Source of the DNA: Escherichia phage vB_EcoS_swan01
Sequence record: NC_048202.1
Reading direction: 5' to 3' (one strand)
DNA: 50,865 bases
Part shown: positions 1 to 50,865 of the stretch, in pieces
How positions within the stretch are numbered: position 1 is the first letter of the stretch
Layout of the letters: each line of letters opens with the position of its first letter
Program-made: the position numbers and the translations under genes
Notes under the pieces: model-generated
What the model was told of the DNA's origin: nothing
Seen by the model: the letters and a program-made list of their open reading frames with translations, nothing else
Database searches by the model: none

Positions 1-127
1 CAAAAAGCATCAACCTTGCCCACACTGCGGCGGTAAGGATCGTTTTAGATGGACTGATAAGCTAAATGAAGAGGGCGACGGCGGCGCGATCTGCAACGTG
101 TGCGGCAACGACACGGGGATCGGTTGG
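1..127. repeat. terminal direct repeat, identical to 50739..50865
   Basis: exact 127-bp duplication of window start and end. Confidence 0.9.
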
Positions 128-817
128 TTAATGAAATTAACTGGCGAACCTTACAGCGAGGCCATCAACATTTTGGGCCGCTTCCTCGGAAAAGTGCCAC
201 AAGATTACAGGATCAGAGCAAACAAACGCGCTTCGCGTTCTTCTGGTTACTCGTTCGGGAAACAGGCAAGTCATGAATGTTGCGAAAAAGTGATGGAAAA
301 AACATTAAAATTCGATCGCACACCTTTAAGCGTTTATGAGGGGATATATCCGCCGGAAGATTGTCATTATGATTGCGGCGTCAAGGATGGTCGATACATT
401 CACGCGCTACCTTGTCACCTGGTGCATGATGACGGGCTGGATGATGAAATGTGTAACGTGCTTTTCATTGATGAGGATGGAAAGGATTGGTTTTTAGCTC
501 GCGACTACACGCGCGGATCTGTTGTTAAAACAGGTAGTACAGATAAGACGATCTATTTGTGCCTTGATTGGGTTGATTCTCAGCATGTTCATTTATCAAC
601 TGGTCAAGAGGTGTGGGCCTGTTTTACTCCTTCAAATCTTGAAATGGTTGCGCATAGATATAAAGGAGAAAGAAGAATGCGCGTAGTCTGCCGGAAAGAT
701 GATCGTGATGTGATAATCGCGGCAGAGGAAAGAGGGCTTGACATAATGATGCCTGTTAACGATAATTTTAAACAGGGAGTAGAAAGAAAACTCTACAAGC
801 CCGAATCACTGCTATAA
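2..817 (+). CDS. primase-like protein, C-terminal part (continues from 50626..50865 across the terminal duplication)
   Basis: Frame is continuous with the ORF starting at ATG 50626 when 1-127 is superimposed on 50739-50865; N-terminus carries a CPHCGG...CNVCGN zinc-ribbon typical of primase Zn-binding domains; followed by hairpin plus T-run terminator. Confidence 0.6.
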   Translation, partial: KKHQPCPHCGGKDRFRWTDKLNEEGDGGAICNVCGNDTGIGWLMKLTGEPYSEAINILGRFLGKVPQDYRIRANKRASRSSGYSFGKQASHECCEKVMEKTLKFDRTPLSVYEGIYPPEDCHYDCGVKDGRYIHALPCHLVHDDGLDDEMCNVLFIDEDGKDWFLARDYTRGSVVKTGSTDKTIYLCLDWVDSQHVHLSTGQEVWACFTPSNLEMVAHRYKGERRMRVVCRKDDRDVIIAAEERGLDIMMPVNDNFKQGVERKLYKPESLL

Positions 818-833
818 AACTCCGCTAGTATTG

Positions 834-858
834 CCCCGCTTATGCGGGGTTTTTTTTT
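834..858 (+). terminator. rho-independent terminator
   Basis: ccccgc-ttat-gcgggg stem-loop followed by T9. Confidence 0.7.
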
Positions 859-889
859 GCACTTGGAAATGCTATTATCTGCATTGTCA

Positions 890-909
890 TTAGCAAAAAG
901 TGCTATTTA
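890..909 (-). promoter_or_regulatory. conserved phage motif copy, inverted relative to the downstream tail fiber gene
   Basis: TTAGCAAAAAGTGCTATTTA on + strand directly abutting the AGGAGG RBS of the tail fiber gene; no -10-like hexamer at the canonical spacing on either strand. Confidence 0.5.
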
Positions 910-923
910 GGAGGATTTTACAA

Positions 924-2903
924 ATGGCGATTTACAGACAAGGCCAAGCGTCTATGGACGCGCAAGGTTATGTAACTGGTTACGGTACAAAATGGCGTGA
1001 GCAATTAACATTGATTCGCCCAGGCGCAACTATTTTCTTTCTTGCTCAACCTTTGCAAGCTGCTGTGATTACAGAAGTGATTAGCGATACAAGCATTCGC
1101 GCAATTACTACTGGCGGCGCGGTAGTCCAGAAGACAAATTACCTGATCTTGCTTCATGACTCGTTAACGGTTGACGGTCTTGCGCAAGACGTAGCGGAAA
1201 CGCTGCGTTATTACCAGGGGAAGGAATCGGAGTTTGCTGGATTTATTGAGATCATCAAGGATTTTGATTGGGATAAGCTACAGAAGATCCAGGAAGACGT
1301 AAAGACAAATGCTGACGCAGCAGCAGCAAGCCAGCAGGCAGCTAAAACCAGCGAGAATAACGCGAAGACAAGCGCAACAAATGCAGCGAATAGCAAGAAA
1401 GGTGCTGATACTGCAAAGGCTGCCGCTGAATCCGCGCGCGACGCTGCAAACACTGCAAAGACTGGCGCTGAAGCAGCAAAGTCTGGCGCTGAATCCGCTC
1501 GTGACGCTGCGAACACTGCAAAGGCAGGAGCTGAAAGTGCGCGAGATCAAGCGGAGGAATACGCAAAGCAGGCGGCAGAACCTTACAAGGACTTATTGCA
1601 ACCGTTGCCGGACGTGTGGATACCATTTAATGACTCCCTGGATATGATTACCGGATTCTCGCCGTCATACAAAAAGATTGTTATAGGTGACGATGAGATC
1701 ACGATGCCAGGTGACAAGATAGTTAAGTTTAAACGAGCATCAACCGCTACTTACATTAATAAGTCTGGGGTGCTTACTAATGCTGCTATTGATGAACCTA
1801 GATTTGAAAAGGATGGTCTGCTCATTGAGGGGCAAAGAACAAACCTTCTTATAAATAGTACCAATCCTTCAAAATGGAACAAGTCATCAAATATGATCTT
1901 AGATAGATCAGGTGTAGATGATTTCGGATTCCAGTACGCAAAATTTACATTAAAACCAGAAATGGTAGGACAAACTTCAGCGATTAACATAGTAACCGTT
2001 TCCGGCAGTAGAGGTTTTGATGTAACAGGAAATGAAAAGTATGTAACCATATCATGCAGGGCGCAAAGTGGGACTCCAAATTTAAGATGCCGATTACGAT
2101 TTGAAAACTACGATGGATCTGCTTATGCATTTTTGGGTGATGCTTACGTAAATCTGACAGATTTATCAATTGAAAAAACTGGCGGCGCTGCAAATCGTAT
2201 TACTGCAAGGGCTGTTAAAGATGAAGCAAGCAAATGGATTTTCTTTGAGGCAACAATTAAAGCGCTTGATACAGAAAATATGATCGGTGCAATGGTGCAG
2301 TATGCACCAGCAAAAGATGGAGGGGGCACTGGTGCAGATGATTATATTTATATTGCTACCCCTCAAGTTGAAGGAGGTGTGTGCGCTTCATCGTTTATTA
2401 TTACAGAAGCGACTCCAGTAACACGGGCAAGCGATATGGTGACAATCCCAATCAAGAATAACCTTTATAATCTTCCTTTTACTGTTCTTTGTGAGGTACA
2501 TAAGAACTGGTATATAACGCCAAATGCTGCGCCTCGTGTTTTCGATACTGGAGGTCATCAATCTGGTGCGGCAATTATTCTTGCTTTCGGATCTGCTGAT
2601 GGCGATAATGATGGATTCCCTTATTGCGATATAGGTAAATCAAACAGAAGGGTTAACGAGAATGCGAAACTAAAAAAGATGATCATAGGAATGAGAGTAA
2701 AGAGTGATTACAATACTTGTTGTGTAAGTAATGCCAGAATATCAAGCGAAACAAAAACGGAATGGAGATATATAGTATCAACGGCTACTATAAGGATTGG
2801 CGGACAAACAAGTACAGGCGAACGCCATCTTTTCGGTCACGTTAGAAACTTCCGTATATGGCACAAGGCACTAACAGATCATCAATTGGGGGAAATTGTA
2901 TAA
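924..2903 (+). CDS. tail fiber protein
   Basis: 660-aa ORF with Ala-rich coiled-coil repeats (AESARDAANTAK x2) and a beta-rich C-terminal half; strong RBS; ATG at 924 inside track ORF 900..2903. Confidence 0.7.
   Translation: MAIYRQGQASMDAQGYVTGYGTKWREQLTLIRPGATIFFLAQPLQAAVITEVISDTSIRAITTGGAVVQKTNYLILLHDSLTVDGLAQDVAETLRYYQGKESEFAGFIEIIKDFDWDKLQKIQEDVKTNADAAAASQQAAKTSENNAKTSATNAANSKKGADTAKAAAESARDAANTAKTGAEAAKSGAESARDAANTAKAGAESARDQAEEYAKQAAEPYKDLLQPLPDVWIPFNDSLDMITGFSPSYKKIVIGDDEITMPGDKIVKFKRASTATYINKSGVLTNAAIDEPRFEKDGLLIEGQRTNLLINSTNPSKWNKSSNMILDRSGVDDFGFQYAKFTLKPEMVGQTSAINIVTVSGSRGFDVTGNEKYVTISCRAQSGTPNLRCRLRFENYDGSAYAFLGDAYVNLTDLSIEKTGGAANRITARAVKDEASKWIFFEATIKALDTENMIGAMVQYAPAKDGGGTGADDYIYIATPQVEGGVCASSFIITEATPVTRASDMVTIPIKNNLYNLPFTVLCEVHKNWYITPNAAPRVFDTGGHQSGAAIILAFGSADGDNDGFPYCDIGKSNRRVNENAKLKKMIIGMRVKSDYNTCCVSNARISSETKTEWRYIVSTATIRIGGQTSTGERHLFGHVRNFRIWHKALTDHQLGEIV
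1425..1523 (+). repeat. in-frame tandem coding repeat within tail fiber gene
   Basis: two near-identical ~36-bp units gctgaatccgc(g/t)cg(c/t)gacgctgc(a/g)aacactgcaaag separated by 27 bp. Confidence 0.6.
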
Positions 2904-3181
2904 TGCGTGATTTAACACTGAAATTTGTAGACAAGGCGGAGTTTTCCGCCTTTCTGGAAGAAATTGAATGGAACGAAAACGAATCCATTCAGGATGCAAT
3001 CCTGCTCGATGTAATCGGCAATACTTACACAGTAATTGCACGATCTGACGATGGCGATGAGATTGCGCGAAAGAACGACGGCTATTTCGTCAATGTGCGA
3101 ATCATTGATGATAAGTTTGATGCCGTAATTTTTAATGGATACGTGGCTGAGTTAGATCAGCCTATTAGAGAATGGGCTTAA
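2903..3181 (+). CDS. hypothetical protein
   Basis: ATG overlaps tail fiber stop (TAATG); 92 aa. Confidence 0.5.
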   Translation: MRDLTLKFVDKAEFSAFLEEIEWNENESIQDAILLDVIGNTYTVIARSDDGDEIARKNDGYFVNVRIIDDKFDAVIFNGYVAELDQPIREWA

Positions 3182-3193
3182 GGAGTTAGGAAA

Positions 3194-3868
3194 ATGGCTA
3201 CAGTCACTGTTATACCTAGTGATATAACGAAGCTGAAAAGTGATGTTTCGACACTAAAACAGGATGTCGCAGGAAAAGCATCAACTACTGATGTTGACAA
3301 TAAGTTGAAGCTGTATCTAAAACAAACTGATCTATCATCCGAGTTGGGTAGCGGAAGGTATAGTGGGAGTTTTTACCCCCTAACTGGTAACGATGCATTT
3401 TATTTATTTAATCTTAACACAACCGCTCAATCAGCAAACTTATGGCTTGATCCAAATGCTGGAGTTTCGCAAGTTTTACGCTCCACTTCCTCTTCTCGTT
3501 ATAAGCGCAGCGTAGAATCGGTTATTGATGAATATGCGGATCTGATGCTTGAAATTCGTCCTGTTTGGTATCGGTCAACTTGTGAAAGCGACCGTAAAGA
3601 TTGGGGATGGTACGGGCTAATCGCGGAAGAGGTTGGAGAAATTGCGCCGGAGTACGTTCACTGGCGACCGCTGCAAGAAGGAGAAGATCCTGCCATTGCT
3701 TCAAGTAATGGCATGGTGGCGGAAGGCGTTATGTATGACCGCCTCACTGTTCCACTGATTCACCACGTTAAGAAACTGAAAGCGGAAAACGATGAGATGA
3801 GAAAAGAAATTGACGAGCTAAAAGCGGTTGTAGAGGCACTGGTAAACAAACCAACCACGTTAGACTAA
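3194..3868 (+). CDS. tail fiber-like protein with C-terminal intramolecular chaperone (peptidase S74-like) domain
   Basis: SSSRYKRSVESV...WGWYGLIAEEV motif resembles the autoproteolytic chaperone domain of endosialidase/L-shaped tail fibers, plus a C-terminal coiled coil; RBS AGGAG. Confidence 0.55.
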   Translation: MATVTVIPSDITKLKSDVSTLKQDVAGKASTTDVDNKLKLYLKQTDLSSELGSGRYSGSFYPLTGNDAFYLFNLNTTAQSANLWLDPNAGVSQVLRSTSSSRYKRSVESVIDEYADLMLEIRPVWYRSTCESDRKDWGWYGLIAEEVGEIAPEYVHWRPLQEGEDPAIASSNGMVAEGVMYDRLTVPLIHHVKKLKAENDEMRKEIDELKAVVEALVNKPTTLD

Positions 3869-3896
3869 AAAAGCCCCGCATATGCGGGGCTTTTTG
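3866..3896. terminator. bidirectional rho-independent terminator between convergent genes
   Basis: gccccgca-tat-tgcggggc hairpin flanked by A-run and T-run. Confidence 0.7.
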
Positions 3897-3899
3897 TTA

Positions 3900-4352
3900 T
3901 TAGAATGGTATATCATCGTCAAAGTCAATCGGCGGCTGATTGCTTTGCTGCGGCTGCTGTTGAGTATTTTGTTGCTGTTGCTGTTGTGGTTGCCCCCATC
4001 CTCCTTGCGTTCGCTGCTGATATTGTTGCTGGCTTTCACCTCTCTGGCTAAATAGCAAGTTTGCAAATCCGCCAGGTTGCACGGTACTGTAAATCTTTCC
4101 GTTGTATTCTCGCGTTTCAACTCGCAAGGTATCGCAGGAAACAGAAATAACCTTGCCCACCTGGAACGCCTCAGCATACCAACCATTCAGGCCGTCTGTT
4201 TTCGCGTTAAAGAAAAACACATAGTTTGTATACTGCCAATTTCCTTCTCGGTCTTTGTATCGTTCGGAAAGCTCAATAACATATAGCGTGCTGCCGTTAG
4301 GCATTTGCTTTACTTTTGGCTCTTTTCGAATCTCACCTGTAATAACGTGCAT
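3900..4352 (-). CDS. ssb: single-stranded DNA-binding protein
   Basis: OB-fold-like core, Gln/Gly-rich linker and acidic C-terminal tail ending DFDDDIPF; start at MHVITGE with AGGAG RBS. Confidence 0.85.
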   Translation of the reverse strand: MHVITGEIRKEPKVKQMPNGSTLYVIELSERYKDREGNWQYTNYVFFFNAKTDGLNGWYAEAFQVGKVISVSCDTLRVETREYNGKIYSTVQPGGFANLLFSQRGESQQQYQQRTQGGWGQPQQQQQQNTQQQPQQSNQPPIDFDDDIPF

Positions 4353-4395
4353 TTTGTTTTCTCCTATGACAAAAGGGGCGCAAGCGCCCCGTTTA

Positions 4396-5052
<657 letters not shown>

Positions 5053-5310
5053 TTATTCCTTCTCGCTTTCAAGCATTTTAATAAATTCTTCTGTTGATTC
5101 AGCAACCAACCTCTCGCGCTCTTTGTTTCCCTTGCTCATCGTTGCAACAAGGATAACGTTGTCAATGGATGCAACCACGTCCTTGATGTAAGTCTTCATT
5201 TCTTCCGACTCTTTAATGTTCATCGGCTTAATAAATTCTTTCATTGCAATGGTTACTCGATCAATGAATCGTTCTAAATGCAATAATGTGGCATTGTCTT
5301 TGTCTGTCAT
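5053..5310 (-). CDS. hypothetical protein
   Basis: 85-aa ORF tightly packed between exonuclease and Erf. Confidence 0.5.
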   Translation of the reverse strand: MTDKDNATLLHLERFIDRVTIAMKEFIKPMNIKESEEMKTYIKDVVASIDNVILVATMSKGNKERERLVAESTEEFIKMLESEKE

Positions 5311-5385
5311 TTCTCATTCTCCCGTTATCTGGCTGTCGAATTATATCACCAACCATTATAAAAGTTTAGCTATTTGTTTAGTTTG

Positions 5386-6441
5386 TTATAGATACTGCCT
5401 GAATTGAGCGCGTACCCAATCAGGAGTATCAAGATCAATTTCCGGTTGCCCGTTTGCATACGAAGGCCATTCGTCTAACTGCTGGCAAACGTTGAACTTG
5501 TTGATCACGCTCATGTACTGGATTCGCCCGATCTTCAATTGCTCAATATTCATTCGGAAAGCAAGCGGCAAGTAAGGCTCTTTCTTCTCCTGCGCAAGCA
5601 ATCTTACAATTACTGGCCTTTCCTCGTCTGGATACGCCTTTTTGAATAAGTCATGTTGCAAAGCCATTTTAAGATAATAGCCGTGATTGTAAGCCAGGCG
5701 CTGGAAGTCAACCGGATTTGCGCTAACCGTTGTTTTGTAGTCAGTGATAATCACCGCTTCTGGATAGGTTACTTCTTCATAAATCGGCCTGCCTTTTTCG
5801 TCGTAACCGTTAATGATTGTTGCCTTTACATCCTTGTTTACGTCAACGTGATCAAGACGCACTTTTACTTTTACGCCGTTGATGATCCCAAATATTGACA
5901 TTTCACGCTGCGCGGTTGGGCTGTTCATGCAAGCGTTATGCTCCGGTATGGCCTCAAGTACGCGCCGCATCGCTACACAGGCATCATAATCTTTAGCGTC
6001 TATTAACTGCACTCCGTCCGCTGCGGCCTGGCATTCTGCCATCATTTCGATAAGCCACCACACATTGAGATCCTCGCCGCACTTGTACAGCATTTCCAGT
6101 AATTCAGGGTATTGTTTACCCGTTGTACCTTTCAGGCCAAAAGATTTCAGCTTTGATGCTAACGCCGTTTGACTAGTGATCAGGTCTTTAAAATCATCCT
6201 GCGACGGTGCGCGGCGATATGTTTTTTCGAATAGCTCCTTGCTTTCAAAGTTGGTATGCGACTGCGTACCGAAAACAAGTGCTTTAGTTTCCTGGCGCGG
6301 CTTGTACTTCCAGTACGCCGGGCAAGTGCTGTAAATCTCAGCTAGGCTGGAACCGCTGACATATTCAGCCGTCCACGCGTTAGGATCATGATAAAGCTCG
6401 TTGCTCATTTCTTCGCTAGTGTAGGCGTTAAAATCACTCAT
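5386..6441 (-). CDS. recombination exonuclease (PD-(D/E)XK-type)
   Basis: 351-aa ORF with D...DYK nuclease-like motif (VIITDYKTT); first gene of the leftward recombination operon. Confidence 0.55.
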   Translation of the reverse strand: MSDFNAYTSEEMSNELYHDPNAWTAEYVSGSSLAEIYSTCPAYWKYKPRQETKALVFGTQSHTNFESKELFEKTYRRAPSQDDFKDLITSQTALASKLKSFGLKGTTGKQYPELLEMLYKCGEDLNVWWLIEMMAECQAAADGVQLIDAKDYDACVAMRRVLEAIPEHNACMNSPTAQREMSIFGIINGVKVKVRLDHVDVNKDVKATIINGYDEKGRPIYEEVTYPEAVIITDYKTTVSANPVDFQRLAYNHGYYLKMALQHDLFKKAYPDEERPVIVRLLAQEKKEPYLPLAFRMNIEQLKIGRIQYMSVINKFNVCQQLDEWPSYANGQPEIDLDTPDWVRAQFRQYL

Positions 6442-6471
6442 CTTTAATGCTCCTTGTTGCTTTATGCGTGC

Positions 6472-6499
6472 ATTGTAGCCATTTGGTTGATTTAGTCAA
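6472..6499 (-). promoter_or_regulatory. sigma70-like promoter (TTGACT-N16-TACAAT) for the exonuclease/Erf/SSB operon
   Basis: near-consensus -35 and -10 hexamers read on the minus strand about 30 nt upstream of the exonuclease start. Confidence 0.5.
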
Positions 6500-6639
6500 T
6501 AGCTGTTTTGTTTTTTCTGTTTTCTAAACGTTCTCATATGGCAAGAAAACAGATTTGACTCATAAGTTAATGATTAATGTGTGTTATTTTTCTTGTTCCC
6601 ATGTTCTCTCAGATACGCCGGATTATATACATACACATG

Positions 6640-6800
6640 AATGATGGCACATACAGATACTCAGAAAGAAAAATCACCACAAACAACCAAAACCACAAGA
6701 AACGCAGATAACAAGAAAAAACAAATATACATACATAAATAAATAAACTATTGATTTTATATGTATATATCTATTTTATTGATTGTTTATTGATCTTATG
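6640..6800. repeat. AT/CA-rich intergenic element, related to the one at ~36790-36960
   Basis: shared strings such as cacaaacaacc...aacaa(a)aag and ataaataaataa; TTATTGAT repeats; sits in a ~500-bp non-coding strand-switch region. Confidence 0.5.
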
Positions 6801-6866
6801 TTGTCTAAATTTTGCGCTAAATTTACGCCGTCTTAAATTCGATAACACCGGAAAACAAAAAATAAC

Positions 6867-6911
6867 AAATAGCACTTTTTGCTAAACGCGATGCCCAAGA
6901 TCGTGTATAGT
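6867..6911 (+). promoter_or_regulatory. motif promoter-like element (AAATAGCACTTTTTGCTAAA, ~21 nt spacer, TATAGT)
   Basis: conserved motif plus -10-like hexamer about 30 nt upstream of the lipoprotein gene ATG. Confidence 0.55.
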
Positions 6912-6942
6912 TGCATCCAACAACAACTAAGGAGTATTGAAG

Positions 6943-7212
6943 ATGAAAAAGTTAATCGCAGTTATCGCCACTGTAGCCGCTCTGACAGGATGCGCAGCGT
7001 CGCCTACTGGCAACTTCAAGGAGATCGATTGCACGGCAAAATTTAACGTTAAAACATTCCCTGTTAACGGATTCCATGAAGTCAAAATTAATGCAGTCCG
7101 CGAAAACAGATTCAGCCAAAAGCAATACAGGTTGAGCGTTGACAATAAAGAAGTTAAATTTATCAACCGTTGGCAAAATGAAAGTAAATTTATTGATTTG
7201 AGGTGTAATTAA
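6943..7212 (+). CDS. lipoprotein, candidate superinfection-exclusion protein (Cor/Llp-like)
   Basis: signal peptide with lipobox LTGC, about 89 aa, AAGGAG RBS. Confidence 0.55.
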   Translation: MKKLIAVIATVAALTGCAASPTGNFKEIDCTAKFNVKTFPVNGFHEVKINAVRENRFSQKQYRLSVDNKEVKFINRWQNESKFIDLRCN

Positions 7213-7490
7213 TGGCGCAATATGGTTATGCAATATATGACGATCGAGGAAGGGAAGTTACAGGACTTTTAACGCCTGTTTTCTTCCTTGATAAATTCAC
7301 TCAGCCATCAGGTAGCAAGACTTACCAAAACAGGCCGCCAGGTAAATCATTGAAAGCAATATATGTTGGCATGAATTCCTGGCGTGGTGGCGACCCTGGC
7401 GCACCAAACTTAGGGGTGAGTGGCGACACCGTTACATGGAGTGGGCTTTCTGGATCTGATTCAAGATATATATATACTTTTTGGGGGTGA
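7212..7490 (+). CDS. hypothetical protein
   Basis: ATG overlaps upstream stop (TAATG). Confidence 0.45.
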   Translation: MAQYGYAIYDDRGREVTGLLTPVFFLDKFTQPSGSKTYQNRPPGKSLKAIYVGMNSWRGGDPGAPNLGVSGDTVTWSGLSGSDSRYIYTFWG

Positions 7491-7492
7491 TA

Positions 7493-8107
7493 ATGTACGG
7501 GATGAGTATAAAAAAATCAGACGGATCGTTATGGTTAAGTCCAGATTTCACTCCAGTTAATCTAATTGATCGGGCTGTAATATCTGCTAATACCGGAACC
7601 GTTTTTACTTCGTCAATTCCTGTTGATAGGGTATGTTTTTTCTTTGTTAGATTGACCGCTAAATCATACATATCATTCACGCAATTTAACAATGGTGGAA
7701 GGCACGCAATAAGACTTGATAGATCTGATAATCAGGGTGAGGTTATTGTTTATGCTTTTAGTAATATGGTTACTCCACCAGGTAGTCACGGCATAGCGTT
7801 TTATAATGCTCATGGTGAAATGGTTTATCATGGAAAAATGAGGCCGCTAGATGCAAAGCAAGTAGGCGTAAGCGGGATCGCATTTGATGTTAACATGGGC
7901 TATCCTTGCGCCATAATGCCATCACTGACAGCATTAAACTCTGTTCCTAATCCGGCTTTAGGTGGATTCATGATTTTTGAGTCTCAAGCTGCCGCGTATG
8001 GTAACGGGATCTACTCTTTTTCTAGGCAGGTTGCACAAACTCCTGGACCTGTTGGTATTTACACCGCTTCATCTGTTTTGGTTATAAATGCATCACACTA
8101 TGATTAA
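7493..8107 (+). CDS. hypothetical protein
   Basis: 204-aa ORF, GGGGTGA RBS, ends at a bidirectional terminator. Confidence 0.5.
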   Translation: MYGMSIKKSDGSLWLSPDFTPVNLIDRAVISANTGTVFTSSIPVDRVCFFFVRLTAKSYISFTQFNNGGRHAIRLDRSDNQGEVIVYAFSNMVTPPGSHGIAFYNAHGEMVYHGKMRPLDAKQVGVSGIAFDVNMGYPCAIMPSLTALNSVPNPALGGFMIFESQAAAYGNGIYSFSRQVAQTPGPVGIYTASSVLVINASHYD

Positions 8108-8111
8108 AATT

Positions 8112-8138
8112 AAAGGGGGCTATGCCCCCTTTTTTTTT
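8112..8138. terminator. bidirectional rho-independent terminator
   Basis: gggggc-tat-gccccc hairpin flanked by A- and T-runs between convergent genes. Confidence 0.7.
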
Positions 8139-11100
8139 ACCAGCTTCCGGTAATCCTTCCGACTTCAACCCTCAATACTCCGTTTGCATCTTTTACCTTC
8201 AATCCCTCATTGGTGAATTTAGTAGCTCCTTCTCCTGGCGTTGATCCGTAATTCTCAAAGATTCCGTTTTTATCAAGCCTCCATCCTTGCTGGTTTTGAA
8301 CAAAGTTGTTTGACTGAATCACATTACCAATCATCGCATTAGTGATTGAACCGTTCTTCACCAAAAGACTATTAATGAAAACCTGATTATTCTCAACCAC
8401 GAAAGGCAAAGTAAAAGTCCCTCCAGTAGAGCTAGTCATAATGGCGAACCTGTTAGCATCAAACAAAATTTGCGAGATAAGGCCGGATGAACCCTGCGAA
8501 AGCTGCATCACCATTCCTGCGCTGTATTGCTGGCCTTTGTAAGTAAGGCCAAGTTTCATAGCGTATTTAGCGCCAACTGAATCAACGCTCGCCCAAGAAT
8601 CCAACTTTTCAACCAATGCAGATTCAACGTCGCCAAATCGTGCTGTTAATGCCTGGTCAGCCTGAACCCTTGCCTCTGTCTCATTGGCGATCGCCTGTTT
8701 CACTTCTGAGATGTTAGCCTCGACTTCTGTTTTGATAACTCCGTCAAGGTCGTTTATCTCTTTCGTGAACTTAGCGTCAAGCTGCTGAACGGCCTGAGCG
8801 CGCGCTTCTGACTCGTTAGTGATTGTCTGCCTTACATCGCTAATGCTTGCAGAAGTATCCTTGCGCACGCCGTCGATTTCTTTTGTGAATTTAGAATCAA
8901 GCTGCTGAATTTGAGTCGCTCGCGTCTCTGATTCAGTGGCAATTGCCTCCTGCACTGTCTTGATGCTTGATGTTATCTCGCCATCAATTGAAGCCCTTAA
9001 CTCTTCGATTTGAGTTACGCGCGCTTCTGTTTCATTGGCGATAAGCTCAAGAGCATGACCATATTCAGCCTTACGCTTTCCGTTTTGTACTCGCGTCCAC
9101 TTCACATCAGCATCGTTTGCCAATGCGTTCTGGATGATTGATTGCGCCTGGTCTTTGATTTTGTTGGCACTGTCTATGGCGTTCTCTTTGATTTCTTGAC
9201 CAGCTTCTGTATCAAAAATCTTGTCCAGAATGTCGCCCAAAACAGATTCAACGTCATCTGACGCCATGCCACGAACAAAGTCAGTCCAGCTTGAAACGTT
9301 GCCTATTCTGTCAACGCTGCGGATTCTATACCATACAACTTGCCCCGCTGGTAACGTGCTATGCCAATACTCATATTGAGGATATGGAATCAGCGTAAGC
9401 AAACTTGAGTTTTCCACCGTTCCGTCTGGCGATTGGTGAAGCTCAATGTAAGCCGTATCGCCTGATCCTTCCGGCATACCCCATTTGACACGAATGCCAA
9501 AAACTTCATTATCAGAAGCAGTAAGGTTTATCGGTGCTCCTGGCTCGCCAACTTTACCTGTCAGAGTAGCAGTAACAATCTTTGACCACGGGGAAGTGTT
9601 ACCGCTTGCAGAAACAGATCTCACCCTTACTTGGTAGTTGCCAGAATAAATTCCTTCTACCTCTATCTCTTTGTTAGCGGTCTGCGGCGTATTCAGCCAG
9701 TTACCATCACCTTTTCGCCACTGCATTTCATAAAGCGATGCGTAAGGAACCTTATCCCATGAAACAACCATAGTCTCAACGCTAACACCCTGCACGACGC
9801 GAGAATAAGATGAGATCTTAACGTTCTCAGGCGCTGCCATCACGTCAGGCTGAACAATTGAAGTAGGTCTGTCATCAATGTTTACTCCATAATCAATCTC
9901 GTCGTATTTGTTCGGATCGTACTCTACAGCCGTGATTGAATAGGTAAACTCGTTTTCGTCATCACCCTTGCTGATGGTTGTCACAACGTATTGCTGCAAC
10001 GCAAGATCAGTACGGTCAATCGCAAAAACAGTATCAGGCTTAACATCAAAACCAAATCCAATATTTAACTCAATGGTTTTTCCGTCTGCGCTAACCTTTG
10101 AGATCGTGCGCTTAACTGGCTTGCCGTCCGGCTTGTTGATGATAATAAAATCACCAGGGCGAGCATCAACCTTAAACGGAACGAAAACCTGCAGCCCTGA
10201 AACTTCCATTACTCGGCCCGATAGGTTTAACGTTAGGTTGCTACTCTGAAAATTATCAGCGATAGCAATAACATCACCTATTGATGGAATCATCCCCTCT
10301 AGTCCGGTAGCAAAGTTTACAGTAGTGCTTCTAAGGTTTGTTTTCAAAACCCAACGACCGCGACGATTCGCTTCGCTCCTGCGCGTGCACCCGATCGCTG
10401 TAATGCTTGTTGGGTTGTATCCAAATCGTAATGCCGCCTCAGTATCAAAAACCCCCTCTACGTCCTGCTGATACATGTTTTGTTCGTCGTCAAACGTCAC
10501 GTTACACTGCGTGTACATGCTTTTTTCGCTTGCGTTTGTGTACTGAAAATCACCGTTGATGACGTTTTCATTAGTAAACACGTATGATGGATCGCGCGGC
10601 TTATCAATCACGATTGATAAGCTCTCACCATTCCAAAAACTCATTCCGCGAAAGATTGAGCAAATGTCACGGATTAGCTGATAAGCCTCAACTTGATTCT
10701 GAATCACCACATCGCATAGGTAGCGAGGCTCAGTGCCGCCTTTACCGTCTGGAACTTTCTGATCGCAGTAAACGCCAGCCTCGTATAAGCTCCACTTGTC
10801 GATCTGTATTCCTAACTCTCGCTGATCAAGTCCATAACGCTGATTTGTCACCAGATCATAAAGAACCCAAGCAGGATTATTTGACCACGCTTTTTTAAAA
10901 GTCCCATCCCATGACCCGTGATATTCTCTTGATATTGGATCATAGTTGCTTGGCACATTAATAATCTTCCATTTCTTTTTTATAGAAATGTTAGGGATTT
11001 GCGTAGGAAACAATTCGCTGTCAAATTCTACGAATACAAGTCCAGTCAGAGGATAGCGGAATTTTGCATCAACAACCTCAGCGTAACTTTGCAGCTTGAT

Positions 11101-11715
11101 TTTATCAGTCACCTTTGAAGATGTGCTGTCTGGAGTCAGTCGCTTTACTCGGATTAAAACGCGCTCATCAAACTTAGGAAGATCAATCCTTCTGCTGCGG
11201 TCGTATCCTGATCTTGTCTTGCCGTCAATTACATCTCTCATAACCTCGCTATAAGAACCGCCATCAACAGCCATATCTACGGCATACTCAACCCTTACGC
11301 CAACAAGATCGCCGTTATCCTCTGTTTTAATGCCTACTGGCATCAGGATCTTTATTCTTACCGCAGATAGATTTTTATTTGTAACAGAAATAACATAAGG
11401 ATTGTCTCCGGTAATATCTCTGGCAACTGTAACCTCACTTGATGTGTCAGTAAAACCCTGGATGTAATCTTGCGTCTGCGTGCCTGGTCGATATTCAGCC
11501 GTAACTCCCTCGTAGTTAACAGTGCCATCGCTGGCAATAACCGGAACATCATCAAGATAAAGATCACGCAACGTAAAATCTGGATCGCACTCGCCATCAG
11601 ATACAGCCAGCAAAACTTTAATCTTGTTTATCGAGATCAGGTTATCTTCCATCTCTTTTGGCACGTAGGGCTTTTGACCGCCTCCCTTACTGCCGCTTAT
11701 CATATATTTAGCCAT
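8137..11715 (-). CDS. tail tip / host specificity protein (lambda J-like)
   Basis: about 1190 aa; N-terminus GSKGGGQKPYVPKEMEDNL resembles the lambda J N-terminus; last gene of the tail module. Confidence 0.75.
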   Translation of the reverse strand: MAKYMISGSKGGGQKPYVPKEMEDNLISINKIKVLLAVSDGECDPDFTLRDLYLDDVPVIASDGTVNYEGVTAEYRPGTQTQDYIQGFTDTSSEVTVARDITGDNPYVISVTNKNLSAVRIKILMPVGIKTEDNGDLVGVRVEYAVDMAVDGGSYSEVMRDVIDGKTRSGYDRSRRIDLPKFDERVLIRVKRLTPDSTSSKVTDKIKLQSYAEVVDAKFRYPLTGLVFVEFDSELFPTQIPNISIKKKWKIINVPSNYDPISREYHGSWDGTFKKAWSNNPAWVLYDLVTNQRYGLDQRELGIQIDKWSLYEAGVYCDQKVPDGKGGTEPRYLCDVVIQNQVEAYQLIRDICSIFRGMSFWNGESLSIVIDKPRDPSYVFTNENVINGDFQYTNASEKSMYTQCNVTFDDEQNMYQQDVEGVFDTEAALRFGYNPTSITAIGCTRRSEANRRGRWVLKTNLRSTTVNFATGLEGMIPSIGDVIAIADNFQSSNLTLNLSGRVMEVSGLQVFVPFKVDARPGDFIIINKPDGKPVKRTISKVSADGKTIELNIGFGFDVKPDTVFAIDRTDLALQQYVVTTISKGDDENEFTYSITAVEYDPNKYDEIDYGVNIDDRPTSIVQPDVMAAPENVKISSYSRVVQGVSVETMVVSWDKVPYASLYEMQWRKGDGNWLNTPQTANKEIEVEGIYSGNYQVRVRSVSASGNTSPWSKIVTATLTGKVGEPGAPINLTASDNEVFGIRVKWGMPEGSGDTAYIELHQSPDGTVENSSLLTLIPYPQYEYWHSTLPAGQVVWYRIRSVDRIGNVSSWTDFVRGMASDDVESVLGDILDKIFDTEAGQEIKENAIDSANKIKDQAQSIIQNALANDADVKWTRVQNGKRKAEYGHALELIANETEARVTQIEELRASIDGEITSSIKTVQEAIATESETRATQIQQLDSKFTKEIDGVRKDTSASISDVRQTITNESEARAQAVQQLDAKFTKEINDLDGVIKTEVEANISEVKQAIANETEARVQADQALTARFGDVESALVEKLDSWASVDSVGAKYAMKLGLTYKGQQYSAGMVMQLSQGSSGLISQILFDANRFAIMTSSTGGTFTLPFVVENNQVFINSLLVKNGSITNAMIGNVIQSNNFVQNQQGWRLDKNGIFENYGSTPGEGATKFTNEGLKVKDANGVLRVEVGRITGSW

Positions 11716-11762
11716 GACTTTTAACCTTTTGTGCTGTTTCTTGGTTTGCACATTATAAAGGC

Positions 11763-11797
11763 ACAAAAAAACCCGCGCAAGGCGGGTATTTTTTTAT
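11763..11797. terminator. hairpin with flanking A/T runs
   Basis: cccgc-gcaag-gcggg stem-loop between the I-like and J-like genes. Confidence 0.5.
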
Positions 11798-12390
11798 GCT
11801 TTGTCTTCTGCGTAGCTGCCAGCCGACCAGATTGCTCCGCCTACTGTCCTATATCCATATGGCAAAGGAACCGGATAACCTGCCGCCGTGGTATTTACAG
11901 CACCGCCGAAAGCGTAAGAAGGCTTGTTTTCTGCTGATTGGCTTTGCAGTTTCATTCCTCCCTGCTGCGGTGAGATCATTTGCATTACACCGCCCAACGC
12001 GATAGCCCCACCCATCATAAATGCGGAAGATGCAAAAGCGCCCATAGCCGCCAGGCTTGCACCACCAGTAAAGAACGCAGTAGCCATAATTACAGCACCA
12101 AAAACAACATTGAACAGGCCGCCGGACTTAGAACCAGTTGGAACGGGAACTATTCGAACCTCTCGCGCGCACTTCCATGATTTTTCATCATGCTGACTAA
12201 CGTTTTTTCCATCAACAAATACAGCATACTTCATTCGCGATCCTACTTCGCTTTGCATGTAGTCTTTGAACCCATCAACCTGGGAAGATAACGCTCGTAT
12301 TGCTTCGGGGTATGAGTCAACCGCCATTTTGTGAAAGACGCCAAATCTACGCCCCAGGGAACCAGATAGTTTAATTACTTTCAATGTCAT
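11794..12390 (-). CDS. tail assembly protein (lambda I-like)
   Basis: about 198 aa with Gly/Ala-rich hydrophobic C-terminal half; position between K-like and J-like genes. Confidence 0.6.
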   Translation of the reverse strand: MTLKVIKLSGSLGRRFGVFHKMAVDSYPEAIRALSSQVDGFKDYMQSEVGSRMKYAVFVDGKNVSQHDEKSWKCAREVRIVPVPTGSKSGGLFNVVFGAVIMATAFFTGGASLAAMGAFASSAFMMGGAIALGGVMQMISPQQGGMKLQSQSAENKPSYAFGGAVNTTAAGYPVPLPYGYRTVGGAIWSAGSYAEDKA

Positions 12391-13102
12391 ATTTCAGATC
12401 CTTATGTCGGCAAATTTTTACAGTGTGCTCCTGATACCATCCAGAATACAAGTCAATGCGAGATAGCTTTCCAAACGCATGATGTAATAGCTGATTGTTA
12501 CCCAAATAAATCCCCGCATGATTCCAGACTGGCGATGATAGCTGCATAATCACCATATCACCAGGTTTTGGAGGCTCGTTAGTTTCAATAAATCCCTCTT
12601 TCAAATAATTATCCTGGTAAAGATTTTCACCATATTCTGACTTCCACCACTCGTAAGGTTTTCGGAAGTCATTCAATACTACTCCGTGCTGTTTATGCCA
12701 TGCCATGATAAGACCCCAGCAATCGAACGACCCCAGCGACCACGGGCGACCGATAAGCGGCCTCTCCTGCGGCTCGACAATTCTCATATCACCTTCGGGC
12801 CATGAAACTATAATCCACGATACACCCATTTCATCGCACATACATGAGTCGTGCGCGCTCGGTATCGTGCTAGCACCATCCCCGCAATGGGAATGCACCA
12901 CCGCGATTAATTCGCCTTTGTCGAGCGATTCAGCGTATTCTACGGCGTCCATTTCAAAATGATTTTCTGGATCGTCATGCACGTTGGTTATGCGGTGATA
13001 TTTCTGTACCCGTGACTTTTGAGTTATGACGCCGCAAGCCTCTTTAGGGTATTCCTCTTTAACGTGCTGCATTATTTCAAGTTTAATTTTTGCACTAATC
13101 AT
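12371..13102 (-). CDS. tail assembly protein (lambda K-like, JAMM/MPN plus NlpC/P60-like)
   Basis: HSHxxxxxSxxD JAMM-like motif (VVHSHCGDGASTIPSAHD) and a Cys/His C-terminal domain; ATGA overlap with the L-like gene. Confidence 0.7.
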   Translation of the reverse strand: MISAKIKLEIMQHVKEEYPKEACGVITQKSRVQKYHRITNVHDDPENHFEMDAVEYAESLDKGELIAVVHSHCGDGASTIPSAHDSCMCDEMGVSWIIVSWPEGDMRIVEPQERPLIGRPWSLGSFDCWGLIMAWHKQHGVVLNDFRKPYEWWKSEYGENLYQDNYLKEGFIETNEPPKPGDMVIMQLSSPVWNHAGIYLGNNQLLHHAFGKLSRIDLYSGWYQEHTVKICRHKDLKYDIESN

Positions 13103-13863
13103 TATTGATTCCTCCGTAGCAGTGAAGCAACCGCGCAACCGCCGAAATCCAATTCGTTTTGCTGACCGAACCTCAATTTGCAAGCCGTTACAGTTCCGGC
13201 GCAATAGTCTTGTGATGGATCTGTTACTGGCTTATTGTCTTTATCGAACATTGCCGATCCGTTATAAGAGCAACCCTTTCCGCTCCTGTACCACCCCCTT
13301 TGCGCCCAATAGCAAACGCTTTGAGTGATGCGCGGCGGGATCATTAATCCATCCATATCGTAAGGCGATGTTAGATCAAATTTCGCTATCTCTCTATTGT
13401 ACTGGCTTGGGCGCTCAATGTAATAAACCAATTTTCTGTAAGCGCCATCTTTGATTGCTCCGCCTTCTCCGATAAATTCCTTTGCCGTTATCCAGAAAGT
13501 CACCTTTGCTTGCATCATGCCATTGTAATTTCTGATCATGGCGCTCACCCTGCTGTCAAGGTTTGACACTATAAGCTGAGGCTTATCTGCCCTGCCGTTA
13601 CTTGTGAAGTTAATCCCGCTCACACCGAAAGGCCGCGCTCCGTAAACATCACCCTGAAAAATAATATCTTTCGGCGGCAAGATTCCGGTTTGCTGCGCTT
13701 GCATTAATTCTTCGGCAGTATAAGAGATGTTCTCATTGTGAAATCGGTAAATATTTGCTCCGAACTTCGTCCCGTCAATCTCTACAAGCGTTATAATTTC
13801 GCCTGGGTACAAACTTTGTAGGCAGTTCTCAAATTCAACTCTACCTGATTCTTTATTAGCCAT
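13102..13863 (-). CDS. minor tail protein (lambda L-like)
   Basis: 253 aa with C-terminal cysteine cluster; conserved position. Confidence 0.65.
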   Translation of the reverse strand: MANKESGRVEFENCLQSLYPGEIITLVEIDGTKFGANIYRFHNENISYTAEELMQAQQTGILPPKDIIFQGDVYGARPFGVSGINFTSNGRADKPQLIVSNLDSRVSAMIRNYNGMMQAKVTFWITAKEFIGEGGAIKDGAYRKLVYYIERPSQYNREIAKFDLTSPYDMDGLMIPPRITQSVCYWAQRGWYRSGKGCSYNGSAMFDKDNKPVTDPSQDYCAGTVTACKLRFGQQNELDFGGCAVASLLRRNQ

Positions 13864-13896
13864 TTTCTACCTCCTTTTTGCTCATTGTAACATCAA

Positions 13897-13926
13897 GAAA
13901 AAAGCCGCACAAAGGCGGCTTTAAAT
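13897..13926 (-). terminator. hairpin plus T-run (possible attenuator between M-like and L-like genes)
   Basis: agccgc-acaaag-gcggct followed by T-run on the minus strand. Confidence 0.4.
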
Positions 13927-14282
13927 TACTGCATTGATGTAAATTGTTCCGTAAAAGTGGCTTTTACTTCCTGAACGGTTGGCGACAATGGAGTAAGGCC
14001 GACGCTACCGCTTTTCACCCTAAACAATCCAGGGCTTCCATCTGGCATGATCCACAAGAAAGGTTTTAGCCTGTGCTCATTCAGGAACTTGACAACATCT
14101 CTGTAATCAAGCCCAGCGTAAACAATGCTGAACTCTCGCCGGATTGTGTTAAAACCTCCAGATGCTACCTGTGTGTATCCGTTACCGAATGCAATCTCTC
14201 GATCGTTATTCGATGACGTCATGGCCCCGCCACCATTCTGAACCTGCGTACACCACTTAAACTGATCCAGCTTCATTATCAA
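13926..14282 (-). CDS. minor tail protein (lambda M-like)
   Basis: 118 aa, ATGA overlap with the tape measure stop. Confidence 0.55.
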   Translation of the reverse strand: MIMKLDQFKWCTQVQNGGGAMTSSNNDREIAFGNGYTQVASGGFNTIRREFSIVYAGLDYRDVVKFLNEHRLKPFLWIMPDGSPGLFRVKSGSVGLTPLSPTVQEVKATFTEQFTSMQ

Positions 14283-16960
14283 CCTCGCTTGCTCATAACA
14301 AATTCGTAAACCTCGCCGCCCTGCATACAGGAACGTTTAATCATATCAGTAAAGATCATCTTAACACCAGTTTCGATGCCCTTCGGATCGTTTCCGTTAG
14401 TGATGCTAACATCAATCCCGCCGATGTTAAATTGAGGTGCTCCACCAGTTACAGCGCCACCGCCAGTATAGCCGGAACTACCAACAACGCCGCCGTTAGC
14501 ATAGCCTCGCATCATGCGGTACAAGTTTCCTACCCCAATACGCTGCGTCGCCTCCTTCGTCATGACAAATTCACCTTTATGGACAATTCCGGCTGGCTCA
14601 TACTTCCCGCCGTCGCCAGTGTATCCACCGCCAGCAAATCCGCCAATATTCTTAAGCAAGCTCCCCATCGTCCAGGTTTGACCACCCATCAGGCCAGATA
14701 ACGCATTAAAGACGACCATTTTCGTGATCATCTGAATAATCATTTTGATGATAGCCGTCGAGAAGTCTTTAAAGTTTGCCTTGCCAGTAGCTATAAAATT
14801 CGCTAATTGGTTTGTAAGGCCGTTTAACGCCTCGCTTGCGATCTGCTGAACATTGCCATAGGCATTGTTTGCATCTTCCGCGAATAGCTCCCATGCGTTC
14901 TTTGCTCCGGCTAACCAGTTGCCTTGCGCCTCGTCTTGTGCCTGGTAATACAGCTTAAGTTTCGTCTCCATTTGCTGAAAAACTTCGTCGCTAACGCTTC
15001 CGCCTTGCGCCTCGTAGTCGGTGCGCAGCTTGCGTAACTCTAGCTCACGCTCGATCTGCTTTTCAGTGTAGCCAAGTTGCTTAAGGCCAATCGCATCAAT
15101 AGCAGCCTCAGTTTCACGGATAAACTTAAGACTATCTTGCTCCAGCTTGTTTTTGCGCTCCTGCAAAACAATCTGATCCCCTAGCTCAGCTTTTTGTCTT
15201 GCCATTTCAAGAACGGCCTTTTGCTCGTTTAGTAGCGCCTGTTCCGCTCCGGTCAATTTACGCTTGCTCTGCGCATTCTCCAGGATCTCGATCTGCTTTT
15301 CGATGCTCCATAAAGATTTACGCTGGCGAGAAATAACATCGTTAACAGTGCGATGCTCTTTAAGAGTTTCCAGTTGCGCCTTTAAAACGTACAACTCTTT
15401 ATCAAGCTGCTCAGTAGGGCCGCGAACTATTCCCCCTTTAGCCTCTTTCTTTTTCTGCTCCTGCTTCTTGATTTCCTCAAGCTCTTTGCGCCTAAACTCC
15501 ACGTTTTCAGCCGCGCGCTTTTTCAGTTCTTCATCAGCCGAACGCGCCACATTTTTCTGATCCTCAATGGCTTTGTTTAAAGCCTCCTGTGCTGCGCGCA
15601 CTCTGTTTAAGGCCAGGTTTTCTTTGTCGATTCGCTCCGCTCGTTCCGCCATGTCCTTATTCGCATCTTTTACGACCTTTCCAATGTCTTCATAAGTGTT
15701 AAGTGCAAACTTAAGCATAGGGTTAACATAGCCAAGCTCCTTACCTAACAGGCCGCCGGACGGGGAAGCGTAATCACGCTTCGCTTTCAAAACCTCATAC
15801 CACGAATCGCCCAACTCAAGGACTTTGTTTTTGTGGTTTGCAATTTCGTTATTCAAGCTGACAAAGCTAGACGCGCCCTTGTACTCGTTGACTTTCTTTT
15901 TTGCGTCATCATAAGTCATGCCAACGTCAACCAGTTTTTTAATCGCCTCGCTCGCGCCGTCTTTCGTGGTGATGTAAGCCTTTGCCAGATCTTCGGCGCT
16001 TTCGCCTGTCTTGTCGGAAAGCTCCTGGATTCCGGTAGCAATCTTTTCGGCAAAATCACCAGTCAAGCCTGTTGTTTCCTGAACGGTTTTTTTAATTGCC
16101 TCAAACTCTGTCTGTGCTTTGTAGGCATTATATGCAGCAATTGCCAGCGTGCCGGAAAGCAAGCCAAACGCCACGTTTACCGGATTCAGGAAAGATAGCA
16201 ACGCTTTTAAAGCATTGGATGCACCACCAAAAGAATCCTTGATCTGTCCACCCTGCTGGACTGCGACCAACCAAACTGGCATACCAGAAGCAAGTGAAGT
16301 CACCACGTCTGTGATCTGCATTGGCAATTGCGCCATTGCTTGTTTGTATTGGCCTGTAGAAATCCCAAGTTTCTGGATCTGCTTTTCCTGCTCTTTCAGC
16401 CTTGCGATGTAAGGTGCTGCCTCCTGGCTAACTCCAAGCTGTGCCGCTTTCATTTCCAGCAATTCAGACTTGCTTTTTCCTGCTGCTTCTTCCTGCTCAC
16501 GCAAAGCCTGGACGAATTTTTTAGCCTCTTCCGCTGCACGCGCCTTGTTCTTTGATTCCTCAAGCGCCGCGCGGCCTTCCTCTGTCATCGCTTTTTTGGT
16601 TGCGATCAGCTTGTTTTGCTGCGTCTCAAGAATTGCCCCAAGCTCAAAAAAAGTCTGATCAGGAACAACGCCCTTTTTCCATAGCGCATCAAGCTGTGTC
16701 GCTGCCTTTCGCAGCTTATCCATCTTTGATGCAGTGGGATCAATTGACTCCTGGATTTTCTTAAATTCTGCTTTCTGGCGCGCCAGTTCTTCGGCAAGCT
16801 GTTTTGCTTGCTGTCGGGCCACAACCTCAGAATCAACAAATTCATTAACGCTTTTTTTTGCGTCGTCGTTTGCCTTCTTGAATTGCTGCAATGATTTAAC
16901 AGCATTGTTGACCTGCGACACGTCAACGCCTAGCGTTAGGCCAGCGTATTTTTCAGCCAT
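14279..16960 (-). CDS. tail tape measure protein
   Basis: 893 aa, long coiled-coil-rich N-terminus, Gly-rich C-terminus; located after the G/G-T chaperones. Confidence 0.85.
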   Translation of the reverse strand: MAEKYAGLTLGVDVSQVNNAVKSLQQFKKANDDAKKSVNEFVDSEVVARQQAKQLAEELARQKAEFKKIQESIDPTASKMDKLRKAATQLDALWKKGVVPDQTFFELGAILETQQNKLIATKKAMTEEGRAALEESKNKARAAEEAKKFVQALREQEEAAGKSKSELLEMKAAQLGVSQEAAPYIARLKEQEKQIQKLGISTGQYKQAMAQLPMQITDVVTSLASGMPVWLVAVQQGGQIKDSFGGASNALKALLSFLNPVNVAFGLLSGTLAIAAYNAYKAQTEFEAIKKTVQETTGLTGDFAEKIATGIQELSDKTGESAEDLAKAYITTKDGASEAIKKLVDVGMTYDDAKKKVNEYKGASSFVSLNNEIANHKNKVLELGDSWYEVLKAKRDYASPSGGLLGKELGYVNPMLKFALNTYEDIGKVVKDANKDMAERAERIDKENLALNRVRAAQEALNKAIEDQKNVARSADEELKKRAAENVEFRRKELEEIKKQEQKKKEAKGGIVRGPTEQLDKELYVLKAQLETLKEHRTVNDVISRQRKSLWSIEKQIEILENAQSKRKLTGAEQALLNEQKAVLEMARQKAELGDQIVLQERKNKLEQDSLKFIRETEAAIDAIGLKQLGYTEKQIERELELRKLRTDYEAQGGSVSDEVFQQMETKLKLYYQAQDEAQGNWLAGAKNAWELFAEDANNAYGNVQQIASEALNGLTNQLANFIATGKANFKDFSTAIIKMIIQMITKMVVFNALSGLMGGQTWTMGSLLKNIGGFAGGGYTGDGGKYEPAGIVHKGEFVMTKEATQRIGVGNLYRMMRGYANGGVVGSSGYTGGGAVTGGAPQFNIGGIDVSITNGNDPKGIETGVKMIFTDMIKRSCMQGGEVYEFVMSKRG

Positions 16961-16984
16961 TTTAAAACCTCCAGATATTAAAAA

Positions 16985-17000
16985 AGCGCCTCGCGGCGCT
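16985..17000 (-). other. GC hairpin between G-T stop and tape measure RBS
   Basis: agcgcc-tcgc-ggcgct inverted repeat followed by T5 on the minus strand. Confidence 0.4.
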
Positions 17001-17634
17001 TATGTTTTGTTTGAATGAATCATTTCTAGCGCCTTTTGTTCCATGATGCGCAAATCATTTAGCGCCATCTCCCGATCCTCAATCTTGTAAATGTCAAAAA
17101 GCATAGGCAAAACGTTATAGTCGAACCCATACACACTGCCGCTAGTCGATCTCCATTGCGTCTGCATAGCGCAAAACAGATCCCAAGATTGAAACATTGA
17201 TTCATCAAAAATTACCTCCGGCGGCTCCTCCCCTTCGTAGTCTGAACGGGATAGGCCGACGGCCTCTAATTGTGCGTCAGTTGGCGGCTTGAGGTAAAAC
17301 AGGTAAACCGCCCGCTTTAGTTTTTTACCCGCTGCCCCGCAAGCGCTTTCATATAATGACCAGTCAGCGATAATGACGCAGACGGGTAATAATCCAGCAA
17401 TTTAGCAACGTTTTCCTCGTTAAATTCATCTTCCAGATCCCAACCGGAAGCAAGGAAGGTGATCATTTCTACGTCGCTCATCGGCTTTTCTGCCGTGTAT
17501 CGTTCGTGAATTTCGCTTGCCTTCTTGTGGCGCACGGTAAAAACAATAACTTGCTCATCACCATTTGGAAGCACGAAAGAAACAGGCAGCTTAAAATCAG
17601 GCAGTGGGCCTAACGTTAGTTTCATCTTTGCCAT
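17000..17634 (-). CDS. tail assembly chaperone G-T fusion, made by -1 programmed frameshift
   Basis: slippery heptamer A_AAA_AAC at the 3' end of the G ORF (+ strand 17320-17326 reads gtttttt); the -1 frame runs open to the stop at 17000 and joins the track ORF 17000..17197. Confidence 0.6.
17317..17634 (-). CDS. tail assembly chaperone (lambda G-like)
   Basis: 105 aa, between major tail protein and tape measure, acidic C-terminus. Confidence 0.65.
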   Translation of the reverse strand: MAKMKLTLGPLPDFKLPVSFVLPNGDEQVIVFTVRHKKASEIHERYTAEKPMSDVEMITFLASGWDLEDEFNEENVAKLLDYYPSASLSLTGHYMKALAGQRVKN

Positions 17635-17646
17635 CTTAAGATCTCC

Positions 17647-17692
17647 TTATAGCACTTTTTGTTAAAAGTGGAATTAATTTATTTGATAGATT
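17647..17692 (+). promoter_or_regulatory. motif copy inverted relative to the late genes (TATAGCACTTTTTGTTAAAA, 22 nt, TAGATT)
   Basis: conserved motif with a -10-like hexamer at canonical spacing, but pointing antisense to the tail genes; in gene sense the motif directly abuts the AAGGAG RBS of the G gene. Confidence 0.45.
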
Positions 17693-17705
17693 GATTTTAC
17701 AGGAA

Positions 17706-17735
17706 TGAAAAAAGGGGCGCAACGCCCCTTGTTTT
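17706..17735. terminator. bidirectional rho-independent terminator after the major tail gene
   Basis: ggggcg-caa-cgcccc stem flanked by A6 and T-rich runs. Confidence 0.7.
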
Positions 17736-18396
17736 ACTTAACGTCGGAAGGTAAGAACGTGAATCGGCCTTTCAGAGATACAGAAAGGGAAACAGTTTCC
17801 ATTTCGTTCATAGTTGTTTGCGGAATGTCATTAAAAGACAATACGCCAGCCCAGCAACGCATCTCTTTAGCTTTCGGCACGTACATACGCAAAGCGGTTA
17901 CGTCGCCGGATTCCTCAGCCTCGCGCAAGATCGGATAAATCGGATTATCATATTCATGCGCGAAAGTATAGGTAAGAGAAACGGCGCTCTTGTAGGTCGG
18001 CAACTGCTGTTCCTGGTCATCAGCCAAACACTGATAAGTGTAATACTGTTGCTCGCCGCCGTCCTGAGCAAGATCCTGTACGCAAGGAACCTCTACCCAA
18101 GATTTCACCTCTCGGAAAGTTGCTGTATTAGAACCAGCCGGAAATACGTTTTGATCGGTTGTGTCTACACCTTCAAGAGTTACGCTTGCGTTATCAGATA
18201 CTTCTTTTACCCGCAACACACGACTAACCAGTTTACCCCAGGAAGACGTTTCAATCAGAACATAAGCACCTTTTTTGATCTGCTGTGAATTACTAACAGT
18301 AAAAACCGGATCTTTAGCGTTTGAAATATCAGTAGCGCTAATTGGCTCACCCATATTAACGCCGATGAAAATTTGAGAACCATTAGGCAAGTGCAT
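17734..18396 (-). CDS. major tail protein
   Basis: 220 aa; position upstream of G/G-T; followed by a strong terminator. Confidence 0.65.
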   Translation of the reverse strand: MHLPNGSQIFIGVNMGEPISATDISNAKDPVFTVSNSQQIKKGAYVLIETSSWGKLVSRVLRVKEVSDNASVTLEGVDTTDQNVFPAGSNTATFREVKSWVEVPCVQDLAQDGGEQQYYTYQCLADDQEQQLPTYKSAVSLTYTFAHEYDNPIYPILREAEESGDVTALRMYVPKAKEMRCWAGVLSFNDIPQTTMNEMETVSLSVSLKGRFTFLPSDVK

Positions 18397-18398
18397 GA

Positions 18399-18800
18399 TT
18401 ATTCCTCCTTTGTGTCAAGCCTAACACTGAAACGGATCGGTAAGAACCAACCTGTTTCACTTTTTAGTAATGTGTGGACCTTTGCCCCATCGCTAATATA
18501 GCCAGTTTCAAACATTCTACCATCATAGAAAAATCTCGCAATCTCTTTAGCCAGCAAACGCGCTTTATCAGTGCCGCCGCCAGGAGGCATAACAATTCCA
18601 ACCTGAACCAATCCGATATAAGAAACGCATTTTCTATCAAGAGATATGCGATCTGTGTCGGCTTCCATGTAGTCAAATTTTAACCACATCGAACCATCAC
18701 CAGGCGGAACAAAATCAACGTTTTCATAGGCGATCTTGAATCGTGATTCATATTCCGCCGCCAGCGCCTTTCTTGCCGCTAACATTAAATCATAGTGCAT
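18399..18800 (-). CDS. tail terminator protein (lambda U-like)
   Basis: 133 aa, immediately upstream of the major tail gene. Confidence 0.45.
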   Translation of the reverse strand: MHYDLMLAARKALAAEYESRFKIAYENVDFVPPGDGSMWLKFDYMEADTDRISLDRKCVSYIGLVQVGIVMPPGGGTDKARLLAKEIARFFYDGRMFETGYISDGAKVHTLLKSETGWFLPIRFSVRLDTKEE

Positions 18801-19233
18801 TTTTTGCCCTCGAATCCTTTATTGCCTTAGTCATATAGGATCGCAGCTTTACCGCCACGATTCCCAGCACGCCGGACGGCGCTTGTTTTGAATGCCCGTA
18901 TTCAAGCGCATTGGCGTAAATAAGCATGTTTGAAAAATAGATTGACCGCACCGCGCCACCGCCCCGCATGATTGCATATATTGCTCGCTTGCCTTCTGCA
19001 ATGGTTTTACTACCATCGCGATCGTATTGATTGAGAGCATATAGCGGCGGCTTGTTTGCTGTTACCTGCCAGTTAGCTTTATATCGGCCCGTATCAACTG
19101 GCGAACGCTTTACAAGATCCTCGTGGACGTTTGTCGCGAACATTTCAACGCAATCAACAAGGCCGCTGCTTACTGAATCAATCCACCTGCTTATATCACC
19201 GTGAAATTCCCTGATCTTATAATTATCCGCCAT
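18790..19233 (-). CDS. tail completion / neck protein (HK97 gp10-like)
   Basis: about 147 aa; position in the head-tail joining module. Confidence 0.45.
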   Translation of the reverse strand: MADNYKIREFHGDISRWIDSVSSGLVDCVEMFATNVHEDLVKRSPVDTGRYKANWQVTANKPPLYALNQYDRDGSKTIAEGKRAIYAIMRGGGAVRSIYFSNMLIYANALEYGHSKQAPSGVLGIVAVKLRSYMTKAIKDSRAKNAL

Positions 19234-19606
19234 GCACTGCAATCCTCCTTAATATCGGACGATAAGCTGCCGTGATGTTAGTCTGTCTGACTGGTCTTGC
19301 TTCAACGACAACATAACGATCGCCATCAATTTCAATCTGATAACCATTTTTGATCTCAGTTTCATTGGTGAATACCCCCAACTTGTCGGTTACTCGGATC
19401 GTTTCACCGTCAACCTCTCTAGTCCTCGGAGATCTAACAAGCCCCTTTATCATCACTGAAATCTCAGGCTTGGTAACTTCCTCTCCGCCGATAATATCAA
19501 CCCCTCCCTGCTGCGTGATGCACTTAAACATACCGTTAGCGTCGCTGAAAAAGTTAATCCCAGCCGTAGCCATTCTTGCAATCTCATTGTAGTTCATCGG
19601 CAACAT
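19223..19606 (-). CDS. head-tail joining protein
   Basis: 127 aa, position only. Confidence 0.4.
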
Positions 19607-20013
19607 CTCCGGCGCAATCCAGTTACAAGTCCAAAGCCGCCACCGTGCTTACGGTTTAACACTTCGTACATTTTGCCCCACGGCGTTTGTCGGATCTGCT
19701 TTCCGCTTGTATCGGAAGAAATTCGATCAAACGTCTGACTAAACTCACCAGTCAGAGTGAACGATGCAACGCGGCGGGAATAGCTTTCTACGCTTTCACC
19801 TTCCTGTTTCATTGCCCCGTCTAAGGTCATAAGGTGAAGAGTGTAAAGCGCAACCGCTTTCTGGTATGAGTTTTTAAACCGTTTTTTGCAAACAAATTCT
19901 TTAGCAAGCTCAATCCATGCCACAATTAAATCGGGATCAACCTGCTGCATTGGTGGGGCCAACTTTACGATTTGCTGAACGATTTCAGCGTCTGTGTAAA
20001 ATTCATCTACCAT
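19594..20013 (-). CDS. head-tail connector/adaptor protein
   Basis: about 139 aa starting at MVDEFYTD with GGAG RBS; position only. Confidence 0.4.
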
Positions 20014-20059
20014 TTTGTTTTCTCCAGATATGACAAGGGGCGCATAAGCGCCCCAATTA

Positions 20060-20326
20060 TTAATATTCTCCGCCATCCTCTAGCTCTTTGCGGCTCTTGC
20101 CCTCTGTAGGATCTTTTTTGCGCTTCTTCTCCGCTTTCTCCTTGATTTGCTCGTTAATTTCGGAATTGTCTTTAACTTCCACATCGCAGCGAGCGATCAG
20201 GTATTCAATTGCGGAATCATTAATACGATCAGATTCAATTTCAATCTCATCACCAGGGTGATAACGCTTACCGTCCATAATAATCATGCAAACGCCAGTT
20301 ACTTTAAGTTTTAAAGTTTTGCTCAT
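20060..20326 (-). CDS. hypothetical protein
   Basis: 88 aa, Lys/Glu-rich C-terminus. Confidence 0.45.
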
Positions 20327-20341
20327 TTTGTGTACTCCGTA

Positions 20342-20374
20342 AATAAAAAAAAAGGGGAACCCTTAAGGCTCCCC
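20342..20374 (-). terminator. strong rho-independent terminator after the capsid gene
   Basis: ggggagcc-ttaa-gggttcccc hairpin followed by T9+ on the minus strand. Confidence 0.75.
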
Positions 20375-20385
20375 ATGTTATCTAA

Positions 20386-21357
20386 TTAAACTGACTTTTT
20401 CAAGCCAGTAATAAGCACCATCGTAAACGGACGGTAAATCGTAAGGCCAGTACACTTGGAAGTGCAAGGAACCTTGAAATGAAGGTCTTTTGGCTGCGCC
20501 GGAAGCATGTTAAACGCTTCTGGAATCTCAATGCTCATGTTCATTGGATCTTTTTCGTAAACCAAGCAACCTTTCGTACCTTTGCCGTCAATATCCTCAA
20601 GCTCTGCGATAGAGTCGATAGTGATTCCGCCGTTTTGCTTCTGGAAGTATTCAAGATAACTTTCAGTGGTATTTTCCATTCGAACCGTCAAGACTTTACG
20701 CATGGACGGCGGGATCAGGATGTTAGTCGCGCGGTGCTGACCTTTTGTTACTTCCTCGATAGTCTCGATTGCAGCCTCCAGTTCATCGCTTGCCACATCA
20801 GGGAACTTGGTGTTTCCATCCTTGCTCATCCATCCTTTAGAAACAATTTTCGTAAGGTTAGGGTGATCGAAAACGGAAACGATCTTATGAGGCTTGGAAC
20901 CTTTGAACACCAGGAAGTTAATCAACTGATCATGCGCATTTTGCGCAGCGTTAGCCTTGCGAGTTGACAGGCTCTTGCCAGTTCGCTGACCTGCTTTAAT
21001 CTCATCAATGGAGATCAGAAAAGCGTTACCCAGGCGGAACACCTTGCCAAATTCAGAAGTCATCAGCGCGTCCACGGTCGGCAGATCGTCGGTGTAGTCG
21101 GCGATAATTTTCGCGTAGCCAACCTTATCAAAAGTCTGATACTCAAAAGTCTTATCAGTATCAGAAAGCTCGTTTGTTACAGGGAATACGCGAAGTGCGG
21201 AACCTGCCGGATACTCTTTCTCGTATGCGGTAGAGCGGATCTTGTGTAGCTCTTGAGCGGTCCAAATACCCATATCAGAAGCATCACCCTTAACGCCCTG
21301 AATCTGCAAATGATTTGCTACAATAGTAGCATCTAATTCATCGTATTTTTTAGCCAT
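20386..21357 (-). CDS. major capsid protein (putative)
   Basis: about 323 aa starting at MAKKYDELD with GGAGG RBS; bracketed by a hairpin upstream and a strong terminator downstream; position between decoration-like and neck genes. Confidence 0.6.
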   Translation of the reverse strand: MAKKYDELDATIVANHLQIQGVKGDASDMGIWTAQELHKIRSTAYEKEYPAGSALRVFPVTNELSDTDKTFEYQTFDKVGYAKIIADYTDDLPTVDALMTSEFGKVFRLGNAFLISIDEIKAGQRTGKSLSTRKANAAQNAHDQLINFLVFKGSKPHKIVSVFDHPNLTKIVSKGWMSKDGNTKFPDVASDELEAAIETIEEVTKGQHRATNILIPPSMRKVLTVRMENTTESYLEYFQKQNGGITIDSIAELEDIDGKGTKGCLVYEKDPMNMSIEIPEAFNMLPAQPKDLHFKVPCTSKCTGLTIYRPFTMVLITGLKKSV

Positions 21358-21400
21358 TTTGTTTCCTCCATAAAAGGCCGTTAAATGTAACGGCCTAGAT

Positions 21401-21445
21401 GATAGCACTTTTTGTTAAAGCGTCAAAGCGTTTTTATGTTATTCA
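21401..21445 (+). promoter_or_regulatory. motif copy inverted relative to the late genes (GATAGCACTTTTTGTTAAAG)
   Basis: conserved motif; a weak sigma70-like arrangement TTGTTA-N17-TATGTT points antisense into 21439..22452; in gene sense the motif precedes a hairpin and the capsid gene RBS. Confidence 0.4.
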
Positions 21446-22452
21446 GGATCGGTAATGGTTAGTCTTTGCTGACCTTTAACGCCAGAACCATCCGCAGCGG
21501 TCCAGATAACATCAACTTCGCCAGCGGCACTGGTAGTTACCAGTCCAGTGCTAGGATCTACGGATGCAAAATCACCATTTGACAACGACCAAGATCCGGA
21601 TTTATTGGTAGCATCTTCTGGAGCAACGACAACGCTCGCCTGAACGGTTTCACCAACAATTGCAGAATTTTTCTCAAGGCTTACGGTTGCACTAGCGACG
21701 CTAACAACAGCTTTTTCGAATTGATAAACAATCGCGGCCTTAGTCTTGCTTGCATCGTTAGCCGTCCAATTTACGTTTACACTACCGAATGCATCACCAC
21801 CAACAGGAGTTAGAATACCGGTATCGGCATCAATAGTCGCAATGTTTACAGCATCAACAGACCAAACACCAGTTTTATCGGTGGCGTTGCCAGGCTCTAC
21901 TGTGATACTGCATTTTACAGGAGCATTGTTTGGCTGCGGACTATCCTTGTCAGTGTTAATTGTTGCAGACTCTACCAGCACCACATGAGGCGGAGGGGGT
22001 GGAACGATTAGAGCATTTTGCTTCACCTGAACCTCAATAATGTGACCGTCTTCGTGCTTAACAAAGCCACCAGCAAAGGTCCAGCCAACATAATCATCTA
22101 CGCCAGTTACTACTCCTCCAACACCGATTTTTAGTTTTGAGAATGATTTCGGGGCTTCACTAAGAGAAGTAAGCGCCCACACCCGACCGTGAGAAACGAC
22201 GTTACACACCTCTCCGTCGAGAATTTTACCGCTCAGGTGCTCATATTGGGAACGAAAAGCGATGCCGTAAGGAGTTTCACCATCAGAAAGCGCCGTCACA
22301 ACCCTCATTCCATCCACTATTCCGACAACCCGAACCGCTGATCCAAACTCAATATCACCTTGAGCAACACAAGCGCCATCAATGTTATAGGTTGAAGTAT
22401 CAGAGAGATTGCCAGGACATGCATAGTGCATCATTAAATTTTCATAAGCCAT
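21439..22452 (-). CDS. structural protein with Ig-like C-terminal domains (capsid decoration candidate)
   Basis: N-terminal ~150 aa paralogous to 22512..22991; C-terminal half has tandem Ig-like (Big_2-type) repeats. Confidence 0.5.
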   Translation of the reverse strand: MAYENLMMHYACPGNLSDTSTYNIDGACVAQGDIEFGSAVRVVGIVDGMRVVTALSDGETPYGIAFRSQYEHLSGKILDGEVCNVVSHGRVWALTSLSEAPKSFSKLKIGVGGVVTGVDDYVGWTFAGGFVKHEDGHIIEVQVKQNALIVPPPPPHVVLVESATINTDKDSPQPNNAPVKCSITVEPGNATDKTGVWSVDAVNIATIDADTGILTPVGGDAFGSVNVNWTANDASKTKAAIVYQFEKAVVSVASATVSLEKNSAIVGETVQASVVVAPEDATNKSGSWSLSNGDFASVDPSTGLVTTSAAGEVDVIWTAADGSGVKGQQRLTITDPE

Positions 22453-22464
22453 AATAATTTCTCC

Positions 22465-22496
22465 ATAAAAAAAGGACCATCCTTTTGGATGGTCCC
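22465..22496 (-). terminator. rho-independent terminator
   Basis: ggaccatcc-tttt-ggatggtcc hairpin followed by T-run on the minus strand. Confidence 0.65.
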
Positions 22497-22511
22497 AATA
22501 TTAAACTCTAA

Positions 22512-22991
22512 TTACAGTTGCTGCAACTGAACTTCTACAAGATTAATATCTTTATATTTGACAAATCCGCCAGCGTAGGTCCAGTTAGTAGTGATTGTGC
22601 CGTCTGATTTTTCATGACCATCAACATCAAGTTTAACGGCAGTGCCGAAGACTGGTGCTGTGCTGGACTTTGAACGAATCCAAACTCTGCCAGATGTCAT
22701 TACGTTGATTGCGCTTCCTTCTTCATAAACCATCTGTCCTTGAGAGTTAACAGTTTGCCAGTGAGAACGAATTGCCACACCGTAAGGATATTTTTCTGTT
22801 TCCATGCTCTTAATAAGTTTATGACCTTCAACCGCTTGCACTGCGACAACCTGCACGGCAGTACCAACAAGAATTTCCCCACCTTCACTAACGACGCAAG
22901 CGCCGTCAATGTTGTATTTAGAAGTGTCGGCAACCATGCCAGGTAGTGCGATCGCCATAGTGTCAAAATAACTTGCTCCAATTTTAGCCAT
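22512..22991 (-). CDS. structural protein, paralog of the N-terminal domain of 21439..22452
   Basis: shared motifs DTS(K/T)YNIDGACV, YG(V/I)A(I/F)RS, GRVW and AGGFVK. Confidence 0.5.
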   Translation of the reverse strand: MAKIGASYFDTMAIALPGMVADTSKYNIDGACVVSEGGEILVGTAVQVVAVQAVEGHKLIKSMETEKYPYGVAIRSHWQTVNSQGQMVYEEGSAINVMTSGRVWIRSKSSTAPVFGTAVKLDVDGHEKSDGTITTNWTYAGGFVKYKDINLVEVQLQQL

Positions 22992-23003
22992 TTTAATTAC
23001 TCC

Positions 23004-24119
23004 TTATTTCAGTTTCTCAAAACGAGCGTTAGGATTCAGCTTAGAACCTGCGTCATCCTGTTTTTCATTAGCGAAAGAGTCACCTTTAATGCTCTTACGC
23101 TGTGCCGCCATTTTATCAGAGTTTTTGGCGATGTCGAAAGCTGTTTCGATATAGGCATCAGTTTTATCGGAAACGTCATTGCCCATAACTTCTTTGATGT
23201 ATGCAACCTTGATTGCTTTCGCATCCAGGCCGTCGCACTTGATGCCTAACTCTTTAGCGTCTGCTACTAATTGAGCATGTTGCGCGGCATCTTCTTTGGC
23301 TTTCTTGACTGCGGCATCAATCTGATCCTGAATGCCATCTACTTTGGTTTGCAGTGCATCTCGCTCAGCTTCCAGGCCGTCCGCCTTTTCTTTCTGTGCT
23401 TTGGCATCAGCTTTCAGTGATTCAATGTGATCCGCAACTGCTTTTGGCACGTCAAACTCTACAGCGCCATCCAGTTTAATTTTTACAGTCATGATTTGAT
23501 CCTCTTTGTTGTTAATAACATCGTCACTATACGGAAAATCTTGCTGGCTATCAAGGTTTAATTTTGCAATGCCAGCTCGACCTCGGAAAACTAACGCGAT
23601 GTGGTTTACCTTGATTTCAGTCTGGATTGCATCAAACTTAACCCAATCAGGAGAATCAGGTTTCCAGTCTTCGCTAACATCCTCATCGAAAACGTACTCA
23701 CCAGTTTTATTATTGCCCCAACCTGGTTTATCAATATCAACCGATGTATAACCAACTGAAATCTCCGCCGTGTCTCGCTTCTTCGCGCTTTCGATTGCTC
23801 GTTTTGAGTAAATGCTTAACGGAACCTCTACGCCGATCCCGTTCGGCACACCAGCGCCAGCACAAGAACCAACTACAACCTTTTCGGCGTTTTCTGGCGT
23901 TACCGTGACGTGACCAACCGTGACCGGCTTCCCTGCAAAGGTGGCGAGCGAGTCGGCCTTGAATACTTCTGACGCAGGGCGAAATTCTCGGCGCTCACCG
24001 AAAGGAGTCTGATAGACTTGTAAACCAATTCGCGCCACGATAGGGCGATCAACTAAAAACCCGTTATCATCAAAGTGCGCCTTTACTTTGGCGCTATCAA
24101 ATCTTTGTTTTGCCTTCAT
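23004..24119 (-). CDS. scaffolding-like protein
   Basis: 371 aa with a long C-terminal coiled-coil (KADAKAQKEKADGLEAERDALQTKVDG); position between MuF-like and capsid-region genes. Confidence 0.45.
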   Translation of the reverse strand: MKAKQRFDSAKVKAHFDDNGFLVDRPIVARIGLQVYQTPFGERREFRPASEVFKADSLATFAGKPVTVGHVTVTPENAEKVVVGSCAGAGVPNGIGVEVPLSIYSKRAIESAKKRDTAEISVGYTSVDIDKPGWGNNKTGEYVFDEDVSEDWKPDSPDWVKFDAIQTEIKVNHIALVFRGRAGIAKLNLDSQQDFPYSDDVINNKEDQIMTVKIKLDGAVEFDVPKAVADHIESLKADAKAQKEKADGLEAERDALQTKVDGIQDQIDAAVKKAKEDAAQHAQLVADAKELGIKCDGLDAKAIKVAYIKEVMGNDVSDKTDAYIETAFDIAKNSDKMAAQRKSIKGDSFANEKQDDAGSKLNPNARFEKLK

Positions 24120-24129
24120 TTAATACCTC

Positions 24130-24885
24130 TTAACTGTTCCAATCTGGTATGGCCCAACAACGACAACCGAAAGGCTCACCAGGAAAATCATGTTCAGAAT
24201 CTAGCGCAATGCGCTTACCTTCCCATTGTACATGCTGCAATCGCTCTCTGTCATCAAGCATACCATGCCAAAAATAATGAGTTACTTTTGAATCATAAAG
24301 ACGCTGGCGCATGAGTCTACTATTCCAAGCGCCTATGATGTTTTCCGCCCTTGTCTTACCCCAAGAGCTATACACTGCGAACCTCTTACCAGCCAATTCA
24401 TTAACCTGGCTATCTCTCATTCCGCGAAAGTTTGCCAATCTAATATTGGTTGACCAGTCAGACACGATGTTTCCAAATAGCTTTTGAAGAGATGCGATCG
24501 TCATGTCATGCCATTGACCGTATAGCGTCCTATACCAACTCTCATTCGCATTGGCCCCAATAGCCATAAGGATGATAACGGCTGAATTTGACTTGCCTCC
24601 CGTTGATTTGGCTACGTTAATAAATTGCTTCGCGTTGAATTTATAAACAGCAAGACCGATAGCCGGAAGTGATGCGGCGATGCCAGCTATTAGCTTTAAC
24701 GCGAAGCTACTAATCTCATCCTCTGCGGCGTTGATTTCTTCGGTGTCCGCGTCAAATTTCATTTCCTTTGTTTTGCTGCGCATCAGCACAACAAGATCCC
24801 TTATCGCCTCCTGAATTGAGCGGCGCAATTGCCGCTCGCTTGCTTCAGGAAAGCGCCATTGTTTAACGACGCCTTTCACTATCAT
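24130..24885 (-). CDS. head morphogenesis protein (Mu F / SPP1 gp7-like)
   Basis: C-terminal W/H-rich motif ending PFGCRCW; immediately downstream of the portal gene. Confidence 0.65.
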   Translation of the reverse strand: MIVKGVVKQWRFPEASERQLRRSIQEAIRDLVVLMRSKTKEMKFDADTEEINAAEDEISSFALKLIAGIAASLPAIGLAVYKFNAKQFINVAKSTGGKSNSAVIILMAIGANANESWYRTLYGQWHDMTIASLQKLFGNIVSDWSTNIRLANFRGMRDSQVNELAGKRFAVYSSWGKTRAENIIGAWNSRLMRQRLYDSKVTHYFWHGMLDDRERLQHVQWEGKRIALDSEHDFPGEPFGCRCWAIPDWNS

Positions 24886-26174
24886 TGATTGCTACCCTCT
24901 GTTGTTCCTGGCTCCGGCTCTACGTCTTGCTCAGGTAATTTAATGTCATTGCCGTCTTTTAGTTTAACGTTAGGCGCAATGGCTCGCAATGTGTCGCGCG
25001 CCTCTTCTGCATCCATGAATTGACCGTCAATAGCCTTACTCAAAGAATCAATGTTCTTGTTCAAGATTTCGGCCTGGTCCTTTTCGCTTGGAACGCTTAA
25101 CGGCGCAAACTGAATGCTCCATTCTTCCTCTTGAATAAGGAACGGGATCAGAAATTCAAGGATTGGTTTGTATTCTTCCTTTCGCTTTCGGTCGATCAGC
25201 TTGTAGAAGGTTTCAAGCGCCGTGTTTTGGCTAGCGCTAACACCGCCAACGTTCTTGTTTTTGAGGATGATTTCATGGATGCCGGAAAGAGATACAATGC
25301 GATCCATCTTCTTTTCCAAGAACGAATCGACGGCAGAAATATCAGAATTTAAAACATCATATTCCTCATCTTCCGCATCAATGCCGATCGCACGGCCTAC
25401 GCCACCCTCATCATCAACTTGAGCAAGTCGCAAACGTGCGGCACTAACACCATCATCATCATCACAAAGATCAGCAAGACCTTTAACTTTCCATACCGCC
25501 TGTTGCTTACGTCGCAACAATTGAGTTGCTAAGTTTTCGCAGTAGTTATAATCACAAATAGCCTCAACAAGTCTCTTATTCAGGATCGACTCACCCCACC
25601 CATCATTTGATTGACGCCGCTGATTTGGTAGCCGCTCACCGTCGATAATACAGACTCGCGAATAGTGAACCTGGTATTCTGGCAAGTCGACACCAGGTGA
25701 AATGGTGTAAATTAATGGCTCACCATATCTTACCTTGCGTGGATTAGTTTCGCGCTTTTCTACCCTAACCTGAAAGCGATCGTAAACGCGAACATCTTCA
25801 AGGATTGCACCAGGCGCTACAGGTGACTTTAACGACCTGCCATCCTGGACGATTGCCACGATTGCAGCGCCACCAAAAAGACGCGACCAGCAAAGCGCAT
25901 CAATGATTTTATCGTTTAGTCGCTTCTCATCCCACAAAGATCTAAAACTTTCCTCATCTTCCACGCCATCAATATTAAATCCAGGCGTCACCATTTCTTC
26001 TGGAACAACGTCGATGATTCGTTTTGCTAGGCCGTCACGAATGTAAAAATCAGCGTGCGTGGTGTATTCGAACCCCTGCATAAAGAAAGGCAACTCTACA
26101 CGCCCATTGCCCTTACTACCCTTGAAAATCTCGTTGTATCCATCGGCCTTAACTAGCCTTGTTTTTTCGCTCAT
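24882..26174 (-). CDS. portal protein
   Basis: about 430 aa, acidic C-terminus, located directly after the large terminase gene. Confidence 0.65.
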   Translation of the reverse strand: MSEKTRLVKADGYNEIFKGSKGNGRVELPFFMQGFEYTTHADFYIRDGLAKRIIDVVPEEMVTPGFNIDGVEDEESFRSLWDEKRLNDKIIDALCWSRLFGGAAIVAIVQDGRSLKSPVAPGAILEDVRVYDRFQVRVEKRETNPRKVRYGEPLIYTISPGVDLPEYQVHYSRVCIIDGERLPNQRRQSNDGWGESILNKRLVEAICDYNYCENLATQLLRRKQQAVWKVKGLADLCDDDDGVSAARLRLAQVDDEGGVGRAIGIDAEDEEYDVLNSDISAVDSFLEKKMDRIVSLSGIHEIILKNKNVGGVSASQNTALETFYKLIDRKRKEEYKPILEFLIPFLIQEEEWSIQFAPLSVPSEKDQAEILNKNIDSLSKAIDGQFMDAEEARDTLRAIAPNVKLKDGNDIKLPEQDVEPEPGTTEGSNQ

Positions 26175-26189
26175 CGTCAAATCTCCATA

Positions 26190-26218
26190 ATAAAAAAGGC
26201 TGGAAAAATCCAGCCTTG
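26190..26218 (-). terminator. hairpin plus T-run between TerL and portal genes
   Basis: aggctgga-aaaat-tccagcct followed by T6 on the minus strand. Confidence 0.5.
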
Positions 26219-26229
26219 ATTATATAACT

Positions 26230-26250
26230 TTTTAGCAATTAGTGCTATTT
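26230..26250 (-). promoter_or_regulatory. motif copy with atypical downstream context
   Basis: AAATAGCACTAATTGCTAAAA on the minus strand overlapping the TerL stop (TAG); TATAAT lies only 8 nt after TTGCTA and a terminator hairpin follows. Confidence 0.4.
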
Positions 26251-27813
26251 ATTGCGTAGACCAGCCAGCTTTTTCATCCTTGCTACCGGATCATCAGCCA
26301 AGTTCATTTCGACGTTAACAGCATCAACTATATTATCGACAATATCATCATGGGGATGAGAATCGTCAAAAGTGAACGCTGCAACCTCTGCCAGTATCTC
26401 AGGTAACATGGGATGACTTTCTGGCAGTGCCACACGTCCGGCCCTCATTACTGGCGCGGCGTCCATTGCTCGCGTTACCTTGTCATTGCTTCGCTGAACG
26501 GGATTTATATCAATCGGGATCTTCTTTTTGGCCCCCTGAATCAAACCCGTGCCGCTGGCCTTATCCTCAATGTGGATACGTCGCAAGCTGCCACACTCCT
26601 TATTGCGCTTCCAGCACTGATTAACGAAGGCAATAAAATTTAATTCAAGATCCGGCGCTTCCCACTTTCCGCGAATGCCATCAATGAAGTAAACGCGATT
26701 CTTATACATCCCCCAATAACAAAAAACTGAATAGTCGTTAAGCTCTCCGGCCTTCTGCGCGGTATCACCAGTAATAAATGTGTATTCAAAGCGATCCGGT
26801 TTAGGAAGTGCGCATTTTTCGCCGCTGCCGTAATACTGGAACCACTCTGTTTTAAACACGTTGCCGCCAAGCGCGATGGGTTGCTGTTGGTACTGACTGG
26901 CGAACGTATAAGGATCTGCATTGCGCAATGCAAGCAATTCCTCCGCGCTTTCCTTTGCAGGCCAAAATGAATAATGAGCAACGCCATCTATCATCACTGG
27001 CTTACTTGACAACACATCACGATCAAATTCAGGCTTCAACCAATCAGGAAGCGTTTCGCGGTATTCTTTCGTAACCAGCGCCGGAATACTCACAACTTTA
27101 AACTCAATACCACCCATCCCGCCATTAAGCATAAACCAGGTGGAATCATTAACGTGTAGTCGCTGTTGCACCATAACAATCGGCGTAGTGTCTTTCATTC
27201 GACGCGATCGCACTGTGTTTTTTAACCGCATGTGGATCGCCTCACGCTTGACCTTAGAAAGCATATCATCCGGCTTGTCTGGATCGTCCAGAACCAGCAT
27301 ACCAGTAAAACCATCGTCCATATAGCCGCCACGCAAACCTGTTACCTGTCCGCCAATAGAACGTGAGTTAACTTGCAATTTAACCTTGCCGCCATCCGTA
27401 ACTATGAGATCTTTTGCGCTCGCCTTTGCCAGTTTTCCTGGCCATAGCTCTTGCCACTCAGGAGAACCGATAATCTCCTTTATCCTGTTGCTGTTTTGCT
27501 GGACAAGTCCATCACTAAACGAAAGGTTAAGGTTTCTCACCTTCCGACTTTTCAATGACGCGTAGGGTGACATGTGGATCGAGAAAATCTCAGTCTTACC
27601 GCTACCTGGCGTAATGTTGAAAATCACATTCTGCGACTCTCCATTGATGATCTTCTCTACCTCACTGCACAATAAGCTAAAATGCCAGTTGCTCTGGAAT
27701 TTTTGCCCCTGCAATAACTGAAACCAGATTCTGATCATCTTTTCGAATGAATGCTCACTGATTTCTTTAATGGCTCGCTTTTGCGCCGCCGTCAAATCTT
27801 CCCATATGATCAT
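26245..27813 (-). CDS. terminase large subunit
   Basis: 522 aa; Walker A-like ITPGSGKTE and Walker B-like LVLDDPD; C-terminal nuclease-like region; follows TerS. Confidence 0.8.
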   Translation of the reverse strand: MIIWEDLTAAQKRAIKEISEHSFEKMIRIWFQLLQGQKFQSNWHFSLLCSEVEKIINGESQNVIFNITPGSGKTEIFSIHMSPYASLKSRKVRNLNLSFSDGLVQQNSNRIKEIIGSPEWQELWPGKLAKASAKDLIVTDGGKVKLQVNSRSIGGQVTGLRGGYMDDGFTGMLVLDDPDKPDDMLSKVKREAIHMRLKNTVRSRRMKDTTPIVMVQQRLHVNDSTWFMLNGGMGGIEFKVVSIPALVTKEYRETLPDWLKPEFDRDVLSSKPVMIDGVAHYSFWPAKESAEELLALRNADPYTFASQYQQQPIALGGNVFKTEWFQYYGSGEKCALPKPDRFEYTFITGDTAQKAGELNDYSVFCYWGMYKNRVYFIDGIRGKWEAPDLELNFIAFVNQCWKRNKECGSLRRIHIEDKASGTGLIQGAKKKIPIDINPVQRSNDKVTRAMDAAPVMRAGRVALPESHPMLPEILAEVAAFTFDDSHPHDDIVDNIVDAVNVEMNLADDPVARMKKLAGLRNK

Positions 27814-28340
27814 TAAAGTTGCTCCAGAATATCAATAACAGCCTCTTTCACCTCATCGGCAGTTACTGCGTCAATGCTTGCATTAGCTGCCGCGCTAGCT
27901 TCAACGCTCACTGTTGCTGGCTTCTCTACGCCGATCTCTTTACCGATAAATCCAGCATTAATCATGTTATTTGCCGCAAGCTGGAATTTTTGCTCGTAAA
28001 TTACTTTATCAACAAACTCCATCACATCGCAGAATCCAGGCTCTTTACGCCATTTGCTTACGGCAGCCTCAGTCACGCCGAGATACAAGCTGAATCCGTT
28101 AACCGTGAAAACGCGAGGCTTGTAAACTCTGCTCTCGTACACGTCACCCTGAAAGGAAGCAGTTTCAGCCGCCTGGATGTGATTCTCTTCGGCCCAAGTG
28201 AAATAGCGGATCGCCATATCAAAAACCTGTTCCGGCGTGTACTTGTGGCGGTTGTTTAGCGTGACAATATCGCCATAAGTTTTATTATATAACTCTTTGA
28301 AATTTAATGCCTTTACAGCAGGCTCAACATTTTTAGCCAT
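27813..28340 (-). CDS. terminase small subunit (putative)
   Basis: about 176 aa directly upstream of TerL with ATGA-type overlap; AAAGGAGG RBS. Confidence 0.55.
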   Translation of the reverse strand: MAKNVEPAVKALNFKELYNKTYGDIVTLNNRHKYTPEQVFDMAIRYFTWAEENHIQAAETASFQGDVYESRVYKPRVFTVNGFSLYLGVTEAAVSKWRKEPGFCDVMEFVDKVIYEQKFQLAANNMINAGFIGKEIGVEKPATVSVEASAAANASIDAVTADEVKEAVIDILEQL

Positions 28341-28390
28341 TATTAATCCTCCTTTGGTTAGATGCCTGATTATACCAGACAACGGGCAAT

Positions 28391-28420
28391 AAAAAACCCG
28401 CCGTGCGGCGGGTAATTTTT
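28391..28420. terminator. bidirectional rho-independent terminator
   Basis: cccgccg-tg-cggcggg hairpin flanked by A6 and T5. Confidence 0.65.
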
Positions 28421-28643
28421 AAGCTGTATATTTTACTTTTCCATCTTTGGCTCGAATGGAATTTAGGATCTTGCTGCCGATCATCAGGTATTGACCACGT
28501 ACAAGCCATTTCTTTTGTTTTTCGCTCCAGATTGCAGAAGCGTACCAACCTTTATTAATCACGAACTTATAAGCAAAGCGCATGACAACGGAAAAGATAA
28601 TGATAGCCATGATAAAACCAATGCAGAAAGATAATGCGATCAT
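28419..28643 (-). CDS. small membrane protein
   Basis: 74 aa with a strongly hydrophobic N-terminal segment. Confidence 0.45.
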   Translation of the reverse strand: MIALSFCIGFIMAIIIFSVVMRFAYKFVINKGWYASAIWSEKQKKWLVRGQYLMIGSKILNSIRAKDGKVKYTA

Positions 28644-28825
28644 TGTAAAGCCCTCACAAGATTAATTGAAAATTGATGTGTTTCAGGATTAGCGCCCGAT
28701 TGCTCTTTTGCTTTTGCTACTGCTTCCAGTTCATCAAGAGCATCAACTACGCATTCATATTCCTGTTTGCATGATTGGCAGTTACGCCCCATTCGCCGGA
28801 TCGTCATCTTCACTTTGTAATTCAT
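28640..28825 (-). CDS. hypothetical protein (Cys-rich)
   Basis: start chosen at MNYKVKM within track ORF 28640..28921; CxxC...C motif. Confidence 0.35.
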   Translation of the reverse strand: MNYKVKMTIRRMGRNCQSCKQEYECVVDALDELEAVAKAKEQSGANPETHQFSINLVRALQ

Positions 28826-29015
28826 CAGCGACAACCTCACGCTTAATGCTGGTAATGTTGTGAATCGGATAAGCAACATTGCCGATAGAAATGCAAGTTT
28901 CGTCACCGCCAAGCTGATCACTTGTCGCTTCTACTGTAAAGCTGTTAACAAAGCTATTGTAGAAAGGATGAATAACGGTATCACGGAAAGAAACGGTTAA
29001 TTTGTATTTAATCAT
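28782..29015 (-). CDS. hypothetical protein
   Basis: 77-aa ORF with acidic C-terminus. Confidence 0.4.
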   Translation of the reverse strand: MIKYKLTVSFRDTVIHPFYNSFVNSFTVEATSDQLGGDETCISIGNVAYPIHNITSIKREVVADELQSEDDDPANGA

Positions 29016-29149
29016 TTTGGATCTCCATTAAAAAAGGCGATACGTCTTACGGATTATTTTGCATTGCAAAAACCTCCTGCATATCGCCGTTGTTGTGTGA
29101 CTATCGCGTCACGCGTTCGGACAAAGCCGCTCTTATGTAAACGACGCCA

Positions 29150-29177
29150 TGCTAACCAATCAGGAAAGAGTTGTCAA
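29150..29177 (-). promoter_or_regulatory. sigma70-like promoter candidate (TTGACA-N17-TAGCAT)
   Basis: consensus -35 with acceptable -10, read on the minus strand in a 160-bp intergenic gap. Confidence 0.35.
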
Positions 29178-29408
29178 TCATTCCCTGTCGAAAGCGTTCC
29201 CCCAACGTCCGCGCAAGTAACCACATAGCCAAATGAATTGAGTGATCGTCAACATTGGCGCGATTGGCTGGTAGTGTTCTGCAATGATGCCCTTCATTAC
29301 TTCATCAACATACTTCCCGCGCTTTTCCACATCCGCTTTCATTGCCTCGCCGCACTTTTTAGCCTGGCGTTTAGCTGCGTTGAATTGCGCCTCGTTCATG
29401 CCGAACAT
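29178..29408 (-). CDS. hypothetical protein
   Basis: start at MFGMNEAQ with GGGGAGAGGA RBS inside track ORF 29178..29429. Confidence 0.5.
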   Translation of the reverse strand: MFGMNEAQFNAAKRQAKKCGEAMKADVEKRGKYVDEVMKGIIAEHYQPIAPMLTITQFIWLCGYLRGRWGNAFDRE

Positions 29409-29536
29409 CAGTATCCTCTCCCCTTCCATTCTTCCGCAAGTTTGAAATAGTTCATAGCTTCTTCTACATCTCCGCGCTCAAGTGCTTCCTCCTGCTTCTC
29501 TTTGCACCATTGCGAGGGTTGTTTGTACTCATCCAT
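29408..29536 (-). CDS. small hypothetical protein (42 aa, below the ORF-track cutoff)
   Basis: ATG with AAGGTGA RBS; stop overlaps the next start (TGATG coupling). Confidence 0.35.
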   Translation of the reverse strand: MDEYKQPSQWCKEKQEEALERGDVEEAMNYFKLAEEWKGRGY

Positions 29537-29606
29537 TAAATCACCTTACCAGAAAAATAGCTCGTTAGAATGCGATTTAGGCGCTCTAACGGCTATGCGT
29601 TTTTAA

Positions 29607-29921
29607 TTAAAAACCGTCGAGAATCTCTCGAAAGTTGTTTAGCGTCTTAACTTTGGCCTTATCCCACGTTACAGATCCTGCATCTTCCCACGGGGAACCA
29701 GGGCCGTGATTTGTCATATCATCAATCAAGCAAGAGATCTCATCAATAACAACATCTTTTAAATGCTCGCGGTACTCAATATCTTCTACAGGCTCAAAAG
29801 CCTGAATGACACCGCCTAAAACCTGTTGCTGTGCCTTTGCCTTGTCCAAATCATCATGGATGAAACGATGCTCTTTCTTGTTCTCGTTAGTTCCGATTTG
29901 GTAGTAGTGAATATAAATCAT
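29607..29921 (-). CDS. hypothetical protein
   Basis: 104-aa ORF in a tightly packed leftward operon. Confidence 0.5.
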   Translation of the reverse strand: MIYIHYYQIGTNENKKEHRFIHDDLDKAKAQQQVLGGVIQAFEPVEDIEYREHLKDVVIDEISCLIDDMTNHGPGSPWEDAGSVTWDKAKVKTLNNFREILDGF

Positions 29922-30151
29922 AAACCTGATTCCTCCATAGTCTCGTTTATGCGCTTCCAGTCTTCAATAGCTTTCTGGATGTATCCAGCCTCGTTGCGCC
30001 ATGCGGCAGTTTCTGCCGCTCGCGTTGGTGCTGGTGTAAGTTGACGGCAAATCTGATCCGCAACTTCACCCATAGCGCCTTCCATACCAAAGCCAGAAAT
30101 GTAGCGCATCACTTGATATGCTTGCTTCTCTGAAAGGTTAATCGTGATCAT
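29918..30151 (-). CDS. hypothetical protein
   Basis: start at MITINLSEKQ; overlapping stop/start with neighbours. Confidence 0.45.
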   Translation of the reverse strand: MITINLSEKQAYQVMRYISGFGMEGAMGEVADQICRQLTPAPTRAAETAAWRNEAGYIQKAIEDWKRINETMEESGL

Positions 30152-30360
30152 TCTTCTACTACCTCGCATTCGTCATGGTTAACACTAATATTGTCGCCAG
30201 CCTTGATAAACTCGCTGTTGCGCGGCGCAATAACACAATAAGATCCGTCACTGAAATGTCCGTCAACTTCCAGCACATCACCAACAACCAAGCCACATTG
30301 CTCAAGAGTGATTGATCCGTCGCCGTTGATAGTGTCGATTTTGGTGATTTTGATTTTCAT
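30148..30360 (-). CDS. hypothetical protein
   Basis: 70 aa; first gene downstream of the motif promoter at 30393..30438. Confidence 0.5.
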   Translation of the reverse strand: MKIKITKIDTINGDGSITLEQCGLVVGDVLEVDGHFSDGSYCVIAPRNSEFIKAGDNISVNHDECEVVEE

Positions 30361-30392
30361 TGCGCTTTCCTCTGTTTCGCTTCAATAAGGGC

Positions 30393-30438
30393 ACTTTACC
30401 AAATGCCCTTGCGGAAGTTTTAACAAAAAGTGCTATTA
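30393..30438 (-). promoter_or_regulatory. motif promoter-like element (AATAGCACTTTTTGTTAAAA, 22 nt, TAAAGT)
   Basis: conserved motif immediately after the stop of 30436..30726, with -10-like hexamer at canonical spacing inside an inverted repeat. Confidence 0.55.
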
Positions 30439-30726
30439 ACTCAGATAGTAAAGCTCATCGCGCGCGAAGCCGTCAAAATCTCGCTGTGTCAGCGGTCGAT
30501 CCTCTCGCGCCGCTTCCTCTATCATGTTGATCAAAAAATCGTTCATCACCCCTAGTCCGCCATCCGGCATATAGCAAGCTGCGAAAGCTCGCGCCCATGA
30601 ACGAGTATTTTTGAATCCGGCGCGCTTCATTGTGATTGGCGAGTGTTTAGAGTCGTTCCACTTGTTACACTGCGCGATGTTTTCAAAAGCGTTAACCAGT
30701 AGTTTGCGGTAAGTTTTGTTTGCCAT
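30436..30726 (-). CDS. hypothetical protein
   Basis: 96-aa ORF. Confidence 0.5.
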   Translation of the reverse strand: MANKTYRKLLVNAFENIAQCNKWNDSKHSPITMKRAGFKNTRSWARAFAACYMPDGGLGVMNDFLINMIEEAAREDRPLTQRDFDGFARDELYYLS

Positions 30727-30737
30727 TTCATATCCCC

Positions 30738-30920
30738 TTATTTTTGTTTAAGCCCCATCAGCATCTTGCGCACACCATCCTTTTTCCCGTCAGAGTAGCC
30801 AGCAATTGAACCAGCAGCAAACATCATCAAGTTGCCCCAAAAGGCCATAATGCCCTCATAGTTAATGGTTAAATGGCTGCCTAAAAGGATCAGAAAAAGA
30901 ATAATAACACCAGTTTTCAT
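30738..30920 (-). CDS. small membrane protein
   Basis: start at MKTGVIILFLILL with GAGGTGA RBS; two hydrophobic segments. Confidence 0.5.
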   Translation of the reverse strand: MKTGVIILFLILLGSHLTINYEGIMAFWGNLMMFAAGSIAGYSDGKKDGVRKMLMGLKQK

Positions 30921-30927
30921 TTTCACC

Positions 30928-31176
30928 TCAGTAACAATCATTAACGTGAATCAGCACGGAAAAACGACACTTGCGTAAGCGGTGGCGCTTCTTGACGTAC
31001 ATATAAGCATCGCTGTAATACTTAAATTCAGTGGCAATGATGCCGAAAAAGTCGTCTGTAACATAGTGCCAATTGCCGCCTAAGCTGCGTCGCTGCACAT
31101 GATAAGTAGAACAGTCGCGGCAAAATACGATCCGGTATTCCGGCTTAAACAGTCGTTTCAATGCGTTAAAAACCAT
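30928..31176 (-). CDS. hypothetical protein (Cys-containing)
   Basis: 82-aa ORF. Confidence 0.45.
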   Translation of the reverse strand: MVFNALKRLFKPEYRIVFCRDCSTYHVQRRSLGGNWHYVTDDFFGIIATEFKYYSDAYMYVKKRHRLRKCRFSVLIHVNDCY

Positions 31177-31275
31177 AGTAGCGCCCTCATGCTATAAAGA
31201 AAAAGTAGCATTGATAATACCGCAATCATTGCGGAATGAAAATCAAAAGGTGGCTTAGGATTCGTTGCGTTATTG

Positions 31276-31677
31276 TTATTTCCCAGCATTGCGCGCAATC
31301 CCCTTATACATGCCGTAAAAATCATCGCCAGGCTTTTTGAACTTGATCGCATTTCGCGCAAGTCGGCGCATACGTCGCGCATCGTATCTCGCTCTCTGAA
31401 ATGGTGTTTTCATTGCCTTAACATGACGACCGAGATGATCGCTGATTCTCTTAAGCTCAATCAAAACTCCTTGAGTCGCCACTACGCAATAATTATCAAA
31501 GCCAATACGGCGAGTAATGATATAGCCATTATTGATGCGCGGACGGCAAAAGTCACCACTAACACCACGATAAATACTATCCACCGCAACAACCTGGCCC
31601 TTGCTAACGCCACAATATTTATCTGCCCAGGTTACGCGAAATTTTGTTCCAACGCGAATGTCGTTTAACTCCACCAT
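31276..31677 (-). CDS. hypothetical protein
   Basis: start at MVELNDIRVG with GAGAGGAAAC RBS, about 30 nt downstream of the motif promoter. Confidence 0.55.
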   Translation of the reverse strand: MVELNDIRVGTKFRVTWADKYCGVSKGQVVAVDSIYRGVSGDFCRPRINNGYIITRRIGFDNYCVVATQGVLIELKRISDHLGRHVKAMKTPFQRARYDARRMRRLARNAIKFKKPGDDFYGMYKGIARNAGK

Positions 31678-31707
31678 GATTGTTTCCTCTCGTTGATTGG
31701 TGTTTGC

Positions 31708-31753
31708 ATTATAGCGAGGCATTGCGCCCCGCGTTTAGCAATTCGTGCTATTT
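31708..31753 (-). promoter_or_regulatory. motif promoter-like element (AAATAGCACGAATTGCTAA, 22 nt, TATAAT)
   Basis: motif overlaps the TAG stop of the kinase gene; perfect TATAAT at canonical spacing. Confidence 0.6.
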
Positions 31754-32338
31754 AATCTGTGTGTGCTTCCATTTGACAGCATTGACGATCTCGTTTACAG
31801 CCAGTTCCGGCTTTCCGTCCTGCAAGTGGAAGTCATAGTGATGGATTCGATAGTGATAACCGCTCAGGTCAATGTAGTCTCTCGAATCGCCAGCAAACGT
31901 GAAGCCGTCGCGATGCAATCGGCAAATATGCACCTCATGCCCTGCCTTAACAAGCGGCTTGACTTCTTCGGGGAATCCTCCATCGCTGATCACAACCGCT
32001 AAATCTCGGTACATCTCGTGAATCTCTTCAACCATTCGACGCCCGAAATAGTGATCCCCAAAGACTGGCTTCATTACATCCTCGCTAATCCAGATCATGA
32101 ATTGTCGAGGTGACTTGCCGCCTAAGATAACTTGAGGCTTTTCTTTTTGCTCTCGGTCGTTGTACAGGTCAATAAACTCATCATATCGAGTCGGGCCAAG
32201 CATGGAAAACGCAATATCGAACATCGGCTGTTTGAATGACGCCTTAACCGCTGGGTAACGATGGCCCGTTAGGTAAGCTGCAATAGTGTCCTTCCCGCAA
32301 CCTGGCGGCCCATTAAGGATGATAATGTCTCGTTTCAT
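31748..32338 (-). CDS. P-loop kinase (dNMP kinase-like)
   Basis: N-terminal Walker A GPPGCGKDT; about 196 aa. Confidence 0.55.
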   Translation of the reverse strand: MKRDIIILNGPPGCGKDTIAAYLTGHRYPAVKASFKQPMFDIAFSMLGPTRYDEFIDLYNDREQKEKPQVILGGKSPRQFMIWISEDVMKPVFGDHYFGRRMVEEIHEMYRDLAVVISDGGFPEEVKPLVKAGHEVHICRLHRDGFTFAGDSRDYIDLSGYHYRIHHYDFHLQDGKPELAVNEIVNAVKWKHTQIK

Positions 32339-32340
32339 GA

Positions 32341-32490
32341 TTAATGATCTCCATAGCGAAAAATCGCATTAAATTTTTTCCCGCGCTTCTTGTCTTCGTT
32401 GCGCTTCTTGCGTTGCTTTTTCACAAGCTCCACATGCTCATCGTACCCGCGACGCTTCTTTTTGGTAATGATTTTTTCAAAGTTACGCAT
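32341..32490 (-). CDS. small basic protein (49 aa, below the ORF-track cutoff)
   Basis: ATG with AGGGGGAGA RBS; Lys/Arg-rich; stop 2 nt before the kinase ATG. Confidence 0.5.
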   Translation of the reverse strand: MRNFEKIITKKKRRGYDEHVELVKKQRKKRNEDKKRGKKFNAIFRYGDH

Positions 32491-32549
32491 CGTCTCCCCC
32501 TTTAGGTTTTCTCAACATGGCGCACTGCATGAATGCGCCATAGCAAGAA

Positions 32550-32735
32550 TCACCACTCAAATTTCTGTTTGTCTCTGATGATCTCGTAAATTGCTAACCA
32601 CACCCAAACAAACCAGAAAGCGAGAACGATTTTATCGTCCTTGTCTGTCGCGCCAGAATATTTCACAAACGCGCGGAACGTGAATAAGCCTGAAATGTAA
32701 AGAAAAACAACCAAAAAAGCAAGTAACAAAATCAT
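32550..32735 (-). CDS. small membrane protein
   Basis: 61 aa with two hydrophobic helices. Confidence 0.5.
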   Translation of the reverse strand: MILLLAFLVVFLYISGLFTFRAFVKYSGATDKDDKIVLAFWFVWVWLAIYEIIRDKQKFEW

Positions 32736-32995
32736 TTATTTTCTCCCTCTACTACCAGAGTGTAAAGCAGAACAGGCTCTACCATGTCGCGGCGGCGCGG
32801 CTCTCGTGGCGAATCGGGCCATGCGCATTTCCCGTTTGACACAATATGGCCTACCAGGTCACTAATTTTTGATATTCCATCTCGACGGATAACGTTGTAC
32901 CCAATATCCTTGCCGTCAATAGAATGGATAGCAAAGAAGCTAGGCGCGCCGTCGATAATGTCTACAGCTTTAAAAAACTCGATCTTGTTAGCCAT
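32732..32995 (-). CDS. hypothetical protein
   Basis: 87-aa ORF downstream of the motif promoter at 33027..33073. Confidence 0.5.
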   Translation of the reverse strand: MANKIEFFKAVDIIDGAPSFFAIHSIDGKDIGYNVIRRDGISKISDLVGHIVSNGKCAWPDSPREPRRRDMVEPVLLYTLVVEGENK

Positions 32996-33026
32996 GATTT
33001 AATCCTCGTTTGTTGTTGATGGGCTT

Positions 33027-33073
33027 ACTATACAGCAAGCCCGATGATCTGTTTTTTGCAAAAAGTGCTATTT
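33027..33073 (-). promoter_or_regulatory. motif promoter-like element (AAATAGCACTTTTTGCAAAAAA, then TATAGT)
   Basis: motif overlaps the TAG stop of the small ORF 33068..33229; -10-like hexamer inside an inverted repeat; leader CATCAACAACAAACGAGGA. Confidence 0.55.
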
Positions 33074-33229
33074 ACGAACGCATAACGCTGTTACATCCTT
33101 CCCACTATCTGACATGTGGAGAATAACTTGCTTTCGCGCTTCCTGGCATCTTGATTCGCCGTGGAACTCCTGCGACTCAATAGCTGCGGAGTTGTAACTT
33201 GTGACAAAGATTAAAAGCAACCAAGTCAT
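33068..33229 (-). CDS. small hypothetical protein (53 aa, below the ORF-track cutoff)
   Basis: ATG overlaps the stop of the HAD-like gene (ATGA); GGAG RBS; hydrophobic N-terminus; stop TAG lies inside the conserved motif. Confidence 0.45.
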   Translation of the reverse strand: MTWLLLIFVTSYNSAAIESQEFHGESRCQEARKQVILHMSDSGKDVTALCVRK

Positions 33230-33765
33230 TTTAAACACTCCACGCCGTGAGATTTCAGGTGAGCGTGTGGCTTGTCGTATTCCGTGACCTGATAGGTTGT
33301 GATTCCCAGGCTGCGGAAGTGCTTAACAACGTTCGGCGAATCGTCAAAGGCGCAAACAATATTGTCCAGGCCAATAGCGCGCAATGCTTCTTCTTTAATA
33401 ACCGTATCCTTTCGGTTGTCCTCCTGGCGGCGCATGATGATTTCGTCAAACTTCACGCCGTTCTCATTCAACCATTTGCATGTTTCATAGCGCACTTCGT
33501 CGCTGCGTCCGGTCAAGATGACGATGGCAAATCCCGACACCCACAAACCGTTAATAACCGCGATCGTGCTTTTAATCGGTGAATCTCCGGCGGCGGCCCT
33601 GTTAAATTCGCTCCACGATTCCGTAAGGTGTAAGTTTTCAGTTGGCAGCAAATGCAAACGATGCGATCCGTCCGATAGTGTGCCGTCCAGGTCAACGATA
33701 ACAATCGGCTTGCTGGTGATTAATTCGTACTTCTTGCCCCATAGTTCGAAAGTGTATTTTTTCAT
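33226..33765 (-). CDS. HAD-superfamily phosphatase-like protein
   Basis: VIVDLDGTLSDGSHR contains the DxDGT motif of HAD hydrolases (as in PNK 3'-phosphatase or nucleotidase domains). Confidence 0.55.
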   Translation of the reverse strand: MKKYTFELWGKKYELITSKPIVIVDLDGTLSDGSHRLHLLPTENLHLTESWSEFNRAAAGDSPIKSTIAVINGLWVSGFAIVILTGRSDEVRYETCKWLNENGVKFDEIIMRRQEDNRKDTVIKEEALRAIGLDNIVCAFDDSPNVVKHFRSLGITTYQVTEYDKPHAHLKSHGVECLK

Positions 33766-33776
33766 TATAAAACCTA

Positions 33777-33998
33777 TCAATTAAAATGGATTTGCTTGTA
33801 TTCTATTTCATCTGCCAGATCATTTAACTTATCTGCCAGCTTGCGCACTTGGTCAACGGTAAGTATCGACCTAAAATCCGGCCTACGCCCACCCTCAAAC
33901 GTGCCATCAATAAAAACTCGATCGCCAAACTTGTATACATCAATCGCGTCGCCGTGGTTATCAGTAAACCTGTGCTTGACGCGCTTATTTGTTTTCAT
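33777..33998 (-). CDS. hypothetical protein
   Basis: 73-aa ORF. Confidence 0.45.
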   Translation of the reverse strand: MKTNKRVKHRFTDNHGDAIDVYKFGDRVFIDGTFEGGRRPDFRSILTVDQVRKLADKLNDLADEIEYKQIHFN

Positions 33999-34230
33999 CT
34001 TTCACTTCCTCAAATTCCGCGTCTGTAATCTGCTCAAACTCGGCAACTACGTTTTCAAACGCAACGATCTCAGTTCCATTCTCGCCGTTAAGGTAAAACT
34101 TGTATCCGTTGTTGCAGTGAACATGATAAGAGTGACCATCTCTTGTGTCCTTCTTGCCCTGGTACACCTTGCCAGGCGTGAAGAATGGTCTATTGCTCTT
34201 AACGCAAAGAAAATTGTTTTCAATGATCAT
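33985..34230 (-). CDS. small protein, member of a paralogous family
   Basis: aligns by eye with 34227..34448 (LCVxxN...F.PG.xY...FYLNGExGT...AEFE). Confidence 0.5.
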   Translation of the reverse strand: MIIENNFLCVKSNRPFFTPGKVYQGKKDTRDGHSYHVHCNNGYKFYLNGENGTEIVAFENVVAEFEQITDAEFEEVKDENK

Positions 34231-34448
34231 TGTTTCACTTCCTCAAATTCAGCCATTACCATAGCGTGTGCCATAACCTTAGTGCCTTCGCCGCCGTTCA
34301 GGAACATGCGATGCCCCTTACTATTGCTCACGTAAAAAGATCCGGTTGATGTTTTCAGTTTTTGCGCCGTATAGATTTCGCCAGGCTTGAACATACCAGA
34401 GCAAGCATAGTTAACGGAAACGCATTTCATCTTCTTTTTAATGTACAT
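34227..34448 (-). CDS. small protein, member of a paralogous family
   Basis: start at MYIKKKMKCV with AAGGAG RBS; paralog of 33985..34230. Confidence 0.5.
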   Translation of the reverse strand: MYIKKKMKCVSVNYACSGMFKPGEIYTAQKLKTSTGSFYVSNSKGHRMFLNGGEGTKVMAHAMVMAEFEEVKQ

Positions 34449-34477
34449 CGTTTTATCTCCTTCGTTGAAAGTAGGGC

Positions 34478-34524
34478 CATTATACCTGGCCCCACATTTG
34501 AGTTTTAACAATTCGTGCTATTTA
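34478..34524 (-). promoter_or_regulatory. motif promoter-like element (AAATAGCACGAATTGTTAAAA, ~21 nt, TATAAT)
   Basis: motif directly follows the TAA stop of 34522..35415; perfect TATAAT within an inverted repeat; about 30-nt leader to the next ATG. Confidence 0.6.
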
Positions 34525-35415
34525 CACTTTGACCTTCCACTTAACCATCGTTCCGCGCTTAATGCTGATCTCACCTGCAATCGTCCGGTTTTTATAGCCG
34601 CCGTAGTGAAGCAGAAGGATAACAACGTCATCATGAATCTCGATCGTCTTTGGCGTAGCCGTTACTTCATACCAGGTGCCGTCATCAAGCCGGACTCCTT
34701 TTAGAGTGGCTGCAACTGGCATATCTTCAATTGCGCCCTGCGTTACGATTTCTTGATTTGCAAATGCGCTCTTGTCAATGCGCCAGCCTCCAGGCGCTTT
34801 CATTTCGGCAGCCGCTTTGTGGATCTCATCGCCAATGATTTTTTGAATTGACGTCTTACCGCCGCCGAATGGAGTTTCTCCAAACAAGTGTTTTGTAATG
34901 TCTTCCACGTAGTACACTTTATCCTCTTCGTTGTGCGGATTGTATCTATTGTGACCGTTGACAAAGAAATCAACTTTCAACCCTGATTTCGTACCATCGC
35001 TATAAACGCCATTTTCGCGCGATGTGTAGCGAATCGTTGACTTACCAGTCGTGCGGAACGTGATCGGATACTTGATATTGTCCAGACTTAAGCACCACAG
35101 CTTTTTATAGTCGCATGTTTTCATCTCGACCATCGGAATCTCTGCGCGTTCCGGTGAGCGCACTGGCAACACCTGGCCTTTATATGGCTTGTAGTGGAAG
35201 CTGGTATATCCTGGCATTGCATAGCCATAGTCTTTAAGTGCGTTGTACTGCGTATTGTGCGCATCAATAAAGTGTTCAATCTCCATTGTTGATGGGCTTA
35301 GTTTGTCGCTATTCATATCAACCTTATGGCATGTTTTTTCATCGGTAAAAATGTAATGACCAATGCCGCGAGATTCGAAGGTGATCGGGAATTTAATGTC
35401 AGCAAGTTTTAACAT
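34522..35415 (-). CDS. hypothetical protein with internal repeat
   Basis: 297 aa; two similar segments (IKFPITFESRG... and IKYPITFRTTG...). Confidence 0.5.
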   Translation of the reverse strand: MLKLADIKFPITFESRGIGHYIFTDEKTCHKVDMNSDKLSPSTMEIEHFIDAHNTQYNALKDYGYAMPGYTSFHYKPYKGQVLPVRSPERAEIPMVEMKTCDYKKLWCLSLDNIKYPITFRTTGKSTIRYTSRENGVYSDGTKSGLKVDFFVNGHNRYNPHNEEDKVYYVEDITKHLFGETPFGGGKTSIQKIIGDEIHKAAAEMKAPGGWRIDKSAFANQEIVTQGAIEDMPVAATLKGVRLDDGTWYEVTATPKTIEIHDDVVILLLHYGGYKNRTIAGEISIKRGTMVKWKVKV

Positions 35416-35430
35416 GGTGATTTCTCCTAA

Positions 35431-35613
35431 TTACTTAATTCTAACTTCAACGTCAATATCTGCGTTAGGGGCGAATAGCTGCGCCTTGCCATTTACACGA
35501 ATTGTAAGAATGTTCTCTTTGCGGCAGTTATCCAGCACTAGGCGATATTTGCCAGCAAACTTAACCATCATTCCCGGCTTGACTTCTCTCATTTTGATGA
35601 TCTTATCCATCAT
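35431..35613 (-). CDS. hypothetical protein
   Basis: 60 aa, AAAGGGG RBS; preceded by a ~200-nt untranslated GC-rich leader. Confidence 0.45.
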   Translation of the reverse strand: MMDKIIKMREVKPGMMVKFAGKYRLVLDNCRKENILTIRVNGKAQLFAPNADIDVEVRIK

Positions 35614-35815
35614 TAACCCCTTTCACATAAATAACCGTTTAATCTTTGGTGACGGGCTTCACTTCGTCGGTAGCCTCAGTTCAGTGACCTATCTAGCGTT
35701 CTGCCTGGTGGCGAGTGTGATAGTTCTGGCCTCACGGTTGGGAATCCTGACACTTCGATCAAGCCCCTGCGTCGCTCCTCTCCCGCAGCAATCCTTGCCG
35801 CCCGTCTATGTGTGT
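35614..35815 (-). ncRNA. candidate structured 5' leader / noncoding RNA
   Basis: about 200 nt between a motif promoter and the next RBS with no credible ORF; GC-rich with long-range complementarity (GACGGGC...GCCCGUC). Confidence 0.3.
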
Positions 35816-35861
35816 ATTATGCCTGGTTATCGTTTTTGAGTTTTAACAAAAAGTGCTATTT
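35816..35861 (-). promoter_or_regulatory. motif promoter-like element (AAAATAGCACTTTTTGTTAAAA, 22 nt, CATAAT)
   Basis: motif overlaps the TAG stop of the lipoprotein gene; -10-like hexamer at canonical spacing. Confidence 0.6.
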
Positions 35862-36128
35862 TGTCTCGACGGTCATATGTTCTGTCTTCGTGCCTTTGCC
35901 ATTGCTTTTCGACACTTCCCAGCTAGTCGTGCCCTTACAGTTGGTGAAGTAAACAGTGCGATCGTCATAGAATCGGTAAACGGTGCAACCGTCAGCGGTG
36001 AATAGCTCCCTTACGCTGTAGTCATCGCCAGGGTTAGCCATCTGCACATTGCCAACATGCGCGCCATCTTCTTTGCATCCGGTCAGGAATGCCATTGCCG
36101 CCAAAACGCTGATTAATGCCTTTTTCAT
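35856..36128 (-). CDS. lipoprotein
   Basis: start at MKKALISVLAAMAFLTGC (signal peptide plus lipobox); ATGA overlap with the upstream gene. Confidence 0.55.
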   Translation of the reverse strand: MKKALISVLAAMAFLTGCKEDGAHVGNVQMANPGDDYSVRELFTADGCTVYRFYDDRTVYFTNCKGTTSWEVSKSNGKGTKTEHMTVETK

Positions 36129-36589
36129 TGCTCTTCCTCTTTGATGATTTCGCGGATCATATCCTGGTAGCGGCTTACGCCCTCGCAAGCCCCAGCCAGT
36201 TTATCCCCTTCCAGGTCCACGATGTTCGGGATTGCTGCCAGTATGCGATCGGCAAACTTTTTGATCGCCCTTGCCTTGATGGCTGGCAATTCTTCTGGTG
36301 TGATGATTTTCCTTTTCGATTCGCGGACCATGCGGAAAACGTAAAATTTATCATCTTCCGTTTCCTCTACCTTGATACTTACCCGACCTGCGGCCCTTAC
36401 TTCTGGAACGCGGTTGATAATGGTCCGGCTGTAGGATGAACTGCGCGTGATCTTGTAGCAGTCGTCACCGCTTAACATTCCGGCCAGGTCAATTAGTGAC
36501 ATTTTATACTCTTCAATATCGCCACTAGCCAGGCGGCGACCAAGCTCGCGAAGCCAATCGCAATAGTCCTTAGTGGTCTTCTGTTCCAT
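36125..36589 (-). CDS. hypothetical protein (first gene of a leftward operon)
   Basis: start at MEQKTTKDY with GGAGGAAAGGA RBS, about 30 nt downstream of a consensus sigma70 promoter. Confidence 0.55.
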   Translation of the reverse strand: MEQKTTKDYCDWLRELGRRLASGDIEEYKMSLIDLAGMLSGDDCYKITRSSSYSRTIINRVPEVRAAGRVSIKVEETEDDKFYVFRMVRESKRKIITPEELPAIKARAIKKFADRILAAIPNIVDLEGDKLAGACEGVSRYQDMIREIIKEEEQ

Positions 36590-36620
36590 TTCCTTTCCTC
36601 CAGTTGTTGACTGTTGGCGC

Positions 36621-36649
36621 ATTATAAAAGCTATTTGGTGCGTGTCAAT
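36621..36649 (-). promoter_or_regulatory. consensus sigma70 promoter (TTGACA-N17-TATAAT)
   Basis: perfect -35 and -10 hexamers with 17-bp spacer read on the minus strand, upstream of gene 36125..36589. Confidence 0.65.
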
Positions 36650-36789
36650 GTTTTTGTTGTATTCAAAACGTTACCAATATCGAAAAACTACAAAATCATG
36701 CGCAAGTTATTGATTTCAGGGCTGTTATTTTTCTGTTCACGCTGTTAACGCAATCCGCCGGAAAAAGTATATATACATATGCAATCCGC

Positions 36790-36960
36790 CGCGCGCGCAA
36801 CTATCCATATATACCCACACACAACCACACCATAACCAACAAAAAGCACTGTAACAGTGAGAACAAAAAGAAAACATTATAGATATATATAAATAAATAA
36901 TCTTTATTTTCAATGTATTATAGAGGGATTTTTTTGTTTTTTTCGTTTTCGCTACACCGG
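36790..36960. repeat. AT/CA-rich intergenic element, related to the one at ~6640-6800
   Basis: shared strings ccacacacaaccacacc...aacaaaaag and ataaataaataa; direct repeat gcaatccgccg x2; inside a 660-bp non-coding region. Confidence 0.5.
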
Positions 36961-37083
36961 AAAACCGCGCGGAAACACGCCGCCTGAAATCGGTAACAGG
37001 GGTGAACAAAAGACAACAACCGCTGACAGCCAGGCGGAAAAGTGAGGCAAGAGGGGAAGGTTTCACTATCTCCCCTGCAACCA

Positions 37084-37180
37084 ATGATTAAACGTGATTA
37101 CTTTTCTCATCAAATTTGCAAAGGCAATCATCATTTTGACGTGATTTGATTACGAATGATTACTTTTGATTATTTCGATC
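37084..37180. repeat. iteron-like direct and inverted repeats of ATGATT/TGATTAC
   Basis: at least 5 copies of (A)TGATTAC(TTTT) within ~100 bp just upstream of the first rightward motif promoter. Confidence 0.5.
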
Positions 37181-37201
37181 ACAATCCTGGTGCTAACCGT
37201 C

Positions 37202-37247
37202 AAATAGCACTTTTTGTTAAAAATCAGGCCGCCTGATCGGGTACATT
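37202..37247 (+). promoter_or_regulatory. motif promoter-like element (AAATAGCACTTTTTGTTAAAA, 22 nt, TACATT)
   Basis: first promoter of the rightward small-gene block; leader CATCGAAACGAACC precedes the RBS. Confidence 0.6.
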
Positions 37248-37282
37248 ACACACATCGAAACGAACCGCTCAGGAGATAGTAA

Positions 37283-37555
37283 ATGAACATCAGCAAAACC
37301 ACTTTCAATTTCGCTAAGCGTCACGGTCTGGAACTGACTGTTGAAGATTTTGGCGATGTTCTGCAACTCTGCATTTGGGAAGCAGATAACGATTGCGAGT
37401 GGCTTTGCTCTTATCGTATCAACTACGATTGCTTGACCTGGCACGGCAATATCTATCTGCCGCAAGAAGTGAAAGAAGAATTGCCAGCGACTATCAACAA
37501 CGAAGTTTTCTTGCGCCAGGTGCTGAAATTTATCAGTAAGGAGATCAAAAAATAA
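37283..37555 (+). CDS. hypothetical protein
   Basis: 90 aa, AGGAGA RBS. Confidence 0.55.
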   Translation: MNISKTTFNFAKRHGLELTVEDFGDVLQLCIWEADNDCEWLCSYRINYDCLTWHGNIYLPQEVKEELPATINNEVFLRQVLKFISKEIKK

Positions 37556-37821
37556 TGGCGGTGATTACCGAAAATGATTTGGATCTGGCGGAGGCGTTTT
37601 GCAGGGCCGCCAGGGCTAACCTGGATGTGACCACTAAATTTCTTCCGGCGCGACCACTCTTTTCGTGTGCGCCCGTGAATAAACCGACTCGCGTAATGAT
37701 CGTGATTGAAGGTGATGGCCTGTACGCTGAAAAGACGTTCCACATCAGCAACATTAAGGGCCGTGCTGATTTTATCAATGATGTTTGCTTATTGCAGGAG
37801 AAGAAAAAATGTTGGATGTGA
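37555..37821 (+). CDS. hypothetical protein
   Basis: TAATG overlap with upstream gene. Confidence 0.5.
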   Translation: MAVITENDLDLAEAFCRAARANLDVTTKFLPARPLFSCAPVNKPTRVMIVIEGDGLYAEKTFHISNIKGRADFINDVCLLQEKKKCWM

Positions 37822-38018
37822 TCAAGAAAGCACATGAGATGGGTATGGATGTTTTAATCACTGACGCGCGACGCTATAACCGCTCAATGCCTGAAAATAT
37901 GGTTGTAGTCATCGTGCATAATCTTAAGTTTGAATGCCGCGCAATTTTTGAGAAGCAGGATAAAGAGTCTCAACGCTGTTTTATCAACGAAGTTTGCGAT
38001 CTGTATGGGAGGATCTGA
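37809..38018 (+). CDS. hypothetical protein
   Basis: start at MLDVIKK with AGGAGA RBS. Confidence 0.45.
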   Translation: MLDVIKKAHEMGMDVLITDARRYNRSMPENMVVVIVHNLKFECRAIFEKQDKESQRCFINEVCDLYGRI

Positions 38019-38019
38019 A

Positions 38020-38232
38020 ATGTTCAAGAAATTGTTATGGCTGTACCGCTCCAGGCGCAACAAGGGATATTGCAGGGGCACGGAAAGGAATCTTGACCGC
38101 GCTTATAAATACTGCCTGTTGTTGCTCGCCAGTCTGCCGGAAAACAGGAAGGAATATATTGCGCTGCGAGAAATAACAATGCGGATATATAGTTACCGCA
38201 ATAAACTATACGTCTTTAAATCTTTACGATAA
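38020..38232 (+). CDS. hypothetical protein
   Basis: start at MFKKLLW with GGGAGGA RBS. Confidence 0.45.
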   Translation: MFKKLLWLYRSRRNKGYCRGTERNLDRAYKYCLLLLASLPENRKEYIALREITMRIYSYRNKLYVFKSLR

Positions 38233-38244
38233 GGAGTAATAACC

Positions 38245-38508
38245 ATGAAAATTAATGCACCTATTCCAGTTAAGCGCAAAGCACGTTTGCTAAATAACGG
38301 ATGTTACGCCCTGCGGCCCGCATTTAAGGATCGCACATTTCCGGTTATCGTTAACGTGTCTCACGTAAGCCGTAGCGGAAACCTGGTATTCGTTAAAGGT
38401 GAAGATCTGACGGCACTTGGATTCTATGGCGGTGTTCACGGCGAACCGCTCGGATTCTGGCTTGTAAATCCGTTAACTGGAGAGCGTGAAATCGAATTTC
38501 TGGACTAA
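38245..38508 (+). CDS. hypothetical protein
   Basis: 87 aa, AAGGAG RBS. Confidence 0.55.
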   Translation: MKINAPIPVKRKARLLNNGCYALRPAFKDRTFPVIVNVSHVSRSGNLVFVKGEDLTALGFYGGVHGEPLGFWLVNPLTGEREIEFLD

Positions 38509-38552
38509 ATAGCACTTTTTGTTAAAAACGATGCGCTGCTGATTGGTATAGT
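38507..38552 (+). promoter_or_regulatory. motif promoter-like element (AAATAGCACTTTTTGTTAAAA, 22 nt, TATAGT)
   Basis: motif starts inside the TAA stop of 38245..38508; -10-like hexamer inside an inverted repeat. Confidence 0.6.
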
Positions 38553-38583
38553 AAGCGCATCGACAACAAACGAGGATTTAAAG

Positions 38584-38781
38584 ATGGAAAATCAGGTTGA
38601 TGTTAAAGTTGTTAAGCGCGACAAGTCTCACGAAAAAGGTTTGTTTAAGAAAGGTGCTGAAATCACCATTGACCTTGATGATATGGAGGCGTACCACTCA
38701 GGGCTAACTTGGAATGTTCGCAAATGTGAAAACGGCCTGTTCAAGTTAAATGGCTTTGAAACATACATGGAGATCATCTAA
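38584..38781 (+). CDS. small protein (possible member of the small paralog family)
   Basis: 65 aa. Confidence 0.5.
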   Translation: MENQVDVKVVKRDKSHEKGLFKKGAEITIDLDDMEAYHSGLTWNVRKCENGLFKLNGFETYMEII

Positions 38782-38993
38782 TGGCAAAGCAATTAAAACT
38801 TAAATGCGTAGAAACTTATAACTCAACTTGGAGATTTACGCGCGGAAAAGAATACCCGCTAATGGGAAATCTCAAAGAAGATCCTCATGTAATTTCAGAT
38901 AATGGCCTTCACCTTTATTTAATGGAATACAACGATGGCTATATTGGTGCTGGTGTTCCAGGCCATAAATTTAAGATGAAAAATAAGAAATGA
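38781..38993 (+). CDS. small protein, member of a paralogous family
   Basis: LKCVETYNSTWRFTRGKEY...LHLYLMEYNDG resembles 34227..34448 and 33985..34230. Confidence 0.5.
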   Translation: MAKQLKLKCVETYNSTWRFTRGKEYPLMGNLKEDPHVISDNGLHLYLMEYNDGYIGAGVPGHKFKMKNKK

Positions 38994-39101
38994 GGCTATT
39001 TATTTTCAAAAATGCCTGGATGGTAGCGGTTGCAAATGACCATTACGGCGGCGACGGAAAAAGAGCACGACGCCATTCATATTTCAATTGAGGATATTTA
39101 A

Positions 39102-39329
39102 ATGAAAGCAAAAGTTTTAAACATTATGTCAACTATTGACGCTCATCACCGCGTGGCTGTAAAACTTGATAAGTCTTGTGGAATTAGCCAAATCACTATC
39201 ACCGAGGGCAAAGGCGGCTATCTTATCGGTATCCATCCAGGCGGTAAGGTGCGCAAATACAATAAAGATCAGTTAAAAGAATTACTGGAAGAAAACGCTT
39301 TCTATATTCAAAGTTGGCGTGCTCTTTAA
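39102..39329 (+). CDS. hypothetical protein
   Basis: 75 aa, followed by a terminator. Confidence 0.5.
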   Translation: MKAKVLNIMSTIDAHHRVAVKLDKSCGISQITITEGKGGYLIGIHPGGKVRKYNKDQLKELLEENAFYIQSWRAL

Positions 39330-39334
39330 TTAAT

Positions 39335-39358
39335 ATGGCGGCGTTTTGCCGCCTTTTA
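39335..39358 (+). terminator. rho-independent terminator
   Basis: ggcggcg-tttt-gccgcc hairpin plus T-run. Confidence 0.65.
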
Positions 39359-39370
39359 AATGAGGTGGAA

Positions 39371-39487
39371 ATGATAGATAAGGCTATTGATTTCTTTTTT
39401 TATTCGATTATTGGCGCGGTTGGCTTTTTGGTTACTGCTGCTGGCCTGGCTATTATATTGGCTGTTATTAAGGGGATTATGCGATGA
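39371..39487 (+). CDS. small hydrophobic protein (38 aa, below the ORF-track cutoff)
   Basis: ATG with GAGGTGG RBS; predicted single transmembrane helix; stop overlaps the next ATG (ATGA). Confidence 0.45.
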   Translation: MIDKAIDFFFYSIIGAVGFLVTAAGLAIILAVIKGIMR

Positions 39488-39708
39488 GTCAAGACGGATT
39501 TTTTGAGCGCCTTCAAATGGCAGAAGATGCCGGACTAAATAAAGAGGCGGCGCTTGAAGTGGCATATAAAATTAAGAGTCTTGATGAGGCTTTAGGTGAT
39601 ATGGATATGGATCTTGAATCAAGCGCAATATTTGCAGATCCCACTATGATTGTTAATGATTGTGGATGCGATTTCGATCCTGGTTGTCCGCGCTGTTTTC
39701 CGTTTTGA
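39484..39708 (+). CDS. hypothetical protein
   Basis: 74 aa, acidic, C-terminal CGCDFDPGCPRC. Confidence 0.5.
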   Translation: MSQDGFFERLQMAEDAGLNKEAALEVAYKIKSLDEALGDMDMDLESSAIFADPTMIVNDCGCDFDPGCPRCFPF

Positions 39709-39718
39709 GGTAATGACG

Positions 39719-40429
39719 ATGTATAAAGGTTTAATATTCTCCCTATTTGATGGATCTGGTAAAGCAGTTAAAGATTGGGCTGATAATGGCTATAAGTGCA
39801 TTTGCTTTAATGCTGACGGCGGCGATCACGGTGATTACCAGTCAGTGCGCATACAGCATGAGAATATCGAATACGTTAACGTCTGGATTGATGATGCTTT
39901 TTATGTTAAGGCAATCAATAATGAGTGGGGCAATCCTGATTTTATTATGGCGTTCCCTCCTTGCACCGACCTTGCAAATAGCGGATCTCGCCATTGGGCC
40001 AAAAAACGCCTTGAGAATCCATCGTTCCAGGATGAGGCCGCCGACACTTGCAGAATCGCGGCTGATATAGCTGATTATTTCGGTGTTCCTTACATGATCG
40101 AAAATCCGGTTGGCAAGTTGTCAACGTTATGGCGTAAGCCTGATTATACGTTCCATCCGTGCGATTACGCTGGCTATCTGCCGGAAGATGATAAACATCC
40201 CGACTTCCCTGATATTATTCCGGCGCGTGATCGCTATTTTAAGAAAACGTGCCTCTGGACTGGCAACGGCTTTGTTATTCCTCCGCGCGCTTTAATCCTG
40301 CCGAAAGAGGAAGACAAAGATAATCCAGGCTGGGCCAAAACTGGCGGCAAGTCATCGCGCACAAAGATGATCCGCTCCCTCACTCCGCGCGGATTTGCTC
40401 GCGCCGTCTTTGAGTCAAACTCAAAATAG
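39719..40429 (+). CDS. DNA (cytosine-5) methyltransferase-like protein (putative)
   Basis: motif I-like LFDGSG, motif IV-like FPPCTD...SG and motif VI-like ENPVG in the canonical order; start could also be ATG 39713. Confidence 0.45.
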   Translation: MYKGLIFSLFDGSGKAVKDWADNGYKCICFNADGGDHGDYQSVRIQHENIEYVNVWIDDAFYVKAINNEWGNPDFIMAFPPCTDLANSGSRHWAKKRLENPSFQDEAADTCRIAADIADYFGVPYMIENPVGKLSTLWRKPDYTFHPCDYAGYLPEDDKHPDFPDIIPARDRYFKKTCLWTGNGFVIPPRALILPKEEDKDNPGWAKTGGKSSRTKMIRSLTPRGFARAVFESNSK

Positions 40430-40469
40430 CACTTTTTGTTAAAAGCCAGGTGTAAAAACCTGGCATAAT
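40424..40469 (+). promoter_or_regulatory. motif promoter-like element (AAATAGCACTTTTTGTTAAAA, 22 nt, CATAAT)
   Basis: TAG stop of the upstream gene lies at motif positions 4-6; inverted repeat in the spacer; leader CATCGAACAAACAAAGGAG. Confidence 0.6.
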
Positions 40470-40498
40470 CACATCGAACAAACAAAGGAGATCTGATC

Positions 40499-40885
40499 AT
40501 GAATGTTATCTGTAATGAAACCAACGTATTGATGAAAGGCCGTTTTAAAACGGTTTATCAGAAGATTGCAGGAAGTGATGATGTGATCGAGGTGGAAGAG
40601 TTCCAGGTTAAGACGCTTGTTAAGGGTAGCCGCTGGCTTCCAGCAAACCGAGATGATTACCGCGCCATTAACACAAAAACCGTTCTTTGCACGTTTGTAG
40701 ATCATAACATGCCGTGCAAAAAGCACTTTAAGCAGGGCAAGCGATACCAGATCGAGAAAGGGCGACCGCTTGGAAGCGTTGCGGGTTATGTTTTTGATGA
40801 GTGCGGCGACCGCTGGAACCTGTACCGTGAAGAGGTCGGATTCTCTGCTGGCGGCTGTTATCTGTTTGAGGGCAAATATCTGTGA
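40499..40885 (+). CDS. hypothetical protein
   Basis: 128 aa. Confidence 0.5.
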   Translation: MNVICNETNVLMKGRFKTVYQKIAGSDDVIEVEEFQVKTLVKGSRWLPANRDDYRAINTKTVLCTFVDHNMPCKKHFKQGKRYQIEKGRPLGSVAGYVFDECGDRWNLYREEVGFSAGGCYLFEGKYL

Positions 40886-41103
40886 TAAACAGTGAAAACC
40901 GTTACAAAGTAACGCATTCTACCACAAAGACTTTCAAGCCTGGCGATATAGTCAGGCCCATCAAAAAAACTGCGGTAGGTTGGCTGATTGGTTTTTCATA
41001 TCATAAGGCGCTTTACTTTACGTTTAAGGATGGGATTACAGGAGAATGCTACAGCGACCGCCAGCCTGATCGACTTCTGGTTGCAATAGAGCGGATCAAA
41101 TAG
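40882..41103 (+). CDS. small protein (possible member of the small paralog family)
   Basis: 73 aa; TFKPGDIV motif resembles MFKPGEIY of 34227..34448. Confidence 0.5.
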   Translation: MINSENRYKVTHSTTKTFKPGDIVRPIKKTAVGWLIGFSYHKALYFTFKDGITGECYSDRQPDRLLVAIERIK

Positions 41104-41143
41104 CACTTTTTGACAAAACGGGGTAGTATTGGGACGTTAAAAT
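41098..41143 (+). promoter_or_regulatory. motif promoter-like element (AAATAGCACTTTTTGACAAAA, 22 nt, TAAAAT)
   Basis: variant with TTGACA in place of TTGTTA; TAG stop embedded; precedes the 526-aa P-loop protein gene. Confidence 0.55.
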
Positions 41144-41171
41144 TTACGGCCCACAAAGGAGAAGCTAACGA

Positions 41172-42752
41172 ATGTTTTCATTAGAAACGAACAAATTAAC
41201 TCCACAACAAATAATCGCTATGGCTGAAAGCCAGAACCTCTCACCAGTTCGCGTATCAATTCAGGCTAACGGCTATCGCCAGTCGTCCAGCTTTTGGGGC
41301 GACGTAAAGGATGTGAATAGCGGTCACGATCGCTACCCCGTTATTTCTCTTGGTAATGATATTGATGTTGTCGGCAAGTTATCACGCAGCATTGCGCGAT
41401 CCGTTCAATTCCCTGAATCATCGGCTTACATGCACTTTATCGGCTGCATTTCTGCCGCTATGCTTGGACGCTTTACGGTTGACTATCACGGAACCGATCA
41501 GCCGACTGCGCTTTACGTCGTTACAAGCCAGCCGCCGTCAACTGGTAAATCTGCGATCAACAGCATGGCTATTGCTCCGATGATTGCGGAAGTTGAGAAG
41601 ATCAACGAGCAACGCCGCAAGGAAAGAAAGAAAATACAGGCAAAGCTGGCAGGTCTTGCAAAGGAGATGAAAAGCGAAAGATCCGGCGCTGATATGGAAT
41701 CTCTATACCAGGAAAAAGAGGATCTGGAGGAAAAGCTGGAAAAAATGTGTGATATAACTTTTCCTGTTTCAGATACAACTCCAGAAGGCTTGGCGAAAAT
41801 CAACAACAAGCAAGGTAACTTTGCCGTAATATCTGATGAAGCAACAAGTATTAACAGTCTGTTAGGCTTGACCTATGCAAATAGCGAAAGGAAGACTAAC
41901 AGTGAGTTAGTGCTTAAGGCGTGGGATAATGGTCACGTATCAATTGCCCGTGCTAATGCTGACAATAATATGAGTTTTCGCGCGCTTGGATGTATGAGCG
42001 TCATAGCCCAGGATGAAACGATAAGCGGAATCATGGACGCTGGATCGCGAGGCATCGGTGTTAGTGAGCGTTTTTTGTTGGTCCGCGAGGAATCATTCTT
42101 AGGCCGTCGCTCATTCATTGATGAAAATGGTGATTCTACCTATGAGGCGGTGGATTCTGAATTGAAAGCCCAATATTATCAATTGGTGCATAACATCATG
42201 AGCGAATCAAATATATCGCTGAAAATAAGCCGTTCAGCTATGCGAGTGCTCAACATTGCTCGCCAGGATATGGAACCGCATCTTGCAGACGGAGGAAAGT
42301 ATTCTCATACAATGTTACGCGGTGCGCTGGGTAAAATGGATAAACAGGTGATCAGGCTTGCTTCCGTCCTGCATGTTATCCGTAACTGGTTTAATCCTGC
42401 CGGATACCCGCAGAAGTCGAAAGAGATCGACGTGGAAACAATGCAAGAGGCGTTGATCATGTTTCAGGAATTGAGCAAAACATACATTAGCGCCGCCAAT
42501 GCTTCTGGTTATGCTGGTGATGATGCTGAAATGGGTAAATTGATTGAATTGATCACGAGGCACGGCAAGGCTAATAAAGGGATTCTGAATATCCGCGCCC
42601 TGTACGAATCAGCGAGAAAGGTAAAACCTTTCGTTGGTCAGGCTGGCGTAATGAAAAGGATAGAAGGGCACTTACTGCCAATGCTGGAAGAAAGAAATTA
42701 TGTTTGTGTGATTAATGGTGTTATTTTTGTCAATCCAATACTGCTGGGATGA
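41172..42752 (+). CDS. P-loop NTPase, replication-associated (putative)
   Basis: 526 aa; Walker A-like SQPPSTGKSA; no further family assignment possible by eye. Confidence 0.5.
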   Translation: MFSLETNKLTPQQIIAMAESQNLSPVRVSIQANGYRQSSSFWGDVKDVNSGHDRYPVISLGNDIDVVGKLSRSIARSVQFPESSAYMHFIGCISAAMLGRFTVDYHGTDQPTALYVVTSQPPSTGKSAINSMAIAPMIAEVEKINEQRRKERKKIQAKLAGLAKEMKSERSGADMESLYQEKEDLEEKLEKMCDITFPVSDTTPEGLAKINNKQGNFAVISDEATSINSLLGLTYANSERKTNSELVLKAWDNGHVSIARANADNNMSFRALGCMSVIAQDETISGIMDAGSRGIGVSERFLLVREESFLGRRSFIDENGDSTYEAVDSELKAQYYQLVHNIMSESNISLKISRSAMRVLNIARQDMEPHLADGGKYSHTMLRGALGKMDKQVIRLASVLHVIRNWFNPAGYPQKSKEIDVETMQEALIMFQELSKTYISAANASGYAGDDAEMGKLIELITRHGKANKGILNIRALYESARKVKPFVGQAGVMKRIEGHLLPMLEERNYVCVINGVIFVNPILLG

Positions 42753-43144
42753 TTATGTTTTTGCTTGATCTGTATAAATGGTGTGAGTCATACGACTGGT
42801 TTAACAGGCAGCACATAGCCAAATTTATCTATCAGCATAGAGAATGTGAGCGGCTCGCACGGGCCGCCGGACTTACTCCGCGAATGTTCGCCAGCCTTGC
42901 ATCTAAGGAATTTTGCGCAAGAATGATGACGGCTGGCTATATAGATGGGGTATGCGGTAAATACTGGTCCAAAGGATCGTCAAAGCGGCCTTTCGGATTC
43001 GAATTTTATAGCCTGGATGGTATGCGCAACGACTGGATCAGGGATATGGCTAGAATAGTGGAGATGGGCGATGATGAATTGTTCCAGGCAAAAGCTAATA
43101 GACAAGATCTTGAAGCACTGCGCCGTAAATTCAATATCACATGA
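42749..43144 (+). CDS. hypothetical protein
   Basis: 131 aa, ATGA overlap with upstream gene. Confidence 0.5.
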   Translation: MIMFLLDLYKWCESYDWFNRQHIAKFIYQHRECERLARAAGLTPRMFASLASKEFCARMMTAGYIDGVCGKYWSKGSSKRPFGFEFYSLDGMRNDWIRDMARIVEMGDDELFQAKANRQDLEALRRKFNIT

Positions 43145-43265
43145 TGATTTTATTCATGCTTTACTTACGCTACTTTATTCAGATATGCGAGCTTTTAGCA
43201 CCACTGAACATGTTTTATGCAATGATGATGGTGTGTTATTGGTTACAGTAAAGCGTATGGAATAG
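43071..43265 (+). CDS. hypothetical protein (uncertain start, overlaps upstream gene)
   Basis: its TAG stop is embedded in the conserved motif as for other genes, but the ORF overlaps 42749..43144 by 74 nt. Confidence 0.3.
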   Translation: MMNCSRQKLIDKILKHCAVNSISHDDFIHALLTLLYSDMRAFSTTEHVLCNDDGVLLVTVKRME

Positions 43266-43305
43266 CATTTTTTGTTAAAACTCCCGACCTTGTGTCGGGT
43301 ATATT
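43260..43305 (+). promoter_or_regulatory. motif promoter-like element (GAATAGCATTTTTTGTTAAAA, 22 nt, TATATT)
   Basis: hairpin cccgac-cttgtg-tcggg in the spacer; leader CATCGAAACGAACC. Confidence 0.55.
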
Positions 43306-43342
43306 TGTTTCATCGAAACGAACCAACCAAAAAGGAAAAATT

Positions 43343-43567
43343 ATGTACAGCAAGTTTTTAGTAGTTCGCGTATACAATCATGCAAATGGATCTTCTTCTG
43401 AAATCCCGACAGTTTACGATAAGGATTCAGGCTGGAGTGAGCAATCGGCGGTTGAAAATGAGCGCAAGATTGCAGAAATGTACGGCGACACTTGCAGCAT
43501 TGAAGTAAGGCAGTACGACGAATCGAACAAGCCAACAAACGAAACTCATATGTGGCCCGACGCATAA
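43343..43567 (+). CDS. hypothetical protein
   Basis: start at MYSKFLV with AAAAAGGAAA RBS. Confidence 0.5.
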   Translation: MYSKFLVVRVYNHANGSSSEIPTVYDKDSGWSEQSAVENERKIAEMYGDTCSIEVRQYDESNKPTNETHMWPDA

Positions 43568-43570
43568 AAA

Positions 43571-43598
43571 TAAAGGAGGCATTAAGCCTCCTTTTTCT
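43571..43598. terminator. bidirectional rho-independent terminator
   Basis: aggaggc-attaa-gcctcct hairpin plus T-run; overlaps the 3' end of the spanin gene. Confidence 0.6.
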
Positions 43599-43974
43599 TT
43601 TCTCTCCAGTAAAGACAAATCAGCACAATTAACACAACCACGCATATGATTACCGGATCGTACCATCTGCCGTTATTACCCTGCACGACATGAATTTTGT
43701 CTGCCTTGATGGTATTGGCCTGAATGGTTGATGTTGTGAAATCCTTCTTGCTGGACGTGTCCACCTTGTCAACCGCAGATTCCTTTATTGTGGTTTCCTG
43801 TTTTGTGCTGGCGTCCTGCTTTGCTGTAATGCCAACTGTCTGCTTCACGTTCTCCGCTCCAGCCTGTGCTGTGATTTCCGGCTTACTGCCGATTAATCCG
43901 GTCAGTGGCGTAACGCTTGAACATCCAGACAAGATCACCGCCATTGCGATTGGTGTAAGTAAAAAATTCTTCAT
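43582..43974 (-). CDS. unimolecular spanin (lipoprotein with C-terminal transmembrane anchor)
   Basis: N-terminal lipoprotein signal [18 protein letters not shown] and C-terminal TM helix VIICVVVLIVLICLYW, the architecture of T1 gp11-type u-spanins; immediately after the endolysin gene. Confidence 0.6.
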   Translation of the reverse strand: MKNFLLTPIAMAVILSGCSSVTPLTGLIGSKPEITAQAGAENVKQTVGITAKQDASTKQETTIKESAVDKVDTSSKKDFTTSTIQANTIKADKIHVVQGNNGRWYDPVIICVVVLIVLICLYWREKKKEA

Positions 43975-44465
43975 CATTTCAGATCCATTGTGCAATATTT
44001 GTATTCGACCTTGCGCCTGTTAAGTAATCCTTTAGACTTCTCGCGCTTTCCTGTTTTTGGGTTATGGTAATAAGTCCAACGATAAAGCTGATCGCAAGCC
44101 TCGTTTAATTTCCCCTGGTTGATGAGTTTCAGCATTGTTGAATTTCTGAAAGCCCCCACACCTGCATTGTAAGTGAATGAGTACATTGCTGCACGCATAC
44201 TATCAGGAATATCAACCTTAACTTTCTTGTCAACTTCCTTTTTAGCAACCTGGATATGCTTAGCCAACAAAGCATCACACTCTTTTTTAGTGTACGTTTT
44301 CCCCAGGATAACATCTGGTCCGGTGATTCCTGCGCAAACCGTCCATACTCCAGCAATATCTTTGTATGGCTTGTATCTTACCCCTTCGATCTCTTCAAGA
44401 AGTGGAGAAGTCAAGGCAACCGCAACGCCAAAGGCCGCAGCCGCTACCCTGTTCTTTATGCTCAT
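43974..44465 (-). CDS. SAR endolysin (GH24 lysozyme)
   Basis: N-terminal signal-anchor-release segment [17 protein letters not shown] followed by T4-lysozyme-like catalytic region ([22 protein letters not shown]). Confidence 0.8.
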
Positions 44466-44680
44466 TACTTGCCCCTGATTTCAATAGCTTTTTGAATATC
44501 ACCTTTTTCGATCGCTTCGTGGAATTTTTTACTATCACGCCAGCGAAGGTAAGCGCCCCATGCACCGAATGCAGCCATTAAAACAAAGCTGGCAATAGCA
44601 ATGGTTAACTGCCCTGTAGCGGCGCTTGCGATAGATGAACCGCCAGATCCAGCGGTAGCTGCGTTAATAAAATCTTTCAT
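44465..44680 (-). CDS. holin (pinholin-like)
   Basis: 71 aa, two hydrophobic helices and charged C-terminus; precedes a SAR endolysin. Confidence 0.6.
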
Positions 44681-44703
44681 TTTTATTCTCCATATTAATT
44701 AAA

Positions 44704-44717
44704 GTCAATATATTGAC
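44704..44717. promoter_or_regulatory. perfect 14-bp palindrome GTCAATATATTGAC upstream of the holin gene (operator-like)
   Basis: exact inverted repeat about 25-40 nt upstream of the holin start. Confidence 0.4.
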
Positions 44718-44825
44718 CGAATGATAAACGTACATGGTAAAAAATTAAACAAAAAAAAGAGGCGACAAACGCCGCCCCTTTGCAAGTTTTTGATTTAATT
44801 TGTCATTGATTTAAATAAAAATTCA

Positions 44826-45941
44826 TCAATTCATCATTTCTGGATAGTGAACAAATCGCCCAACCTCTCCATGCTCTTTGTCGTAAATGATAACCGCCGC
44901 ACGGCGTCGAGATCTCCAGCCACCTCGCGCGGCGTATGCGTCTTTTGCCGCCAGGGTGCTATGCACCTCAACGATGCCAAGCGACGTTTCTGTCACGGTC
45001 TGGTGATGCCAGTGCCCTACGTGCGCATACATCGTTTTTGAGTTTCCGAAGTCCTCCCGCCAATCTGACGCGCACATCATTAGCAAAGTCTCCGGTTTAC
45101 GCACTGTGTGCCCGTGATGGTACGCAAGGAAAGTTTTTCCGTATTGCGTGTGGTGCACAACGCGAGGTGAAACATCAACGTAAACGCGCGGCTCGTTTTC
45201 ATATGCTGCCGCCATTGCTGCGCGCAGCCAAATCATTCCTGATTGGTCATGATTGCCCTCTACGATCTGGACTTCAACATGTTTATGCTTTAACAACATT
45301 TTATTGATTGCGCGTCGCATTGCACGGATGGCAACGTAAACCAATTTTGCATATCGACTATCTTGATCCAGTACGTGACCGCTTGCAGGTGTAACCGCCT
45401 CCAGGCCGTCGCTATGCAGCATATCGCCACCAATCAGGATGACAGCCTTTTCGCTATCCGGTGCGCACATTAAAGCATAGTCGATAAAGTTATTCATAAC
45501 GCGCTCTGCCGTGGCAGTATCCCAATTTTCGCCGCATTCGTGCTTATGGGCCATAGCTCCTAAGTGCATGTCAAAGATCGGATACAAGGAAAGCGTTTCG
45601 TTATAGTCGCGCTCCTGTAATGGAACCGGATCTAATCGCGGCACTTCCTCGCTAAATGCCTCCATTGCTGCGAGCATTAATGCTTCTAATTGCTCTTTAT
45701 CCTTGCTGGTTTTAGTCCACTTTAGGATTATGTTGCCTTCTTTGTCAGTCATTACTGACTCACCATGAACTCCAAAACCAGGCGCTCCAATGGTGGATAC
45801 CTGGCCTTGCTTTGCAAGTCGCGCCGCGCGACGCTCGACGCTTCTCACATTCATTCCGTACTCTTGAGCGATCTGTTTATATGTCTTACCCGCCGCCCGT
45901 TCGATCTTGAATTGCTCATCTGTAATTTTTACATTTTTCAT
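44826..45941 (-). CDS. calcineurin-like metallophosphatase with N-terminal HTH-like domain
   Basis: GDMLHSD and GNHD metallophosphoesterase motifs; N-terminal TYKQIAQEYGMNVRSVERR helix-turn-helix-like segment; start at MKNVKIT with AGGTGG RBS. Confidence 0.6.
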   Translation of the reverse strand: MKNVKITDEQFKIERAAGKTYKQIAQEYGMNVRSVERRAARLAKQGQVSTIGAPGFGVHGESVMTDKEGNIILKWTKTSKDKEQLEALMLAAMEAFSEEVPRLDPVPLQERDYNETLSLYPIFDMHLGAMAHKHECGENWDTATAERVMNNFIDYALMCAPDSEKAVILIGGDMLHSDGLEAVTPASGHVLDQDSRYAKLVYVAIRAMRRAINKMLLKHKHVEVQIVEGNHDQSGMIWLRAAMAAAYENEPRVYVDVSPRVVHHTQYGKTFLAYHHGHTVRKPETLLMMCASDWREDFGNSKTMYAHVGHWHHQTVTETSLGIVEVHSTLAAKDAYAARGGWRSRRRAAVIIYDKEHGEVGRFVHYPEMMN

Positions 45942-46035
45942 TCTGCCACCTATCTCATCACTATATGGTACATAACTGTAACAGCGATGATAACGGGTAA
46001 CGGTAGAACAAACAAGCGCCACATGATAACTATCC

Positions 46036-46278
46036 TCATTTATAATATTTGCGAGGCTCTCGGATTTTAGCCATTGCCTCTTTGAAATCAATTTTTGTTG
46101 GAACTGCTGGAACTCTTACCATTTTTCGCGGCCTTTCCTTGAGGAAAGTCATCTTATCGCCGCTAATTATGCTCACATCTGCAATATCAAAGTATTGCGC
46201 GATCTTCTTTATATCGTCGGCTATTCCGCATTCTTTAGCGTGATTCCATACCGCCTCTCTACCTTGCTCAACCTTCAT
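46036..46278 (-). CDS. hypothetical protein
   Basis: start at MKVEQGREAV inside track ORF 46036..46299. Confidence 0.45.
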   Translation of the reverse strand: MKVEQGREAVWNHAKECGIADDIKKIAQYFDIADVSIISGDKMTFLKERPRKMVRVPAVPTKIDFKEAMAKIREPRKYYK

Positions 46279-46453
46279 GCTTATAATATGCCTCAGCAAA
46301 TTCTAATGGGTAGTGACCATATGCAACGCGAAGTAGAATCATTGCAGCGCCCCAATCAAGCTGCATATTGTTTTTCGTTCCACCTTTTACCGCATCGCGT
46401 GCTGTTTGTTGCGCCTGGTCAAATGCTTTCTTGCTGTATACTACCATTTTCAT
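46268..46453 (-). CDS. hypothetical protein
   Basis: 61 aa; leader CATCGAAACGAACGTGAGGAAATGAAA from the motif promoter. Confidence 0.5.
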   Translation of the reverse strand: MKMVVYSKKAFDQAQQTARDAVKGGTKNNMQLDWGAAMILLRVAYGHYPLEFAEAYYKHEG

Positions 46454-46479
46454 TTCCTCACGTTCGTTTCGATGAAATA

Positions 46480-46525
46480 ATTATGCCCGACAAAATGCCG
46501 GGCGTTTTAACAAAAAGTGCTATTA
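46480..46525 (-). promoter_or_regulatory. motif promoter-like element (AATAGCACTTTTTGTTAAAA, 22 nt, CATAAT)
   Basis: follows the stop of 46523..46780; inverted repeat in the spacer; conserved leader. Confidence 0.6.
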
Positions 46526-46780
46526 GTGGATCATTCCGTTCTGAAAATTCCACGAATCGACAAACTCTTGCATGTCATTTCTTATTTGTTCGTGCCATTT
46601 TTCAAGAGGTAGTTTTCTTGTATCCTCAAAGCTCATATCTAATGCGCTTGAAAATTCCCACGGATCGCAATCAATCATCTTTTTCACGTTAGGGTTTTTA
46701 TCAAGTGCATCGCACACCATAGCGCGAAATAACAACCACTCGCCAGTTTCATTTAAATAAACGCTTCTCTCTTTTTTCAT
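46523..46780 (-). CDS. hypothetical protein
   Basis: 85 aa. Confidence 0.5.
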   Translation of the reverse strand: MKKERSVYLNETGEWLLFRAMVCDALDKNPNVKKMIDCDPWEFSSALDMSFEDTRKLPLEKWHEQIRNDMQEFVDSWNFQNGMIH

Positions 46781-46784
46781 CGTG

Positions 46785-47510
46785 TTAGCTCCGTTTGCGC
46801 GCGCGGCGTTCGGTTACAGAAGGGCAAATATCGCTGATCTTAACGTATCGCGTTTTCTGCTCTTCGCCTTCTTTAAGTTTACGCATGACAAAAATCACGC
46901 TCCCCTTATTGTTGCCCTGTACAGGCTCGCCAGTCAATCCAGACACAAAGGCGATTCTTCCGGTGCGGGAATATTCCACTCCCCCCTCTTCGTAAACCTC
47001 GCCAGTGATCCAGATGATTTCAGCCGCGTTTTTCTGCGCCTCATAAAACCATGCTGTAGAGTTGTCGGATGGCAACAAAACATCAATTTGGTTGTTGTGC
47101 TCCATTTGCTCAATTGCTTTCTTGATAAATGGAGTTGGGTTGCTGTACGGCGGGTTAAGCCATACGTGCTTGTTGCTACCCCACCAACGCTTTAAGCAGT
47201 TTGTTTCCTTGCTATAGAACTTCTCGCAAACTGCGTTTTCATGGCTTGCTGCCGCGTCGAGATCGTATTCACCAAATTCTGATTCCATCCACTCCACGAT
47301 CTCTTGAGGCGTGCTCCACATATCGCGCACAACGTCCGGCGTAGTGCTTCCAGCGTATCGGTTGCCGCTTACCTTATAATATTGATTTGGCTTTACTGCC
47401 TGGTAATGGCCTCCAGTTGCAAGGGCATTCCCTATAAATGTTTCTCTCTCCAACTGCTCAAAGCTAACGAATGCGTCATGGGTGTCTTTATCTAAAATAT
47501 CTTTAGCCAT
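46785..47510 (-). CDS. DNA N6-adenine methyltransferase (phage Dam-type)
   Basis: DLDAAAS and NPPY motifs in the order typical of phage Dam-family MTases; 241 aa. Confidence 0.7.
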   Translation of the reverse strand: MAKDILDKDTHDAFVSFEQLERETFIGNALATGGHYQAVKPNQYYKVSGNRYAGSTTPDVVRDMWSTPQEIVEWMESEFGEYDLDAAASHENAVCEKFYSKETNCLKRWWGSNKHVWLNPPYSNPTPFIKKAIEQMEHNNQIDVLLPSDNSTAWFYEAQKNAAEIIWITGEVYEEGGVEYSRTGRIAFVSGLTGEPVQGNNKGSVIFVMRKLKEGEEQKTRYVKISDICPSVTERRARKRS

Positions 47511-47549
47511 TTCATTTCTCCGCTATTAAAAGCTATCTCGTGTTATTGA

Positions 47550-47595
47550 ATTATGGCGCAATCCATCGCGCCAGTTTTAACAAAAAGTGCTATTT
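47550..47595 (-). promoter_or_regulatory. motif promoter-like element (AAATAGCACTTTTTGTTAAAA, 22 nt, CATAAT)
   Basis: TAG stop of the VRR-NUC gene embedded in the motif; drives the Dam gene. Confidence 0.6.
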
Positions 47596-48009
47596 AAGCA
47601 TGTATTCAATAGCTAACTTAAACTGATTAAATCCGTAGGCGACCGCAGCGAATCCTCCTAAACTGCGAACGCGACGCAAAAAAGCCTTTTGTTCATCGCT
47701 GACTGGTGATGCTTTCCCCTTGCCTGATTTATTAACTCGTTTGATCTCAATCGCTGCAAAGGGGTATTTTCCGTTTGAACCAATCAGGATGATGAAATCG
47801 CTTACCCCCTTAACCAAGCCGGACTGCTGATCAATCATCGCCGTTACTTTCGACTTCTCATTCTCGTTTACCGTATGCCACGCTAGCAAATAAGGATGAG
47901 CATAAGTCAACCACTGAAAGCTATCTATCTGGTGATTAACTTCCTTTCTCGTGTCGGTTGGATCTCTTTCGTAAAACTCAAGATAATCTCCTTTATCAGT
48001 TATAGCCAT
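47590..48009 (-). CDS. VRR-NUC domain nuclease (putative)
   Basis: 139 aa; D...E.K motif (DFIIL...AIEIK) characteristic of PD-(D/E)XK VRR-NUC domains; follows the helicase gene. Confidence 0.55.
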   Translation of the reverse strand: MAITDKGDYLEFYERDPTDTRKEVNHQIDSFQWLTYAHPYLLAWHTVNENEKSKVTAMIDQQSGLVKGVSDFIILIGSNGKYPFAAIEIKRVNKSGKGKASPVSDEQKAFLRRVRSLGGFAAVAYGFNQFKLAIEYMLK

Positions 48010-50006
48010 TAAACAAACTCCCGTTTTGCAATGTTATCCTCACCTTTGCCGTTTTTGCGATGCGTTACGCGTACAGGCGGCATGATGTGATGAGCGTATG
48101 ACATTATTTTACGAGCATTTCTATAGCTCGCCACCATACCAGCAATCTTGCGATCCGGTATGTGCTGCAATGCTATTTTTCTCCATATCGTCCGGCAAAT
48201 GTTGCTTTCTGACTCAGGGAAAAATCTTTCGTATGCCTTGAACGTGTCGCCGTTGGCCTCAAGCTCATAGCAAAAAATAATTCCTTTCTGGTTTTTCGTC
48301 ATATCAACGCGGAAAGATTTAACGTTGCACCAATCGTTTTTGGTGTAGTGCTTACCGCTTAACTTCTCGTTAGGATCGACAAGAGAAATATCGCAACAAC
48401 GGCATACTCTCGCCACTACGTCGTTTTTTGTTCCGCAACCGCGCTTGATTATCTTTTTCGTTCTCTGATCTACCTGGTCCTCGCAAATTCTGTAAGTCCA
48501 AAAATGCTCACATCGCTTCCCGTTATCGTCTACGTGCATACATCGGCGAGCGTAAAAGCTGTTTAGCGTTCCACATATCGGACAAGTCTTAGGCTCTTTC
48601 CCGTTTGTAAATCTCTTTTGGAATTGCGCTTGCTCAAGGATTGGATCGAAATACAAATCACCTAACTCATCCATAGTACCTGCAAAATCCAATACAAGAT
48701 GATCTTTTTTCTTGAATCCCTGCTCAATGTGCCATTGCTTAAGCAGTCGCATGCCGCGCCCCAAAAGCTGGATAAGCAATGTTAGAGATCCTATCTTTCT
48801 CAGTATTACAGAAGTATCCCAAAACGGAACGTTAACGCCAGTGGTAAGCGCCTGTACCTGGAAGATGTATTTTACTTTTCCCTCGTATGCCTCCCTCAGC
48901 CACTCTTTACGCTGATTATCTCCAGTCTTGCCAGTTATGATCCTGTATTCAACGCCTGGCGGCAGTGCGGCGGCAGCCTCCTTGCAGTGCCTTTCCCCTG
49001 CGCATGTAACTAAAACTCCGTTCCTGTCTTTGCATATCTCATGGACTTTAGCCATGATTTTCTGTGTCATTGTTGCGTCTTGATGGATCTTTTCTTCCAT
49101 CTTGCGCAATGTTTTAGCGTCAAAGTCTGAAACGCCATCCTCGCTACTGGCTTCGAACTCTGAAAGGTCATAACCCAGGTCGCCTACGTCGCCGAAGTTT
49201 GTTGGCACTACCGAACCGAATTTGATTAAGTAGTTTGTGTCTATGTTAGTCACCTGCTCACGCCAGAATCCATTTTTGTTCTTATCTTCAACCAGTATTG
49301 GAACCACGCCGCGAAACTCAGATCCAGTCATGCCGAATATTCGCAATTCGTGCCCGTATGCCTCGCGACACCTACGCATCATTTCCATGATTATTACGGT
49401 GTACTGTGTGCGCCCTGTTCCGAACATTGGATCGCCATTGGAATCAAATTGCTGTTCTTCTCCAATCAGTACAGGCAAATCCTTCTTAGTGGTCATCTGC
49501 TGGTAAGATTCATTATTTTCTATCGCGTCCGCGAGATCCTCCCAATCCACCTGGTGACATTCATCAATACCGATAACGTGCGGAACATAATCACCTAACG
49601 ACTTAAACAATCCGTTTACTACAGTGCCCTCAGAACCGACTACGATCGGAAAGTATGCGCTTTTTGTTTTCAGTCCGGCGCAATAGATTGAGTTTGGCAC
49701 GCCAAGATTGCTGATCTCTTCCGAATCCTGATCAACAATTTCAGCCTGGCGAGCAAGGACCATCATTTTCAATCCCATTTTGCGGCATTGCGCCGCAACC
49801 ATCGCAAACATCAATGTTTTGCCAGCCGATACAGAAGCCTTAACAAAGAAAGGATGCTCATAGTTTTTCATGCGCTTTGCGATCTCTGCATACGCAACGC
49901 ACTGATAAGGATAAGGCACTATATTGCCAACCGTGAATCGCTCTTGGATGCTTTTTATTACTGCCTCGCCTAATGCTGATATTTGTTTTTCGATATTTGG
50001 AATCAT
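48009..50006 (-). CDS. SF2 DNA helicase (DEAD/DEAH-like) with C-terminal Cys-rich domain
   Basis: Walker A VSAGKT, DECH box, and multiple CxxC pairs in the C-terminus. Confidence 0.8.
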   Translation of the reverse strand: MIPNIEKQISALGEAVIKSIQERFTVGNIVPYPYQCVAYAEIAKRMKNYEHPFFVKASVSAGKTLMFAMVAAQCRKMGLKMMVLARQAEIVDQDSEEISNLGVPNSIYCAGLKTKSAYFPIVVGSEGTVVNGLFKSLGDYVPHVIGIDECHQVDWEDLADAIENNESYQQMTTKKDLPVLIGEEQQFDSNGDPMFGTGRTQYTVIIMEMMRRCREAYGHELRIFGMTGSEFRGVVPILVEDKNKNGFWREQVTNIDTNYLIKFGSVVPTNFGDVGDLGYDLSEFEASSEDGVSDFDAKTLRKMEEKIHQDATMTQKIMAKVHEICKDRNGVLVTCAGERHCKEAAAALPPGVEYRIITGKTGDNQRKEWLREAYEGKVKYIFQVQALTTGVNVPFWDTSVILRKIGSLTLLIQLLGRGMRLLKQWHIEQGFKKKDHLVLDFAGTMDELGDLYFDPILEQAQFQKRFTNGKEPKTCPICGTLNSFYARRCMHVDDNGKRCEHFWTYRICEDQVDQRTKKIIKRGCGTKNDVVARVCRCCDISLVDPNEKLSGKHYTKNDWCNVKSFRVDMTKNQKGIIFCYELEANGDTFKAYERFFPESESNICRTIWRKIALQHIPDRKIAGMVASYRNARKIMSYAHHIMPPVRVTHRKNGKGEDNIAKREFV

Positions 50007-50038
50007 CTTAAACCTTTAAAAAATGCCATTTGGAGTAT

Positions 50039-50082
50039 ATAATAGACTCATTACAATAAACTGTTTTAACAAAAAATGCTAT
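50039..50082 (-). promoter_or_regulatory. motif promoter-like element (ATAGCATTTTTTGTTAAAA, 22 nt, TATTAT) in a divergent region
   Basis: drives the helicase gene; on the opposite strand the motif abuts the GAGGTGA RBS of the HTH gene. Confidence 0.55.
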
Positions 50083-50093
50083 GAGGTGACTAG

Positions 50094-50570
50094 ATGAAAG
50101 ATGCACGAATTGCAGTATCTACGGGTGAGATCGACAAGCGCACTATTAACGGTAACAACGGAACGCGACGAGGTAAAGACAAAAAACCACGAAAACACCG
50201 AACCGGATTTCTTATCCTGCGAGATGAGGTAAAAGCAAGCCTGAAATCTCGCCTTGACATTCTGATCGAGTATTACGGCGGCGTTCCTGCTATGGCTCGA
50301 CGTCTGCGCGTATCTCAGCAAGTCGTTAACCAGTGGCGAAAGCGTGGTATGATTTCAGCCGCTGGAGCACAAAAGGTGCATAACGACTACAAATATAATG
50401 GATGCAAAGGATACCGCGCATCATTTTGTCGTCCAGATCTGCGGTTTGATTCTAACGGTAAGCCTCTTACTACCCGTTGCGACAAATACGATATGTTGCG
50501 CGTAGTCAAAAATTCAGACTACGAACCAGGCGGACGATTCTACAAAGGTGATAACAGCACGAATAGCTAA
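50094..50570 (+). CDS. HTH DNA-binding protein (Cro/YdaS-like, putative transcriptional regulator)
   Basis: GGVPAMARRLRVSQQVVNQWRKRG helix-turn-helix segment; basic N-terminus; followed by a terminator. Confidence 0.55.
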   Translation: MKDARIAVSTGEIDKRTINGNNGTRRGKDKKPRKHRTGFLILRDEVKASLKSRLDILIEYYGGVPAMARRLRVSQQVVNQWRKRGMISAAGAQKVHNDYKYNGCKGYRASFCRPDLRFDSNGKPLTTRCDKYDMLRVVKNSDYEPGGRFYKGDNSTNS

Positions 50571-50577
50571 TGATAAG

Positions 50578-50613
50578 GCCCAGCGAAATGATAATATTTG
50601 CTGGGCTTTTTTA
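50578..50613 (+). terminator. rho-independent terminator (large loop)
   Basis: gcccagc...gctgggc inverted repeat followed by T6. Confidence 0.5.
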
Positions 50614-50625
50614 TTGAGGTTTGCC

Positions 50626-50865
50626 ATGAATACTGAAAACTTTATGACCTATCAGAAAGAAGATGTTTTGCCATATATGAAGGGGTTATGGCGTGAAGCA
50701 CTACAAAGCATTTGCGGACTGCATAGCGATGTTTTCAACAAAAAGCATCAACCTTGCCCACACTGCGGCGGTAAGGATCGTTTTAGATGGACTGATAAGC
50801 TAAATGAAGAGGGCGACGGCGGCGCGATCTGCAACGTGTGCGGCAACGACACGGGGATCGGTTGG
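50626..50865 (+). CDS. primase-like protein, N-terminal part (continues at 2..817 across the terminal duplication)
   Basis: ATG at 50626; zinc-ribbon CPHCGGKDRFRW...CNVCGNDTGIGW; ORF runs off the window end into the 127-bp duplicated segment. Confidence 0.6.
   Translation, partial: MNTENFMTYQKEDVLPYMKGLWREALQSICGLHSDVFNKKHQPCPHCGGKDRFRWTDKLNEEGDGGAICNVCGNDTGIGW
50739..50865. repeat. terminal direct repeat, identical to 1..127
   Basis: exact 127-bp duplication of window start and end. Confidence 0.9.

What the first reader, a model, noticed from the sequence alone, without database searches (positions are those of the whole stretch)
6560..6860. Two related AT/CA-rich non-coding elements at the two major strand-switch regions
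The roughly 500-bp and 660-bp intergenic regions around 6.6 kb and 36.8 kb share sequence (cacaaacaacc...aacaa(a)aag, ataaataaataa, tatatacat motifs). Each contains a near-consensus sigma70 promoter firing leftward and a motif promoter firing rightward. These are the only large non-coding stretches in the genome, and their duplication suggests a shared function such as a replication origin, a host-factor binding site or a regulatory hub.
Basis: seen in the sequence. Interest (0 to 1): 0.6.

Follow-up and report, generated by a model that had tools for sequence, protein, structure and literature searches.

The report
Paired origin-like iteron elements, T1-like phage
This T1-like coliphage carries two copies of a ~300-bp non-coding element with phased protein-binding repeats around the most easily melted DNA in the genome, which is the layout of a replication origin and gives testable candidates for the still-unknown origins of the T1 phage family.

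Summary
The two intergenic regions share a collinear ~290-nt element (A 6581-6869, B 36718-37021). The local alignment scores 92 against 23±3 for shuffles. A profile built from A-type copies alone finds B at E=1e-34, and the reverse search finds A at 2e-29. The window is a complete Drexlerviridae (Warwickvirus) genome.

Each element has blocks of TGTT(C/A)AC-type boxes about 10 bp apart, alternating in orientation, with CGCCGG motifs. These flank an 85% A+T core. In 5 of 5 complete genomes from four genera, the two cores are the two least stable duplex segments. Box sequence changes by lineage (T1 TGTTACA, all 6 of 6 genomic copies in the two regions; Pantoea phage TCTACCGCAAA, all 5 of 5) while the layout is kept. 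That is how iterons behave.

The Tempevirinae box matches the P4 ori/crr iteron TGTTCACC. The phage has a P4-alpha-type primase and an MCM-like DUF3987 helicase ending in a winged helix.

Best reading (about 0.55, not shown experimentally): two origin-type cis replication regions. The main rival is a transcription-control hub. I found no DnaA boxes, no Rfam match and no conserved ORF. The likely pac repeats lie in a B-only extension.

The parts
6472..6499 (-). Leftward sigma70-type promoter of the exoVIII-Erf-SSB operon (TTGACT-16-TACAAT), directly abutting element A
   Evidence: Consensus scan, 10 of 12 matches. The exoVIII gene is at 5386-6441 on the minus strand.
6500..6580 (.). Left extension of element A: forward TGTT boxes (6504, 6509, 6518), one reverse AACA (6548), and an IHF-like core TAAGTTAATGATT (6564-6576)
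   Evidence: Box map. TAAGT-N3-TGAT recurs left of the boxes in most of the 34 non-redundant elements.
6581..6869 (.). Element A core as defined by the profile. In order: forward boxes TGTT at 6582, 6594 and 6602 (TGTTCCC, TGTTCTC); ACGCCGGA 6615-6622; TATATACATAC 6624-6636; CA-rich tract with reverse AACA boxes at 6682, 6710 and 6720; the AT core; forward TGTT at 6784 and 6799; TACGCCG 6824-6830; reverse AACA at 6844, 6854 and 6864
   Evidence: nhmmer E=1e-51 with the joint profile and E=2e-29 with the B-only profile. Column conservation across 34 elements. Box map.
6719..6798 (.). AT-rich core of A (86% A+T, imperfect dyad with arms 6710-6742 and 6755-6787). Candidate DNA-unwinding element
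   Evidence: Least stable 80-bp duplex segment in the genome, z=4.9; the next segment apart from the B core has z=3.6. Dyad arms are 73% complementary. Hairpin folding is not significant.
6867..6886 (+). 21-nt ATAGCAC...TTGnTAAA family motif ahead of the Cor-like lipoprotein gene (starts 6943). It borders element A and is not part of the shared element
   Evidence: Exact match; 18 copies in the window against 0.04 expected. Described for TLS, T1 and Rtp with function unknown (PMC11447400). Cor-like PHROG hit.
36621..36648 (-). Leftward perfect-consensus sigma70 promoter (TTGACA-16-TATAAT) heading the long leftward early-to-structural transcription unit, abutting element B
   Evidence: 12 of 12 consensus match.
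36649..36717 (.). Left extension of element B: forward TGTT boxes (36649, 36655) and an exact IHF consensus AATCAATAACTTG (36703-36715, minus strand)
36718..37021 (.). Element B core. In order: forward boxes CTGTTATT, CTGTTCACG and CTGTTAACG (TGTT at 36723, 36734, 36743); CCGCCGGA 36755-36762; TATATATACATAT 36768-36780; CA-rich tract with reverse AACA at 36838, 36853, 36862 and 36873; the AT core; forward TGTT at 36935; CCGG/CGCGG/ACGCCG motifs 36957-36983; reverse boxes GGTAACA, GTGAACA and GACAACA (AACA at 36995, 37005, 37015)
   Evidence: nhmmer E=8e-63 with the joint profile and E=1e-34 with the A-only profile. Box map. TGTTCAC occurs 5 times in the genome, 2 of them here.
36864..36943 (.). 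AT-rich core of B (85% A+T). Candidate DNA-unwinding element
   Evidence: Second least stable 80-bp segment in the genome (z=4.5), and the least stable 40-bp segment at 36883-36922 (z=4.4).
37060..37200 (.). B-only extension rich in TGATTA/AATCA repeats. Probable pac region; not part of the shared element
   Evidence: TGATTA 5 times against 0.15 expected; AATCA 7 times against 0.73. GenBank position 1 of T1 and TLS (the pac end, placed by restriction mapping) lies in the equivalent repeat stretch.
37202..37221 (+). 21-nt family motif ahead of the rightward early operon (first gene 37283). That operon contains the DUF3987 helicase 4 kb downstream
41172..42752 (+). DUF3987 (SF6, MCM-related) replicative helicase with a C-terminal winged helix (about aa 450-520). 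Candidate iteron-binding initiator; this is inferred
1..817 (+). 3' part of the P4-alpha-type (Zn-ribbon + Toprim) primase gene. The 5' part is at about 50600-50865; the window ends overlap by 127 nt
   Evidence: phmmer against P4 alpha residues 22-251, E about 1e-12. 127-nt overlap and intact ORF.
50094..50570 (+). Cro/YdaS-like HTH protein next to the primase. Alternative candidate for box binding
   Evidence: Pfam YdaS_toxin and P22_Cro, both below the gathering score. PDB Cro-like hits, E=6e-4. PHROG 'transcriptional regulator'.

Best explanation
Elements A (about 6500-6870) and B (about 36650-37020) are two ancient paralogous copies of an iteron-type replication-origin module. All examined Drexlerviridae keep both.

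Each copy consists of blocks of short boxes with a TGTT/AACA core (TGTTCAC-like in this subfamily). The boxes are spaced one helical turn apart, and the blocks alternate in orientation. CGCCGG-containing motifs sit at the block centres, and an IHF-like site lies to the left. The blocks flank a roughly 80-bp, 85% A+T core.

Proposed mechanism (inferred, not shown):
1. A phage-encoded initiator binds the phased boxes on both sides of the core. The most likely candidate is the DUF3987 MCM-like helicase, acting through its C-terminal winged helix. The neighbouring Cro-like HTH protein is an alternative.
2. Bending and oligomerisation, possibly helped by IHF and by transcription from the adjacent strong sigma70 promoter, melt the AT core. 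This core is the easiest DNA to open in the genome.
3. The helicase loads and the P4-alpha-type primase makes primers.
4. The host polymerase elongates.
5. The exoVIII/Erf/SSB genes encoded directly downstream of element A then support recombination-dependent concatemer formation.

The two copies lie 30.1 kb and 20.6 kb apart on the 50.7-kb circle. They could be two independent origins, as in SPP1 oriL/oriR, or a cooperating pair, as in P4 ori/crr.
For: Shown by tool results:
1. A and B are homologous over their full length, and each complete genome has exactly two copies.
2. Across 34 non-redundant elements, the most conserved columns are the TGTT/AACA cores, the CGCCG motifs and the ATATATA...TAA core, while the sequence between them drifts.
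3. The boxes sit 8-12 bp apart (mean about 10), in blocks of alternating orientation. Their density is 4.0 and 3.75 per 100 nt, against 1.14 genome-wide.
4. The two AT cores are the two least stable duplex segments genome-wide in 5 of 5 complete genomes: this window, T1, TLS, Stevie and Pantoea AAS23. Their z-scores are 4.3-6.3, and the next segment is at 3.6 or below in four of the five. In AAS23 the third-ranked segment (z=4.3 at 80 bp) also lies inside the A-equivalent IGR.
5. Box sequence is lineage-specific while the architecture is kept. T1 uses TGTTACA: 6 of 6 genomic copies lie in its two regions (p=2.5e-10, from an unbiased k-mer scan). L079 uses ATTACA, L041 uses TTGTCCCA, and AAS23 uses TCTACCGCAAA (5 of 5 copies in its two regions, none elsewhere even with one mismatch).
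6. The Tempevirinae box equals the core of the annotated P4 ori/crr 'type 1 repeat' TGTTCACC, and the tandem spacing is the same 9 bp: P4 CTGTTCACACTGTTCACC against window B CTGTTCACGCTGTTAACG.
7. The phage primase is homologous to the P4 alpha primase domain.
8. The phage helicase is a DUF3987 SF6 helicase with a C-terminal winged helix. Its terminal domains diverge faster than the core.

From the literature:
- DUF3987 proteins are replicative helicases paired with primases (PMC4889955, PMC11724360).
- No origin has been identified for T1-like phages (PMC11447400, PMC7718038).
Against: - There is no experimental evidence of origin activity, and none of protein binding.
- The elements sit immediately upstream of strong promoters. 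AT-rich upstream DNA and repeated operator-like boxes are also what a transcription-control region would show.
- In this particular window the boxes of element A are degenerate (TGTTCCC, TGTTCTC), and exact-word enrichment for the box is modest (TGTTCNC 5 of 16). The clean statistics come from T1 and AAS23.
- The faster divergence of the terminal domains is only weak evidence that they determine specificity.
- GC skew cannot be used because it follows the coding strand.
Confidence: 0.55

Rival explanations
1. Transcription-control hubs. The boxes are operators for a phage regulator, for example the Cro-like HTH protein at 50094-50570. The AT-rich core acts as UP-element or curved DNA that boosts the flanking early promoters. 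The two copies then coordinate expression of the recombination operon and the two early operons without any role in replication initiation.
For: - Both elements abut consensus or near-consensus sigma70 promoters on the left and the 21-nt family motif on the right.
- A second leftward promoter-like site (GTGCCA-17-TATAAT, 6650..6622) overlaps the TATATA/CGCCGG part of A.
- A Cro-like HTH protein is encoded by the phage.
- IHF-like sites are common in regulated promoters.
Against: - The box blocks are not at fixed positions relative to the promoters. The left boxes lie about 85-100 nt upstream of the -35. The right boxes touch the 21-nt motif in A but are about 180 nt from it in B.
- The element is kept where there is no divergent promoter pair (TLS, AAS23).
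- About ten phased boxes spread over 300 bp, around the genome's global melting minima, is origin-like rather than operator-like.
- The box matches the P4 replication iteron, and the phage has the matching type of primase.

The two functions are not mutually exclusive.
Confidence: 0.25
2. Packaging or recombination signals. The shared element is a recognition site for terminase (pac) or a recombination hot spot for the exoVIII/Erf system.
For: - The GenBank records of T1 and TLS, opened at the restriction-mapped pac end, start inside the B-equivalent IGR.
- Several assemblies begin or end near it.
- Element A lies directly upstream of the recombination genes.
Against: - Position 1 of T1 and TLS lies 200-300 bp to the right of the shared element, within AATCA/TGATTA repeats. 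These repeats exist only in B (37060-37200) and are absent from A.
- T1-type headful packaging starts from a single pac site, whereas the shared element is always present twice.
- Nothing in the anatomy is specific to recombination.
Confidence: 0.05
3. A transcribed product: a non-coding RNA or small peptide genes. Some pipelines annotate small ORFs here.
For: Pharokka-style annotations-44-aa ORFs inside both IGRs in some records. The CA-rich tract would give an unstructured RNA.
Against: - No Rfam family matches at the gathering threshold in the whole window. At E up to 1 in the two regions there are only two chance snoRNA-like hits.
- ORFs inside the element differ in strand and length between relatives, and are absent in some.
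- Single-strand folding of the dyad is no better than shuffles.
- The element is a pseudo-palindrome at the DNA level.
Confidence: 0.04
4. Chance resemblance of two AT-rich spacers.
For: Both regions are AT-rich (32% and 39% G+C against 45% for the genome).
Against: - The alignment score lies about 24 SD above dinucleotide shuffles.
- Reciprocal profile detection gives E=1e-34 and 2e-29.
- Both copies are conserved across genera.
Confidence: 0.01

Closest known systems
Satellite phage P4 ori and crr (alpha-protein-dependent origin plus cis replication region)
   Same: - There are two separate cis regions per genome.
- The iteron core TGTTCAC(C) is identical to the Tempevirinae box.
- Tandem pairs are 9-11 bp apart in both orientations, around AT-rich DNA.
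- The ori lies in a divergent-promoter IGR.
- The phage primase is homologous to the alpha primase domain.
   Different: - Outside the iterons there is no sequence homology between the elements; the profile hits the P4 iteron pairs only at E about 1.
- The helicase here is a separate DUF3987/SF6 protein, not the SF3 domain fused in alpha.
- No homologue of alpha's origin-binding domain is detectable.
- The elements here are larger (about 300-370 bp) pseudo-palindromes, with extra CGCCGG and TATATACAT motifs.
- Other Drexlerviridae lineages use unrelated box sequences.
PICI/SaPI replication origins (Pri-Rep systems)
   Same: Two sets of iterons flank an AT-rich presumed melting site. They are served by a primase plus a helicase-type initiator, and the iterons are specific to each allelic variant (PMC6092414).
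   Different: PICI origins are single and lie immediately 3' of rep. Here there are two copies, 4 kb and about 34 kb from the helicase gene, and the host genome is a virulent siphophage rather than a satellite.
Bacillus phage SPP1 oriL / oriR (from my own knowledge, not tested here)
   Same: A virulent siphophage with two related origin regions, far apart in the genome. Each has initiator-binding repeats next to an AT-rich region.
   Different: The initiator (G38P) and the DnaB-type helicase system are different. One SPP1 origin lies inside the initiator gene. There is no sequence relationship.
Lambda-type and plasmid iteron origins
   Same: The logic is the same: iterons plus an AT-rich DUE, often with IHF assistance and transcriptional activation.
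   Different: There are no DnaA boxes, no GATC clustering and no iterons inside a replication gene (PMC11447400). The boxes are in inverted sets on both sides of the DUE rather than in one direct array.

Membership tests
Iteron-type replication origin (iterons + DNA-unwinding element) | Multiple short repeats at helical-turn spacing that are specific to the site | tested here: met
   The TGTT/AACA-core boxes sit 8-12 bp apart in blocks, at 3.3-3.5 times the genome density. They are the most conserved columns across 34 elements. In T1, 6 of 6 copies of TGTTACA, and in AAS23, 5 of 5 copies of TCTACCGCAAA, are confined to the two regions.
Iteron-type replication origin (iterons + DNA-unwinding element) | Adjacent AT-rich region of exceptionally low duplex stability | tested here: met
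   The cores are the two least stable segments genome-wide in 5 of 5 complete genomes. They are 85-86% A+T, against 55% for the genome.
Iteron-type replication origin (iterons + DNA-unwinding element) | Repeat sequence co-varies with the replicon lineage (cognate initiator specificity) | tested here: met
   Different box words occur in the T1, L079, L041, AAS23 (L040) and L050 lineages, with the same architecture. Which protein co-varies with them was not resolved.
Iteron-type replication origin (iterons + DNA-unwinding element) | A cognate initiator binds the repeats | not testable with these tools
   There are only candidates: the WH domain of the DUF3987 helicase and the Cro-like HTH protein.
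Iteron-type replication origin (iterons + DNA-unwinding element) | Replication actually initiates there | not testable with these tools
   This needs marker-frequency analysis, 2D gels or plasmid-amplification assays.
P4 ori/crr system | Type I iteron TGTTCACC | tested here: inconclusive
   The 7-nt core TGTTCAC is present in B (36734 on the plus strand, 37002 on the minus strand) and in TLS and Stevie. The copies in A are degenerate (TGTTCCC, TGTTCTC). Other lineages use different boxes.
P4 ori/crr system | Alpha protein: primase + SF3 helicase + C-terminal origin-binding domain in one polypeptide | tested here: not met
   Only the primase domain has a homologue (E about 1e-12). The helicase is a separate SF6/DUF3987 protein, and there is no detectable OBD homologue.
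P4 ori/crr system | Two cis regions, both required | tested here: inconclusive
   Two copies are always present. Whether both are required cannot be tested here.
DnaA-dependent (oriC-like) origin | Clustered DnaA boxes TTWTNCACA and GATC clustering | tested here: not met
   There are no DnaA boxes in either region. GATC occurs at 2 sites per region, below expectation.
Phage pac site | Coincides with the mapped packaging start; single per genome | tested here: not met
   The pac-end coordinates of T1 and TLS fall in the B-only AATCA-repeat extension, outside the shared element. The shared element is present twice.
Known structured RNA family (Rfam) | Covariance-model match | tested here: not met
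   There were no hits at the gathering threshold, and only two chance hits at E up to 1.

The most novel reading that the evidence does not exclude
The two elements are an obligatory cooperating pair, like P4 ori and crr. Both must be bound and brought together across 20-30 kb by the MCM-like DUF3987 helicase-initiator for T1-family replication to fire. The shared TGTTCAC iteron and alpha-type primase would then mean that the P4 satellite replication module and the T1-like virulent-phage module descend from one ancestral iteron/primase system in which the helicase was later exchanged (SF3 for SF6).
Probability: 0.12. Interest if true: 0.8.

Novelty: new member of a known kind. Interest (0 to 1): 0.6.

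Why it matters
T1 is one of the founding T phages, and Drexlerviridae are abundant, much-isolated coliphages and a common cause of fermentation failures. Even so, recent genome papers state that no replication origin or iterons could be found (PMC11447400, PMC7718038).

This analysis gives two precise, family-wide candidate loci, with defined boxes, a defined unwinding core and named candidate proteins. The question 'where and how does T1 start replication' therefore becomes directly testable. It also matters for three practical points:
- Annotation: several pipelines call spurious small ORFs inside these elements.
- Engineering: these regions should not be treated as neutral insertion sites.
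- Evolution of primase/helicase/iteron modules shared between virulent phages and satellites such as P4 and the PICIs.

Tried and rejected
1. Cruciform or hairpin in the AT dyad. ssDNA folding gave z = -0.5 to -1.4, no better than shuffles, so low duplex stability is the signal and a stable hairpin is not.
2. DnaA boxes and GATC clustering were absent.
3. GC skew as an origin indicator is confounded by coding strand.
4. Rfam gave nothing, either at the gathering threshold over the whole window or at E up to 1 on both regions.
5. Small ORFs inside the elements are not conserved in strand, length or presence.
6. Sequence homology of any window ORF to the P4 alpha helicase or OBD: none found. PDB sequence searches with the helicase and the HTH protein were uninformative, apart from weak Cro-like hits for the HTH protein. 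Pfam on the N- and C-terminal 80-90 aa of the helicase found nothing.
7. Fold search of the C-terminal domain returned a generic winged helix, with the P4 OBD not in the top 60.
8. De novo 6-mer ranking per locus, meant to correlate box words with the helicase WH sequence, was too noisy to establish co-variation with a particular protein.
9. Looking for a complete L041-type genome failed. The test was done on the L040 lineage, Pantoea phage AAS23, instead.
10. The literature search for the string TGTTCACC returned only unrelated primer sequences. I verified the P4 iteron from the annotated P4 record instead.

Full report
**What the window is.** The 50,865-nt window is a complete genome of a T1-like siphophage (Drexlerviridae, Tempevirinae, Warwickvirus). 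It is 99.6% identical to Escherichia phage tinuso across region A. Its first and last 127 nt are identical, which is an assembler overlap, so the true circle is 50,738 bp.

**Gene context.**
- Region A (6442-6942) lies between the leftward exoVIII-Erf-SSB operon and a rightward Cor-like lipoprotein gene.
- Region B (36623-37282) lies between the long leftward early-to-terminase-to-structural unit and a rightward early operon. That operon contains the DUF3987 helicase 4 kb downstream.

- The two IGRs align collinearly over about 290 nt. The score is 92, against 22.9 ± 2.8 for 500 dinucleotide shuffles, none of which reached it.
- A profile built from six Tempevirinae elements finds exactly two hits in each complete Tempevirinae genome. 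It finds one hit, at the expected position, in 50 of the 88 exoVIII- or helicase-anchored IMG/VR loci; the loci without a hit are mostly from other subfamilies such as the T1-like Tunavirinae.
- In the unbiased version of the test, an A-only profile finds window B at E=1e-34 and a B-only profile finds window A at E=2e-29, both at full length. Nothing else is hit in about 250 kb.
- The 21-nt 'motif promoter' is the repeat already published for TLS, T1 and Rtp. Its function is still listed as an open question (PMC11447400). It borders the shared element but is not part of it.

**Anatomy.** I aligned both elements of this phage, TLS and Stevie, then 34 non-redundant elements, 21 A-type and 13 B-type. 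From left to right, each element contains:
1. the leftward sigma70 promoter;
2. T-rich DNA with forward TGTT boxes, followed by an IHF-like core (TAAGT-N3-TGAT, the reverse complement of ATCA-N5-TTR);
3. two or three forward boxes (TGTTCAC-like);
4. ACGCCGGA;
5. TATATACATA;
6. a 'CA-rich' tract, which is really a block of reverse boxes (AACA cores);
7. an 80-bp, 85-86% A+T core with weak dyad symmetry;
8. forward boxes (TTTGTTCTTTTTGTT);
9. TACGCCG;
10. two or three reverse boxes (GTGAACA..GGAACAAAA).

In the window the TGTT and AACA cores are strictly segregated into blocks of alternating orientation. Neighbours within a block are 8-12 bp apart, and the density is 3.3-3.5 times that of the genome. 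The whole element is therefore a roughly 300-370-bp pseudo-palindrome, which explains the reverse-orientation matches. The most conserved columns are the box cores, the CGCCG motifs and the AT core. The sequence in between drifts.

**The AT cores are the weakest DNA in the genome.** I computed nearest-neighbour duplex stability in 40- and 80-bp windows. The cores of A and B are the two least stable segments genome-wide in this phage (z=4.9 and 4.5; next 3.6), in T1 (6.3 and 5.5), in TLS, in Stevie and in Pantoea phage AAS23 (6.2 and 4.7). These five genomes represent four genera. Single-strand folding of the dyad is not significant, so easy melting is the conserved property rather than a stable cruciform.

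**The boxes behave like iterons.**
- In T1-like phages the boxes read GTTACAC. In lineage L079, all copies read ATTACA.
- An unbiased k-mer scan of T1 recovers TGTTACA, with 6 of 6 genomic copies inside its two IGRs (p=2.5e-10). In TLS, GTGAACA has 4 of 8 copies there.
- L041 keeps the order '<< [AT core] >> GCCCCGGAT <<' but uses TTGTCCCA. L050 uses ATCCTCCGTAAA. L040, which is Pantoea phage AAS23, uses ATCTACCGCAAA.
- In the 50 kb of the AAS23 record that I examined, TCTACCGCAAA occurs five times. Four copies surround the B core and one lies in the IGR upstream of exoVIII. There are none elsewhere, even allowing one mismatch.
- In AAS23 and in TLS, the A-type element lies between co-directional genes, so the strand switch is incidental.

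Box sequence that changes in concert while the architecture is kept points to a phage-encoded binding protein that co-evolves with the boxes. A host factor would not be expected to produce this pattern.

**The link to P4.** In the P4 GenBank record, the 'ori type 1 repeats' are TGTTCACC. Sixteen copies are split between ori and crr, arranged as tandem pairs 9-11 bp apart in both orientations around AT-rich DNA, and ori lies in a divergent-promoter IGR. P4 crr reads CTGTTCACACTGTTCACC and window B reads CTGTTCACGCTGTTAACG. The window's primase, which is split across the window ends, is homologous to the Zn-ribbon/Toprim primase domain of P4 alpha (E about 1e-12). Nothing in the window matches alpha's SF3 helicase or its origin-binding domain. 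The DNA elements share nothing with P4 beyond the iterons.

**Candidate proteins.**
- This agrees with the literature, which describes DUF3987 proteins as SF6 replicative helicases with a C-terminal wHTH, partnered with primases (PMC4889955, PMC11724360).
- The N- and C-terminal domains diverge faster than the core: 48% and 52% mean identity, against 66-71%.
- A Cro-like HTH protein is encoded next to the primase.
- Which protein binds the boxes is not established.

**Interpretation.** The organisation is two sets of phased, lineage-specific iterons in inverted orientation, flanking the genome's melting minima, with a primase and a replicative helicase encoded by the phage. [quoted passage not shown] I therefore read A and B as two origin-type cis replication regions, with confidence about 0.55. 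If B fires bidirectionally, both forks run co-directionally with transcription of the long flanking operons. This last point is an inference from the gene map.

The main rival, at about 0.25, is a transcription-control hub, and the two functions could coexist. Against a purely regulatory role:
- box positions relative to the promoters vary;
- the element persists where there is no divergent promoter pair;
- the melting-minimum property holds in every genome examined.

**pac.** T1 and TLS were opened at the pac end, which was mapped by restriction analysis. Position 1 of both records falls in the B-equivalent IGR, but 200-300 bp to the right of the shared element, inside AATCA/TGATTA repeats. 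In the window these repeats occupy 37060-37200 (TGATTA 5 times against 0.15 expected) and are absent from A. Region B is therefore composite: promoter, origin-like element, probable pac region, then the 21-nt motif. This explains why B is longer than A.

**Novelty.** Iteron/DUE origins are a known kind. In the literature I could search, I found no description of this paired element or of any origin for T1-like phages. Two recent papers state explicitly that no origin or iterons were found. I classify this as a new member of a known kind. It makes an old question about a classical phage directly testable.

Noticed in passing
window 1-127 and 50739-50865: The first and last 127 nt are identical (an assembler circularisation overlap, k=127). 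The real genome is 50,738 bp. The P4-alpha-type primase gene spans the junction and is intact once the overlap is removed.
   Followed up: yes
window 889, 6867, 17647, 21400, 26231, 30419, 31734, 33054, 34504, 35842, 37202, 38507, 40424, 41098, 43260, 46506, 47576, 50065: The 21-nt motif AAATAGCACTTTTTGYTAAA occurs 18 times against 0.04 expected. In the published TLS copies it lies in the direction of transcription ahead of genes. It is the repeat published for TLS, T1 and Rtp, whose function is still an open question (PMC11447400). Two copies (17647 and 21400) are on the plus strand inside the long leftward structural unit.
   Followed up: partly
window 37060-37200: A B-only stretch packed with TGATTA/AATCA words (5 against 0.15 expected, and 7 against 0.73). 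GenBank position 1 of T1 and TLS (the pac end) falls in the equivalent repeats, so this is the probable pac region of this phage.
   Followed up: partly
window 6564-6576, 6744-6756 and 36703-36715; L006, L007 and the IMG/VR loci left of the boxes: An IHF-like core, TAAGT-N3-TGAT (reverse complement ATCA-N5-TTR), recurs 15-25 nt left of the left box block in most elements. Two of the five exact WATCAANNNNTTR matches in the genome lie in the two IGRs.
   Followed up: partly
window 36847-36859: A perfect 13-nt palindrome, CACTGTAACAGTG, lies inside B's reverse-box block. The terminator scan flagged it (minus strand, followed by CTTTTTGTTG). It carries the T1-type box TGTAACA/TGTTACA.
   Followed up: no
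window 6622-6650 (minus strand): A second leftward promoter-like site, GTGCCA-17-TATAAT, overlaps the TATATACAT/CGCCGG part of element A. The corresponding place in B has TATACT. If it is active, it would transcribe through the left boxes towards exoVIII.
   Followed up: no
phages collection, records MG0656xx: About 7-18 GenBank records named 'Campylobacter phage', with host Campylobacter jejuni (47-50 kb, unannotated), carry these T1-like coliphage elements at 70-80% identity or higher. By sequence they are Drexlerviridae, so the host label looks doubtful. A 'Streptococcus phage MBBL140' and a 'Pseudomonas phage Motto' record also matched.
   Followed up: no
L001 (OR896819) 1756-2086 and L002 1697-2150, corresponding to window about 6555-6885 and 36696-37149: Some deposited annotations call three or four ORFs of 29-44 aa inside both elements. 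These ORFs are not conserved across relatives and are probably over-calls.
   Followed up: yes
L095 2758-3232: One A-type element (contig IMGVR_UViG_2974632794) is about 190 nt longer than the others (475 against about 285 nt), which suggests an insertion inside the element.
   Followed up: no
window 41172-42752: The first 45 or so residues of the helicase form three short helices, with an HTH-like consensus (LSPQQII..AE..G.SP..VA). This is the fastest-diverging part of the protein (48% mean identity). Pfam gives no match.
   Followed up: partly

Follow-up and report, generated by a model that had tools for sequence, protein, structure and literature searches.

Results

Copies of the repeat and their surroundings

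The stretch of DNA analysed here (50,865 nucleotides, hereafter the window) is the whole genome of a T1-like phage (Drexlerviridae, Warwickvirus-like), and it contains exactly 18 copies of a 21-bp motif. A search allowing up to three mismatches found 17 of them against 0.01 expected, and the eighteenth (31733) was recovered by rescanning the window with a position weight matrix. The matrix scores were cleanly bimodal, with 18 sites at 23 bits or more and the next-best site at 10, while shuffled sequence scored at background level. All 18 starts listed in the preliminary description were correct and its count of at least 18 near-identical copies can be made exact. The stop codon of the upstream gene falls inside the motif in 12/12 copies that have an upstream co-directional gene. 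The motif copies, the predicted promoters and two related features are as follows:

888–908, minus: motif copy AAATAGCACTTTTTGCTAATG, antisense to the flanking plus-strand genes (primase, tail fibre); no hexamer at class II distance; terminator about 30 nt downstream
6867–6911, plus: promoter; marbox motif 6867–6887; TATAGT 6906–6911; predicted start about 6918; start codon 6943
17647–17692, plus: motif and TAGATT (17687–17692), antisense between two minus-strand late genes; followed by a bidirectional terminator
21400–21440, plus: motif and TATGTT 21435–21440 (TTGTTA-17-TATGTT), antisense; abuts the major capsid gene's terminator and ribosome-binding site
26192–26250, minus: motif 26230–26250 (core GCACTAATTGCTAAA, the ChIP-site consensus), in which the large terminase gene stops (TAG); no hexamer at class II distance; then an intrinsic terminator (about 26192–26217) before the portal gene
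30393–30438, minus: promoter; motif 30418–30438; TAAAGT 30398–30393; hairpin encloses the -10; start codon 30360
31708–31753, minus: promoter; motif 31733–31753 (GAA variant); TATAAT 31713–31708; start codon 31677
33027–33073, minus: promoter; motif 33053–33073; TATAGT 33032–33027; start codon 32995
34479–34523, minus: promoter; motif 34503–34523; TATAAT 34484–34479; hairpin encloses the -10; start codon 34448
35816–35861, minus: promoter; motif 35841–35861; CATAAT 35821–35816; no hairpin; no convincing open reading frame in the following approximately 196 nt
36648–36621, minus: perfect sigma-70 consensus TTGACA-16-TATAAT without the motif (contrast class)
37202–37247, plus: promoter, first of the rightward early block; motif 37202–37222; TACATT 37242–37247; start codon 37283
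38507–38552, plus: promoter; motif 38507–38527; TGgTATAGT (hexamer 38547–38552); hairpin GATGCGC...GCGCATC encloses the -10; start codon 38584
40424–40469, plus: promoter; motif 40424–40444, within which the Dcm methylase gene has its TAG stop; CATAAT 40464–40469; spacer hairpin CCAGGT...ACCTGG; start codon 40499
41098–41143, plus: promoter; motif 41098–41118 (TTGACA variant); TAAAAT 41138–41143; start codon 41172 (helicase)
43260–43305, plus: promoter; motif 43260–43280 (GCAT variant); TATATT 43300–43305; terminator-like spacer hairpin with T-rich tail; start codon 43343
46480–46525, minus: promoter; motif 46505–46525; CATAAT 46485–46480; spacer hairpin; start codon 46447
47550–47595, minus: promoter; motif 47575–47595; CATAAT 47555–47550; spacer hairpin; start codon 47510 (Dam methylase)
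50039–50084, minus: promoter; motif 50064–50084, its upstream edge 9 nt from the start codon of a divergent regulator gene; TATTAT 50044–50039; start codon 50006 (helicase)
50094–50570, plus: single Cro/YdaS-like helix-turn-helix (HTH) in a conserved phage protein homologous to the 'transcriptional regulator' gp23 of T1; a rival candidate for the motif-binding protein

A search of related phages, as the preliminary description had proposed, showed the motif to be present in T1, TLS, Rtp and KP36 as well, giving 95 copies in these five Drexlerviridae genomes (the window included). Co-directionality of the motif with the downstream gene, stated earlier as a rule, is not universal, since the copies at 888 (minus), 17647 (plus) and 21400 (plus) are antisense to neighbouring late genes. 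Antisense copies syntenic with 888–908 are found in T1 (34900, plus) and Rtp (33760, plus); 17647–17692 has a syntenic copy in T1 (18832, minus), and 21400–21440 has syntenic copies in T1 (15068, minus) and TLS (15024, minus). The bidirectional terminator that follows the copy at 17647 suggests that only a short RNA would be made from it. The three antisense copies, and a few copies lying on ribosome-binding sites, fit poorly with a simple activator site. A perfect consensus sigma-70 promoter devoid of the motif does exist, at 36648–36621.

Spacing to a -10 hexamer

Fourteen copies in the window have their best -10-like hexamer 18–20 nt past motif position 21 (equal to 21–23 nt past TTGTTA), in agreement with the preliminary description, and the copy at 50064 can be added as a fifteenth, with TATTAT at 19 nt. 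The hexamers read TATAGT, TATAAT, CATAAT, TAAAGT, TACATT, TAAAAT, TATATT, TATTAT or TAGATT. Over the five genomes the best hexamer lies exactly 19 nt downstream in 69/95 copies and 18–20 nt downstream in 79/95, compared to a null expectation of about 4% per offset, and a hexamer scoring above 4 bits occurs at the 19-nt offset in 76% of the copies but at only 1.4% of random positions. When 68 promoters were aligned, A(-11) and T(-7) were each present in all 68, G(-14) in 57 and T(-15) in 30. The -35 window reads AAAACn and no -35 hexamer was seen in these promoters; TTGTTA, 22 nt from the -10, is too distant to serve as one, as remarked earlier. While these statistics are direct counts, the transcription starts are predicted: they were set at 7 nt past the hexamer, and the frequent C(-1)A(+1) points to a CA start. 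In 13 window copies the predicted leader measures 22–33 nt and is followed by a Shine-Dalgarno sequence and a start codon, matching the leader of about 30 nt and ribosome-binding site described before. The motif appears, as first suggested, to be the upstream half of a genuine promoter family, and some 15 promoters of the window probably have it as their activator-binding half.

The inverted repeats noticed earlier in the spacers proved to be close to general, as a stable hairpin was predicted in 75/78 promoters; the mean free energy was -11.4 kcal/mol, compared to -5.1 in genomic 39-mers picked at random (mean z -3.1). The hairpin around the -10 varies in sequence between promoters.

The repeat is a consensus marbox

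The core of the repeat, GCACTTTTTG(T/C)TAAA, is a perfect consensus marbox: GCACTTTTTGTTAAA matches the published consensus GCAHWWWWTGYYAAA (PMC6900184) at 15/15 positions. The marbox is perfect in 54/95 copies and has at most one mismatch in 86/95. When the window was scanned with an independent matrix, derived from 87 Salmonella ChIP-seq sites and nothing else, phage repeats made up 17 of the top 18 matches. They scored 15.2–18.6 bits, whereas real host sites had a median of 11.5 and did not exceed 18.5, and a Dhillonvirus outgroup reached only 12.5. A number of phage cores have exact or near-exact counterparts among the bound host sites; that of motif 33053–33073, GCACTTTTTGCAAAA, is identical to a Salmonella RamA/SoxS ChIP site.

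The phage marbox points forward and covers the -35 region, with its centre at about -41. Class II sites are defined as forward marboxes overlapping the -35 and centred between -36 and -55 (PMC12052159), or alternatively as marboxes 30–42 bp upstream of the start, and an absent -35 is a published hallmark of such promoters (PMC10268841). [quoted passage not shown] As in micF, a forward marbox with the same centre overlaps a degenerate -35 in the phage promoters, which reads AAAACn there and AAAACA in micF, and the distance of 20 nt between the marbox AAA and the hexamer recurs in 69/95 phage copies. The match, the orientation and the spacing can be read directly from the DNA, and on these grounds the repeat is a consensus marbox in class II geometry. 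The phage sites are nearer the consensus than micF itself; that a host factor binds them is predicted. Unlike micF, they number 15–22 per 50-kb lytic phage genome, a hairpin lies around or beside the -10, the start region is a conserved CATCGAAACGAA, and the marbox includes the stop codon of the upstream gene. The marRAB operator marbox GATTTAGCAAAACGTGGCAT is also similar, its reverse complement ATGCCACGTTTTGCTAAATC being identical to the phage variant ATAGCACTTTTTGCTAAAAC at 16/20 positions, but that site is class I, in backward orientation upstream of a good -35.

Candidate activators

No homologues of MarA, SoxS or Rob were found in six phage genomes by tblastn or profile search, and no AraC-type domain was found in 21 candidate proteins (Pfam). 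Two phage HTH candidates, the Cro-like protein at 50094–50570 and a protein at 42749–43144 (model pLDDT 85.6, weak matches to MarR/GntR folds), gave models of one HTH and of a winged-helix-like domain, respectively, neither of them a MarA fold. IME_EC2, a Murrayvirus podovirus with P22-like virion genes, has six canonical motif copies with the same 19-nt offset, and neither the Cro-like regulator nor the winged-helix protein nor the phosphoesterase has a detectable homologue in it. The sole non-enzyme protein common to IME_EC2 and the window (90 aa) is absent from T1, TLS, Rtp and KP36. The hosts seen are all enterics (Escherichia, Shigella, Klebsiella, Salmonella and Kosakonia), and marA, soxS and rob have homologues encoded in many enteric bacteria (PMC10268841). 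Since no MarA-like protein was found in the phages and the promoters persist in IME_EC2 without the HTH candidates, a host activator of the MarA/SoxS/Rob type is the better candidate, and the phage-encoded factor or modified polymerase proposed in the preliminary description is not favoured for a motif that is a class II marbox.

Discussion

The repeat family itself is not a new observation. A 2024 reannotation of TLS described 21-nt direct repeats in TLS, T1, Rtp and Rogue1 (consensus aaATAGCACnnnTTGnTAAAA; 18 intergenic copies, lying upstream of start codons by about 76 nt; TTT, GAA and AAA sub-types) and left their function open between stoperator, enhancer and UP element (PMC11447400). These repeats are the same element as the window motif. 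The fixed -10 distance, the hairpins and the marbox identity are reported here and not in that paper, in which all copies follow the direction of transcription, whereas we find three antisense copies, conserved in T1 and TLS. A literature search revealed no paper linking the phage repeat to the marbox, and this identity, established by sequence comparison, is the new finding here.

We consider host-activator-dependent class II promoters of the MarA/SoxS/Rob type to be the best reading and a reasonably probable one. Each repeat would be the activator site of a sigma-70 promoter devoid of a -35 hexamer: a forward 20-bp consensus marbox, ATAGCACnnnTTGYTAAAAn, at about -50 to -31 would be followed by a spacer of 18–19 nt, G(-14), TAnnnT at -12 to -7 and a CA start, and then by an A/C-rich leader of 22–33 nt, a Shine-Dalgarno sequence and ATG. 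The activator would be a monomer of the AraC family whose two HTH motifs read GCAC and YYAAA in adjacent major grooves; it would occupy the usual position of sigma region 4 and recruit RNA polymerase through protein contacts. As none of the phages examined encodes such an activator, it would most likely be supplied by the host, in the form of Rob (constitutive), MarA or SoxS (stress-induced), or RamA in Klebsiella.

A phage DNA-binding protein (the Cro/YdaS-like one, the winged-helix-like one or an unrecognised factor) might instead activate or repress the promoters, the likeness to a marbox being coincidence or mimicry; we regard this as possible but rather unlikely. The Cro-like regulator is kept in all five Drexlerviridae genomes (49–63% identity across subfamilies, with the HTH region conserved), its gene starts next to motif copy 50064, and the winged-helix-like protein offers a second candidate. 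An imperfect dyad, TAGCA-N5-TGCTA, is present in about half of the copies (position 16 is C in 35/68) and could be read by a dimer, and conservation continues past the 20-bp marbox for 1–2 nt on its upstream side (A at motif positions 1–2); these features speak against a host activator. However, the motif is asymmetric, with G6 invariant, its dyad partner varying as Y and the AAA unmirrored, which suits a two-HTH monomer better than a dimer. Moreover, IME_EC2 lacks detectable homologues of the candidates, the 90-aa protein is missing from the other phages, a perfect marbox in micF-identical orientation and spacing is unlikely to arise by chance, and the promoters of the first-expressed genes could not need a protein still unmade.

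It seems very doubtful that the promoters are factor-free, such that host sigma-70 polymerase would need only G(-14), the -10 and the A/T-rich motif, which would serve the alpha C-terminal domain as a UP-like or curved-DNA element. The T-tract and A-tract at -43 to -32 and the partial extended -10 provided by G(-14) would suit such promoters, but the tracts lie about 8 bp out of register with the UP consensus, which reportedly goes back to Estrem et al. 1998, and the low frequency of T(-15) leaves most promoters without a full TGn extended -10. The invariant G/C positions (G-47, C-46, C-44 and G-38) are foreign to UP elements, so that the earlier argument from the invariant GCAC for a sequence-specific factor holds against the UP element also raised by the TLS authors (PMC11447400).

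Least probable of all is that repeat and hairpin are mainly a boundary element (a terminator or RNA-processing/stabilising signal in read-through RNA, a 'stoperator' repressor site as raised for TLS (PMC11447400), or a recombination hotspot marking mobile gene cassettes): the included stop codons, the near-universal hairpins (of which some with a T-rich tail carry a terminator annotation in T1) and the occurrence of copies beside late genes in either orientation agree with it, but the fixed 19-nt distance, the invariant A(-11) and T(-7) and the CA start are left unaccounted for, most hairpins lack a U-tract, an RNA signal need not match a DNA-binding consensus, and such roles could coexist with promoter function.

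Comparable arrangements are known from T4. Its MotA-dependent middle promoters have a good -10 and no -35, an activator-read upstream box replacing the sigma region 4 contacts, and the phage repeats resemble this class. The MotA box, however, is centred at about -30, some 12 bp from the -10, and needs phage MotA and AsiA, whereas the present box is centred at about -41 and no phage activator was identified among the genomes examined. In PeSL (promoter-early stem-loop) cassettes of T4-type phages, a promoter and a stem-loop are repeated at the boundaries of small, variable early genes and may promote modular shuffling; our repeats are likewise promoter and stem-loop modules at gene boundaries, but both promoter type and element order differ.

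With regard to the host-activator reading, it should be underlined that unstressed laboratory E. coli supports very good growth of T1-like phages. Such cells contain little MarA and SoxS, and their Rob is reportedly largely aggregated (PMC10268841), and strict dependence on factors this scarce would be surprising. The host factors may only boost the promoters, or the consensus-strength sites may capture a small active pool. The marbox-type promoters are conserved across phage lineages, and from the sequence, orientation and spacing of the repeat we infer that the phage probably borrows MarA, SoxS or Rob of its host to switch on its own genes.

Copies of the repeat in the window

The window is a complete, circularly permuted T1-like siphovirus genome of 50,865 bp. 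Over a stretch of 12 kb it shares 98.5% identity with Escherichia phage Phunderstruck; phages tonn and tinuso are also close, and these relatives are placed in Drexlerviridae, Tempevirinae, Warwickvirus. Gene functions were transferred from the Phunderstruck annotation. The reading frame of the primase spans both ends (50506-50865 and 2-814, +), indicating a circular permutation cut within the primase gene.

A search for the 21-mer with up to three mismatches gave 17 occurrences, compared to 0.01 expected, and a weight matrix made from these 17 copies recovered an eighteenth at 31733. All 18 sites scored at least 23 bits with this matrix and the next site only 10 bits, which is background. Every motif start listed in the preliminary description was correct. 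Fifteen copies share a layout in which the motif is followed after 18-20 nt by a TAnnnT hexamer, and 13 of these continue with a 22-33-nt leader, a Shine-Dalgarno sequence and a start codon. Where a co-directional gene lies upstream (12 copies), its stop codon is always found inside the motif, either as the TAG of ATAGCAC or as a TAA at the first motif bases.

In 15 of the 18 copies the motif faces a -10 hexamer and a gene on the same strand, the direction of transcription being deduced from the -10, ribosome-binding site and start codon. The motif had been described as co-directional with the downstream gene in both early strand blocks; co-directionality is not universal, and 888(-), 17647(+) and 21400(+) are antisense to neighbouring late genes. 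The 26230(-) copy is followed by an intrinsic terminator and has no hexamer at the expected distance. Behind the promoters at 31733 and 34503, the starts annotated in the relative fall inside or upstream of the predicted -10 (31677-31722 and 34448-34487, -); ATG codons at 31677 and 34448, both with a good Shine-Dalgarno sequence, fit better.

A sigma-70 promoter core at a fixed distance

The preliminary description had suggested looking for the motif in related phages. We compared four Drexlerviridae lineages (T1, TLS, Rtp and Klebsiella phage KP36), with Sodalis phage SO-1 as outgroup. The same matrix detected the motif in all four, with 22 copies in T1, 20 in TLS, 19 in Rtp and 16 in KP36, and no copies in SO-1. 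When the best -10-like hexamer was sought 8-31 nt after the motif, it lay exactly 19 nt past it in 69 of the 95 copies from the five Drexlerviridae genomes and 18-20 nt past it in 79, compared to about 4% per offset at random positions.

The 68 promoters with the 19-nt offset all carry A(-11) and T(-7), and most of them also T(-12) (55), G(-14) (57), C(-1) (42) and A(+1) (56), while their -35 window reads AAAACn. The invariant A(-11) and T(-7), together with AAAACn at -35, indicate genuine sigma-70-type -10 elements without a -35. If transcription starts 7 nt past the hexamer, as we infer, the motif occupies about -52 to -32, with G-47, C-46, C-44 and G-38 as its invariant positions. The fixed -10 distance and the sigma-70-type -10 statistics bear out the earlier reading of the motif as a promoter family, and the copies are very probably activator-type sigma-70 promoters. 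The predicted +1 to +12 region is conserved as CATCGAAACGAAC (for example at window positions 37254-37266, 43312-43324 and 46473-46461) and leads into an A/C-rich leader that is poor in G and U; this may be a translation or stability signal.

The repeat agrees with the class II marbox

The marbox is the binding site of the host regulators MarA, SoxS and Rob (RamA), and the comparison was prompted by the consensus that Martin et al. reportedly described in 1999. From its position 3 the phage motif reads ATAGCACTTTTTG(T/C)TAAAA. The published marbox consensus is 5'-GCAHWWWWTGYYAAA-3' (PMC6900184), and the phage core GCACTTTTTGTTAAA agrees with it at 15/15 positions. Both parts of this consensus, RE1 (GCAC) and RE2 (YYAAA), 7 bp apart, are matched by the motif, perfectly in 54 of the 95 copies from the five Drexlerviridae genomes and with at most one mismatch in 86. 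A sequence-specific factor had previously been proposed from the GCAC core, and this proposal is supported.

Class II marboxes are forward marboxes that overlap the -35 and are centred between -36 and -55 (PMC12052159) or, by an alternative definition, lie 30-42 bp upstream of the start (PMC10268841). If the start is set 7 nt past the hexamer, the centre of the phage core falls near -40/-41, which is a class II position, and the orientation of the core is forward relative to the direction of transcription inferred from sequence signals. The class II combination of a sigma-70 -10 with a poor or absent -35 is also found (A(-11) and T(-7) in 68/68; AAAACn). Judged by sequence, orientation and position, the motif is a consensus class II marbox. 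The class II site of micF has the pattern CACT-7X-AAA with its centre near -41, and RamA is located there just upstream of sigma region 4 (PMC8811837); the phage motif has the same pattern. In the E. coli MG1655 sequence, micF reads GCACTGAATGTCAAA followed after 20 nt by TAGAAT, and its RNA is annotated to begin 8 nt past the hexamer. The 20-nt distance from AAA to the hexamer is common to micF and the phage promoters. The site of fumC is weaker, with a spacing of 19-20 nt, and the marRAB marbox in reverse complement is identical to a phage variant at 16 of 20 positions.

A weight matrix derived only from 87 Salmonella ChIP-seq sites, with no phage sequence as input, was then run over the phage genomes. 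All 18 window repeats scored above 9 bits, and 17 of the top 18 matches in the window were repeats, with scores from 15.2 to 18.6 bits; the host sites had a median score of 11.5 and reached 18.5 at most. The core of the 26230(-) copy, at 26231 (GCACTAATTGCTAAA), is identical to the host ChIP-site consensus. T1, TLS, Rtp and KP36 behaved in the same way as the window, whereas the best match in the outgroup SO-1 reached only 12.5 bits. Certain phage cores, such as GCACTTTTTGCAAAA (RamA, SoxS), are the same as sites that are occupied in the host in vivo. In Salmonella SL1344, several RamA/SoxS/Rob ChIP-seq peaks at ~2.76 Mb lie beside genes that bear phage-style names, such as gpP and cIIa (PMC10268841, Table 1), and since one of these ChIP sites equals a phage motif core, marboxes may occur in prophages too.

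Source of the activator

Six-frame translations of the window, T1, TLS, Rtp, KP36 and the Murrayvirus IME_EC2 were searched with MarA, SoxS, the N-terminal domain of Rob and a profile of the three proteins. Neither tblastn nor the profile produced a credible MarA/SoxS/Rob homologue in the six phage genomes. One MarA match in IME_EC2 (E=0.001) was treated as spurious because it lies out of frame in an annotated endonuclease gene and was not seen with SoxS, Rob or the profile. Pfam revealed no AraC-type domain in 21 candidate proteins. The phage does encode DNA-binding candidates of its own, which are the first three of the following features relevant to the source of the activator:

Window 50094-50570 (+): Cro/YdaS-like single-HTH protein, 158 aa, conserved; annotated as transcriptional regulator in relatives
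Window 42749-43144: winged-helix-like protein, 131 aa, from its structure model
Window 44826-46091 (-): phosphoesterase, 421 aa, homologue of T1 gp16 'DNA repair exonuclease'
Window 37283-37555 (+) and IME_EC2 37171-37389 (-): 90-aa protein, phrog_6147, 55% identity
IME_EC2 57(+), 4740(-), 7050(-), 28249(-), 36212(-), 37520(-): motif copies

The protein at 50094-50570 is 49-63% identical across subfamilies, and its model contains a single HTH at low overall confidence (pLDDT 59.8). The model of the protein at 42749-43144 gave only weak structural matches, to winged-helix folds, and none to MarA. The N-terminal HTH of the phosphoesterase is weak, resembles sigma-70 region 4 and does not reach the Pfam threshold (E=0.0018).

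A scan of IMG/VR for the motif, 20 nt and TAnnnT returned at least 120 stretches; among the matches listed, nearly all were T1-like and two contigs were Murrayvirus (IME_EC2). IME_EC2 is a podovirus with P22-like virion genes and shares with the window only the genes for a helicase, VRR-NUC, primase, RecE, Erf, two methylases and one small protein; it carries a T1-like replication and recombination module alongside this promoter type. Its six canonical motif copies are each aimed at a gene and have a hexamer 19-20 nt downstream. Homologues of the HTH protein at 50094-50570, the protein at 42749-43144 and the phosphoesterase were absent from IME_EC2. The 90-aa phrog_6147 protein, which belongs to no known family, is encoded first after a motif promoter in the window as well as in IME_EC2, but it is missing from T1, TLS, Rtp and KP36 and was therefore rejected as the motif-binding factor.

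The hosts of all promoter-carrying genomes are enterics, and many enteric bacteria carry genes homologous to marA, soxS and rob (PMC10268841). Rob is made constitutively, its DNA affinity is much above that of MarA and SoxS, and it is largely aggregated until induced (PMC10268841). As no plausible transcription factor is common to all promoter-bearing genomes and the hosts are all enterics, a host activator is favoured, and it would probably be a protein of the MarA/SoxS/Rob family. T1-like phages grow fast on unstressed cells, in which there is little MarA or SoxS and most Rob is inactive, so the promoters may be assisted by the activator rather than strictly dependent on it; alternatively, consensus-strength sites would capture the small pool of active activator.

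Other readings of the repeat

A phage-encoded factor, as suggested in the preliminary description, could read the same sequence, and a dimer operator of the form TAGCA-N5-TGCTA is retained only within this explanation because the conservation of the motif is asymmetric. We consider such a factor unlikely, given the lack of a MarA homologue in the six genomes searched and of the candidate HTH proteins in IME_EC2. Stoperators of the mycobacteriophage L5 type are asymmetric, transcription-oriented sites at which a phage repressor stops elongation. The orientation bias and intergenic location of the motif fit this type, whereas the fixed -10 distance points to initiation. No repressor was identified, and IME_EC2 is without the HTH candidates.

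The likeness to an UP element noted earlier did not hold: the UP consensus consists of A/T-only tracts at -59 to -38 without invariant G/C, while the motif has invariant G-47, C-46, C-44 and G-38 and tracts about 8 bp out of that register. TTGTTA does not serve as a standard -35, as the spacer is 22 nt in most copies instead of the required 16-19 bp, and the earlier statement that this distance is too long for a sigma-70 pair is correct apart from 21400(+), where it is 17 nt. Extrusion of a hairpin would rescue the spacing only by removing the -10, and without extrusion the hexamer 17 nt downstream is not -10-like. A -10 within the motif on either strand (TGtTAAAAn, TGcTATTTn) was dismissed because the base that would supply the T at -7 is variable.

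T4 MotA boxes lie 11-13 bp upstream of the -10 and have their centre near -30, in contrast to the box described here, which stops 19 nt short of the hexamer and has its centre near -41. The sigma-54 consensus is TGGCAC-N5-TTGCW with GG and GC exactly 10 bp apart, but the motif has AG instead of GG and its G/GC register is off by 2. When the consensus sites of sigma-32 (considered on account of CCCCAT in some discriminators), sigma-28, ArcA, OmpR, PhoB, CRP, Fis, IHF, DnaA and OxyR were compared by eye, none agreed with the motif in both sequence and register.

Hairpins and non-coding RNA

The inverted repeats reported between motif and hexamer are real: in 75 of 78 promoters the stretch from the motif to the start can form a stable hairpin. 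The mean free energy is -11.4 kcal/mol compared to -5.1 for random genomic 39-mers, and relative to shuffles the mean z is -3.1. In 47 promoters the -10 hexamer is enclosed by the stem, with the dyad centre mostly at the first hexamer base; in 28 others the hairpin is found just upstream of it. The stem sequences vary while pairing is kept (GGGCA/TGCCC, GGCCA/TGGCC, GGCACA/TGTGCC, GGGGTA/TACCCC). In one fixed register, 52.6% of the cells were paired, compared to 39-44% with slid partners and 46.9% in column shuffles, of which 0/1000 reached the observed value. A single register explains only part of the family; the hairpins occur in several.

The 3' arm is located upstream of the predicted start, which restricts hairpin formation to the DNA itself or to RNA reading through from the preceding gene. 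A T-rich stretch comes after some hairpins of the upstream type, and the T1 annotation lists such hairpins as terminators. Our guess is that the hairpins most likely act as partial terminators or 3' stabilisers in read-through RNA, packed into the sole free sequence of a very compact intergenic region. In IME_EC2 the hairpins are instead located in the 5' leader, past the predicted start, whereas those of Drexlerviridae lie around or before the -10.

Rfam gave no match to non-coding RNA anywhere in the window. The 35841(-) promoter is followed by ~196 nt (35614-35809) without a convincing frame before the next gene, apart from a 28-codon TTG ORF; this stretch shows no unusual degree of structure (z +1.3) and matched nothing in Rfam.

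Antisense copies, look-alikes and motif-free promoters

The antisense copies at 888-908(-), 17647-17667(+) and 21400-21420(+) abut the opposite-strand ribosome-binding sites of the late genes for the tail fibre, the tape-measure chaperone and the major capsid protein. Each has a bidirectional terminator within ~50 nt downstream, so only a 35-50-nt RNA is possible. Syntenic copies are found in other subfamilies, in T1 (34900+, 18832-, 15068-), TLS (15024-) and Rtp (33760+). They could act through an antisense RNA, as a roadblock or as a decoy. Degenerate marbox look-alikes (GCACAAAAGGTTAAA) at 11720-11734(-) in the window, 24906+ in TLS and 8360+ in T1 overlie late-gene Shine-Dalgarno sequences (tail fibre; small terminase in T1) right after a terminator, and they have no -10 at class II distance.

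Two other sequences of the window match sigma-70 promoters:

36648-36621 (-): perfect sigma-70 promoter, TTGACA-16-TATAAT, without the motif, at the main strand switch
6499-6472 (-): 10/12 sigma-70 match, before the exonuclease gene

Both fit the earlier observation that the motif is absent upstream of the consensus sigma-70 promoters at the strand switches. The -10 of the former touches the start codon of ORF 36125-36622, whose start may therefore be called too far upstream.

Implications

The repeat itself has been published. The 2024 reannotation of TLS lists a 21-nt direct repeat, aaATAGCACnnnTTGnTAAAA, at 18 intergenic places ~76 nt upstream of start codons, with similar repeats in T1, Rtp and Rogue1; its authors suggested stoperators, enhancer sites or UP elements, regarded the function as an unanswered question and were silent on a fixed -10 distance, hairpins or any host factor (PMC11447400). 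The class II marbox reading bears on this question, which PMC11447400 poses for T1-like phages. In the open-access literature we found no paper tying the marbox, MarA or Rob to T1-like phages and no transcriptome or start-site map of any such phage. Sequence comparison here identifies the repeat as a consensus class II marbox, which places promoters of the MarA/SoxS/Rob type in an unexpected location, a virulent phage, and at unusual density.

It is conceivable, and we propose it tentatively, that T1-like phages and Murrayvirus, whose podoviruses share the T1-like replication module, outsource most of their early and middle transcription to host MarA/SoxS/Rob (RamA) by means of 15-22 consensus-strength class II marboxes per genome. 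Should the class II marbox reading itself be wrong, it would need explaining how a phage factor came to mimic a host site perfectly. Salicylate, bile, paraquat and some antibiotics induce regulators of the MarA/SoxS/Rob type, and the receptor of TLS is TolC, which is under marbox control. Under the tentative proposal of outsourced transcription, the development of the phages would be tied to signals of bile, antibiotic and oxidative stress, and their DNA, as it replicates, could titrate regulators from host efflux and stress genes. If the class II marbox reading is right, the promoters would provide compact, consensus-strength MarA/SoxS/Rob-responsive parts for synthetic biology, the finding would bear on phage-antibiotic combinations, and these phages would represent a clear case of a virulent phage family wired to the stress and antibiotic-resistance regulon of its host.

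What the first reader, a model, noticed from the sequence alone, without database searches (positions are those of the whole stretch)
6943..7212. Two small lipoproteins as candidate superinfection-exclusion factors
6943..7212 (lipobox LTGC) is driven by its own motif promoter and lies between the recombination and tail modules. 35856..36128 (lipobox LTGC) is the second gene of the leftward operon behind the consensus sigma70 promoter. Small phage lipoproteins at such positions often block the phage receptor, as Cor and Llp do. Two distinct ones would suggest two receptor or entry-blocking functions.
Basis: inference. Interest (0 to 1): 0.45.

Follow-up and report, generated by a model that had tools for sequence, protein, structure and literature searches.

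The report
One receptor-blocker lipoprotein, one unknown lipoprotein
Both small lipoprotein genes are real: the one beside the tail-tip gene is a diverged relative of the known Cor/Llp receptor-blocking proteins and probably shuts the BtuB receptor, while the second is an unrelated early phage lipoprotein with no evidence that it blocks anything.

Summary
The window is a T1-like coliphage (Drexlerviridae, Warwickvirus), about 99% identical to published phages. Both ORFs, both LTG|C lipoboxes and both promoter statements check out.

ORF1 (6943..7212) is the first gene of the receptor-recognition cassette that converges on the J-like tail-tip gene. Its annotation-level match to "Cor" is largely a signal-peptide effect. 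Its mature domain nevertheless matches T5 Llp and a genuine Cor in profile comparisons, well above shuffles and unrelated lipoproteins, and it keeps their three-cysteine layout. Fold evidence is weak.

The cassette is 98.5-98.9% identical to that of BASEL phage FritzSarasin, whose terminal receptor is BtuB. Against a FhuA-using congener, only the mature lipoprotein domain plus the two downstream genes are replaced. ORF1 is therefore most likely a BtuB-directed superinfection-exclusion lipoprotein. This kind is known and was already predicted in the literature, but it is untested.

ORF2 (35856..36128) is a DUF4884 lipoprotein behind a perfect sigma-70 promoter. It is unrelated to Cor/Llp and lies far from any receptor-binding gene. 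Its mature domain is swapped between near-identical phages independently of receptor type. An exclusion role for it is pure speculation.

The parts
6869..6886 (+). Copy of the 18-nt phage motif (ATAGCACTTTTTGCTAAA), the presumed promoter element upstream of ORF1
   Evidence: 17 copies in the window versus 0.11 expected. The architecture is shown.
6906..6911 (+). -10-like hexamer TATAGT, 22 nt after the motif's TTGCTA
   Evidence: 13-14 of the 17 motif copies carry a -10-like hexamer at 22+/-1 nt (read by eye). Function is inferred.
6943..7212 (+). ORF1: 89-aa lipoprotein of the Cor/Llp superfamily, candidate BtuB blocker. Signal peptide 6943-6990; lipid-modified Cys codon 6991-6993.
7212..7490 (+). 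Cassette gene A (92 aa, phrog_557, annotated 'outer membrane protein'). Its start overlaps the ORF1 stop. Probable tail-tip or receptor-binding component.
7493..8107 (+). Cassette gene B (204 aa from the ATG used in relatives, phrog_425, annotated 'membrane associated protein'). Probable receptor-binding component.
8112..8132 (.). Bidirectional hairpin terminator between the cassette and the J gene
8137..11766 (-). J-like tail-tip gene, convergent with the cassette. It is 92% identical up to its stop codon in a FhuA-using congener.
36621..36648 (-). Perfect consensus sigma-70 promoter TTGACA-16-TATAAT
36125..36589 (-). DUF7174 gene, first gene of the leftward unit
35856..36128 (-). ORF2: 90-aa DUF4884 lipoprotein. 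Lipid-modified Cys codon 36080-36078. The mature domain is hypervariable between related phages.
35842..35859 (-). Exact copy of the 18-nt motif overlapping the ORF2 stop codon. It starts the next transcription unit.

Best explanation
The two lipoproteins are different things.

ORF1 is a diverged member of the Cor/Llp superfamily of phage receptor-blocking lipoproteins. [quoted passage not shown] There, by analogy with Llp-FhuA and Rtp45-LptDE, it would bind the periplasmic face of the phage's own terminal receptor. That receptor is most probably BtuB. Binding would keep the receptor's outer loops from accepting the phage receptor-binding protein. The result would be exclusion of superinfecting phages that use the same receptor and protection of progeny from adsorbing to debris.

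ORF1 is co-transcribed and translationally coupled with the two probable receptor-binding genes. Together they form one exchangeable module.

ORF2 is an unrelated DUF4884 lipoprotein, also predicted to go to the outer membrane. It is made immediately after infection from a consensus host-type promoter. Its target in the envelope is unknown and is not tied to the phage's terminal receptor.

Shown here: gene structure, family relations, module boundaries, and linkage or non-linkage to receptor type. Inferred: localisation, BtuB binding, and any exclusion phenotype.
For: Identity: the window is a Warwickvirus, about 99% identical to tonn, tunus and JLBYU01.

ORF1 family:
- It has 12 close and 25 distant representatives. 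The only invariant columns are Met1, lipobox Cys17, Cys30 and the C-terminal Cys88.
- T1 Cor (CTAIY...HDCSI), T5 Llp (KCEAYY...NTCEGVF, verified against PDB 8a60_B and 7qjf) and phiR2-01 g145 (FCTAY...GDCK) share this layout.

Profile tests on mature domains only:
- ORF1 family versus T5 Llp: score 21.4, E=4e-4. Shuffles with the Cys positions fixed give 9.5+/-1.8, maximum 15.4, and 0 of 200 reach the observed score.
- Versus PeterMerian Cor: 23.5, E=1.3e-4, aligned end to end.
- Versus phiR2-01 g145: 17.1. Versus T1 Cor: 12.9.
- Negative controls (ORF2, u-spanin, Bor, Lpp, reversed Llp): 8-12.6.

Receptor:
- The cassette is 98.9/98.9/98.5% identical to FritzSarasin bas04_0025-23.
- BASEL S5 table lists FritzSarasin and KarlJaspers as BtuB and PeterMerian as FhuA.
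- KarlJaspers has the same cassette layout (56/72/64% identity). PeterMerian has the T1 layout with a 75-aa Cor.
- Window versus PeterMerian DNA: J is homologous up to its stop codon. There is no similarity over 8134..6997. Similarity resumes at 6996, one codon after the lipobox Cys.
- JLBYU warwickviruses with this cassette do not depend on FhuA alone (PMC10373560).

Precedent:
- Rtp has the same layout, lipoprotein rtp45 > RBP rtp44 >|< J. Rtp45 is a structurally proven exclusion lipoprotein on LptDE (PMC12685063).
- BF23 has a BtuB-blocking lipoprotein (cited in PMC8624392).

ORF2:
- Pfam DUF4884 scores 31.8 bits against a cut-off of 30. There is no similarity to the ORF1 family, Cor or Llp.
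- Homologues occur in BtuB, FhuA and LptD phages and in large lytic phages, among small early genes.
- FritzSarasin (BtuB) and PeterMerian (FhuA) share one ORF2 allele, while the window (BtuB cassette) has another at 45% identity.
Against: - There is no experiment on this protein or any close homologue.
- The database 'Cor' match is not trustworthy by itself. It disappears when the signal peptide is removed. The unrelated u-spanin also hits phrog_1119 at E=6.7e-5. NCBIfam's Cor model scores 19.2 bits against a cut-off of 31.
- The hhalign E-values are single-comparison values, with probabilities of only 10-54%.
- BtuB is inferred from a 98.9%-identical relative, not measured for this phage.
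- Co-transcription with the probable RBP genes differs from T5, where llp and the RBP gene are divergently transcribed.
- For ORF2 the AlphaFold model is poor (pLDDT 58.7), so nothing can be said about its fold.
Confidence: 0.65

Rival explanations
1. One reading: both lipoproteins are exclusion factors, each blocking a different receptor or entry step. On this view ORF2 shuts a receptor used by competing phages, or blocks DNA entry in the periplasm.
For: ORF2 is a conserved lipoprotein predicted to reach the outer membrane. It is expressed from the only perfect sigma-70 promoter seen in the two regions scanned, which suggests very early expression. Its mature domain is replaced between phages that are 96% identical in the flank, with the breakpoint at codon 19. 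That pattern is expected for proteins in an arms race.
Against: There is no similarity to Cor, Llp or Rtp45-type proteins, and no adjacency to any receptor-binding gene. Its alleles are unlinked to terminal receptor type. Homologues sit among early genes of unrelated large lytic phages. The family has no functional data; the literature search found only annotation tables.
Confidence: 0.2
2. ORF2 is an early host-takeover factor acting on an envelope process, not an exclusion factor. Candidate processes are lipoprotein or LPS traffic, peptidoglycan turnover, an envelope-associated defence, or control of lysis timing.
For: Its position is among small early genes in several phage groups, next to different partners: DUF7174, DUF7352 or a Lar-like anti-restriction gene. 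Its distribution does not depend on receptor type.
Against: There is no homology to any characterised protein. The strong allelic turnover fits a variable target better than a conserved housekeeping target.
Confidence: 0.3
3. ORF1 is not a receptor blocker. Instead it is an accessory factor for making or assembling the two downstream tail-tip proteins, or a generic lipoprotein carried along in the cassette.
For: ORF1 is translationally coupled to gene A and shares one transcript with A and B. Fold evidence for Llp similarity is weak.
Against: A lipid-anchored periplasmic protein cannot chaperone cytoplasmic virion proteins that lack signal peptides (sequences). The same lipoprotein-first layout occurs in Rtp, where the lipoprotein is a proven exclusion factor. 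The mature-domain profile matches to Llp and Cor exceed all controls.
Confidence: 0.07

Closest known systems
T5 Llp (lytic conversion lipoprotein; PDB 8A60, 7QJF)
Cor of T1, phi80, N15, HK022 (PHROG 1119, NCBIfam NF047972)
   Same: It occupies the same genomic slot, between the J-like gene with its two small genes and recE. It has the same signal peptide: identical between KarlJaspers bas06_0026 and PeterMerian Cor, and homologous at the DNA level in the window. The PeterMerian Cor mature domain aligns end to end with the ORF1 family (score 23.5).
   Different: Cor is 75 aa and associated with FhuA, and it lies on the strand opposite the two small genes. ORF1 fails the NCBIfam cut-off, and its mature domain alone has no PHROG hit. 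The match to T1 Cor itself is marginal (12.9; 6 of 200 shuffles reach it).
BF23 and phiR2-01 receptor-blocking lipoproteins (BtuB-dependent T5-like phages)
   Same: The presumed target is the same (BtuB). Each is a lipoprotein next to the RBP gene. The mature domain begins with CTAY and has a Cys near the C-terminus. Foldseek on BFVD gives E=0.02 at 26% identity, and hhalign gives 17.1.
   Different: Only the N-terminal half aligns. Function has been shown only for BF23 (Mondigler 2006, cited), and the BF23 sequence was not compared here.
Rtp45 of phage Rtp (exclusion lipoprotein bound to LptDE, PDB 9RPS)
   Same: The operon layout is identical in another Drexlerviridae phage: lipoprotein gene first, overlapping the RBP gene, convergent on J. 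Periplasmic binding to the receptor has been demonstrated.
   Different: There is no detectable sequence similarity (hhalign 11.7, within noise) and the Cys pattern differs. The receptor is different (LptD).
Pfam DUF4884 (PF16225) / PHROG 6360, for ORF2
   Same: ORF2 passes the Pfam gathering score. Its core motif DGCTVYRFYDDRTVYF is conserved across the family.
   Different: The family has no known function. The window's allele lacks the second Cys pair (SCGKxC) present in many members.

Membership tests
Cor (NCBIfam NF047972 lamb_exclu_cor / PHROG 1119) | Score above the curated family cut-off | tested here: not met
   NCBIfam gives 19.2 bits against a cut-off of 31. The PHROG hit (E=8.4e-8) vanishes without the signal peptide. 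The unrelated u-spanin hits the same PHROG at E=6.7e-5.
Cor (NCBIfam NF047972 lamb_exclu_cor / PHROG 1119) | Encoded beside the J-like tail-tip gene and the phrog_557/phrog_425 gene pair | tested here: met
   The gene pair is inverted relative to T1.
Cor (NCBIfam NF047972 lamb_exclu_cor / PHROG 1119) | Association with FhuA-dependent phages | tested here: not met
   A 98.9%-identical cassette in FritzSarasin goes with BtuB. JLBYU relatives are not dependent on FhuA alone.
Cor/Llp superfamily (receptor-blocking lipoproteins) | Lipoprotein signal with lipobox and an outer-membrane sorting residue at +2 | tested here: met
   LTG|C-A. The Cys is invariant in 27 family members and +2 is never Asp. 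Actual localisation was not tested.
Cor/Llp superfamily (receptor-blocking lipoproteins) | Conserved Cys pair near the N- and C-termini of the mature domain, with C-[TE]-A-x-[YF] | tested here: met
   C30 and C88 are invariant. The same layout occurs in T1 Cor, PeterMerian Cor, T5 Llp and phiR2-01 g145. A disulfide bond is inferred.
Cor/Llp superfamily (receptor-blocking lipoproteins) | Mature-domain sequence similarity beyond chance | tested here: met
   hhalign gives 21.4 against Llp (0 of 200 Cys-fixed shuffles reach it) and 23.5 against PeterMerian Cor. Negative controls score 8-12.6.
Cor/Llp superfamily (receptor-blocking lipoproteins) | Llp-like fold | tested here: inconclusive
Cor/Llp superfamily (receptor-blocking lipoproteins) | Binds the periplasmic face of the cognate receptor and abolishes adsorption | not testable with these tools
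   This needs plating assays and co-purification or a complex structure.
Cor/Llp superfamily, applied to ORF2 | Sequence relation, adjacency to an RBP gene, co-variation with receptor | tested here: not met
   hhalign E>=0.3. ORF2 lies about 28 kb from the cassette. Its alleles are unlinked to receptor type.
Pfam DUF4884 (ORF2) | Score at or above the gathering threshold | tested here: met
   31.8 bits against 30, over residues 35-64 only. 18 of the 19 homologues found carry PF16225.

The most novel reading that the evidence does not exclude
ORF2 and its DUF4884 relatives could be a second, receptor-independent class of phage periplasmic effector lipoproteins. On this reading each allele's mature domain would target a different envelope protein, for example receptors of competing phages. 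In both lipoprotein genes the conserved signal-peptide and lipobox segment would serve as the recombination joint that lets mature domains be exchanged as plug-in modules.
Probability: 0.15. Interest if true: 0.6.

Novelty: new member of a known kind. Interest (0 to 1): 0.3.

Why it matters
ORF1 would extend the Cor/Llp type of receptor shut-off to BtuB in T1-like phages. It would also give a sequence bridge between Llp and Cor, which are barely comparable to each other directly. The practical uses are modest: predicting receptor use and cross-exclusion when phages are combined in cocktails, and engineering BtuB-phage-resistant production strains. The general principle is already established for FhuA, for LptD and, in T5-like phages, for BtuB, and this particular protein has already been flagged computationally. 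ORF2 matters only as a pointer to a widespread, fast-changing early lipoprotein family that nobody has studied.

Tried and rejected
- I did not accept the PHROG 'Cor' hit at face value. The mature-only sequence has no hit, and the u-spanin hits the same family through its signal peptide.
- Sequence searches of PDB with the ORF1 profile, T1 Cor and the ORF2 profile gave only chance matches.
- Foldseek of the ORF1 model against PDB gave nothing significant.
- The ORF2 AlphaFold model was too poor (pLDDT 58.7) to justify a fold search.
- PADLOC gave no hits. NCBIfam gave nothing above cut-off. Rfam found nothing in the window.
- T1 itself has no ORF2 homologue.
- Rtp45 shows no similarity to ORF1.
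- A tblastn with the distant family member P0047, meant to find T5-like carriers, returned only T1-like phages.
- The standard sigma-70 scan found no + strand promoter upstream of ORF1. A search with the -10-proximal sequence found no repeats. The repeated motif turned out to lie further upstream.
- The idea that ORF2 tracks the terminal receptor was tested and rejected.

Full report
**What the window is.** The DNA around both sites is 98-99.6% identical to published coliphages such as tonn, tunus, JLBYU01 and SECphi27. These are classified as Drexlerviridae, Tempevirinae, Warwickvirus, that is, T1-like siphophages of about 51 kb. In those records both genes are annotated 'hypothetical protein', or for ORF2 'DUF4884 domain-containing protein'.

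**The observation.**
- ORF1 runs from ATG 6943 to TAA 7212. It encodes 89 aa beginning MKKLIAVIATVAALTG|C, with AAGGAG 8 nt upstream.
- ORF2 runs from ATG 36128 to TAG 35856 on the minus strand. It encodes 90 aa beginning MKKALISVLAAMAFLTG|C. Its ATG overlaps the TGA of the preceding gene.
- A rule-based scan of every ORF in six frames finds only three credible lipoprotein genes: these two and the u-spanin at 43582..43977.
- In both families the lipobox cysteine is invariant and the +2 residue is never aspartate. By the established E. coli sorting rule this predicts transfer to the outer membrane. That is an inference.
- ORF1 lies between a RecE-like exonuclease gene (5386..6441, minus) and the J-like tail-tip gene (8137..11766, minus).
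ATAGCACTTTTTGTTAAA occurs 17 times with at most three mismatches, against 0.11 expected. One copy sits at 6869-6886. In 13-14 copies a -10-like hexamer follows at 22+/-1 nt, here TATAGT at 6906-6911.
- A 22-nt gap does not fit an ordinary -35/-10 promoter, and the standard scan finds none on this strand. Promoter function and its timing are therefore not shown.
- ORF2 is indeed the second gene behind a perfect TTGACA-16-TATAAT at 36648..36621.

**ORF1: is it Cor?** PHROGs gives 'Cor superinfection exclusion protein' at E=8.4e-8 over the full length. This does not stand by itself.
- With the signal peptide removed there is no hit at all.
- BLASTP against T1 Cor aligns only residues 1-34.
- The unrelated u-spanin of this phage hits the same PHROG at E=6.7e-5.
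- NCBIfam's Cor model scores 19.2 bits against a cut-off of 31.
- ORF1 is therefore not a member of the Cor family as curated.

**ORF1: relation at a deeper level.**
- The family is small. It has 12 close homologues on roughly 50-kb contigs, and 25 representatives in a 1.8-billion-protein library.
- Across 27 sequences down to 23% identity, the only invariant positions are Met1, the lipobox Cys, a Cys 13 residues later, and a Cys at the C-terminus.
- T1 Cor, the Cor of PeterMerian, T5 Llp (sequence verified against PDB 8a60_B and 7qjf) and the annotated receptor-blocking protein of Yersinia phage phiR2-01 have the same layout. The second Cys lies in C-[TE]-A-x-[YF].
- Profile comparison restricted to mature domains gives these scores:

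| Comparison with the ORF1 family | hhalign score | Notes |
|---|---|---|
| T5 Llp | 21.4 | E=4e-4; Cys-fixed shuffles average 9.5+/-1.8, maximum 15.4; 0 of 200 reach it |
| PeterMerian Cor | 23.5 | E=1.3e-4; aligned end to end |
| phiR2-01 protein | 17.1 | |
| T1 Cor | 12.9 | 6 of 200 shuffles reach it |
| ORF2, u-spanin, Bor, Lpp, reversed Llp | 8-12.6 | negative controls |

- Cor and Llp compared directly give only E=0.02. The ORF1 family therefore acts as a bridge between them.
- Against viral models, Foldseek finds lipoproteins of Providencia and Proteus phages (E about 1e-5 to 1e-4) and the phiR2-01 protein (E=0.02).
- I conclude that ORF1 belongs to a Cor/Llp superfamily. This rests on sequence pattern and context, not on fold.

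**ORF1: context and the receptor.**
- ORF1 is followed by gene A (7212..7490, whose start overlaps the ORF1 stop) and gene B (7493..8107). A bidirectional terminator follows at 8112-8132, facing the end of J.
- The three proteins are 98.9, 98.9 and 98.5% identical to bas04_0025-0023 of BASEL phage FritzSarasin. Its terminal receptor was determined as BtuB (S5 table of PMC8594841).
- KarlJaspers, of another genus and also BtuB-dependent, has the same layout at 56/72/64% identity.
- PeterMerian is a Warwickvirus that uses FhuA. It has the T1 layout instead (J > A > B > < cor) with a 75-aa Cor that is 56% identical to T1 Cor.
- At the DNA level the window and PeterMerian are homologous through the whole J gene to its stop codon (92%). 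They share nothing over 8134..6997. Similarity resumes at 6996, one codon after the lipobox cysteine, and continues through the promoter region and recE.
- What changes with the receptor is therefore exactly the mature lipoprotein domain plus genes A and B.
- The authors who isolated JLBYU01, 07, 10, 16, 19 and 26 note that these warwickviruses do not use FhuA as sole receptor (PMC10373560).

**ORF1: precedents.**
- Phage Rtp has the same operon design: lipoprotein rtp45 overlapping RBP gene rtp44, convergent on J. Rtp45 has been shown by cryo-EM to bind LptDE at the periplasmic side and to prevent RBP binding (PMC12685063).
- Llp does the same to FhuA (cited in the same paper).
- BF23 carries a BtuB-blocking lipoprotein next to its RBP gene (Mondigler 2006, cited in PMC8624392).
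- A 2026 paper picked up a Cor-like protein in the BtuB-using Tempevirinae with an HMM (PMC13164509).

ORF1 is thus a new member of a known kind that has already been predicted and never tested.

**ORF2.**
- It passes Pfam DUF4884 narrowly (31.8 bits against 30, residues 35-64) and matches PHROG 6360 of unknown function.
- The conserved core is LFTxDGCTVYRFYDDRTVYFTxC.
- It has no detectable relation to the ORF1 family, Cor or Llp (E>=0.3), and no match in PDB, NCBIfam or PADLOC. Its structure prediction is unreliable (pLDDT 58.7).
- Homologues occur in 117 phage records. They include Drexlerviridae that use BtuB (FritzSarasin, KarlJaspers), FhuA (PeterMerian) and LptD (Rtp gene rtp3), as well as Serratia, Pantoea, Pseudomonas and Xanthomonas phages. 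T1 has none.
- In three metagenomic contexts the gene sits within runs of small co-directional early-type genes of large lytic phages, with different neighbours each time.
- The window and FritzSarasin are 96.4% identical down to position 36072, which is codon 19 of ORF2. They then share no nucleotide similarity across the mature domain, where amino-acid identity is 45%.
- Against PeterMerian, only a 68-nt island covering the signal peptide is conserved, and it ends at the same coordinate.
- FritzSarasin (BtuB) and PeterMerian (FhuA) carry the same ORF2 allele. The window, which has FritzSarasin's BtuB cassette, carries a different one. A third allele occurs in BEBK14.
- ORF2 is therefore a rapidly exchanged early lipoprotein whose variation is independent of the terminal receptor.
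- This excludes a role as the cognate receptor blocker. It does not say what ORF2 does. Exclusion of other phages or interference with an envelope process remain guesses.

**Verdict.** The sequence observation is correct. It is unsupported for ORF2. Nothing here is outside known biology. The mildly new points are these:
- the sequence bridge between Llp and Cor;
- the exact module boundaries at the lipobox in both genes;
- the receptor-independent hypervariability of the DUF4884 lipoprotein.

Noticed in passing
window, 17 sites, e.g. 6869-6886(+), 35842-35859(-), 37204-37221(+), 38509-38526(+), 46506-46523(-): The 18-nt motif ATAGCACTTTTTGTTAAA is followed at a fixed 22+/-1 nt by a -10-like hexamer. 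A different short inverted repeat usually lies in or around that spacer and -10 region. The spacing does not fit a normal sigma-70 -35/-10 pair, which suggests dependence on a phage factor or an unusual promoter class.
   Followed up: partly
window 17649-17666(+), 21402-21419(+), 889-906(-): Two motif copies lie on the + strand in a region that, judging from the minus-strand J gene and the layout of T1 and FritzSarasin, holds minus-strand structural genes, so they would point antisense. The 17649 copy follows the reverse complement of a ribosome-binding site and is followed by a terminator-like hairpin. The copy at 889-906 is also followed directly by a terminator-like hairpin, not by a gene start. 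The gene map of these sites was not checked.
   Followed up: no
window 7212..7490 and 7493..8107: [quoted passage not shown] Homologues (44% identity for gene B) sit directly after the tail fibre gene of Stx-converting phages, with no lipoprotein beside them. The pair is inverted relative to J between FhuA-type and BtuB-type cassettes. They look like tail-tip or receptor-binding proteins that have been misnamed.
   Followed up: partly
window 8137..11766(-) versus PeterMerian: The J-like protein gene stays 92% identical up to its stop codon between a BtuB-cassette phage and a FhuA-using phage. The C-terminus of J is therefore unlikely to set terminal receptor specificity in this genus.
   Followed up: partly
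window 6991-6996 and 36072-36080: In both lipoprotein genes, homology with relatives carrying a different allele stops within one or two codons of the lipobox cysteine. The signal-peptide coding segment behaves as a conserved joint for exchanging mature domains.
   Followed up: partly
window 43582..43977(-): The third lipoprotein is the u-spanin (phrog_1804, E=1e-46). It also hits the Cor PHROG at E=6.7e-5 through its signal peptide. This is a warning for automated 'Cor' annotations.
   Followed up: yes
window 35614..35855: About 240 nt with no convincing ORF lie between the motif after ORF2 and the next gene (35431..35613). FritzSarasin has two 186-nt genes at the corresponding place. This could be a long leader, a small unannotated gene or an RNA. 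Rfam finds nothing.
   Followed up: no
P0015 (metagenomic homologue of ORF2, 46-kb contig): It is close to ORF2 over about the first 40 residues and then diverges completely. This looks like a frameshifted or disrupted copy.
   Followed up: no
phage records MG065636-MG065681: Records labelled 'Campylobacter phage' (about 50 kb) carry homologues of both lipoproteins and of gene B typical of T1-like coliphages. The host label looks doubtful.
   Followed up: no

What the first reader, a model, noticed from the sequence alone, without database searches (positions are those of the whole stretch)
17000..17634. Programmed -1 frameshift producing a G-T tail chaperone fusion
The G-like ORF (17317..17634, minus strand) ends ...GGG UAA AAA ACU AA, containing the slippery heptamer A_AAA_AAC (+ strand 17320-17326). 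Shifting -1 there opens a frame that runs without stops to 17000 and joins the track ORF 17000..17197. This matches the conserved G/G-T arrangement upstream of tape measure genes, and the region is otherwise unexplained by the in-frame annotation.
Basis: partly seen in the sequence, partly recalled or inferred. Interest (0 to 1): 0.55.

Follow-up and report, generated by a model that had tools for sequence, protein, structure and literature searches.

The report
T1-like phage tail chaperone frameshift
This is the ordinary, already described programmed -1 ribosomal frameshift by which long-tailed phages make a short (G) and a long (G-T) tail assembly chaperone from one message, here in a T1-like coliphage whose database records simply do not annotate the fused product.

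Summary
On the minus strand a 105-codon ORF (17634..17317, Pfam Phage_TAC_4) ends CGG GUA AAA AAC UAA. So A_AAA_AAC (17326..17320) lies in the X_XXY_YYZ register, directly before the stop. The -1 frame is open from there to 17000 (106 codons, Pfam DUF1799). The unit sits between the major tail protein gene and the tape measure gene.

The window is a Warwickvirus (Drexlerviridae). In 64 of 69 distinct relatives the heptamer plus adjacent stop is kept while neighbouring synonymous sites vary freely. The 41 codons between the shift site and the first ATG of the -1 frame evolve like coding sequence. That ATG has no Shine-Dalgarno sequence. Metagenomic relatives at about 33% identity keep the same layout with A_AAA_AAC or G_GGA_AAC plus a stop.

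A downstream hairpin is weak in the window, strong in T1 and TLS, and absent in other subfamilies.

The fusion is already deposited for TLS (TfmS), Pocis76, Sazh and U136B, and noted in genome papers. It is absent from the four near-identical records whose annotation tables I read. Verdict: interpretation supported; already known; low interest. No experiment shows the product in any T1-like phage that I found. The junction residue (Asn or Lys) is untested.

The parts
17734..18396 (-). Major tail (tube) protein gene, 220 aa; upstream neighbour of the chaperone unit
   Evidence: ORF list. Annotated 'major tail protein' in identical or near-identical records JLBYU01, ExeQuayColi and tonn.
17712..17730 (-). 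Terminator-like hairpin (8 bp, 6 G-C) plus T-run between the major tail gene and G
   Evidence: Consensus scan; sequence read. Function not tested.
17643..17648 (-). Shine-Dalgarno AAGGAG, 8 nt before the G start codon
   Evidence: Sequence. Anti-SD duplex energy -9.3 kcal/mol.
17317..17634 (-). G-like tail assembly chaperone ORF, 105 aa (11.9 kDa) plus UAA; product of standard decoding
   Evidence: Translation. Pfam PF08748 Phage_TAC_4, E = 5e-30, 104.7 bits against a cut-off of 21.1. Mass.
17320..17326 (-). Slippery heptamer A_AAA_AAC in X_XXY_YYZ phase of the G frame (gtA AAA AAC)
   Evidence: Sequence. Conserved in 64 of 69 distinct relatives while neighbouring synonymous sites vary. The same heptamer is the proven IS1 -1 frameshift site in E. 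coli (PMC4066793).
17317..17319 (-). 0-frame stop codon UAA directly abutting the heptamer; possibly part of the signal
   Evidence: Adjacent stop (TAA or TGA) in 69 of 69 distinct Drexlerviridae-type loci and in 7 of 7 distant relatives. A role in shifting is inference.
17283..17312 (-). Candidate stimulatory hairpin: 8-bp stem GGCGGUUU/AAGCCGCC (17312-17305 with 17290-17283), 14-nt loop, 7 nt after the heptamer, -9.8 kcal/mol
   Evidence: Not significant in the window (z = -1.3). Homologous hairpin significant in T1 (z = -4.6) and TLS (z = -3.3). Absent in Rtp, C119, L096 and L097. RNAalifold gives no family-wide consensus. Synonymous constraint: Pro codon 12 is CCG 51 and CCA 1, while Pro codon 13 is free.
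17000..17320 (-). T extension in the -1 frame: 106 codons (LKRAVYLFYLKPP...HSNKT) plus UAA; contains the DUF1799 domain
   Evidence: Translation. Pfam PF08809, E = 7e-12, 45.8 bits against a cut-off of 26, on fusion residues 128-206. Coding-type substitution pattern 0.24/0.17/0.53 in codons 1-41.
17000..17634 (-). Predicted G-T fusion CDS, complement(join(17000..17320,17320..17634)); 211 aa, 24.3 kDa
   Evidence: Orthologous joined CDS deposited for TLS TfmS and Pocis76.
16984..17001 (-). Terminator-like hairpin (7 bp, 5 G-C) plus T6, overlapping the T stop codon, before the tape measure gene
   Evidence: Consensus scan; sequence. Function not tested.
14279..16960 (-). Tape measure protein gene, 893 aa, with GGAGG Shine-Dalgarno; downstream neighbour
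   Evidence: ORF list. Annotations. Anti-SD energy -10.0 kcal/mol.

Best explanation
Ribosomes translating the G-like chaperone gene mostly terminate at UAA (17319..17317) and release the 105-aa G protein.

A small fraction slips one base backwards on A_AAA_AAC (17326..17320). These ribosomes continue in the -1 frame for 106 more codons and make a 211-aa G-T fusion. Its C-terminal half is a DUF1799 domain.

By analogy with lambda gpG/gpGT, many G copies and a few G-T copies coat the tape measure protein. The T domain recruits the major tail protein so that the tube polymerises to the measured length. Neither protein stays in the virion.

Shown here: the sequence signal, its phase, its conservation, the coding nature of the -1 extension, and the lack of an independent start.

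Inferred: that slippage happens, that it is ribosomal, its low efficiency, the roles of the adjacent stop and of the weak hairpin, and the assembly function.
For: - Signal and frames.
- Gene order major tail - G - T - tape measure.
- Domains: Phage_TAC_4 plus DUF1799. PHROG 17368 covers both halves of one 213-position profile.
- T is at -1 relative to G in 19 of 20 fetched phage-record loci spanning Tempevirinae, Tunavirinae, Braunvirinae and Rogunavirinae. The one exception, HCF1, is flagged UNVERIFIED_ASMBLY.
- Heptamer plus adjacent stop occurs in 64 of 69 distinct loci, with free synonymous variation just upstream.
- Other valid heptamers sit at the same spot: A_AAG_GGT in BEBK14 and G_GGA_AAC in distant relatives. 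Those relatives still carry both Pfam domains.
- Codons 1-41 of the extension, which lie before any start codon in most phages, show pairwise differences of 0.24/0.17/0.53 by codon position, like the rest of T.
- The DUF1799 match starts 19 residues upstream of the internal ATG.
- The internal ATG has no Shine-Dalgarno sequence (-3.3 kcal/mol), against -9.3 for G and -10.0 for the tape measure gene.
- Deposited joined CDSs exist for TLS, Pocis76, Sazh and U136B.
- Genome papers on T1-like phages mention the conserved frameshift (PMC4319613; PMC8104045).
- A_AAA_AAC is a proven, low-efficiency -1 site in E. coli in IS1 (PMC4066793).
- The lambda mechanism and its roughly 30:1 ratio are reviewed in PMC5009743.
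Against: - I found no protein-level evidence for the fusion in this phage or in any T1-like phage.
- A_AAA_AAC is a poor shifter in E. coli (PMC4066793).
- The downstream hairpin in the window is not better than shuffled sequence (z = -1.3; 81-nt fold z = -0.1). No structure is conserved across the family.
- One subgroup (Rogunavirus: GCA AAG GTC TAA) lacks a canonical heptamer. The signal is therefore not uniform.
- The T domain has no detectable sequence similarity to lambda gpT (hhalign probability 1.5%). The assembly role rests on position and analogy.
Confidence: 0.88

Rival explanations
1. No recoding occurs. G and a separate 65-aa protein (the 'TfmB' or 'tape measure chaperone' ORF 17197..17000) are translated independently, as the records I inspected mostly annotate them.
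For: The ORF is listed with an ATG. It is annotated as its own CDS in JLBYU01, ExeQuayColi, T1, TLS (tfmB) and others. The Met at that position is invariant in 14 aligned relatives.
Against: There is no Shine-Dalgarno sequence before the ATG in any of 17 phages (+0.4 to -3.3 kcal/mol, against mostly -5 to -11 for G and tape measure gene starts). The 41 upstream codons in the same frame have no start codon in most phages yet show a coding substitution pattern and near-invariant residues such as LKRAVYL..PT. The DUF1799 domain begins 19 residues before that ATG, so a 65-aa product would be a truncated domain. This rival could at most coexist with the fusion.
Confidence: 0.05
2. The fusion arises from transcriptional slippage. 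RNA polymerase adds an extra A in the A6 run (17326..17321). A minority of mRNAs then read GUA AAA AAA CUA and encode G-T in one frame, with junction VKK-LKR.
For: The site is a homopolymeric A run. The product would be exactly the K-variant that databases hold for TLS and Pocis76. Only a few percent of product is needed.
Against: Six A residues is shorter than the runs known to give appreciable slippage in bacteria (own knowledge; the review in PMC5009743 treats longer runs). Relatives replace the run by A_AAG_GGT or G_GGA_AAC. Those variants keep the tandem-slippage pattern and phase but have no long homopolymer. The C after the run and the A before it are conserved in phase, and polymerase slippage would not require that.
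Confidence: 0.05
3. The frame break is a sequencing error or a decayed gene, and the downstream frame is not expressed.
For: Homopolymer runs are error-prone. Four related records carry A5 instead of A6.
Against: The same A6C plus stop arrangement appears in 81 near-identical or related records at megablast level and in hundreds more distantly. These come from many laboratories and platforms. The extension is under purifying selection.
Confidence: 0.01

Closest known systems
Phage TLS TfmS (AAR09274.1 / YP_001285532.1), and the joined 'tail assembly chaperone' CDSs of Hafnia phage Pocis76, Citrobacter phage Sazh and Escherichia phage U136B
   Same: Same virus family (Drexlerviridae) and same gene order. 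The end-of-G signal is the same (GTA AAA AAC TAA). The -1 extension is 78% (TLS) and 83% (Pocis76) identical to the window's. The joined CDS spans 638 nt plus one re-read base, which is 213 codons. The exact deposited protein sequences were recovered.
   Different: The window's own fusion, in either junction variant, is not in the 15-billion-protein collection. The near-identical records whose tables I read annotate two separate ORFs or only G. Deposited joins give Lys at the junction (VKK-LKR), whereas classical tandem slippage predicts Asn (VKN-LKR). The window has Leu (CTC) instead of Gln (CAG) at extension codon 10, which removes the inner part of the hairpin seen in TLS and T1.
Bacteriophage lambda gpG / gpGT (Levin 1993; Xu, Hendrix and Duda 2004, 2013, 2014; reviewed in PMC5009743)
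   Same: Two overlapping ORFs lie between the major tail and tape measure genes. A -1 shift occurs on an X_XXY_YYZ heptamer near the end of G. There is a long, rare fusion and a short, abundant product. The roles are presumably the same in tail length assembly.
   Different: The lambda heptamer is G_GGA_AAG, five codons before the G stop. Here it is A_AAA_AAC directly abutting the stop. The protein families differ (Phage_TAC_4 / DUF1799 here). No detectable similarity exists between the T domains (hhalign probability 1.5%). Lambda is experimentally proven; this case is not.
IS1 InsAB' -1 frameshift at A6C
   Same: Identical slippery heptamer A_AAA_AAC, working in E. coli at low efficiency, with no established stimulator (PMC4066793).
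   Different: It belongs to a transposase of an insertion sequence, not a phage chaperone. The context differs, and the stop-codon adjacency seen here was not checked for IS1.
Rogue1 / C119-type (Rogunavirus) G-T candidates
   Same: Homologous G and T ORFs, with T in the -1 frame and a stop at the same place. The Rogue1 authors also propose a G-T type fusion (PMC3496638).
   Different: They read GCA AAG GTC TAA, which is not a canonical heptamer. Only a single-tRNA A_AAG slip is possible there. My folds show no stable local hairpin (C119 z = +2.1), whereas the Rogue1 authors invoke a pseudoknot.

Membership tests
G/G-T tail assembly chaperone programmed -1 frameshift (lambda paradigm; Xu et al. 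2004) | Gene pair located between the major tail protein gene and the tape measure protein gene | tested here: met
   Order on the minus strand: 18396..17734 major tail, 17634..17317 G, 17320..17000 T, 16960..14279 tape measure (annotations).
G/G-T tail assembly chaperone programmed -1 frameshift (lambda paradigm; Xu et al. 2004) | Downstream ORF overlaps the end of the upstream ORF in the -1 frame | tested here: met
   The -1 frame is open from 17401 to 17000 and overlaps G by 27 codons. The same relative frame is seen in 19 of 20 fetched phage-record loci; the exception, HCF1, is flagged UNVERIFIED_ASMBLY.
G/G-T tail assembly chaperone programmed -1 frameshift (lambda paradigm; Xu et al. 2004) | Slippery X_XXY_YYZ sequence in the 0-frame phase within the overlap, conserved among relatives | tested here: met
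   A_AAA_AAC at 17326..17320. Present in 64 of 69 distinct loci, with alternative valid heptamers in others.
G/G-T tail assembly chaperone programmed -1 frameshift (lambda paradigm; Xu et al. 2004) | Downstream ORF has no translation start of its own that accounts for the conserved coding region | tested here: met
   The first start codon in the -1 frame is 41 codons after the shift site. It has no Shine-Dalgarno sequence. The upstream 41 codons evolve as coding sequence.
G/G-T tail assembly chaperone programmed -1 frameshift (lambda paradigm; Xu et al. 2004) | Fusion protein actually made at a low, fixed ratio to G and required for tail assembly | not testable with these tools
   Needs western blot, mass spectrometry and genetics. 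I found no paper reporting this for a T1-like phage.
Pfam PF08748 Phage_TAC_4 (tail assembly chaperone) | Score above the family's gathering threshold over the full domain | tested here: met
   104.7 bits against a 21.1 cut-off; residues 1-105 on profile positions 1-124 of 124.
Pfam PF08809 DUF1799 | Score above the gathering threshold | tested here: met
   45.8 bits against a 26 cut-off; fusion residues 128-206 on profile positions 3-80 of 80.
TLS TfmS orthologue group (PHROG 17368) | Both halves of the predicted fusion match one full-length profile end to end | tested here: met
   G matches profile positions 1-107 (E = 1.6e-39) and the extension matches 109-211 of 213 (E = 1.8e-52).
Lambda gpT family (sequence homology to lambda T) | Detectable sequence or profile similarity to the lambda T domain | tested here: not met
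   hhalign of the 14-sequence extension alignment against lambda T gives probability 1.5%. The arrangement is analogous; homology is not demonstrable by sequence.
-1 frameshift sites with a 3' stimulatory RNA structure (dnaX / IS3 / IS911 type) | Stable, conserved stem-loop or pseudoknot 5-9 nt downstream of the heptamer | tested here: inconclusive
   The window has an 8-bp hairpin 7 nt downstream, -9.8 kcal/mol, z = -1.3. It is strong in T1 and TLS (z = -4.6 and -3.3). It is absent in Rtp, C119, L096 and L097. There is no RNAalifold consensus. 78% of cells are paired, against at most 51% for slid controls, but the stem was derived from these sequences. Pseudoknots were not tested.

The most novel reading that the evidence does not exclude
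The recoding signal of the whole Phage_TAC_4/DUF1799 chaperone family may be 'heptamer plus the immediately following stop codon', rather than 'heptamer plus downstream structure'.

The 0-frame stop abuts the heptamer in all 69 Drexlerviridae-type loci and in all 7 relatives at about 33% identity. This holds even where the heptamer itself changed (A_AAA_AAC, A_AAG_GGT, G_GGA_AAC) and where no hairpin exists.

That would fit slippage occurring while the stop codon waits in the A site, in competition with termination (a 'shifty stop'). It would also fix the junction residue as Asn, not the Lys written in the deposited TLS and Pocis76 proteins.
Probability: 0.3. Interest if true: 0.3.

Novelty: already known. 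Interest (0 to 1): 0.15.

Why it matters
The practical value lies in annotation. The 211-aa G-T product is missing from the four near-identical Warwickvirus records whose annotation tables I read. None of the 30 best records shows a CDS spanning both ORFs. PHROG-derived labels misname both halves 'tail length tape measure protein'.

Biologically it adds one more well-conserved example of the G/G-T strategy. It uses a heptamer that is a weak shifter in E. coli, which fits a need for only a few percent of fusion.

The strict adjacency of the stop codon and the patchy hairpin make this family a convenient natural series for asking what sets low frameshift efficiency in bacteria. This is an incremental question, not a new principle.

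Tried and rejected
1. Independent initiation of the 65-aa ORF was rejected: no Shine-Dalgarno sequence, a truncated domain, and a coding signal upstream.

2. A third ORF in the G frame (17208..17059, 49 aa) has GGAGG 9 nt before an ATG at 17205. It was rejected as chance because the frame is full of stops in relatives.

3. A conserved upstream Shine-Dalgarno-like stimulator was considered. The GGGG at -12..-9 in the window is a Gly codon position that uses all four synonymous codons in relatives, so it is not conserved.

4. No family-wide RNA structure was found. RNAalifold returned none, and the 81-nt fold is no better than shuffles.

5. Search for full-length homologues of the fusion returned only three DUF1799 fragments and nothing for the G half. 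This is uninformative, probably because of the word-index limit. The exact-sequence look-up answered the question instead.

6. No solved structure is related by sequence (best E = 0.58).

7. Homology of the extension to lambda T: none.

8. Structure prediction and fold search were not run. They would not bear on whether the shift occurs.

Full report
**What is in the sequence.** Read on the minus strand, an ORF starts at ATG 17634, 8 nt after an AAGGAG Shine-Dalgarno sequence. It encodes 105 aa and ends ...CAG CGG GTA AAA AAC TAA. The last seven sense bases before the stop, A AAA AAC (17326..17320), lie exactly in the X_XXY_YYZ phase needed for tandem -1 slippage. The stop (17319..17317) follows directly. 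The -1 frame translated from 17323 has no stop until TAA at 17002..17000. The listed ORF 17197..17000 is simply the part of that frame after its first ATG, 41 codons downstream of the heptamer. Only its printed triplet grouping ('GGG UAA AAA ACU AA') is out of phase. The heptamer by itself is unremarkable: 26 copies in the window against 22 +/- 4 expected.

**What the genes are.** The window is a T1-like coliphage. The 751-nt region is 100% identical to Escherichia phages AV105 and ExeQuayColi, and 99.9% identical to tonn, tunus and JLBYU01 (Drexlerviridae, Tempevirinae, Warwickvirus). The ORF order is major tail protein (18396..17734), the 105-aa ORF, the -1 ORF, then an 893-aa tape measure protein (16960..14279). 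The conceptual fusion hits Pfam Phage_TAC_4 over residues 1-105 (E = 5e-30) and DUF1799 over residues 128-206 (E = 7e-12). PHROG 17368, a 213-position profile, is matched by the G part at positions 1-107 and by the extension at 109-211. That family was therefore built from full-length fusions.

**Comparative test of the shift site.** I fetched 20 annotated loci across four Drexlerviridae subfamilies. I also fetched 80 IMG/VR loci found with an alignment of the extension.
- In every usable relative the T frame is -1 relative to G.
- Among 69 distinct loci, 64 read A_AAA_AAC followed directly by TAA or TGA.
- The codons just upstream use synonymous codons freely: Gly GGG 21, GGC 17, GGT 16, GGA 14; Ala 23/19/12/12; Arg CGC 41, CGA 18, CGG 8, CGT 1.
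- In contrast, Lys is AAA in 64, Asn is AAC in 64 and never AAT, and the preceding codon is GTA or GCA, so it always ends in A. That is selection on the nucleotides, not on the protein.
- Phage BEBK14 carries a different but valid heptamer at the same place (A_AAG_GGT).
- Seven metagenomic relatives have extensions only 32-36% identical. They still have a roughly 100-130-aa Phage_TAC_4 ORF ending in A_AAA_AAC or G_GGA_AAC plus TAA/TGA, with a 102-108-codon DUF1799 extension in the -1 frame.

**Is the extension translated from the shift site?**
- In most phages there is no ATG, GTG or TTG in the -1 frame before codon 41.
- Yet the first 41 codons are highly conserved as protein (LKRAVYL.YQKPPTD...).
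- They show the coding signature of pairwise differences by codon position (0.24/0.17/0.53), the same as the rest of T (0.26/0.14/0.47).
- The DUF1799 match starts 19 residues before the internal Met.
- The internal ATG has no Shine-Dalgarno sequence in any of 17 phages (+0.4 to -3.3 kcal/mol). In the window the values are -9.3 for G and -10.0 for the tape measure gene.
- Independent translation of a 65-aa 'TfmB' cannot explain these data. A -1 shift at the end of G can.

**Stimulators.**
- In the window an 8-bp stem (17312-17305 with 17290-17283; 14-nt loop; -9.8 kcal/mol) begins 7 nt after the heptamer. This is the usual spacing.
- It is not significantly more stable than shuffles (z = -1.3; 81-nt context z = -0.1).
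- In T1 and TLS the homologous hairpin is longer because an inner CUG/CAG stem is present. There it is significant (z = -4.6 and -3.3, 0 of 200 shuffles). The window has lost the inner stem (Gln CAG changed to Leu CTC).
- The paired Pro codon is CCG in 51 loci and CCA in 1, while the next Pro codon uses all four bases. The paired Ala codon is GCG in 57 of 69. This suggests some selection on the stem.
- However, the stem is absent in L024/L028, Rtp, C119, TR1, Snitter, L096 and L097. RNAalifold finds no family consensus. The pair count (78% paired against at most 51% for slid controls) is biased, because the stem was read from these sequences.
- I therefore treat the hairpin as a lineage-restricted, unproven helper.
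- The one feature conserved everywhere is the stop codon abutting the heptamer. It may itself favour slippage, but that is inference.

**Efficiency and mechanism.** In E. coli, A_AAA_AAC is a low-efficiency heptamer. It is nevertheless the proven IS1 frameshift site, with no established stimulator (PMC4066793). A low yield is what the lambda paradigm needs, where gpG:gpGT is about 30:1. There, G binds the tape measure protein and the T domain binds the major tail protein (PMC5009743). Transcriptional slippage on the A6 run is a minor rival. It is disfavoured because relatives substitute non-homopolymeric heptamers in the same phase.

**What is already known.**
- Phage TLS carries a joined CDS tfmS over exactly this pair, and so does Hafnia phage Pocis76.
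- Their deposited proteins equal my reconstruction with Lys at the junction (…QRVKK-LKRAVY…). Fusions of Sazh and U136B sit in the same cluster.
- Genome notes on the T1-like phages Stevie and U136B mention the conserved frameshift and cite Xu et al. 2004. The Rogue1 paper proposes a G-T type fusion despite the lack of the lambda heptamer.
- The window's own fusion is in no source, in either junction variant. The near-identical records whose tables I read annotate two ORFs or only G.
- The extension has no detectable similarity to lambda T, and no related solved structure exists.

**Verdict.** It is a routine member of a well-known recoding class, already annotated in sister genera, so novelty and interest are low. 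What remains open is experimental: whether the product exists, its level, the junction residue (Asn or Lys), and the parts played by the adjacent stop and the weak hairpin.

Noticed in passing
window 17712-17730 and 16984-17001 (minus strand): Two terminator-like G+C hairpins with T-runs bracket the G/T unit. One lies right after the major tail gene. The other overlaps the T stop codon, just before the tape measure gene. Together they could grade transcript levels along major tail > G/GT > tape measure.
   Followed up: partly
L019 1013-1030 (C119); L081, L083, L085, L086, L091 around 890-903: Rogunavirus-type relatives read GCA AAG GTC TAA at the homologous spot. This is not a canonical X_XXY_YYZ heptamer, so only a single-tRNA A_AAG slip is possible. 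No local hairpin appears in my fold (z = +2.1). The Rogue1 paper invokes a pseudoknot.
   Followed up: partly
L009 1058-1075 (Escherichia phage BEBK14): Another record labelled Warwickvirus (only about 71% identical to the window here) uses a different valid heptamer, A_AAG_GGT, followed directly by TAA at the same position.
   Followed up: partly
L055 (= HCF1), L056, L075, L093 (= Salmonella phage 36) around 893-903: Four genomes have A5 instead of A6 before the C, which puts T at +1 rather than -1. L075, L093 and HCF1 also show further frame breaks in G or T, so these look like homopolymer sequencing errors. L056 is otherwise clean and remains unexplained.
   Followed up: partly
deposited proteins AAR09274.1 / YP_001285532.1 (TLS) and QVW27739.1 (Pocis76): Database joins place Lys at the junction (VKK-LKR). 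Classical tandem slippage on A_AAA_AAC predicts Asn (VKN-LKR). The Asn versions are not in the collection. Which is real is untested.
   Followed up: partly
phage collection hits: Twenty records named 'Campylobacter phage' with host Campylobacter jejuni (for example C4 and A120) match this T1-like enterobacterial phage region at about 72% identity. The host attribution looks doubtful.
   Followed up: no
L001 604-978, L003 105-476 (upstream neck genes); window about 19223-19606: The same small head-tail gene is called 'ribonucleoside-triphosphate reductase' in tonn and JLBYU01 but 'head closure Hc1' in ExeQuayColi. G and T are both labelled 'tail length tape measure protein' in PHROG-derived annotations. 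These are probably propagated misnomers.
   Followed up: no
window 17059-17208 (minus strand): A 49-codon ORF lies in the G frame, with GGAGG 9 nt before an ATG at 17205. The frame is interrupted by stops in relatives, so it is probably chance.
   Followed up: yes
L024 906-956: A Tempevirinae lineage has lost the GGCGG/CCGCC stem through three substitutions. It folds into a different hairpin (GCGCCGUU/AACGG.CGC) at the same distance from the heptamer (z = -2.0). This may be a structural replacement.
   Followed up: no

Follow-up and report, generated by a model that had tools for sequence, protein, structure and literature searches.

Two adjacent genes on the minus strand of the analysed stretch of phage DNA (50,865 nucleotides, the window) encode proteins of 159 and 337 amino acids. 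They are separated by a spacer of 59 nt, and the order on that strand is protease, short cement gene, long cement gene and capsid gene. The genes of this part of the head module are as follows.

20386–21357, minus strand: major capsid protein gene, 972 nt, HK97 fold family (Pfam PF09950, Major_capside, 2.8e-53)
21439–22452, minus strand: long paralogue gene, an open reading frame of 337 aa
22512–22991, minus strand: short cement (decoration) protein gene, an open reading frame of 159 aa, orthologue of T1 gp49 (ST49) and, as ST49, located after the protease gene
23004–24119, minus strand: head maturation protease/scaffold gene (DUF2213), the first gene of the conserved synteny
24130–24885, minus strand: Mu F-like head morphogenesis protein gene
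24882–26180, minus strand: portal gene

The major capsid protein, which is the binding partner of the cement proteins, also matches the PHROG major head protein family (1e-99), and its 972-nt coding sequence is annotated in Escherichia phage tinuso (MN850634; Drexlerviridae, Tempevirinae, Warwickvirus), to which the region is 99.4% identical. About ten further phages share the layout and are 96–98% identical to the region. A tRNA scan of the whole window found none.

The two proteins are paralogues, with 39% identity over 147 aa by BLASTP (E 8e-29). The motif pair ADTSKYNIDGACV / SDTSTYNIDGACV is found in the two sequences, and both GRVW and AGGFVK occur in each. Both match the Pfam Phage_cement family (PF22758, gathering threshold 27 bits) over most of the model, the 159-aa protein with 100.2 bits at model positions 2–145 of 146 and the 337-aa protein with 59.7 bits at positions 9–145 of 146. 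Each also scores above the curated cut-off of the XM1_gp53 minor capsid model (PF23982). The long protein can be divided as follows.

22012–22452, minus strand: cement (capsid-binding) domain, approximately residues 1–147, with a Phage_cement match; orthologue of the T1 gp48 N-domain, a beta-tulip according to the T1 paper
21988–22002, minus strand: polyproline linker PPPPP in the translation, residues 151–155, joining the cement domain to the Ig-like domains
21712–21984, minus strand: Ig-like domain 1 (Ig1, Big_2-like), approximately residues 157–247, from the alignment with T1 gp48 up to residue 247 and from AlphaFold2
21442–21711, minus strand: Ig-like domain 2 (Ig2, Big_2), residues 248–337, with the best Pfam Big_2 stretch at 252–324

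Pfam Big_2 (PF02368, gathering threshold 22.8 bits) was found in two stretches of the long protein with 60.9 bits. The AlphaFold2 model has a mean pLDDT of 87 and consists of an N-terminal beta domain and two beta-sandwich domains at approximately residues 160–246 and 254–334, both with pLDDT above 90; pLDDT is low at residues 148–151, adjoining the PPPPP run, a linker that is kept in the T1-type long paralogues. In Foldseek comparisons the N-domain of the model superposes on chain 9kzj_H with a target-normalised TM-score of 0.89 (rmsd 3.2 A, 87% identity) and on 9kmh_ak with a TM-score of 0.88. The fold matches also include Big_2 domains, LigA, the Ig domain of pb6 and the N4 decoration protein. 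The preliminary description of this DNA had placed at this locus two tandem paralogous genes of these lengths, just upstream of a putative capsid gene, separated by a terminator and with tandem Ig-like repeats added to the longer product; all of this was borne out, and the structure prediction that it had proposed as a check agrees with it.

Relationship to the T1 cement proteins

The short protein aligns over residues 1–159 with residues 1–158 of the 158-aa 'cement protein II / decoration protein' in PDB entries 9kmg, 9kmh and 9kzj (E 4e-76). Residues 1–247 of the long protein align with 255-aa chains, 9kzj_H with E 3e-129 and 9kmh_ak with E 4e-124 (1–247 against 1–247). Foldseek names these entries as capsids, of phage T1 for 9kzj and of phage FCWL1 for 9kmg and 9kmh. 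The T1 genome has the order ST50 protease, ST49 (158 aa), an annotated rho-independent terminator, ST48 (255 aa) and ST47 major head protein, which matches the window. On these comparisons, the locus very probably encodes the short and long cement proteins of a T1-like T=7 capsid, orthologous to gp49 and gp48 of T1. The pair is thus already known and has been solved in T1, and the only difference in the present copy is a second Ig-like domain on the long protein.

As described in the T1 cryo-EM report (PMC11945409), the T=7 capsid has 415 gp47 subunits and carries 80 gp49 homotrimers together with 60 heterotrimers of one gp48 and two gp49, the heterotrimers being two of the six trimers around each hexon. 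Each of gp48 and gp49 has a beta-tulip fold; the inner capsid surface is reached by the N-terminal arm of gp49, and gp48 is placed by that description on the outside only (PMC11945409). The C-terminal Ig part of gp48 is reported there as weak protruding density modelled with AlphaFold3, and it is suggested by the T1 authors that it may assist adsorption (PMC11945409). The preliminary description had read the pair as a duplicated decoration or accessory capsid protein, with surface-exposed Ig domains acquired by one of the copies, and had named cryo-EM of capsids as a further check. The Phage_cement and PDB matches and the T1 structure support this reading, both orthologues being on the T1 capsid surface with the gp48 Ig tail protruding (PMC11945409). 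The reading is refined in that the two copies would not be separate decorations; the T1 paralogues co-assemble as 1:2 heterotrimers at 60 sites. Presence of the proteins in virions, on which the preliminary description had made its reading depend, is on record for their orthologues: MS/MS of vB_Eco_swan01 virions identified SWAN_00026 and SWAN_00027 (PMC6563131 Table S5a), and these are listed as orthologues of MAR002J2_00037 and MAR002J2_00038 (PMC6563131), the pair that corresponds to the window genes with 96% identity. The label 'confirmed structural protein by MS' in LR027385 was rejected as a direct measurement, the label having been transferred by orthology from vB_Eco_swan01.

By orthology with T1, the short protein would form homotrimers at most threefold and quasi-threefold positions and would also supply two-thirds of the subunits at 60 further positions. 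The long protein would be the third subunit at those 60 positions, with its N-domain lying on the shell like the short protein and its Ig-like domains projecting outward on the polyproline linker. Because there are 60 heterotrimer sites, two per hexon, these sites are probably the ones next to the fivefold vertices, on geometric grounds taken from T1. The portal-vertex entry of FCWL1 (9kmh) contains five chains of the long protein, and this number together with the 60 heterotrimers of T1 fits the trimer sites by the twelve fivefold vertices of a T=7 shell.

The locus has its gene order, cement domain, polyproline linker and first Ig domain in common with T1 and FCWL1, whereas the long protein is 337 aa in the window and 255 aa in T1 and FCWL1, both of which are without the second Big_2 domain (248–337). 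The two Pfam families that recognize the pair by score, PF22758 (E217 gp24 / Pam3 gp6) and PF23982 (XM1 gp53), likewise consist of capsid-surface cement proteins, although their type members come from myophages or Vibrio phages. The gpD type of phage lambda resembles the T1 pair in being a trimeric beta-tulip clamp at the threefold and quasi-threefold positions of a T=7 HK97-fold capsid; however, lambda uses one protein where T1 has a mix of homotrimers and heterotrimers, and the N-arm of T1 gp49 extends to the inner surface. No sequence relationship between the window pair and lambda gpD was found. Ig-like domains are displayed on the virion by T4 Hoc, T5 pb10, the Ig-like decoration proteins of N4 and the T5 tail tube protein pb6. 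Hoc and pb10 have anchor domains of their own at hexamer centres, whereas the long protein of the window is anchored by a paralogue of the cement protein within a trimer. It therefore falls outside the Hoc/pb10 type, its anchor being a cement domain that in T1 occupies threefold trimer sites.

Gene layout and proposed dosage of the long protein

Three features in the spacers on either side of the long gene bear on its expression.

22466–22496, minus strand: intrinsic terminator between the paralogues (hairpin 22496–22473), GGGACCATCC-AAAA-GGATGGTCC followed by U7
21399–21426, minus strand: sigma-70-type promoter with an extended -10, TTGACG-N16-TG-C-TATCAT, found by scan with 10 of 12 matches plus the TG
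21377–21396, minus strand: hairpin GGCCGTTA-CATT-TAACGGCC between the promoter and the capsid ribosome-binding site, annotated as a terminator in vB_Eco_Sip

Scanning and folding gave the terminator between the paralogues a 10-bp stem, -18.1 kcal/mol and a z-score of -3.2; immediately after it comes GGAG, the ribosome-binding site of the long gene. A hairpin with a T-tract is present at the same position in about 18 of 20 representative two-gene loci, and a terminator is annotated there in T1 and in vB_Eco_Sip. Because the stem sequences differ between the loci, conserved function rather than descent alone would account for it. The promoter lies directly upstream of the major capsid gene, and its core does not vary among 13 aligned Drexlerviridae loci, some of them from distant phages with a single cement gene, in which the order is cement gene, terminator, promoter and capsid gene. 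A scan for a promoter-like site between the terminator and the long gene found none.

The position of the long gene, after the terminator and before the capsid promoter, suggests that it would be transcribed only by read-through of a strong terminator and that the long protein would be made at low dose. Such an arrangement, together with a Shine–Dalgarno sequence that is weaker than that of the short gene (GGAG versus AAGGAG), would help to produce a long to short ratio of about 1:6, and the layout suggests a simple way to set this dose. Read-through expression would fit the copy ratio of approximately 60:360 in T1. Polyproline runs usually require EF-P for efficient translation, and we note that the PPPPP run at 21988–22002 might further reduce how much long protein is made. 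The hairpin at 21377–21396 starts 3 nt past the -10 element and varies in its stem between loci; rather than a terminator, it could mark where the capsid mRNA begins.

Variation of the tail and apparent exchange of the exposed cassette

The interval between protease and capsid gene was classified in 79 IMG/VR loci anchored on the capsid protein. All relatives with a capsid identity of at least 77% have two cement paralogues, the second of which is either about 250–270 aa with one Ig domain or 143–173 aa without Ig, and Klebsiella-type phages, with capsid identities of 54–58%, have a single cement gene. From this distribution of two-gene and single-gene loci, the duplication appears to date from early in the history of the T1-like group, and the second copy to have a variable tail. 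The existence of second paralogues without Ig suggests that the geometric role is primary and that the Ig tail is an add-on.

The single cement proteins of some Klebsiella-type phages end in a collagen-like G-X-Y run of about 18 repeats (L054, 3205–3888; L065, 3215–3886), and in a third locus the same repeat is found just past a stop codon (L067, approximately 3769–3885). On a trimeric cement protein such a run could form a triple-helix fibre at each threefold site. Another second paralogue (L033) is 164 aa long, is 59% identical to the long N-domain of the window and stops early; the 150-nt spacer that follows it (L033, 3851–4000) reads like the remnant of an acidic Pro/Glu-rich linker, suggesting a truncated tail.

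Forms with two Ig domains are few. At least 80% of the long protein was covered in only 24 of 1336 matching phage records, and in a large protein database most forms have one Ig domain and about 255 aa, those with two (336–346 aa) being rare. The closest solved relatives of Ig2 are the C-terminal Ig domains of the T5/DT57C tail tube proteins (PDB 8hqz_p, 2.8e-10; 7qg9, 5e-7). Ig2 is 51% identical (65 bits) to the C-terminal tail-tube Ig of the T5-like Salmonella phage SP3, a pb6 homologue, for which Ig2 is in turn the best match within the compared set, and 40% identical (48 bits) to its own neighbour Ig1. DNA similarity between Ig2 and Ig1 was looked for and none was found. Two origins of Ig2 were considered and rejected. 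That it is a recent tandem copy of Ig1 is contradicted by the protein identity of 40%, the lack of DNA similarity and the higher score of the SP3 domain. That it was left over from an alternative Warwickvirus cassette by crossover is contradicted by its identity of only about 42% to Ig domains of the type found in phages tunzivis and L012, and by DNA identity to these phages resuming only at the stop codon. Compared with the Ig2 of the window, the second Ig domains in two further two-Ig lineages (P0032 and P0033) show just 33–43% identity, so that separate acquisitions are possible. Phage Ig-like domains are well known to be mobile, and the pattern of Ig2 fits this mobility.

Tunzivis and L012, whose flanks are 96–99% identical to those of the window, also mark out a larger unit of exchange. 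High DNA identity to them stops at 22894, near codon 33 of the short gene, and is regained at 21441–21443, the stop codon of the long gene; within the interval the proteins are approximately 52% (short) and 30–35% (long) identical. A cassette (21442–22893) thus appears to have been swapped among near-identical phages. The first 33 or so codons of the short gene remain linked to the capsid lineage and encode one of the protein's better conserved parts. This part includes the N-terminus, described in the T1 paper as an arm that contacts the capsid from inside (PMC11945409).

Pooled pairwise dN/dS values were obtained from seven tinuso-type genomes, a small sample with non-independent pairs:

protease: 0.03
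capsid protein: 0.06
short cement protein: 0.26
long cement domain: 0.37
Ig1: 0.47
Ig2: 0.17

As far as these seven genomes and their non-independent pairs indicate, the cement pair is less constrained than the core head genes. The values of 0.17–0.47 from the same pairs give no support to positive selection on the Ig domains. In the seven phages synonymous divergence (pS) is 0.02–0.04 from the short gene through Ig1 and 0.09–0.13 in Ig2 and in the flanking protease and capsid genes, a step that may reflect another mosaic boundary, located between Ig1 and Ig2.

Proposed role of the Ig-like domains and alternative readings

We propose that the Ig-like domains probably provide weak, multivalent adhesion to cell-surface or environmental glycans, as has also been put forward for T1 gp48, T5 pb10 and T4 Hoc; the additional Ig2 would lengthen the adhesive reach. 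A broader proposal, which we advance tentatively and would rate as somewhat less than an even chance, is that the locus is a tunable surface module. Its first part would be a cement paralogue next to the vertices, the copy number of which is set by terminator read-through, and its second a tail that is freely exchanged within the Drexlerviridae, with no, one or two Ig domains or, in some single-cement Klebsiella phages, a collagen-like run. The third would be recombination that swaps the whole exposed cassette (21442–22893) between genomes that are otherwise 96–99% identical, the first 33 or so codons of the short gene staying with the capsid lineage. If this were the case, the locus would represent a natural, rule-based display scaffold, and for phage engineering the long paralogue could offer 60 defined, flexible display sites per capsid.

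Another possibility is that the long paralogue is purely structural at the vertex-adjacent trimers and that its Ig domains are neutral, passive passengers without an adhesive function. The duplication would be useful even without Ig, because many relatives keep a second paralogue of 143–173 aa that lacks it; the number of Ig domains also varies between 0, 1 and 2 among close relatives, and dN/dS is below 1. However, many separate lineages have kept Ig domains, the core residues of which (P, A.D, G.W and W.A.D) are conserved, and the dN/dS of these domains (0.17–0.47) points to purifying selection, which argues against neutrality. We therefore regard passive Ig domains as unlikely, although they deserve consideration, and prefer the adhesive role. 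It is far less probable that the two genes encode independent, alternative decoration proteins that each form their own homotrimers. Each does contain a complete cement domain, and the two are only 39% identical, but the long protein of T1 is described in the cryo-EM account solely in heterotrimers with two short subunits (PMC11945409), and the window proteins are close orthologues of the T1 pair, with 87% identity between the long N-domain and gp48 and a full-length match of the short protein at E 4e-76. A T1-type mixed assembly is thus the better reading of the pair. There is next to no chance that the database labels 'putative zonula occludens toxin', 'HtjA', 'scaffolding protein' and 'capsid fiber protein' carried by GenBank records are right in making the short protein a zonula occludens toxin, HtjA-like or a scaffolding protein, as its only Pfam matches are Phage_cement and XM1_gp53, the solved structures are those of a capsid-surface cement protein and the labels appear to have been transferred.

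Records of tinuso and the similar phages give the two genes the names 'hypothetical protein', 'putative zonula occludens toxin' and, once, 'capsid decoration protein'. Since the pair is a T1-type cement system, names that reflect this can take the place of 'hypothetical protein', 'zonula occludens toxin' and 'HtjA'. Beyond this, the inferred dosage layout, cassette junction and tail variability would be modest additions to what is known from T1. We also note that several public annotations of the tinuso head–tail module (approximately 17700–23000) look like unsupported, transferred names, as does 'putative zonula occludens toxin' on the short cement gene; candidates for the same are 'ribonucleoside-triphosphate reductase', given to a 124-aa gene among the head–tail genes, and 'tail protein/depolymerase', given to the 220-aa gene.
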